Shown here: positions 1 to 13,726 of the stretch, piece by piece
Layout: the number at the start of each line of letters is the position of its first letter
How positions within the stretch are numbered: the first letter of the stretch is position 1
Source of the DNA: a virus
Length of the DNA: 13,726 nucleotides
Virus record (IMG/VR): IMGVR_UViG_3300045988_103295
Span: 1-13,726 of that record
Strand: one strand, 5' to 3'
The notes under the pieces: generated by a model
Seen by the model: only the letters and a program-made list of their open reading frames with translations
The model's database searches: none
What the model was told of the DNA's origin: nothing
Position numbers and translations under genes: made by a program

Positions 1-134
1 ATTCCTATAATAAAAAAATAATTGTCGGTTCCCCAACGTCTGTGAGTTAGTTATAACTATCTGCCTATTAGTCACCTCTAACCACACTTATAAACAACAT
101 TCAATGCATAACGTCTGTTATATAACGAGGTATC

Positions 135-182
135 AACTCAACTGTCAGTAGAAAAATTTGTTCCAAAACTCAACTAACAGTA
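135..182 (+). promoter_or_regulatory. Two direct repeats AACTCAACTnnCAGTA (135..150 and 167..182), operator-like, just upstream of the ITR promoter -35
   Basis: The two 16-nt copies match at 14/16 positions and their starts are 32 bp apart (about 3 helical turns). The first copy contains the palindrome ACTGTCAGT (141..149). A mirrored copy lies in the right ITR at 13545..13592. Confidence 0.5.
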
Positions 183-184
183 TC

Positions 185-213
185 TTCACATCATCCGCCG
201 AATGTGCTATTAT
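185..213 (+). promoter_or_regulatory. Left-end early promoter inside the ITR
   Basis: -35 TTCACA (185..190), a 17-nt spacer ending in TGC (extended -10), and -10 TATTAT (208..213). The predicted start is near 220. The leader carries AAAGGGA (249..255) 7 nt before the ATG at 263. Confidence 0.65.
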
Positions 214-262
214 ATACGTGTAAAGAGGAAGGAAACCTCACAAACCAGAAAGGGAATTTTTT

Positions 263-490
263 ATGAAGACCGTGAAAATCTCCGCCGATGCTTACACCCG
301 TCTGAAGCTCGAGCGTATCTATGACACTCGCTCCTATCGCTACATTGTTGATGAGGACAAGGTTTACCGCATTGCCATTGATGCTCTTGACACGTCCTCC
401 GCTTTGGCTGACGCAAGCGACATTAACCCGCACGGCTGGGAGCGCGTTTATCTGCGTCTGTCTAATGGGGAGGTCAAGGAATATGTCTGA
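263..490 (+). CDS. Early protein, 75 aa, unknown function; N-terminus MKTVKISADAYTRLKLE looks like a ribbon-helix-helix/antitoxin-type strand-helix
   Basis: ATG lies 4 nt after the ITR boundary, with the SD AAAGGGA upstream. First gene downstream of the ITR promoter. Confidence 0.7.
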   Translation: MKTVKISADAYTRLKLERIYDTRSYRYIVDEDKVYRIAIDALDTSSALADASDINPHGWERVYLRLSNGEVKEYV

Positions 491-698
491 TTTCCGGGTT
501 TTAGCGGTACAGTATCTCCGGGCTCAAACACTCACCCAAATAACAGATTTAGCCCGCCGAAGTTACAAGGGTGTTACCCATGAAGAACGCGAAGCTCTAA
601 TTGCCATCGCACGGGTTATCACTCGTGAAATTATAGCAAAGAGGCAAGAAGCCCGCAGGAAGGCCGTGCATGATGAAACAGGCAAAGCTAACTCGTGA
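483..698 (+). CDS. Early protein, 71 aa, helical and charged, unknown function
   Basis: The ATG at 483 is preceded by GGGGAGG and overlaps the stop of the upstream gene. The longer 321..698 ORF version lies out of frame inside the first gene. Confidence 0.6.
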   Translation: MSDFRVLAVQYLRAQTLTQITDLARRSYKGVTHEEREALIAIARVITREIIAKRQEARRKAVHDETGKANS

Positions 699-900
699 GC
701 AAATCGCCGACTTGTACCGCAAGGGTTACACATTTACAAAATCTTACTATTATTGGACAGCATGTGAGGATGCCAACATAGCAAATCGCATAACTCGTGC
801 GGAATTCATGGCGCGTTCCATCGCAGAACCGCTTCTTGGCGTTGAACAAGTCCGGATTTATGAGAGATTATATAAAGGGAGGAAGCCAGATGCACGCTAA
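670..900 (+). CDS. Early protein, 76 aa, unknown function
   Basis: ATGATG start preceded by AGGAAGG. Same strand and operon as the flanking small genes. Confidence 0.6.
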   Translation: MMKQAKLTREQIADLYRKGYTFTKSYYYWTACEDANIANRITRAEFMARSIAEPLLGVEQVRIYERLYKGRKPDAR

Positions 901-1135
901 TTACTTACTCGCTTGTTACGACGCGGACGGAAAGGAATTGTTTGTTTGTTGCGACGGGAAAACCCGTTACCAGTTTTTCACACGCAAAGCAGCTGCGAAA
1001 GCGCTTGAAAAAGCAATTGAATGCATTTCCGCGGTGCAGTGCGCAAAGCTCTATCGTCGCCGCCGTACCGGTGGTTATCGCTGGGTTGCTACACGTTTTC
1101 GCGGAGGGGCACATCTTGCGGCATGGGGTGAATAA
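890..1135 (+). CDS. Early protein, 81 aa, Cys- and Arg-rich, unknown function
   Basis: The ATG at 890 is preceded by AAAGGGAGGAAG (875..886) and overlaps the upstream stop. The gene ends at the TAA that enters the terminator palindrome. Confidence 0.6.
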   Translation: MHANYLLACYDADGKELFVCCDGKTRYQFFTRKAAAKALEKAIECISAVQCAKLYRRRRTGGYRWVATRFRGGAHLAAWGE

Positions 1136-1157
1136 AGGGAGGGCATGCCCTCCCTTT
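1134..1157. terminator. Bidirectional intrinsic terminator between the convergent left and right transcription units
   Basis: Perfect palindrome AAAGGGAGGGCA/TGCCCTCCCTTT. On either strand the GC-rich stem is followed by TTTATT. It sits between the stop at 1135 (+) and the stop at 1162 (-). Confidence 0.8.
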
Positions 1158-1161
1158 ATTG

Positions 1162-2616
1162 TTACACGCCAACCGCTATCCAGTCTACTGCGAACTGCTC
1201 ATGCGTCGATGTGCCGGAAAGCCTGATTTTAGCCGAACTTGTAGTTTTAGCAAAAATTAACTGGCTCCTTGTTACACTATCTGCTACTGCGCCCGTGTTG
1301 GCAAAAGTCGCAACCACAGTCGGGATTTCGGTAAATCCTGCCGACTGATAATCAATAATGGAGTCTTGGTCTTGGTACGCCAGCACATGCCCAGTTGCGA
1401 TTTTTGGCATATTCTGGAATTTGGCAATAGCTGTTTCCAAATCGGATAAGCGCGAATTGATAGAGGCTTTATCCGTCGGATAGTCCGATGTACCATTAAT
1501 AGCGGACCGATTATTCCAGCTCCAATTAAAGGCAGGGTTGATTCTGAGCGCCATTGGCACATTTTCCGACCAAACGCCGATGGTATCCCACAGCGTATTA
1601 TATTTCGATTCTGCGGGTTTCGTGCCGATTTTTTCCAGCGCCGATGAAGCGGTGGAAGCTGCCGTTGTTGCGGTTGACTTGGCAATAGCGGCGTTGTTGT
1701 CCGCCGTTTCCGCCTTGGTGTACGCCTCCTGCACTTCGGCTTCTACGTTACCTAATTCAGTAGCAAGTTGTCCAGTTTTTTCATCTACATACGACGTTGT
1801 TGCATATTGTTCGCCGCTGTCATTTCCTGCCACAAATACAAATGTTCGCACGCGGATGCGCATATAATCAGCTGTGTTTTCACCCTTGGAATTAGCTTCA
1901 ATTTCATAATGATTGTATTTTGCACCAGTTTCAGTAATAAGCGGTGAACATAACAAAATAATGTTATCAGAATTTCCAACATCCGTTACAACTGCCGTTT
2001 CGCGCTCAGCAATTGCGAAGTCGAACTCAGGCACAGTCGAAGAAGGTCTGAAGCGCGTTCCTCTTGCCGTATTTGCCGGAATGGAAATAACTGTTGTGCT
2101 GTTTTGCTTGACCAGCGAACCGGGTCTAAGCGCCCCCTCAATTGTGTTTAGACGCGCCTGAATAGTTCCTTTGGTAATATCATACATGCCATCAGTTCCA
2201 GCAATAGAACGATGATTTTCTTTTCCCTCCGCTTGCACTTGAAGCAATTTACTGCCGATTGCCTGTGTAGCGCCATATTCTCCAATGGTGCTCCAAATGC
2301 TGCCAAAATTTGGCACTGAAGGCTTTACGCCAATGTTTTTTTCCGCTTCCACCATTCGACCGTTTAGACCGCTGATGCTTGTCGTGTGTGCTGTAATCTG
2401 ATTTTGGAGCTCTTGGTCTGCGGTTGTTCGCGCGGAACGTTCGCCGCTGATTTTTTCGTCAAGCGCAGCATCTTGTTCGTCAACATATTCTTTGCTTACA
2501 TTGCCGCTTTTTTCCAGCGTATCAACTCTACCATCAAGTTCTTTGATTGATTTATAAGCCCAATCAAGATTCTGTTCGTGAAAATTCGTAAAGGGAAATT
2601 GCTCCCAAATACCCAT
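1162..2616 (-). CDS. Tail fibre / receptor-binding protein (gp12 position), 484 aa
   Basis: Last gene of the structural operon, RBS GGAGGTG. The N-terminus has heptad-like coiled-coil stretches. There are two tandem modules, each starting IGxKP...W.TIG. The C-terminal segment FTEIPTVVATF...FAVDWIAVGV resembles an H-type-lectin-like domain. Confidence 0.7.
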   Translation of the reverse strand: MGIWEQFPFTNFHEQNLDWAYKSIKELDGRVDTLEKSGNVSKEYVDEQDAALDEKISGERSARTTADQELQNQITAHTTSISGLNGRMVEAEKNIGVKPSVPNFGSIWSTIGEYGATQAIGSKLLQVQAEGKENHRSIAGTDGMYDITKGTIQARLNTIEGALRPGSLVKQNSTTVISIPANTARGTRFRPSSTVPEFDFAIAERETAVVTDVGNSDNIILLCSPLITETGAKYNHYEIEANSKGENTADYMRIRVRTFVFVAGNDSGEQYATTSYVDEKTGQLATELGNVEAEVQEAYTKAETADNNAAIAKSTATTAASTASSALEKIGTKPAESKYNTLWDTIGVWSENVPMALRINPAFNWSWNNRSAINGTSDYPTDKASINSRLSDLETAIAKFQNMPKIATGHVLAYQDQDSIIDYQSAGFTEIPTVVATFANTGAVADSVTRSQLIFAKTTSSAKIRLSGTSTHEQFAVDWIAVGV

Positions 2617-2632
2617 ATATTTACACCTCCTA

Positions 2633-3241
2633 TTAATACACCCAAATTAAAAACCGCTTTTGAAAATCCCGAATAACTGCATCATAGAAATTGAACATTG
2701 CAACGCGCCGTTCACTTTCCAGCATTTTCTGTGTTGTGGTTACGCCGATGTTACCATGAATACGCCCTTTTCGAGTTCCTGTGCTTGTTCCCGTTCCGGC
2801 ACTATCGCTTGTGTCCGCGCTGGTGCTTGCGCTGGTGCTTGCGCTATTGTCCGCAGGGTTTTGCAAATCATTGTAACCGTAAACCTGTTCTTTTGTTGAG
2901 CCGCTGGAAGTGTTGTTTGCGGAATTTGTATATCGTGAATTGTTTATGGTGCTTTCCTGCCATTCTTCAATTCTGTCATAATTTTCTATCGGATTATATT
3001 CCGCCGTTAGCGTTGCGGTAAGGTGTTCCCAGCTATATTGCGAGATGCTCGACCACACCCGAATTAGCGTTTTAAGTAAAGGTGGGGACGAATAAAGAAC
3101 GGGCATTTCTCCGCACTGCATCAATAGCGAATCAACGAAATCTTGCACCGATATATTAGAGGGAAATTCCACGCCGTCAAAGATGGAAGGGTCAAAATTA
3201 TACATTGTCGCCAGCATCACGCTCAATCTTATCACCTCCAT
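2633..3241 (-). CDS. Lower-collar-like / tail tube protein (gp11 position) with a Ser/Thr-rich low-complexity segment
   Basis: Assigned by synteny between the portal and fibre genes. The start is uncertain: the ATG at 3241 has no SD. Alternatives are TTG 3226 (GGAGG 8 nt upstream), ATG 3217, or ATG 3205 overlapping the portal stop. The function call rests on position only. Confidence 0.5.
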   Translation of the reverse strand: MEVIRLSVMLATMYNFDPSIFDGVEFPSNISVQDFVDSLLMQCGEMPVLYSSPPLLKTLIRVWSSISQYSWEHLTATLTAEYNPIENYDRIEEWQESTINNSRYTNSANNTSSGSTKEQVYGYNDLQNPADNSASTSASTSADTSDSAGTGTSTGTRKGRIHGNIGVTTTQKMLESERRVAMFNFYDAVIRDFQKRFLIWVY

Positions 3242-4121
3242 TTATGTCATGGTCAATCGGGTAACGTCTTTCACAGGTGATTGTCACGCCGAACGCGCTC
3301 TGAACCTTGCGGATGCAATCCTGTATGGTGTCAAACCATTGTGCAACGATTGTGTCGGTTTCAACGTCGTTCCGTTCCGCTTCAGCTGTAATCAACCGTT
3401 CTTTTTTGTCGGTGTTACAAGTCGGGATTCCTACGCGGGTGTCAAATTCTGCTTCAATTTGCCTCATGTTGGAAAGAATTCTGTCCGCAATATAGTTCTG
3501 TCCCACGTTCTGTGCGAATGGCGCCCACGAGGGGGATCCATCATCGTTAAAAAGGGCTTTATCCACCCATACCGCTAATTCTCCAGATGTTACCCTGTCC
3601 ATCAATTCTTTGCCAGTTTGTGCGGCATTTTTAGAACTGCACGCAAACACATAGGAAAGTTTAGAATTCATAATGTTCATTGCGAGCGATTCAACGGATG
3701 TTGCAAGTAAGTCCGCGTAATAATTAACAATGTCTAACGCGCCGTGATAATCGCGTTGCAACCGGAAAAGAACGCAATCCTTATCAATTTGCAAGCGCAT
3801 CGGTGGCAAAAGGGGATTTGCAATCATCACGGTTGTCGGTTGATAGAAAACATTGTATCCATACAATGCGCCAGCCTGCGGAATTACACCGTAACGCTTG
3901 CTGTTAAAAATCGCCACGCTTCCCCATGCATATAAACATCCGAGAAAATACGTATCGCTCCAACCTTCAGGCAAGCTCCATTTGAATTGACTTGTTAGTT
4001 TCTGGAATAAATAGCGCTGGTAGTATTGGAAAAGCGCCGTATTTTTGGTATGGCAAGTAGAGGGGGAAATACTCGACTCATAGGCATTAATACGGTTGTA
4101 ATCAAAGGGGGGATTATTCAC
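3198..4121 (-). CDS. Portal / upper collar connector protein (phi29 gp10 family), 307 aa
   Basis: Size matches phi29 gp10 (309 aa). GIPTCNTDKKERLITAEAERNDVETD parallels gp10 [26 protein letters not shown], and FKWSLPEGW parallels gp10 LFEWENLP. GTG start at 4121, preceded by GAGGAGG, with no in-frame ATG nearby. Confidence 0.85.
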   Translation of the reverse strand: MNNPPFDYNRINAYESSISPSTCHTKNTALFQYYQRYLFQKLTSQFKWSLPEGWSDTYFLGCLYAWGSVAIFNSKRYGVIPQAGALYGYNVFYQPTTVMIANPLLPPMRLQIDKDCVLFRLQRDYHGALDIVNYYADLLATSVESLAMNIMNSKLSYVFACSSKNAAQTGKELMDRVTSGELAVWVDKALFNDDGSPSWAPFAQNVGQNYIADRILSNMRQIEAEFDTRVGIPTCNTDKKERLITAEAERNDVETDTIVAQWFDTIQDCIRKVQSAFGVTITCERRYPIDHDINGGDKIERDAGDNV

Positions 4122-5580
4122 CGGTTTCCGCCTCCTCTATATAAAATCCTGATTGCATATAGCGTGTTAGTTCATCGCGTTCTTCTCCGTAACAATTAGT
4201 TACCGCCGACGTATCGGGATTATTTATAAGCGTATATCCTGATAAGTTTTCCAAATTAACTGTTGCGCAAAGAGGTCGCCCATTTATTTTGGCATTTTGT
4301 TCAGCAGTATATGTATATACAACATCTACATATTGCGGCATTGCGTATTTTGCAATAGAAGCGTTTGCTGAAAATGAGGATACAGAGCCAAAACCATCTG
4401 ACACCGAGGTTGCTATATTATTAATACTATCAGATACACTATTTAACGCTTTTGCATCCCCCAGAATCGCGGCACCGACGCCGCCTACACCAGCCGCGAC
4501 ACTTCCAGCTATTGAAATAACATCTTGCCCATATCCAGTTTGCGCTAATTGAATATCAACTCCAAATTGTGACTCCCGAACTCCTAACACATGATATTTG
4601 TTAGCCTCTGCGCCGCACAAATAATAAGCGATTGACCCTCCCGTTGTAAAATCTATATATGCCCTGATTGTTATATTTTCGCCATATTTAGTTAGCGACG
4701 TTGTGTCTACCTGAAAATAACCCCATGGGGCAAGATTGATTGCTATTTGCCTATACGGATAGCAATTTTTCCATTCATCCTGTTTAATATATCCAGTGCC
4801 GCAGTAAAAAGATTTTGTTGTAACGGTGGATGAAGATAACAGGCGCGCGGATGTGCCCGCCAATTCCCAACCTGAAACCTTAACAGTTGTTAAAGTATCT
4901 AATGTCGGTGGCTTTATAGGATACCATCTGCAAGATACGATATATTGAAAAGGATTTACAATAGCTTTTAACAGTTCCGCCGAAATTTCTGCAACATTTA
5001 CACCCATATAACTATAATCAGTTAGTAACTTACTTCTAAAATATGTAAATTGTGTTTGTGACATAACATAGTACGATACAGCACCAACTGCGGTAGCTTC
5101 CGCGCCGATGATACCTACAACATACCATCCCTCGGACATAACTGATACATAGCCAGTTCCATCTATTTCATAGGTTTGTTTTTCCCCTTTTGCCAAAATT
5201 GGCAAAGAAGTATCTATAATGCGTGAATTATACTTGCTTGCAGACCTGATAACATATTGCGTTGACTTCTTCAACCGCCCCCAAAAAGACGCTAATACAT
5301 CCGTACGCAATTCAAAAAAGACTCTGTTTCGCTCAAACGTTACATTTTCCACGAAATATGAGCGCTCAAACAATGGAATAAACACATAATTCACGCTTTG
5401 CGGTCTGTACCGGTTATTTGACCATATTAAACTTATAACAGGATTTTGTACATTTGTATTATCCTTCAATACAACATCATATTTTAGGCTATCTTCATAA
5501 GATGTTACCGATGGATTGTAGGTCGAATTTCTGCGTTTCCCGACATTGGTAAACCATGCTTCCATTCTTTTCATCTCCAT
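4114..5580 (-). CDS. Tail knob / distal tube protein (phi29 gp9-like), 488 aa
   Basis: The N-terminal segment NYVFIPLFERSYFVENVTFERNRVFFELRTDVLASFW resembles the conserved gp9 N-terminal block (...WFYAFVTELEF...HFEIDVLQTW). It lies immediately upstream of the portal gene, as in phi29. Confidence 0.7.
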   Translation of the reverse strand: MEMKRMEAWFTNVGKRRNSTYNPSVTSYEDSLKYDVVLKDNTNVQNPVISLIWSNNRYRPQSVNYVFIPLFERSYFVENVTFERNRVFFELRTDVLASFWGRLKKSTQYVIRSASKYNSRIIDTSLPILAKGEKQTYEIDGTGYVSVMSEGWYVVGIIGAEATAVGAVSYYVMSQTQFTYFRSKLLTDYSYMGVNVAEISAELLKAIVNPFQYIVSCRWYPIKPPTLDTLTTVKVSGWELAGTSARLLSSSTVTTKSFYCGTGYIKQDEWKNCYPYRQIAINLAPWGYFQVDTTSLTKYGENITIRAYIDFTTGGSIAYYLCGAEANKYHVLGVRESQFGVDIQLAQTGYGQDVISIAGSVAAGVGGVGAAILGDAKALNSVSDSINNIATSVSDGFGSVSSFSANASIAKYAMPQYVDVVYTYTAEQNAKINGRPLCATVNLENLSGYTLINNPDTSAVTNCYGEERDELTRYMQSGFYIEEAETGE

Positions 5581-6314
5581 TTATTAGCCGCTTTGCAAAT
5601 AAACCAAATAGGCAAGCTATTCAGATTGATTTTTTGTAATTTATCATACCAATAATTAGCCCATTGAATACGATATTTGCTCGTCGCTTCCCAATCCGTG
5701 ATTGCAGGGCGCTCATAGCATAGACAAAAACTCTTTGTCAACTGCTCAATATCTGTACTATCAGTAAAGTAAAAATCTTGGAAATCGGGATATATTGTGC
5801 CGCCCTCCCATTGATAGTTATGCTCTACCTCGTACATAATGCGCGCTATCTGGATGCTTCCGTTATACCAACAATCGAGCCCCGAATAGGCGCCATTTGT
5901 TCCAAATATTTCAAGCGCCCAATCTATATATTTGTCCGCGCCTGTCCATTGTACAAGCCCAAAACCGTATTTTTTCTCGGTATTTTGCTTGTAATTATTG
6001 GGGTCGGGACTCGGCGCATGTCCGCCTTGCCATATGGCGGGATTGAGTGTAGATTCCCGGCACATATTCCCCAGCATTGCCGCTATTTGTGGGACTTTCC
6101 ATCCGTTTTTATACAGACCAGTTGCAATAAGTACGCCGTTTGTTTCGCTCGCTGTCTCATGGTCTTGATAGTCAAAATATGGGTCGTCGTATATACTATA
6201 ATACCACTCCTGCGGCAACCGAAACGGCTTGTACCAATGGGGATAGCGGGTTGCTGTGCTGTCCACAGCAGGGACTATGTTGCTACCGGGCATCCTCTGT
6301 CTATCTCCTGCCAT
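5571..6314 (-). CDS. Virion-associated peptidoglycan hydrolase (phage tail lysozyme domain), 247 aa
   Basis: GNMCRESTLNPAIWQGG and YGFGLVQWTG match the signature of the phage tail lysozyme family (GN..ES.NP / GiGlaQWT). The ATG at 6314 is preceded by AGGAGG. The upstream ORF extension to 6386 lacks an SD. Confidence 0.75.
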   Translation of the reverse strand: MAGDRQRMPGSNIVPAVDSTATRYPHWYKPFRLPQEWYYSIYDDPYFDYQDHETASETNGVLIATGLYKNGWKVPQIAAMLGNMCRESTLNPAIWQGGHAPSPDPNNYKQNTEKKYGFGLVQWTGADKYIDWALEIFGTNGAYSGLDCWYNGSIQIARIMYEVEHNYQWEGGTIYPDFQDFYFTDSTDIEQLTKSFCLCYERPAITDWEATSKYRIQWANYWYDKLQKINLNSLPIWFICKAANKWR

Positions 6315-6387
6315 GTTGCGCCTCCTGCATTTTCTGGTAAAGTTATTTACCAACACATTTTGGAAAATCGCACAGAATCGCCTCAAA

Positions 6388-6465
6388 AGTAATAGCCCTG
6401 TATTTCTATGTTATTAACTTGGGCGCCTTATAGGGCCTGTTTTGTGCGAATACAGGGCTATTACT
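6388..6465 (-). terminator. Long hairpin after the capsid gene: 17-bp perfect inverted repeat around a 44-nt loop, followed by UUUU on the minus strand
   Basis: AGTAATAGCCCTGTATT (6388..6404) pairs with AATACAGGGCTATTACT (6449..6465). On the minus strand it begins 6 nt after the capsid stop and is followed by TTTTGAGG. Confidence 0.45.
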
Positions 6466-6471
6466 ATTAAG

Positions 6472-7647
6472 TTAATCCATCAGAATAACAATACCCTTTT
6501 CAGTAAAGTCAATGGCGTGTCGCTCGTTGTACTTCCAGAAAATATTGTAATACTCGCCCTTTGCGTTTGGCGGAGTCACCCTCTGCCGCGTGAGAATCGG
6601 ACTATAGCCGAATGCGTCACGGTCGCAAATAATCCCAAGCACGTTGCCCTGATTTACATCAGCCGTCGCCGTTGCAATAGTGCCGTCAGCATCGAGGTAC
6701 TGAGGCTTTACAACATTGATTTTCTGAGGGTCGGTCATAATCTGCCAGTAATTGACATATTCAACATCGCCCGCCATGCGAAGGAAATTGTCATGGAAAG
6801 TGTCCGCGAGCGCCATCATGTTAGTTTGATGCATAAACATCGAGTTAAGATAAACACGCTGTGCGGACTTTGGGCTGTGCTGGAGGAATACGCCATCTGC
6901 ACTATTGGTCTGATAAAGACTGGAATATTCTGTCAGCATATCGGACAAGTTAGCAAGACGGGAAAAAGCCCACTGTGTAAACGCTTTATAATTTGCGGGT
7001 TGCATAACGGTTGTAGCGGTTAGCTCAAGCCCTGTCAGCGTGTTATACTCTGTGAGCAGATGAATAACATCGGCTTTCTGTGCAATCTTGCCAGCGGCAA
7101 ACCCGGCAACGGTTGCGCGCGCGGTTTCTTCGTGCGTCTTCTCAATTTTGTTATTCATATTGGTCAGAATCATCGAAATAAATGCACCGAAATCTTCTGC
7201 AGAATTGAACGCCGTGTTTAACTGCGTTTCAAAAATAGTTTTTTCGTATTCGTAGCTTTGCTGACCATAAAAGTTAAACTGCGCAACCTTTGGTTTATGA
7301 ATCGTGTACTGGTCAACGCTTTCGCCGTCCGTCAAGTCGCAATAGGGATTATCTGTCAGGTCGTCAGGGTCGTCGATTGTCTTAATTTTCCTCACCCAGT
7401 TTCCCCACTGGTCGCCGGGAATCCGCATACCCTCAAACTTCGCTTTGTATGGGCGGCTGGAAAAAATTGTACGCGAAAGCATCTGCGAAATTGCGTTCAT
7501 TACAGGGTCGGCGCCCGTTTTCAACGCCTTCTGTCCGAGCGTCAACAACTGCTTAGTGTCAAGCGCGGCTGTATCCTGCCCGGTTGCATCTTTAAGCACT
7601 GCTTTCAGCAGGGTGCTAATTTTATCAATAGTCAGCGTATTCGCCAT
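6472..7647 (-). CDS. Major capsid protein, 391 aa
   Basis: Large ORF directly after the scaffold gene, with RBS GGAGGTG 7 nt upstream. Position and size fit the picovirus-type capsid gene. No diagnostic motif was recognised by eye. Confidence 0.75.
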   Translation of the reverse strand: MANTLTIDKISTLLKAVLKDATGQDTAALDTKQLLTLGQKALKTGADPVMNAISQMLSRTIFSSRPYKAKFEGMRIPGDQWGNWVRKIKTIDDPDDLTDNPYCDLTDGESVDQYTIHKPKVAQFNFYGQQSYEYEKTIFETQLNTAFNSAEDFGAFISMILTNMNNKIEKTHEETARATVAGFAAGKIAQKADVIHLLTEYNTLTGLELTATTVMQPANYKAFTQWAFSRLANLSDMLTEYSSLYQTNSADGVFLQHSPKSAQRVYLNSMFMHQTNMMALADTFHDNFLRMAGDVEYVNYWQIMTDPQKINVVKPQYLDADGTIATATADVNQGNVLGIICDRDAFGYSPILTRQRVTPPNAKGEYYNIFWKYNERHAIDFTEKGIVILMD

Positions 7648-7662
7648 ATTTTAACACCTCCA

Positions 7663-7983
7663 TCAGTTCGGGCGAATGATTTCCGACAAAACATCCTCCG
7701 CTGTCAACGGCTTGCTATTGTCAACCTGTGCATTCTGCAAATTGCCCTTCTGCACAATGCCGGTCAGGTTCGCAATTTGCTGGAAAACCTTGTCAAATTG
7801 CGCCTGTGTATTATCGGGTGCAGATGCCGGTGCAGATGCCGGTGCAGACGCCGGTGCAGATGCCGGTGCAGATGCCGGTGCAGATGCCGGTGCAGATGCA
7901 GGTGCATCAATCGTCATCAGCTTGCCGATTTGCTCCGCCGTAAATCCGGCTTTTGCCAGCGTCAAAATGTCAGATACATTCAT
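7663..7983 (-). CDS. Scaffolding-like protein, 106 aa, with an (APAS)x7 linker
   Basis: Small helical protein immediately upstream of the capsid gene (phi29 gp7 is 98 aa in the same position). RBS GGAGGT, and the start overlaps the endolysin stop (TAATG). Confidence 0.6.
   Translation of the reverse strand: MNVSDILTLAKAGFTAEQIGKLMTIDAPASAPASAPASAPASAPASAPASAPASAPDNTQAQFDKVFQQIANLTGIVQKGNLQNAQVDNSKPLTAEDVLSEIIRPN
7817..7907. repeat. 12-nt tandem repeat GGTGCAGATGCC, about 7.6 copies, in frame within the scaffold gene
   Basis: Direct reading finds units at 7817, 7829, 7841 (1 mismatch), 7853, 7865, 7877 and 7889 (1 mismatch), plus a partial unit. Translated on the minus strand they give APASAPAS... 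Confidence 0.95.
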
Positions 7984-8486
7984 TATTTGTTACCTCCATA
8001 TTTGTTTACAAGCGTTACAAGTTCACCGTATAGCTTTGAATATAGTTCGTTCTCATCCGGCACAGGCGTGTTGACAACCTCAGACGCATAGTATAGGCAA
8101 TTAGCCTTTGCGTGATGCGTCCACCGCTTTCTATTGTTAATTTTGTCCATCTGCACGCCGCCCTTCGTCGAGTGGATAACTTCTCCGTTTCCGATGTAGA
8201 TGCCAACATGTGAGGCATTAACTCCATCGGTATAGCGCTTTGGCTCGTTTCCATCATGTTTTATGGTAAACACCCATTCTCCTACATCGACATTATCAAA
8301 ATTGTCGGATTTATCATGCACAGCGTTGCGCCACATATCGTTTGAGCCTCGCCAGTCCTTTTTGATATTGGCATATTTTCTTAGACAGTATTCGACAAAT
8401 GCTTGACAATCAAGTGTGGCGTATGGGATTCCGATTAGATTATTTTTGTCTGCGCTGATTTTTTCCGCCCATTCTACTGCAATCAA
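7983..8486 (-). CDS. Endolysin, NlpC/P60-family cell wall peptidase, 167 aa
   Basis: Catalytic Cys context LDCQAFVEYC and the typical His block SHVGIYIGNGEVIHS. TTG start overlapping the holin stop (TTGA), preceded by GGTGATGA. Confidence 0.85.
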   Translation of the reverse strand: MIAVEWAEKISADKNNLIGIPYATLDCQAFVEYCLRKYANIKKDWRGSNDMWRNAVHDKSDNFDNVDVGEWVFTIKHDGNEPKRYTDGVNASHVGIYIGNGEVIHSTKGGVQMDKINNRKRWTHHAKANCLYYASEVVNTPVPDENELYSKLYGELVTLVNKYGGNK

Positions 8487-8677
8487 TTATCATCACCGCC
8501 CAACTTATCAATGAGGTGCTGCATCACAATCGTATTATTATTGATAGCGTCTTTTAATTCTGCGGTTTCTTCCCGGTGCTGTTCGCGCTCTTTGTTCCAG
8601 AAATAGAAAAGCGCGCAAGTGCAAGCAATCGGAAACCCTACGTTTGTAATGAGCGTAACAATGTCGGAAAATTCCAT
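8483..8677 (-). CDS. Holin, BhlA/UviB-like, 64 aa
   Basis: MEFSDIVTLITNVGFPIACTCALFYFWNKEREQ... has one N-terminal transmembrane segment followed by a charged coiled tail, as in BhlA-type holins. ATG 8677 is preceded by GGGAGGG. The GTG extension to 8701 lacks an SD. Confidence 0.75.
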   Translation of the reverse strand: MEFSDIVTLITNVGFPIACTCALFYFWNKEREQHREETAELKDAINNNTIVMQHLIDKLGGDDN

Positions 8678-8706
8678 ACACCCTCCCATCCCCGGAAACA
8701 CAAAAT

Positions 8707-8780
8707 GGCAATAGGGGTCGAGGCATACGACTATGCCATGCTCACCCTTCCGGGGTTGTCGTTCGAGCTACCCTATTGCC
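8707..8780 (-). ncRNA. 74-nt structured RNA element (three-way junction) at the 5' end of the late transcript; function unknown
   Basis: Coordinates below run 5' to 3' on the minus-strand RNA. P1 is a 10-bp stem, GGCAATAGGG (8780..8771) with CCCTATTGCC (8716..8707). P2 is GCUC (8768..8765) with GAGC (8743..8740), enclosing the hairpin ACCC-CGGAA-GGGU. P3 is GGCAUA-GUCG-UAUGCC (8737..8722). The element starts at the predicted transcription start and is followed by AUUUUGUGUUU. Confidence 0.55.
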
Positions 8781-8786
8781 GATTTT

Positions 8787-8815
8787 AATATAGCATAATT
8801 TTTTATATTTGTCAA
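8787..8815 (-). promoter_or_regulatory. Late promoter (near-consensus sigma70 type)
   Basis: On the minus strand: -35 TTGACA (8815..8810), a 17-nt spacer ending in TGC (extended -10), and -10 TATATT (8792..8787). The predicted start at about 8780 coincides with the first G of the structured RNA. Confidence 0.75.
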
Positions 8816-8818
8816 GGC

Positions 8819-9838
8819 TTATTTAATTATGCCGAAATATTGACAGAAAACAATTTCGCAAGCAGGGGATTCACAATAAATTTTCCGCTCAATATATGCT
8901 ATCATCAGATAGCGATAAAGCGTGCGAAATCGTAAACAATCATTTTCCGTAGTGCTGTATATCGGGCGCGTTCCTTGCCCGTGCGGGCTAATATAATATG
9001 TTCGATTGTTTTTGTGCCGATAAACTGTAATTTCACCACACGTTACAAGCGGCGTGTACTCTTTGAGGTTCGCGCTCATGGTTTGCAATACAGGTTTATC
9101 CAAAAAGCGATTTTCAAGCGACATATCTTTTATTTTATTATCTTTGAGTAGACGATAAAGCGCAGTTTCTCCCTTCTTCCTGCTGATAGGACTATTGCGC
9201 AAGTTTATCAGATACAATCCGCGCTCACCGTCTTTATATTCCTGTGTTTCCTGCTCCGCCATTTTATATGCAATCGTGATAAGCCCTAAACTTTGGAAAA
9301 TCGGGTTTACAATGCTGTTACTATTGGCAAGGCATAAACACTTCACAGGGGGCTTACCTTGCAGCTCTCTATTTCTGTTTATTGTTTCATATGCATTAAA
9401 AAACGCATCCCCTTCATTTTTGATTCTGCGCTCATGCGATTCTGGAATAAATTCATCAAATATGATAATTTCAATATCATGCGCGGAAAAACCGCGAATA
9501 TTTGATACACCAGATAAAGCCATTACATAGCCTGCCGGTGTGCTTTCCTCGTTGATATATACAGCCGTCGCTTCCTTGGAGACTTTATCCATTTCGAGAG
9601 ACACGGACATATCATCGCATACGGGCGCAAAAGGTGACATTTCAGGCGCGCTAATAACATCCGCTTGTAGTTTCGTTCGTCTCATATAGATAAATTTCAT
9701 TTTATGTTCAATCACATATTTAAGTGCGCCATAAGTTTTACCCGTACCTCTTGCGCCCGTCATGAGAATAAATGTATATTTTTGTTCTATGATTCTCGCC
9801 ATGTCAACATAGCCATTTTTCAAAAATAGGTTATTCAT
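8819..9838 (-). CDS. DNA packaging (encapsidation) ATPase, phi29 gp16-like, 339 aa
   Basis: Walker A GARGTGKT near the N-terminus and Walker B IEIIIFDEF. Size is close to gp16 (332 aa). RBS AGGAGGG. Confidence 0.85.
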   Translation of the reverse strand: MNNLFLKNGYVDMARIIEQKYTFILMTGARGTGKTYGALKYVIEHKMKFIYMRRTKLQADVISAPEMSPFAPVCDDMSVSLEMDKVSKEATAVYINEESTPAGYVMALSGVSNIRGFSAHDIEIIIFDEFIPESHERRIKNEGDAFFNAYETINRNRELQGKPPVKCLCLANSNSIVNPIFQSLGLITIAYKMAEQETQEYKDGERGLYLINLRNSPISRKKGETALYRLLKDNKIKDMSLENRFLDKPVLQTMSANLKEYTPLVTCGEITVYRHKNNRTYYISPHGQGTRPIYSTTENDCLRFRTLYRYLMIAYIERKIYCESPACEIVFCQYFGIIK

Positions 9839-9848
9839 ACGCCCTCCT

Positions 9849-9882
9849 AAAAAATAAAGGCATGGTTCATCGCCATGCCTTT
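9849..9882 (-). terminator. Intrinsic terminator between the replication genes and the ATPase gene
   Basis: Minus-strand RNA reads AAAGGCAUGG-CGAUGAA-CCAUGCCUUU followed by AUUUUUU, and directly abuts the ATPase SD. Confidence 0.75.
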
Positions 9883-9889
9883 ATATGCG

Positions 9890-10240
9890 TCACTCGAAAA
9901 TCAACTCGCAGGAAGTATAGTTACGATTATTCTTGCTCCGAATCTGTGTAATCTGCACCTTGAAGCCTACATCGTTCATTCCTGCCGTGCCCAGATAATC
10001 AACAATGGCGAGAAGTCGTTCGCTGAACGCTCTGCCGTTCGTGATGTAGGGCACGCCGTCAACGATAATTCCGCAACGAGGCTTAAATTCACCGTTGCTG
10101 TCAACGGTTTCTGCAACCGCCCAGGCATCAACCCGAACGGTTTTCTTCATCAACTCCGACATAGGGTGCCCTTCGCGGGAAAGCGTCAGCTTGTACAGTT
10201 CCGCCGGGGAAATGCTCTGATTAGTCTTCGTGTTACTCAT
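9890..10240 (-). CDS. Hypothetical protein, 116 aa; candidate replication accessory (SSB or DNA-binding) protein by position only
   Basis: ORF with RBS AGGAGGG immediately downstream of the polymerase gene. No motif recognised. Confidence 0.6.
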   Translation of the reverse strand: MSNTKTNQSISPAELYKLTLSREGHPMSELMKKTVRVDAWAVAETVDSNGEFKPRCGIIVDGVPYITNGRAFSERLLAIVDYLGTAGMNDVGFKVQITQIRSKNNRNYTSCELIFE

Positions 10241-10271
10241 GGTGAAGCCCTCCTAAATATTTGTTCGGCGG

Positions 10272-12290
10272 TTATCGCCTAATAAGATTATAGCACATAT
10301 TGCGGTCAGCGTCAACACTTATATAAGCGTTCTGCAATGCTTCGAGTAAGTCTGCGTATTTGTAGGTAATTCCCACCGCATACGTTGATGGGCGCAAGCA
10401 TACGTTTCGGGTTACTGTTAAATCATGCCCATCCACGCTGATTTTCTTGTATACATGGTCATTGTAAACACTTTCAAGCCCTCCCGCTTTTCGGAAAACA
10501 AAACCGGGCGCGAATTTTATAAGCCCCCCGGCTTCTTCCAGTTCATCAGCGCCGCCCCACTCTACAATGTCGCCCGCAGCGTTTTTACTGGATTTTTTTC
10601 GTACACCAGCAATAGTTATATCTATATGCCCCTTTTCATCCTGTGACGCATATTTTTTCGCCCCCCATGTTAAAAACTGATAATATTCACCCTCTATTTC
10701 TGCAACCCCCATATAGTGCAATGTTCCGTGGGGGTCTGCGGCACAGGCTCCATGTTCAAGGGATGCCGTCTTGCATCTTTTATTGTAGGATTCATAGCTA
10801 ATTGATTCTGATTTTATATATTTACAGCTATCCGTATCGGCATAAACAAAATTATTCCCTGCAATCTTTATCATTTCCTCCAACTCAAGCCTTGCGTACG
10901 CTGTAACCCATACACCCCATTGATACGGCAGGAATGATTTTTTGATATTTTTAATTACGTCTGTTTCCTGCTGAATGTATTCATCGCCGTCGAATATAAT
11001 ATCATCTTTTCCGGGGTCTGTGGCTGTCATGCCATATAAGCTATTCAGCAGATTCTTGCTTTTCATATATTCATATTCGCTCCCTTCAATTCCTTTAAGC
11101 GAAGTTTTGTTTGTATAGTAGCGTTTTATACAGTCCGTAAAAGGTTTTGGTAAATAGTCCTTCTCTGCCGTATATATATCTGTAAAATCAAATTCACCAT
11201 CATATTCTTCGAGAATTATCTGCATATCTACTTCTGTTACTTCAATCGTCAGTGCATCCGCTTCGAGAACGCGCCCATTGTCTTCAAGTGGATTTATTAA
11301 CATTTGACATTTACTTACAGGAATATAAGGACACCCCCACAACGGATTTCGCAAAGTCGCCCTAGTTATTGACATAGTGCAAAGAATTGCAAGCCCGGAT
11401 GCAAATGCACGCCTAATAGTTGCTATTCCGTCAGGACATTTTTTAAATGGCTTCATTGGAAATTTCTGGTTCAGCATTACATCAGGATAACTTGACGAAC
11501 GGTCGACGGATTCCACCCCAGAAAGCACCTTACCGACGAAATAGCGGTTAGCGTGCGTGTTCCCACCACGAAACGCCTTGCGCAGTTTTCTATATATTTC
11601 TTCCGTGGGTTTAAGCGCCCCCAGCGGTATTTGGCTTAACGCCTGTTTCGCATCCCTGCGAACGTAGCCCGTAGACGTGCGCGGAACTGAATACAGAGTG
11701 TCGCCGTCTTGCGAAATCTTCTTTTTGGCTGCTTCAAGTAATCCGATAACGTCATTTTGGCAATATTCAATCTCCGCTTCTGTTAGTTCAGTCCACGGAT
11801 AGCGGATTTTAGAATAGTCAAATTCCGCTCCGGACTTCTTCATGTGCTGGACATTCATTTCCTTCAGAAATTTTGAAAGCGTTTTATTCGTCCAGATGTA
11901 GGAACAGCGATATTCAATGCAACCGCAAGTTGCAGACAATATTTTCCGAGCTTTAAGACACTTAACATCAGAAAAATCATAAAGTCCTGCGAGGAATTGG
12001 AATTCATATGAAAGATTGTGAACAAGACAAATTATTGTAATTCCACCCAGTCGCGATTTTAATGCTTCCTGTAATGCAGTCCATTCTTCCCACGTTCTCC
12101 CATATGTGATATAGTATTCTCCGGCTACATAAAGCCCGCATTGCCAGATGTACATTACAGCATTATCATCTTCAAGCCGGGTTGTTTCAATGTCAAACGC
12201 CATCAGCGCATCAGCGTATACGATTTTAGCCCTTGGGTTATCAGGCGATAACGCCGTTATTTTTGAGATTCCCTCATATACGCTGAGCAT
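10272..12290 (-). CDS. Protein-primed family B DNA polymerase, 672 aa
   Basis: Exonuclease motifs: Exo I FDIET, Exo II HNLSYEFQF, Exo III YCQNDV. Polymerase motifs: A DRSSSYPDV, B KNLLNSLYG, C YADTDS, and KxY GAKKYA. The combination with ITRs and an upstream terminal-protein-sized gene indicates the protein-primed subgroup. Confidence 0.93.
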   Translation of the reverse strand: MLSVYEGISKITALSPDNPRAKIVYADALMAFDIETTRLEDDNAVMYIWQCGLYVAGEYYITYGRTWEEWTALQEALKSRLGGITIICLVHNLSYEFQFLAGLYDFSDVKCLKARKILSATCGCIEYRCSYIWTNKTLSKFLKEMNVQHMKKSGAEFDYSKIRYPWTELTEAEIEYCQNDVIGLLEAAKKKISQDGDTLYSVPRTSTGYVRRDAKQALSQIPLGALKPTEEIYRKLRKAFRGGNTHANRYFVGKVLSGVESVDRSSSYPDVMLNQKFPMKPFKKCPDGIATIRRAFASGLAILCTMSITRATLRNPLWGCPYIPVSKCQMLINPLEDNGRVLEADALTIEVTEVDMQIILEEYDGEFDFTDIYTAEKDYLPKPFTDCIKRYYTNKTSLKGIEGSEYEYMKSKNLLNSLYGMTATDPGKDDIIFDGDEYIQQETDVIKNIKKSFLPYQWGVWVTAYARLELEEMIKIAGNNFVYADTDSCKYIKSESISYESYNKRCKTASLEHGACAADPHGTLHYMGVAEIEGEYYQFLTWGAKKYASQDEKGHIDITIAGVRKKSSKNAAGDIVEWGGADELEEAGGLIKFAPGFVFRKAGGLESVYNDHVYKKISVDGHDLTVTRNVCLRPSTYAVGITYKYADLLEALQNAYISVDADRNMCYNLIRR

Positions 12291-12292
12291 TC

Positions 12293-12994
12293 CTAAATCT
12301 TCCCTTCTCTTTTGGCTTTTTCAAACATTGCGCGAACCGTTGAACCGCTCACAAATTCCCCTGCTTTAAGCCGTTCTTTATATCGCGCCCTTGCTTTATC
12401 GGCTTGTCGCTCCCAATAGTCCCACCTTTTTAATAAGTCCTCCCAGTCCGATTTTGCAAATTTCCGCTTAACGCGGGTAGTTCCTTCCTGCGATACATCA
12501 ACAATATCTTGCAAGATATAATAGTATTGCGCTTCTTTATTCGCATCGGCGTAAACCGCGAAAAATTTTCGGAATTGTAGAAAATCCTCATATATGAATG
12601 TTTCTTCTGTAAACCAACCACGCTGTAAGAGTGTTTCATATTCGCGTTTCCACTGGTTTTGTTGTGCCACAAATAACTGTTGTGGTGTTTTTGACCCGCT
12701 AACAACTTTCCACATGGCACGAATCTGCCGAACGCCTTCCTCAACTGTTCGTATCGTGGAGGGTTTATCCCAGTAATGTCTCTCATATTGTTTAATGCTT
12801 TCGTACTCTATCCCCTTCTTCCTTGCCGCCTTGAACCGCTTATCCATTAAATCAATAAGCGATTTCATCTCTTTTCTAACATCTTTTAGCGTCAAACCAG
12901 CTTTGGGAATTTTTGTACCTACATATACAGACGCGGGAAGCGGACGATTTTCAAGCGCTGTACTTTGCGCGAATCGTTTATTCCACCTTGCCAT
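12293..12994 (-). CDS. Candidate terminal protein, 233 aa
   Basis: Basic, Trp-rich, charged protein encoded immediately upstream of the polymerase gene with a 2-nt gap, as gp3/gp2 in phi29 (gp3 is 266 aa). RBS AAGGGGG. No sequence motif was recognised; assigned by synteny and genome type. Confidence 0.55.
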   Translation of the reverse strand: MARWNKRFAQSTALENRPLPASVYVGTKIPKAGLTLKDVRKEMKSLIDLMDKRFKAARKKGIEYESIKQYERHYWDKPSTIRTVEEGVRQIRAMWKVVSGSKTPQQLFVAQQNQWKREYETLLQRGWFTEETFIYEDFLQFRKFFAVYADANKEAQYYYILQDIVDVSQEGTTRVKRKFAKSDWEDLLKRWDYWERQADKARARYKERLKAGEFVSGSTVRAMFEKAKREGKI

Positions 12995-13163
12995 TTATAA
13001 GCCCCCTTCTCAACAATTCGTTGTAAACGGTTTTAATACAGAGGCGTGCGGCCTTTGACATATTGTCCATTCTGGTAATGCAGCAAATTTCTTTTAGTCG
13101 CTTCAAATCTTCTGGATACATGGATAGCGTCATTCTCTTATATCTACGTACTTTATTATTCAT
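12978..13163 (-). CDS. Ribbon-helix-helix (CopG/Arc-like) DNA-binding protein, 61 aa
   Basis: KRMTLSMYPEDLKRLKEICCITRMDNMSKAARLCIKTVYNELL fits a strand-helix-helix pattern. The preferred start ATG 13163 forms an ATGA overlap with the upstream mini-ORF stop. The alternative ATG 13178 has no SD. Confidence 0.6.
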   Translation of the reverse strand: MNNKVRRYKRMTLSMYPEDLKRLKEICCITRMDNMSKAARLCIKTVYNELLRRGLINGKVE

Positions 13164-13216
13164 TGTTGCAACCCCCATGTTACAAGAATTACAAGCATGA
13201 TTGCCGTTAGTAACAT
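13160..13216 (-). CDS. Possible 18-aa hydrophobic mini-ORF (MLLTAIMLVILVTWGLQQ)
   Basis: GGAGGTGA (13224..13231, minus strand) lies 10 nt upstream of ATG 13216 and serves no other start codon. The TGA stop overlaps the ATG of the RHH gene. Confidence 0.35.
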   Translation of the reverse strand: MLLTAIMLVILVTWGLQQ

Positions 13217-13233
13217 TTCGTTTTCACCTCCGG

Positions 13234-13464
13234 TTATTGTCTCCAAACGTAACGGGTTAAATTGTAATAGCGGGCAAGCGGTTCGATTTGTTCATAACCA
13301 ATAATTATGCCGCGGTCGCACTGCACCTTGAACGGAAAAACCTTTACCTCCGAACCATCATAAAGGCTTGCGATTCCGTAAATTATTCTACCCCCCTCCA
13401 CATAGTAACGGAAACCGCTGCGTGTGACGTGCCAACCTTCGCGGGTGATAATTGATTTATTCAT
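13234..13464 (-). CDS. Right-end early protein, 76 aa, unknown function
   Basis: ATG 13464 lies 4 nt inside the ITR boundary and uses the ITR-encoded SD. The TTG at 13470 is an alternative start. Confidence 0.65.
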   Translation of the reverse strand: MNKSIITREGWHVTRSGFRYYVEGGRIIYGIASLYDGSEVKVFPFKVQCDRGIIIGYEQIEPLARYYNLTRYVWRQ

Positions 13465-13468
13465 GTGC

Positions 13469-13726
13469 AATTCCCTTTCTGGTTTGTGAGGTTTCCTTCC
13501 TCTTTACACGTATATAATAGCACATTCGGCGGATGATGTGAAGATACTGTTAGTTGAGTTTTGGAACAAATTTTTCTACTGACAGTTGAGTTGATACCTC
13601 GTTATATAACAGACGTTATGCATTGAATGTTGTTTATAAGTGTGGTTAGAGGTGACTAATAGGCAGATAGTTATAACTAACTCACAGACGTTGGGGAACC
13701 GACAATTATTTTTTTATTATAGGAAT
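13469..13726. repeat. Right inverted terminal repeat (258 bp)
   Basis: Exact reverse complement of 1..258. Confidence 0.97.
13514..13542 (-). promoter_or_regulatory. Right-end early promoter inside the ITR (mirror of 185..213)
   Basis: Identical sequence by ITR symmetry: TTCACA, 17 nt (ending TGC), TATTAT on the minus strand, directed inward. Confidence 0.65.

Follow-up and report, generated by a model that had tools for sequence, protein, structure and literature searches.

A 13.7-kb linear genome with 258-bp inverted terminal repeats, very probably from an uncultivated lineage of small phi29-like podoviruses

The closest cultured relatives of the DNA analysed here (the window, 13,726 nucleotides) are the Amedibacillus phages AD70P2 and AD70P3 (12.3 kb), which NCBI files under Guelinviridae. 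Their genes stand in the same order as in the window: terminal protein (TP) slot, protein-primed DNA polymerase (PolB), small genes, packaging ATPase, scaffold, major capsid protein (MCP), knob, connector, collar and fibre; small early genes occupy the far end. Seven of the 19 window proteins are detectable by BLAST in AD70P2, at only 24-37% amino acid identity. AD70P2 differs from the window by its 55-bp inverted terminal repeat (ITR), the lack of a tail lysozyme gene, lysis genes located elsewhere, a TP-slot protein of another family, and a GC content of 26.7% (about 44% in the window). Salmonella phage astrithr (Astrithrvirus, 11.6 kb), Pectobacterium DU_PP_III, Acinetobacter Phanie and Vibrio K58 g2 are likewise tiny and phi29-like, and have Gram-negative hosts. 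In this group the ATPase gene directly follows that of PolB, and PolB and MCP are 33-37% and 22-24% identical to those of the window, but only 4 of the 19 proteins are detectable, the connector gene precedes the MCP gene and the ITR is 18 bp long.

The genomes of these cultured relatives, Amedibacillus phages included, measure 10.4-12.3 kb, and a 2024 review reports many phi29-like human-gut MAGs of 12-15 kb (PMC11476376). This gene order has already been described in genomes of 10-14 kb (Astrithrvirus, AD70P2/P3, many gut MAGs), and the description of the window as unusually small in the first-pass annotation is not supported. The gene order given there was borne out, but it does not support a distinct lineage, as had been suggested: the sequence from TP, PolB and ATPase to MCP, knob, connector, collar and fibre is common to AD70P2, a window-like layout recurs in the nine related genomes whose gene maps were inspected, and PolB adjoins the ATPase in phiCP7R and P68 as well.

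Between its inverted repeats the window carries 19 genes, with a coding share of 93%. They include a minimal set of phi29 type: PolB, a p5-type single-stranded DNA binding protein (SSB), gp16-type ATPase, MCP, connector, lower collar, tail knob, tail lysozyme, NlpC/P60 endolysin and holin (Table 1). Genes for a terminase nuclease, an integrase, tRNAs or lysogeny functions were not found within the window. Very probably, the window represents a virulent phi29-like podovirus whose linear dsDNA genome it covers almost completely; the virus would belong to an uncultivated, probably human-gut, genus-level lineage, and protein-primed replication is likely for it. It adds to an already documented group of small phi29-like phages and is not a new kind of virus. 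All identifiable hallmark genes are present, with TP, scaffold and fibre assigned by position only; the SSB was absent from the earlier gene list. Compared with gene calls on an identical ENA contig, the starts in the ORF list were too long for several genes, and Table 1 gives the lengths from the contig calls for the knob, tail lysozyme, lower collar, holin and one early protein (61 aa). The rightmost early gene is cut at the contig end and encodes 76 aa from the ATG after its Shine-Dalgarno (SD) motif.

Table 1. Features of the window, with positions, strands and basis of assignment
Feature	Position	Strand	Basis or remark
Left ITR	1..258	+	perfect reverse complement of 13469-13726; non-coding
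TTCCCCAA tract	29..36	+	mirror copy 13691-13698; candidate conserved element (origin or end recognition)
Two 16-nt direct repeats, AACTCAACTgtCAGTA and AACTCAACTaaCAGTA	135..182	+	mirrored in right ITR
ITR promoter TTCACA-17-TATTAT, extended -10 TG	185..213	+	reads inward; identical copy at 13542-13514, - strand
Left-arm early operon, four small genes	263..1135	+	263-490 (75 aa), 483-698 (71 aa), 670-900 (76 aa), 890-1135 (81 aa); ENA contig gene calls, SD motifs
Perfect 15+15 palindrome	1131..1160		predicted bidirectional terminator where transcription directions converge
Putative tail fibre/appendage, 484 aa	1162..2616	-	position: last late-operon gene
Lower collar, phi29 gp11-like, 197 aa	2633..3226	-	clade profile A4; ENA-contig start
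Connector/portal, phi29 gp10-like, 307 aa	3198..4121	-	PF05352 2e-17, phrog_2038 3e-31
Tail knob, phi29 gp9-like, 483 aa	4114..5565	-	fold and profile match
Tail-associated lysozyme, 247 aa	5571..6314	-	PF18013 2.9e-25; like phi29 gp13 N-terminal domain
Long hairpin, 23-bp stem, 44-nt loop	6382..6471	-	directly after MCP stop
MCP, 391 aa	6472..7647	-	PF25622 Phi29_MCP 1.4e-19
Putative scaffold, 106 aa	7663..7983	-	position directly upstream of MCP
Endolysin, NlpC/P60 peptidase, 167 aa	7983..8486	-	PF00877 7.9e-9
Putative holin, 64 aa	8483..8677	-	phrog_4898 holin 2.8e-4 (weak), phrog_9829 1.4e-6
Promoter TTGACA-17-TATATT (TG)	8787..8815	-	11/12 consensus matches; ATPase-holin spacer
gp16-type DNA packaging ATPase, 339 aa	8819..9838	-	PF05894 3.4e-20, phrog_2150 1e-40
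Intrinsic terminator after SSB gene	9854..9884	-	12-bp stem, then TTTTTAGGAG
phi29 p5-type SSB, 116 aa	9890..10240	-	clade profile A5 vs phi29 p5
Protein-primed family-B DNA polymerase, 672 aa	10272..12290	-	PF03175 7.9e-17, phrog_1907 3.6e-55
Candidate TP, 233 aa	12293..12994	-	immediately upstream of PolB, 2-nt gap
Right-arm early genes	12978..13464	-	13234-13464 (76 aa), 12978-13163 (61 aa); gene calls, SD check
Right ITR	13469..13726	-	exact inverted copy of left ITR

At least 13 relatives with about 80-88% nucleotide identity are present in IMG/VR, and the best covered of them indicate relatedness at the genus level; JGI/ENA already contain the window itself. In this cluster (for example IMGVR_UViG_3300045988_077296, _070799 and _051471; GenBank fragment MT839743) gene set and order are those of the window, the nucleotide identity of 80-88% extends over 83-99.8% of its length, PolB and the TP candidate are 89-95% and 84-93% identical in amino acid sequence, and the homologous ITR shares its promoter and repeats with that of the window. 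The spacer after the MCP gene and the first left-arm gene are replaced in most relatives. As to whether near-identical genomes had already been classified, similar genomes are public, but no retrieved relative reaches 95% identity and none is classified.

When the PolB profile of the clade was compared with PDB, phi29 DNA polymerase (1xhx/2ex3) was the sole match (E 5.6e-16). The motifs read from the sequence are ExoI DIETT, ExoIII YCQND, motif A DRSSSYP, motif B KNLLNSLYG, motif C YADTDS, and KKY. The SSB profile aligned with phi29 p5 over 100 columns (hhalign probability 97.2%, E 2.9e-11). The slot upstream of PolB, which holds the TP gene in phi29 and Cp-1, is occupied by an ORF of 165-318 aa in 79 of 80 PolB genomes (78 of the 79 fetched relatives, and the window). 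In the window its product is all-alpha and basic. No sequence or fold similarity to known TPs, including those of phi29 and Cp-1, was detectable, and the TP-slot family found in the other clade members is only marginally similar (hhalign probability 47%, E 2e-4). There is a precedent for designating the gene next to pol as TP when BLAST fails, and protease-sensitive ends were shown for phiCPV4 (both PMC3362512). The 233-aa product is most likely the terminal protein, but the assignment, like the earlier one, is by position only. Replication would most likely be protein-primed from both ends, with TP serving as primer for the phi29-type PolB at the 3' end of the ITR and the p5-type SSB then coating the displaced strand. 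Since relatives of the window start with 5'-GGG (see below), the first nucleotide would be dGMP, placed opposite a 3'-CCC template, and sliding-back would follow, as in PRD1; this process requires terminal repetition (PMC4974454).

Unit-length TP-DNA would be packaged through the connector by the gp16-type ATPase. A search of the window for pRNA found none, so that its packaging motor may not be the same as in phi29. The MCP cluster at 90% identity has 168 members. The putative scaffold contains an (APAS)x8 repeat (12-nt tandem at 7801-7908), and similarity to phi29 gp7 was not detectable. The lower collar profile matched phi29 gp11 (6qz9, E 5e-39) and P68 6iac (E 8e-7). For the knob, an AF2 model (pLDDT 79.5) was matched by Foldseek to gp9 (5fb5; E 4.7e-13, probability 1.00, TM 0.52), and the profile matched 5fb4 with E 0.005. 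Residues about 348-404 (numbered in the 488-aa ORF) form in this model a Gly-rich, hydrophobic, low-confidence loop, likely a membrane-insertion loop. Two alleles of the knob, about 36% identical, occur in the cluster. The tail lysozyme is 34% identical to its phi29 counterpart (tblastn). The putative fibre, which had no homologs in Pfam, PHROG, PDB or cultured phages, is placed as in phi29, where gp12 likewise follows gp11. The putative holin has a single N-terminal hydrophobic segment. The only cultured-phage relatives of the endolysin are from phages of Bacillus or Clostridioides, GGAGG SD motifs precede most genes, the promoters are of the extended -10 type, and distant relatives are binned with Clostridia MAGs; from these hints we infer a host in Bacillota.

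Family matches were searched for the four left-arm and the two right-arm early genes, and none was found. The most conserved part of the ITR is the promoter with the downstream 5' UTR and ribosome binding site (RBS). Just upstream of it lie the 16-nt direct repeats, 32 nt apart, which are kept in the ITR alignment of relatives and are candidate regulator-binding sites. Each ITR would thus provide an identical inward sigma-70-type promoter, 5' UTR and RBS, so that both early operons would be switched on by one signal, the right one comprising early genes, TP, PolB and SSB, and the left one the four small genes. The terminator after the SSB gene, whose U-tail contains the ATPase RBS, would limit read-through into the ATPase gene. 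The promoter downstream of the ATPase gene is predicted to drive the lysis and structural operon, consisting of holin, endolysin, scaffold and MCP and, after a leaky hairpin, tail lysozyme, knob, connector, lower collar and fibre. This hairpin (dG -41.5 kcal/mol, z -5.6) probably serves either as a leaky terminator or to stabilise the mRNA at its 3' end; among relatives its stem is kept and its loop varies, and in other relatives this site carries either a canonical terminator or a hairpin whose sequence differs. The stem of the palindrome at the convergence point is of terminator type in an Rfam near-hit alignment. The predicted operons have promoters and terminators at their borders.

A CCCCA motif begins 32-37 nt from the true end in 7 of the clade's 12 sequence-distinct termini (binomial P 3e-13). 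The same motif was observed at 31-40 nt in phi29 R, B103 R, GA-1 R, Cp-1 and phiCP7R, and also in C1, Av-1, P68 and Mycoplasma P1.

The perfect 258-bp ITRs reported earlier were confirmed as exact reverse complements. The left copy ends 4 nt before the first ATG, and with 4 mismatches allowed the repeat reaches 267 nt at 99%. A repeat of 258 nt cannot arise by chance in 13.7 kb. It could in principle be an artefact of assembly or amplification (inverted duplication, chimera) hiding a genome that is circular, permuted or bounded by direct terminal repeats: the copies are identical and the ends symmetric, as if an assembler had copied one repeat node, an alternative assembly of the same genome (ENA contig L088, 13,210 bp) is entirely without ITRs, and the relative L103 has 13 extra nt past the canonical terminus at one end. 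However, L088 equals window 259-13468 exactly, thus it stops at both ITR boundaries. ITRs of differing length (75-405 bp) were found in many independently assembled complete contigs of the clade, and their sequence has diverged along with the genome (close relatives are 85-92% identical, certain blocks being conserved). Four independent relatives (L001, L008, L009 and L011) begin at the same base, GGGTATTCC, and a sequencing adapter sits directly on the GGG end of sister contig L015 and abuts the terminus of L078, indicating physical DNA ends. The replication and packaging genes, moreover, correspond to those of phages with linear TP-DNA (protein-primed PolB, gp16 ATPase without nuclease), and ITRs of 143-350 bp occur in Cp-1, Mycoplasma P1, C1 and P68. 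The ITRs of relatives, their common start, the adapters and the ENA contig match show that the ITR is real, and an artefact is extremely improbable. Unlike these four relatives, the window starts with ATTCC at both ends and does not contain the GGG terminus; probably about 4 nt (GGGT) are missing from each end. The genome, previously called complete, is linear with long ITRs and near-complete.

Regarding placement, the window could be an ordinary member of the ICTV family Guelinviridae or Salasmaviridae rather than a separate lineage. AD70P2, with which it has seven proteins and the gene order in common, is filed under the former, the PolB motif A of the window (Dx2SSYP) is as in C. perfringens Guelinviridae (PMC3362512), and PolB adjoins the ATPase also in phiCP7R. 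We regard this as unlikely, because phiCP7R matches by BLAST only in PolB, ATPase and connector (23-26% identity), with no match for MCP, collar and knob, Guelinviridae PolBs, except that of the unclassified HM2, fall short of E 1e-5, and the Amedibacillus phages cluster apart from Clostridium Guelinviridae in MCP and terminase (PMC11476376). Phi29 and Cp-1 have only 3 of the 19 proteins in common with the window, and BLAST matches at 23-34% identity numbered 3/19 for phi29, 0/19 for P68 and 3/19 for phiCP7R. At the BLAST level these comparisons support a position outside Salasmaviridae, Rountreeviridae and bona fide Guelinviridae. A linear protein-primed plasmid, or a phage-plasmid in a carrier state and not strictly lytic, is very improbable. 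Phi29-like cases exist, such as the Enterococcus EF62phi/pBE32_2 group (PMC11476376), and distant relatives occur in bacterial MAG bins, but partition, toxin-antitoxin, repressor and integrase genes were not detected in the window, the dense coding with full virion and lysis sets leaves no room for maintenance functions, and the homologs are all on contigs of at most 15 kb.

The phage described here can be compared with better known protein-primed systems. Phi29 (Bacillus, 19.3 kb) has homologous PolB, p5 SSB, gp16 ATPase, MCP, gp10, gp11, gp9 and gp13 lysozyme domain, and its right end (TTTCCCCAT) has a C-tract starting 33 nt from the terminus. It differs from the window by its 6-bp ITR, pRNA, p6 and p4 regulators, head fibre, divergent early/late layout, and the ATPase as last late gene. 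Cp-1 (Streptococcus, 19.3 kb) resembles the window in its long ITR (236 bp) with promoter signals and in early genes reading inward at both ends; its 230-aa TP gene overlaps the PolB start, and CCCCA lies 36 nt from the end. Unlike the window, Cp-1 is 5.6 kb larger and has the ATPase as the final gene of the late operon and an AAA terminus, and similarity is confined to connector, ATPase and PolB, where it is weak (19-24%). Mycoplasma P1 (11.7 kb) is similar in size and in its 350-bp ITRs, each with an inward promoter, but PolB is its first gene, the proposed TP lies downstream and only the ATPase is weakly similar. PRD1 uses a 3'-CCCC template, TP-dGMP initiation and stepwise sliding-back (PMC4974454), and its terminal G/C run has a parallel in the 5'-GGG with which relatives of the window begin; its membrane-containing, tailless virion is unrelated, and the likeness is one of initiation mechanism, not of membership. 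The termini of the present lineage are GGG rather than AAA and go together with a separate TP-candidate family. This combination, and the CCCCA tract near the ends across phi29-like phages, are the more novel of the observations.

The window is a near-complete phage genome and represents a new species among the documented small phi29-like gut podoviruses. The first-pass annotation had reported perfect 258-nt inverted terminal repeats (ITRs) around a minimal phi29-type gene set, and this observation was confirmed: the two terminal stretches of 258 nt match each other, as reverse complements, without a mismatch, and most of the phi29-type genes were identified by family, profile and fold matches. 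If four mismatches are allowed, the repeat extends to 267 nt at 99%; complete contigs of the wider clade, which comprises small-genome phi29-like gut phages and tiny cultured phages, have ITRs of 75-405 bp. Several lines of evidence indicate that the ITRs and the ends are real. Compared with the PolB-side ends of close relatives, the window ITR shows 85-92% identity and conserved blocks, and four independent relatives (L001, L008, L009 and L011) begin at one and the same base with GGGTATTCC (positions 1-8). The ENA contig ERZ28576773 (sample SAMEA4545315; scaffold_2619; L088, 13,210 bp) agrees with window positions 259-13468 at 100% identity and lacks precisely the two 258-nt ITRs. It represents a second assembly of this genome, cut at the repeat boundaries, and such breaks at both ITR boundaries are expected of a true repeat in the assembly graph. 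In the sister contig L015 an Illumina adapter is joined directly to the GGG terminus (positions 28-35), and in the relative L078 directly to AAAGTT; an adapter abutting AAAGT or GGG marks the true physical end of the genome. Searching metagenome contigs with the terminal 26-mer yielded no match. Illumina/Nextera adapter remnants at the ends of L015, L018, L054, L067, L068 and L078 (positions 1-40) represent database contamination.

The window starts with ATTCC at both ends (positions 1 and 13726). Because the relatives start with GGGTATTCC, the sequence is probably short by about 4 nt (GGGT) at each end, and its earlier description as complete must be reduced to near-complete. A further relative, L103 (14,195 bp), has 13 extra nt (ACATGCATTTTCC) before TATTCC at one end (positions 1-14) and GGGT at the other, and its two ITR copies differ from each other at several positions. 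This end anomaly could be due to strain mixture or to an assembly artefact.

According to the ORF list and the gene calls on the identical public contig, 19 genes occupy 93% of the window, whose GC content is approximately 44%. The plus- and minus-strand gene sets converge at a perfect 30-nt palindrome (1131-1160); an Rfam near-hit to STnc320 at 1125-1172 proved to be merely this terminator palindrome. Cumulative GC skew falls monotonically along the window, which fits the near-total placement of genes on the minus strand. No tRNA genes were found in the window by a tRNA search. The positions of the main elements are listed in the Table.

Table. Gene blocks and sequence elements of the window
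Feature	Position	Strand	Remarks
TTCCCCAA tract	29-36; mirror 13691-13698		inside ITR
AACGTCTG boxes, two	35-43 and 109-118		inside ITR; second within palindrome ATAACGTCTGTTAT
16-nt direct repeats, two	135-182		inside ITR
Predicted promoter TTCACA-17-TGcTATTAT	185-213		inside ITR
Strongly conserved 5' UTR and RBS			both genome ends; ends 4 nt before ATG
Four small genes	263-1135	+	inward from left ITR
Fifteen genes	13464-1162	-	inward from right ITR
Predicted near-consensus promoter	10315-10287		3' end of PolB
Predicted terminator	9884-9854		after SSB gene
Predicted near-consensus promoter	8815-8787		ahead of holin, endolysin, scaffold and MCP genes

Since the ITR holds a predicted promoter and a 5' UTR with RBS at each end, one control region would be common to both early operons. 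Promoters are likewise located in the ITR in Mycoplasma phage P1 and in Cp-1. Both AACGTCTG copies are conserved in close relatives. An outward terminator-like hairpin at 24-37 has no conserved counterpart in relatives and was treated as a chance occurrence. The Shine-Dalgarno sequence of the ATPase gene (AGGAGG) sits in the U-tail of the predicted terminator following the SSB gene (9838-9884, minus strand), and, as no promoter was found between them, expression of the ATPase would need terminator read-through. The sole strongly structured non-coding element detected in the structure screen is a hairpin with a 23-bp stem directly 3' of the MCP stop codon (6382-6471, minus strand; dG -41.5, z -5.6). 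A hairpin or a canonical terminator is kept at this site in relatives, even where the sequence is unrelated, and the element behaves like a terminator or stabiliser. A hairpin following the capsid gene is a familiar device by which the capsid protein is made in excess over the products of the tail genes. Canonical terminators occupy the same place in L016 and L017, and in relatives with the other tail-lysozyme allele the site is taken by a long hairpin of unrelated sequence, which overlaps the RBS and the start codon of the next gene.

Six proteins gave direct family matches: PolB (PF03175, 7.9e-17; phrog_1907, 4e-55), the packaging ATPase (PF05894, 3.4e-20, residues 15-302 of 339; phrog_2150, 1e-40), MCP (PF25622), connector (PF05352), tail lysozyme (PF18013) and an NlpC/P60 endolysin (PF00877). 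The catalytic motifs of PolB are intact, and the clade PolB profile had phi29 DNA polymerase as its sole match in PDB (E 5.6e-16), the alignment running from ExoIII to motif C across the TPR1/TPR2 region. The ATPase is of the small gp16 type, without a nuclease/terminase large subunit. For three proteins lacking Pfam or PHROG matches, profiles of clade homologs were used. The lower collar profile (197/202 aa) matched phi29 gp11 (E 5e-39) and the P68 lower collar (8e-7), and the 116-aa protein encoded after PolB is an SSB of the phi29 p5 type (hhalign probability 97%, E 3e-11). The AlphaFold model of the tail knob (483/488 aa, pLDDT 79.5) had phi29 gp9 as the only significant Foldseek match (E 5e-13, TM 0.52). 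MCP, connector, lower collar and tail knob, which make up the virion core of the phi29 type, are all present in the window.

The holin assignment is weak, and scaffold and fibre are putative, assigned by position. The scaffold gave no similarity signal with phi29 gp7, and no homolog of the fibre was found among cultured phages; within the genus the fibre is conserved. The scaffold gene (7663-7983, minus strand) contains a 12-nt tandem repeat in approximately eight copies (7801-7908), which encodes an (APAS)n stretch in the central part of the protein. The knob gene (4119-5570) occurs within the genus as two alleles that are about 36% identical, and both the first gene of the left arm (255-487) and the spacer downstream of MCP (6298-6471) are non-homologous in most relatives. 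A by-eye likeness of the 61-aa early protein to ribbon-helix-helix proteins was discarded after searches of PDB, Pfam, NCBIfam and PHROG gave no support.

The candidate terminal protein (TP) is the 233-aa product of the ORF at 12293-12994 (minus strand), whose stop codon lies 2 nt ahead of the PolB start. In phi29 and Cp-1 the TP gene fills the equivalent slot upstream of PolB, and among 79 related loci examined, 78 have an ORF of 165-318 aa there. Invariant residues of the candidate that could link it to DNA are Y24, T35, Y70, Y119, Y148 and Y158. Homologs of the candidate form only three subclusters. A profile search of PDB found no sequence match, hhalign comparisons with phi29 TP and Cp-1 TP were null, and the AF2 model, which is all-alpha (pLDDT 73.7), had no significant fold match by Foldseek. 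As no sequence, profile or fold test tied the candidate to known TPs, the assignment is unproven, but in view of the position, size, all-alpha structure and basic character of the protein it is a reasonable one. In Clostridium perfringens podoviruses the TP is likewise hard to recognise, yet a DNA-end protein was shown experimentally (PMC3362512). The TP-slot proteins of the window's lineage constitute a separate family; in the remaining clade they make up a single family, to which the AD70P2 protein and astrithr gp02 belong, and the similarity between the two families is marginal (hhalign probability 47%, E 2e-4).

As in phi29, most genomes of the wider clade start with 5'-AAAGT or AAATT. In the window's genus and in its sister the start is 5'-GGG (the window sequence itself stops about 4 nt before the GGG), and this GGG-ended lineage is the one with the separate TP-slot family. 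Terminal reiteration is needed for sliding-back, and PRD1 starts with dGMP on 3'-CCCC (PMC4974454). Taking into account the GGG ends, the sliding-back requirement and the PRD1 precedent, a switch of the initiating nucleotide is plausible. The change from AAA to GGG together with the separate TP family suggests that a dAMP to dGMP switch and a change of the primer protein co-evolved, with PolB otherwise conserved.

The ends were also surveyed for CCCCA and TTCCCCAA, using the window (29-36, with CCCCA at 31-35, and 13691-13698), the first 40-70 nt of L001, L015, L017, L024, L032, L053 and L078 and the ends of L090-L101. In 7 of the 12 clade termini that differ in sequence, CCCCA starts 32-37 nt inside the true end, the remaining five being truncated, adapter-shifted or not true ends. 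With a background of 4.3e-4 per position, the binomial P within the clade is 3e-13, and the sequences flanking the motif are mutually unrelated. The motif was also found at 31-40 nt in the right ends of phi29, B103 and GA-1, and in Cp-1, phiCP7R, C1, Av-1, P68 and Mycoplasma P1; in phiCP7R it falls beyond the 25-bp ITR. It is not in the deposited ends of AD70P2 and astrithr. These observations suggest that the position-fixed CCCCA is a so far unappreciated universal element acting as origin, in TP/DNAP docking or in packaging. The searchable literature contained no prior description of the tract; key older reviews were outside the search, and priority is uncertain. That the cross-family CCCCA element and the lineage-only AAA to GGG/TP switch are both new, as linked end biology, seems to us possible but rather doubtful.

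In the phages collection the only near-DNA match was MT839743, a 4-kb human-faecal fragment (81% nt identity; PolB 88% aa). Protein searches led to two groups, unannotated 12-15 kb 'Bacteriophage sp.' gut genomes and cultured tiny phages, the latter comprising Amedibacillus AD70P2/P3 (12.3 kb), Astrithrvirus (11.6 kb), DU_PP_III, Phanie, Entb_47 and Vibrio K58 g2 (10.4 kb). IMG/VR contained 116 PolB relatives, 13 of them with 89-95% PolB identity. These 13 closest relatives (L001-L013) are 80-88% identical to the window at the nucleotide level over 41-99.8% of its length, eleven being near-full-length (coverage 83-99.8%). With thresholds of at least 70% nucleotide similarity over the genome for a genus and at least 95% for a species, the window belongs to one genus with this cluster, as judged from its best-covered members (L008, 86.8% identity at 99.8% coverage; L002, 87.6% at 98.3%). 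No retrieved relative reached the species level, the sole identical sequence being L088, the same genome. JGI/IMG and ENA already contain the window's own proteins, encoded by a contig of 13,726 bp, and the 90% cluster of its MCP has 168 members, on contigs of up to 14.06 kb.

A 2024 review counted more than 2000 phi29-like entries, among them many 12-15 kb human-gut MAGs as well as clusters of 11-14 kb, one example being a 13,822-bp cluster with 45% GC for which a Bacillota host was suggested (PMC11476376). The window-like gene order recurs in AD70P2 and in those related genomes for which gene maps were inspected. This catalogue and the recurring gene order show that small size and order are typical of the clade. 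The genome is therefore not unusually small, as had been proposed (cultured relatives measure 10.4-12.3 kb), and the lineage claimed on the basis of gene order stands apart from the named families without being new in kind. The protein-primed replication and packaging scheme, with a presumed TP, is well supported; the earlier interpretation as a whole is supported in part, and its novelty of size and gene order is not retained.

Several hints point to a Bacillota host. GGAGG Shine-Dalgarno sequences precede most genes and the promoters are of the extended -10 type; in a genome-contig scan, distant relatives (PolB 34-36%) were binned with Ruminococcus and Clostridia MAGs. Among phages, relatives of the endolysin were found only in Bacillus and Clostridioides phages, and none of its homologs was on a contig longer than 15 kb. 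No spanin-like gene was found in the window.

With the window, the gut-associated minimal tailed phages gain a further species; their 19-gene genomes are of use as a lower bound for a tailed virion with a protein-primed replicon, and as a compact chassis or as sources of PolB, TP and SSB. The side observations (terminal triplet, CCCCA and variable modules) may outweigh this main finding. If the 233-aa protein were proven to be a TP priming with dGMP, it would be a naturally occurring version of the phi29 system that starts from another base, and either a dGMP-priming TP or a function of CCCCA would guide origin design for protein-primed amplification.

Four features of phi29-like protein-primed podoviruses in the broad sense (Salasmaviridae, Rountreeviridae, Guelinviridae, Madridviridae, Astrithrvirus and unassigned relatives) are found here: PolB, gp16-type ATPase, virion core, and ITRs with terminal reiteration (GGG or AAA in relatives). 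At the BLAST level the window has nine of its 19 proteins in common with MT835998, seven with AD70P2, four with astrithr (23-37% aa identity), three each with phi29 (23-34%), phiCP7R (23-26%) and Cp-1, one with Mycoplasma P1 and none with P68. No megablast match to Astrithrvirus was obtained, which places the window outside that genus (at least 70% nt). With three of 19 proteins detectable by BLAST, the window falls outside Salasmaviridae at this level; the layout of that family, with the ATPase gene at the end of the late operon and with p4/p6 regulators, also differs from that of the window. A pRNA gene near the left end, as in Salasmaviridae, was not found: Rfam gave no pRNA match at E<=1, and in the structure screen the ITR and the ATPase-holin spacer (8678-8818) folded no better than shuffled sequences. 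The window may contain a very divergent pRNA; pRNA is known for the Bacillus phi29 group alone (PMC11476376). In comparison with bona fide Guelinviridae (phiCP7R), the MCP, collar and knob are undetectable by BLAST, and at this level the window falls outside the family. The window and Guelinviridae have in common the PolB motif A Dx2SSYP and the adjacency of PolB and ATPase, an arrangement found in phiCP7R and also in P68.

Follow-up and report, generated by a model that had tools for sequence, protein, structure and literature searches.

To our knowledge, the packaging RNA (pRNA) of phi29-like Bacillus phages has remained for nearly 40 years a one-off, the structural RNA of a viral DNA-packaging motor found in these phages only. 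It is bound by the N-terminal basic RKR motif of the phi29 gp10 connector, and a whole RNA-nanotechnology toolkit is built on it. Lambda PR'-6S-tR' consists of a constitutive late-operon promoter from which a short RNA is made that ends at a promoter-proximal terminator, the late genes being expressed by read-through only. The put RNAs of HK022 are cis-acting processive antitermination RNAs with two adjacent stem-loops, and the THF riboswitch is a three-way junction with a loop/internal-loop pseudoknot. Besides, 5' stem-loops are known mRNA stabilisers in Gram-positive bacteria. According to an earlier note on the DNA described here, RNAs of the pRNA type are known from the Bacillus phi29 group alone. 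This statement agrees with a review of 2024 and a survey of 2025, but a reported pRNA detection in archaeal ampullaviruses is mentioned in one paper.

The window (the whole stretch of 13,726 nt that was analysed) is a complete linear 13.7-kb phi29-like genome with 267-nt inverted terminal repeats, and it encodes a protein-primed type B polymerase and a phi29-type capsid protein. Residues 25-302 of its packaging ATPase align to residues 21-284 of phi29 gp16 (7JQQ_A, E = 2.4e-16), an alignment that takes in the N-terminal domain and the greater part of the C-terminal domain, which binds pRNA. This ATPase family has about 2,000 proteins in public data (E of 1e-10 or better); beyond gut-metagenome and Amedibacillus phages, the best matches of the window ATPase among deposited phages were in the Bacillus phi29 group. 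The RKR motif of phi29 gp10 was absent from the N-terminus of the window connector. The features of the locus are as follows.

8819..9838, minus strand: gene for the gp16-type DNA packaging ATPase, immediately upstream of the RNA (Pfam PF05894, 3.4e-20)
3198..4121, minus strand: gene for the gp10-type connector (portal), on which a packaging RNA would be expected to dock (Pfam PF05352, 2.3e-17)
8810..8815, minus strand: -35 hexamer TTGACA of the RNA promoter (11/12 promoter match)
8787..8795, minus strand: extended -10 element TGcTATATT (TG at 8795-8794, hexamer at 8792-8787)
8707..8780, minus strand: three-way-junction RNA of 74 nt, with G8780 as its predicted first base and P1 at its end (fold, covariance models R1 and R2, covariation)
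8771..8780, minus strand: 5' strand of P1, GGCAAUAGGG, pairing with 8707-8716 (fold, covariation)
8707..8716, minus strand: 3' strand of P1, CCCUAUUGCC (fold, relatives, covariation)
8765..8768 with 8740-8743, minus strand: P2a, GCUC with GAGC, counterpart of the pRNA C helix (99.6% paired)
8757..8764, minus strand: bulge GAACGACA, 8 nt on the 5' side only, whose CGAC (8761-8758) pairs with the P3 loop
8744..8756, minus strand: apical hairpin P2b, ACCC-CGGAA-GGGU, corresponding to helix and loop E of pRNA
8722..8737, minus strand: P3 hairpin GGCAUA-GUCG-UAUGCC with GUCG loop at 8731-8728, corresponding to helix and loop D of pRNA
8717..8721, minus strand: junction strand J31, UCGAC (family consensus about NNGAA), not the partner of GUCG
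8696..8706, minus strand: AUUUUGUGUUU, the U-rich tract that adjoins P1 and may act as a weak and leaky terminator
8690..8697, minus strand: UUCCGGGG, complement of the P2b 5' strand and loop, CCCCGGAA at 8755-8748 (sequence, recurrence, duplex energy)
8681..8687, minus strand: Shine-Dalgarno sequence GGGAGGG of the holin gene (sequence)
8483..8677, minus strand: holin gene, 64 aa, with ATG at 8677, the first gene of the late operon (phrog_4898, E = 1.7e-4)

The first late genes of relatives are homologous to this holin. A GTG at 8701 was discarded as the holin start; it is a mechanical ORF start within the U-rich tract, and ATG 8677 has the Shine-Dalgarno sequence. With this start the gap between the ATPase and holin genes is 141 nt, rather than the 117 nt given in the earlier note.

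The promoter in this gap has the expected elements, with TTGACA separated from TATATT by a 17-nt spacer that ends in TGC. It had been called the best in the window; in fact its score (11/12 with an extended -10 TG, 8815..8787) is equalled by that of 10315..10287, so that the two share the top. The further claim that the predicted start falls on the first base of the RNA agrees with our analysis: G8780 lies 7 nt past the -10 element and is base 1 of P1. The same arrangement was found in relatives. A consensus promoter lies directly at +1 in nearly all family loci, the distance from TTGACA to P1 is equal in nearly all relatives, and TTGACA often lies inside the coding sequence of the ATPase, at its 3' end. 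The gap between the end of the -10 element and P1 is 5-9 nt in relatives, and P1 starts at the predicted start or within 1-3 nt of it in nearly all loci. When blastn was run against phage genomes, unrelated phages matched the promoter part only.

Downstream of the promoter, the earlier note had described a 10-bp stem that closes two hairpins in a three-way junction, and each of these parts was found. P1 has 10 bp, 5 of them G-C, and the strand facing the bulge GAACGACA has no unpaired bases, as in the CE bulge of phi29 pRNA. Computational folding, which had been proposed as a check, also returned the three-way junction, though with a z of only -1.83 (MFE -33.4 kcal/mol; 10 of 200 shuffles were equally stable), and the leader folded through the start codon gave z = -1.6. 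Single-sequence folding alone is unremarkable and not informative for this RNA.

Comparison with relatives was far more informative. We found the same RNA at 77 related loci (true matches in 96 sources), representing 60 distinct sequences, as a single copy per locus and on the gene strand every time. Model R1, which was built without any sequence from the clade of the window, matched the window at 8713-8774 with 24.9 bits (E = 0.003 in 433 kb), and model R2 scored 58.3 bits on the window RNA. Over the 60 distinct sequences, 94.2% of pair cells were paired, compared with 58.4% after shuffling and 36-48% when the sequences were slid. A covariance model with a scan of related phages had also been suggested in the earlier note; the stems proved to be conserved, with both-sided change in 23 of 26 pairs across the family. 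Stems that are neither conserved nor covarying had been named as grounds for giving up the element, and what was observed was a covariation score of 0.903 versus 0.200, a value reached by none of 500 shuffles. All modelled pairs of P1 (8/8) change on both sides, with 96% of cells paired; the first pair, G-C, becomes A-U in L004. Both-sided change was likewise observed in three of the four P2a pairs (GCAC/GUGC in L111) and in all four P2b pairs, where 100% of cells are paired. The family layout consists of P2a, a bulge of 7-8 nt on the 5' side only, a 4-bp P2b with an essentially invariant CGGAA apical loop, and a P3 of 5-6 bp with a loop of 4-7 nt. Conserved unpaired bases are AA..CA in the bulge, CGGAA, and GAA in J31, the last of which is departed from by the window clade. 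When conditioned on ATPase divergence, the letters of P1 and of the pseudoknot change at the rate of the ATPase DNA, the rate for P2 and P3 is 2-4 times lower, and CGGAA shows no change at all. This pattern fits a constraint on shape only for P1 and the kissing pair, and the fixed CGGAA fits a sequence-specific contact at the apex. Comparative sequence analysis thus indicates that 8780..8707 is a real structured RNA, with its transcript predicted from the promoter, and that it represents, in the window, a widespread and so far undescribed family of human-gut phi29-like podophages.

Neither gathering nor permissive scans of Rfam 15 gave a match to the RNA, including among known riboswitch and cis-regulatory families; a dfrA-dnaX match was a chance one, located on the A/T-rich promoter. 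The RNA was not called as a tRNA or tmRNA by ARAGORN, and we found no paper describing this RNA family in the literature. A search with a generic structure descriptor gave the window RNA as its sole match in the window and also recovered the RNA of Amedibacillus, a related RNA being carried by the cultured Amedibacillus phages AD70P2/P3. In Bifidobacterium phage BD811P1, Microbacterium phage PineapplePizza and MT835861, the descriptor gave only unconvincing matches inside coding regions and R2 gave no match. The layout was not recovered when the BD811P1 non-coding region ahead of the late genes was folded, nor from folding of the longer MT837693 RNA. A search with the AD70P3 ATPase alone gave one locus, and an alignment of eight distant ATPases contained no conserved stretch usable for searching. 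Within the window genome, the RNA is the only widely conserved non-coding element. A structured gap at about 6382-6471 was also considered as a pRNA candidate and was rejected, because among close relatives only some have it.

The GUCG loop (8731..8728) had been noted as complementary to two CGAC tracts, and both are present, one in the bulge (8761..8758) and one in the junction (8720..8717). The bulge tract covaries with the loop: the contact is formed by the last 4-6 bases of the bulge in Watson-Crick pairing with the P3 loop. The junction tract was rejected as a partner because it varies in close relatives (UGAC, AGAC, CGAA) with no compensation in GUCG. As the bulge/loop pairing was left outside the covariance model, it provides independent evidence. 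The complementary run averaged 4.46 bp in cognate combinations, compared with 2.43 bp in non-cognate and 2.53 bp in shuffled ones; pairing of at least 4 bp was found in 30 of 35 distinct combinations, with 23 distinct paired cores, and 4 of 5 pseudoknot pairs show both-sided change. The window has CGAC/GUCG, whereas its closest outgroups have CGUC/GGCG (L111) and CACC/GGUG (L109 and L112), and L110 has GAGAAA/UUUCUC. Bulge/loop covariation extends to 11 additional contigs from metagenomic DNA assemblies of the human gut. The junction strands measure 0-2, 0-2 and 4-6 nt. By general rules for three-way junctions, such lengths point P3 away from P2, which would favour pairing between molecules.

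The region past P1 is more variable. The U-rich tract that the earlier note placed after P1 is there (AUUUUGUGUUU, 8706..8696), and a U-rich tail is shared by the entire window clade, but of the 53 distinct members of the family only 20 have one. A simple terminator scan of the window did not call P1 plus AUUUUGUGUUU; P1 closes a branched structure. The L036 clade and L015 have separate canonical terminators past the RNA, whereas most lineages have no terminator-like tail and a ribosome-binding site within 15-30 nt. In MT836587 a tRNA-Gln lies 3' of the RNA, and tRNA processing would therefore release the RNA. The idea of a terminated leader, as put forward in the earlier note, thus finds agreement in the U-tract conserved in the window clade and the terminators of two other clades, but not in most lineages. 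Just upstream of the Shine-Dalgarno sequence, the 8-nt complementarity reported between UUCCGGGG (8697..8690) and CCCCGGAA (8755..8748) is also real. A UCCG site at this position, 6-12 nt after P1, was found in 24 of 55 distinct loci, compared with 3.1 expected, its flanks covary across lineages, and MT835998 has a non-palindromic equivalent (GGACGGA/UCCGUCC). The duplex energy of this apex/leader helix is -18 kcal/mol versus about -5 kcal/mol for P2b. A switch acting in cis on late genes, also proposed earlier, is in line with a UUCCGGGG/CCCCGGAA pairing that recurs in about 45% of lineages with covarying flanks; the pairing leaves the Shine-Dalgarno sequence uncovered, however.

We compared the RNA with phi29 pRNA, whose layout was taken from the Rfam consensus RF00044. 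In both cases the encoding phage has a gp16-type ATPase, a gp10 connector, a phi29-type capsid protein and protein-primed replication; the RNA has a strong sigma-70-type promoter, its ends pair in a closing helix, and a three-way junction follows with the element order of the prohead-binding domain. The base of the arm has 9 bp in the C helix of phi29 pRNA and 4-6 bp in P2a of the family. The bulge, on the 5' side only, has 9 nt in phi29 pRNA, of which the last 4 pair, and 7-8 nt in the family, of which the last 4-6 pair. Apical helices are of the same length (4 bp in each), the second hairpin has 6 bp in phi29 pRNA and 5-6 bp in the family, and its 5-nt loop is UGGUU in phi29 pRNA and mostly UGNNN in the family (GUCG in the window). 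In both, the complementarity between the 3' end of the bulge and the hairpin loop covaries between phages. Overall, the layout matches that of the phi29 pRNA prohead-binding domain at about half size. Several features are different. The family RNA is about 70 nt long, whereas phi29 pRNA is 117-174 nt. The end-pairing helix is a long bulged A helix of over 20 bp in phi29 pRNA and a P1 of 8-14 bp in the family; the long A helix with its bulge serves ATPase function in phi29, whereas P1 has no conserved bulge. In the family it is P3 and P1 that are joined by the long junction strand, whereas in phi29 this strand joins the C and D helices. Unlike phi29 pRNA, the family has an invariant CGGAA apical loop, a position at the head of the late operon rather than at the genome end, a transcript that can read through into mRNA and, in many lineages, an extra site pairing with the apex. 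Covariance models detected no similarity in either direction: RF00044 at its gathering score had no match in the window or in 7 related loci (145 bits for the phi29 control), none was found in 8600-8900 at E up to 10, and an R2 scan of the phi29 left end was also negative.

Taken together, we consider a mini packaging (prohead) RNA that at the same time forms the head of the late operon as the best reading, with about an even chance of being right. The analogue of a packaging RNA had been among the proposals of the earlier note, and it is the best supported of them through the gp16, gp10 and capsid homologues, the element order and the covarying loop/bulge pairing, though the RNA is not a detectable member of RF00044. 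The fuller version of this reading, to which we give slightly less than even chances, is a minimal packaging RNA of about 70 nt in the 5' end of the late operon, in which one promoter serves both the motor RNA and the lysis/structural mRNA, and apex/leader pairing silences the embedded copy or couples holin translation to free RNA. By analogy with phi29 pRNA, bulge and loop would pair between molecules and close a ring on the prohead, the P2/P3 domain with its CGGAA loop would contact connector and shell, and P1 would project outward and dock the gp16 ATPase. Free RNA could arise by leaky termination at P1 plus AUUUUGUGUUU and, in other lineages, via a separate terminator or tRNA processing; read-through transcripts would become the mRNA for holin, lysin and structural proteins. 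In such mRNA, UUCCGGGG would invade the P2b apex and mask the CGGAA loop, so that the embedded copy may be kept off proheads or holin translation may be tuned. A discrete RNA would need processing in most lineages, as these have no terminator-like tail. The connector without RKR, the absence of RF00044 similarity, the shorter P1, the shifted junction strand and the negative searches in the Bifidobacterium and Microbacterium phages all speak against a packaging RNA.

The main rival, which we regard as possible but rather unlikely, is a purely cis-acting leader of the late operon in which the bulge/loop pairing is an intramolecular pseudoknot. It may act as a promoter-proximal attenuator, as a put-like antitermination RNA that modifies RNA polymerase, or as a translational tuner via apex/UCCGG. 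The conserved linkage of the RNA is with the late operon and not with the ATPase gene, which also speaks against a packaging RNA: it always lies between the promoter and the first late gene (holin or scaffold), ahead of holin or structural genes even when the ATPase gene is elsewhere. For example, in MT835998 the ATPase gene is 8 kb off on the opposite strand and the order is promoter, RNA, holin, scaffold, capsid protein, as a cis-acting leader would look. The start of the RNA at +1, the over-represented UCCG site with its covarying flanks, the more stable alternative helix, the terminators of some clades and a junction with pseudoknot like that of the THF riboswitch also agree with a leader. 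However, the U-tract or terminator is not universal, and the apex site, which lies 3' of any terminator, cannot control termination. About 55% of lineages lack this site, which nowhere covers the Shine-Dalgarno sequence, and the tRNA between RNA and mRNA in MT836587 argues against cis control of translation or stability. No Rfam cis-regulatory family was matched, and a simple leader leaves unexplained why, in a phage with phi29-like motor proteins, the layout agrees with that of pRNA in such detail.

It is improbable that the RNA is only a 5'-terminal module for stabilisation or processing that shields the late mRNA from RNase J or RNase E and has no function in trans. A P1 that in nearly all loci starts on the predicted first base or no more than 1-3 nt away from it, and that evolves freely while its pairing is kept, would suit such a module, but a single hairpin would suffice for it, and the conserved junction, the covarying pseudoknot, the invariant CGGAA and the tRNA arrangement of MT836587 would be unexplained. 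Quite improbable is another role in trans, either as a decoy for host defence or as an sRNA acting through CGGAA on the UCCGG site of the late mRNA or on a host transcript; the RNA has its own strong promoter and an invariant apical loop complementary to the late-leader site, but nothing specific favours this role, and RNA architecture and phage type point to the packaging motor instead. We consider it very improbable that a ligand-sensing riboswitch or protein-binding aptamer times the late genes or lysis. Known aptamers resemble this compact three-way junction with its pseudoknot, AA..CA, CGGAA and the GAA of J31 are conserved though unpaired, and the alternative pairing adjoins the ribosome-binding site; however, no Rfam riboswitch was matched, conserved junction nucleotides are few and J31 differs in the window clade, and the expression platform is absent in about half of the lineages. 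A chance fold without function, for which the single-sequence z of only -1.8 could be cited, is refuted by the massive compensatory change at 77 loci and a covariation reached by none of the 500 shuffles.

Should the packaging reading be confirmed, a pRNA would for the first time be known from phages other than the Bacillus phi29 group, and it would be the smallest by far. It would reveal whether gp16-type motors had the RNA adaptor ancestrally or whether one lineage alone has it, and would provide a three-way-junction motif of 70 nt that occurs in nature, assembles by itself and comes with dozens of orthogonal kissing pairs. The idea is directly testable, since cultured Amedibacillus phages carry a related RNA. 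If the RNA is only a cis-acting leader, it would still represent a new, widespread class of structured RNA that controls the late genes of abundant human-gut phages and has a pseudoknot and a second covarying long-range pairing.

With regard to the other known systems, lambda PR'-6S-tR' is similar in that a promoter-proximal short RNA opens a late lysis/structural operon. However, the lambda 6S RNA has no conserved fold and needs the Q protein and qut, whereas a covarying three-way junction is found here; a terminator is present only in some family lineages, and Pfam and PHROG scans of the larger ORFs of the window gave no annotation of a Q-like antiterminator. HK022 put resembles the family as a structured promoter-proximal RNA of about 70 nt that opens a long operon in a phage that can hardly accommodate a protein antiterminator, but it consists of two stem-loops rather than a three-way junction with a pseudoknot, and terminators to override are missing in most family lineages. 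The THF riboswitch is of similar size and is also a three-way junction in which a hairpin loop makes long-range Watson-Crick pairs with an internal loop in the adjacent arm; in contrast, the RNA described here has no Rfam match and few conserved junction bases, and is located at the head of a phage late operon.

On the evidence of sequence comparison, the RNA encoded at 8780-8707 on the minus strand is real and represents one copy of an undescribed, widespread RNA family; full-text literature searches found no similar RNA described in gut or Guelinviridae phages. All sequence features that the earlier note had reported were present at this locus, on the minus strand:

8815-8810, minus strand: -35 element, TTGACA
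8792-8787, minus strand: -10 element, TATATT, after a 17-nt spacer with TGC at its end
8780-8771 with 8716-8707, minus strand: closing helix P1, 10 bp, enclosing two arms
First arm, P2: GCUC/GAGC, 8-nt bulge GAACGACA (5' side only), then ACCC-CGGAA-GGGU
Second arm, P3: GGCAUA-GUCG-UAUGCC
Directly after P1: AUUUUGUGUUU
8697-8690: UUCCGGGG, complementary to CCCCGGAA (8755-8748)

P1 starts at G8780, 7 nt past the -10 element. The promoter (11/12 match and an extended -10) had been called the best in the window, a rank that it shares with another site. The ATPase-holin gap, previously given as 117 nt, is 141 nt when counted to the ATG at 8677, which lies behind GGGAGGG and is most likely the holin start. 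Folded as a single sequence, the RNA was unexceptional (z = -1.83).

The window is a complete linear phage genome of 13,726 bp and, given its 267-nt inverted terminal repeats, presumably protein-primed; it is phi29-like as judged from its sequence. Essentially all long genes are on the minus strand, and an NlpC/P60 lysin is encoded in addition to the following:

1-267 and 13460-13726: inverted terminal repeats, 99% complementary
10272-12290: protein-primed type B DNA polymerase gene
8819-9838: gp16-type packaging ATPase gene (PF05894, 3.4e-20)
6472-7647: phi29-type major capsid protein gene
3198-4121: gp10-type connector gene (PF05352)

Residues 25 to 302 of the ATPase aligned with phi29 gp16 (PDB 7JQQ), a stretch that covers the N-terminal domain and the greater part of the C-terminal one. 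Its relatives were uncultured human-gut phages, two cultured Amedibacillus phages (Guelinviridae) and, further off, the Bacillus phi29 group, within a large protein family (2,024 database proteins at E of 1e-10 or better). Several other elements were seen in this genome. A promoter-like site that faces inward (TTCACA-17-TATTAT with TG) is shared by both terminal repeats. Within the 3' end of the polymerase gene there is a promoter close to consensus (TTGACG-17-TATAAT with TG; 10287-10315, minus strand), and a strong intrinsic terminator (12-bp stem and UUUUUU; 9854-9884, minus strand) lies between a 116-aa ORF and the ATPase start, so that ATPase expression would have to come from read-through. 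A putative scaffold protein of 106 aa (7663-7983, minus strand) carries eight tandem APAS repeats, in the position where relatives have comparable runs of PAAPAAPAA or TPTPTP. The gap that separates the capsid gene from its downstream neighbour (6382-6471, minus strand) holds a hairpin with a 23-bp perfect stem and a loop of 44 nt, and CUUUUGAGG comes after it (MFE -41.5 kcal/mol, z = -5.6). The hairpin was found only in some close relatives (L002, L004, L010 and L011; shortened in L008 and L009) and could represent either an insertion or an attenuator behind the capsid gene.

In 13 IMG/VR genomes with ATPases 92-97% identical, the RNA was almost invariant, and the promoter spacer and downstream leader were variable; in one of these relatives (L004) the first P1 pair was swapped from G-C to A-U. 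In genomes whose ATPases were only 33-48% identical, the sequence at this position was very different and followed the same plan:

P1, 8-14 bp; 0-2 nt; base of the first arm (P2a), 4-6 bp
Bulge of 7-8 nt, 5' side only, typically AA-NNN-CA
Apical helix (P2b), 4 bp, with a CGGAA cap
0-2 nt, then P3, 4-6 bp, with a loop typically UG-NNN
Purine-rich strand of 4-6 nt, then the 3' strand of P1

A covariance model built from 11 distant-relative sequences, none from the window and its close relatives (the window clade), matched the window RNA at 8713-8774 with 24.9 bits (E = 0.003 in a 433-kb search). With a second, broader model, 96 sources yielded 77 true copies, never more than one at a locus and all of them on the gene strand. 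Among the 65 IMG/VR loci without a convergent gene after the ATPase, the model found the RNA in 62, and two more were found by parser or by eye. The earlier note had proposed such a model and a scan of relatives for compensatory changes, which proved massively more frequent than in shuffles: over 60 distinct sequences, 23 of 26 pairs changed on both sides, 94.2% of cells formed a pair (58.4% when shuffled, 36-48% with partners slid), and the covariation score was 0.903 against 0.200 for the control, with 0/500 shuffles as high. Two further cases were also observed. The cultured Amedibacillus phage AD70P3 (L100) has a related RNA at ~6296-6367, minus strand, behind TTGACA-17-TATATT, where a gap of 123 nt follows the packaging ATPase gene, with apex loop CCGAA and bulge AUAUCCAA; it was missed by both covariance models and picked up by eye and a descriptor search. 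In MT837693 (L015), the equivalent position, at a promoter after the ATPase gene, is occupied by a longer multi-branched RNA (~105 nt, ~2583-2720) without the CGGAA hairpin, followed by a canonical terminator, which may be a divergent or a different RNA.

A further helix joins the bulge and the P3 loop. Of the two CGAC tracts suggested as partners of the GUCG loop, the bulge tract (8761-8758) covaries with it, whereas the junction tract (8720-8717) becomes UGAC, AGAC or CGAA in close relatives with GUCG unchanged. Over 35 distinct combinations, the Watson-Crick run averaged 4.46 bp for cognate pairs, whereas non-cognate pairs averaged 2.43 and shuffled loops 2.53; the cognate run reached at least 4 bp in 30 combinations, which contained 23 different paired cores. 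The helix was 81-85% paired, with 3-4 of its 5 pairs changing on both sides. Because it lies outside the covariance model, its covariation is independent evidence. In the outgroups closest to the window clade, with ATPases 68-75% identical, the pairing shifts stepwise from CGAC/GUCG in the window to CGUC/GGCG (L111), CACC/GGUG (L109 and L112) and GAGAAA/UUUCUC (L110), and complementarity was perfect in all of 11 more human-gut metagenome contigs of one subfamily. The longest contact in the family, 8 bp (AAAAGGAA/UUCCUUUU), was seen in MT835901 (L104, 6027-6094), where the P3 loop is enlarged.

In nearly every locus a TTGACA/TAtAAT promoter ends 5-9 nt upstream of P1; the direct promoter-to-RNA arrangement that had been proposed for the window is thus a conserved property. 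The -35 element is often within the last codons of the ATPase gene. In many of the loci L034-L098 the hexamer is embedded in conserved C-terminal codons (...CTTGACAAA...), bases that serve protein and promoter alike. The 3' end is heterogeneous. Of 53 distinct members, 20 have a U-rich tail right behind P1, among them every member of the window clade. The L036 clade has a separate canonical terminator, and so does MT837693 behind its longer RNA. In MT836587 (L107) a tRNA-Gln (UUG) gene (8489-8564, minus strand) sits right behind the RNA and ahead of the first late gene, and processing of the tRNA would release the RNA; all three share one consensus promoter. The remaining members showed no obvious 3'-end signal and have a ribosome-binding site 15-30 nt on. 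In the MT835998 clade (L026-L033, L099) the ATPase gene has moved to the opposite strand, where a terminator and a convergent gene come after it. The RNA has kept its place ahead of the holin, 8 kb from the ATPase gene (in MT835998, RNA 1046-1124 and ATPase 9411-10430); the order is promoter, RNA, holin, scaffold, capsid protein, and the tail is U-rich. In other genomes a scaffold gene takes the place of the holin as the first one behind the RNA. What stays constant next to the RNA is therefore the beginning of the late operon and not the ATPase gene.

We consider the most likely function, with roughly an even chance of being correct, to be DNA packaging: the element would be a packaging RNA in miniature and, at the same time, the 5' end of the late operon. 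If so, a discrete small RNA is expected on proheads, and kissing mutants should complement in trans. The main rival, possible but clearly less probable, is a purely cis-acting leader of the late operon, which predicts a 5' UTR with effects in cis only. In its favour are the invariant position ahead of the late genes and the apex/leader pairing. The UUCCGGGG/CCCCGGAA complementarity noticed earlier recurs in relatives. Of 55 distinct loci, 24 had a UCCG core 6-12 nt downstream of P1 (3.1 predicted by shuffling, maximum 9 in 500 shuffles), and its 3' flank formed 2.38 further pairs with the cognate P2b strand compared with 1.30 for non-cognate strands. The MT835998 pair, GGACGGA/UCCGUCC, indicates that this is not merely a shared CCGG palindrome. 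At -18 kcal/mol against about -5 kcal/mol for P2b, the duplex would easily displace P2b in a read-through transcript. The site is just 5' of the Shine-Dalgarno sequence, which it never covers, and is missing in about 55% of lineages; being downstream of any terminator, it has no control over termination. The pairing might mask the apex in mRNA-embedded copies or, alternatively, tune initiation at the first late gene.

With regard to the packaging-RNA reading, the earlier note held that no such RNA is known outside the Bacillus phi29 group. This agrees with a 2024 review, which says that, so far as is known, only phi29 and its Bacillus phage relatives have a pRNA (PMC11476376), and with a 2025 Infernal-based survey, whose 12 additional pRNAs likewise came from Bacillus phages (PMC12670572), but according to one paper a detection has been reported for archaeal ampullaviruses (bioRxiv 10.1101/2020.07.06.188573). 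RF00044 detected the pRNA in the phi29 left end (145 bits) and had no match in the gut genomes, and the model of this gut family had none in phi29. The N-terminal RKR motif of phi29 gp10 is absent from the window connector. The longest junction strand is C-D (UUU) in phi29 pRNA and P3-P1 in the gut family, and the former is located at the genome end whereas the latter heads the late operon. By the general rules for three-way junctions, reportedly set out by Lescoute and Westhof, junction strands of 0-2, 0-2 and 4-6 nt would place P3 coaxial with P2 or bent towards P1. Since both placements aim the loop away from the bulge of its own P2, we infer that bulge/loop pairing between molecules would be favoured. 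Comparison of genome pairs matched for ATPase DNA divergence gave rates of change at least equal to that of the ATPase DNA for P1 and for the three variable pseudoknot pairs, rates 2-4 times lower for P2a, P2b and P3, and no change of CGGAA in any compared pair. This pattern fits a situation in which P1 and the kissing pair need only to pair, and in which the P2 apex makes a contact that depends on its sequence. According to the Rfam consensus structure, the order of parts is the same in phi29 pRNA and the gut family: an end-pairing helix (long bulged A helix versus P1, 8-14 bp), a first-arm base (C helix, 9 bp, versus P2a, 4-6 bp), a 5'-side-only bulge (9 nt, of which the last four, AACC, pair, versus 7-8 nt, of which the last 4-6 pair), an apical helix of 4 bp in both, an apical loop (6 nt versus 5 nt, invariant CGGAA), and a second arm (D helix, 6 bp, versus P3, 5-6 bp) whose 5-nt loop is UGGUU, with GGUU pairing, in phi29 and typically UGNNN in the gut family.
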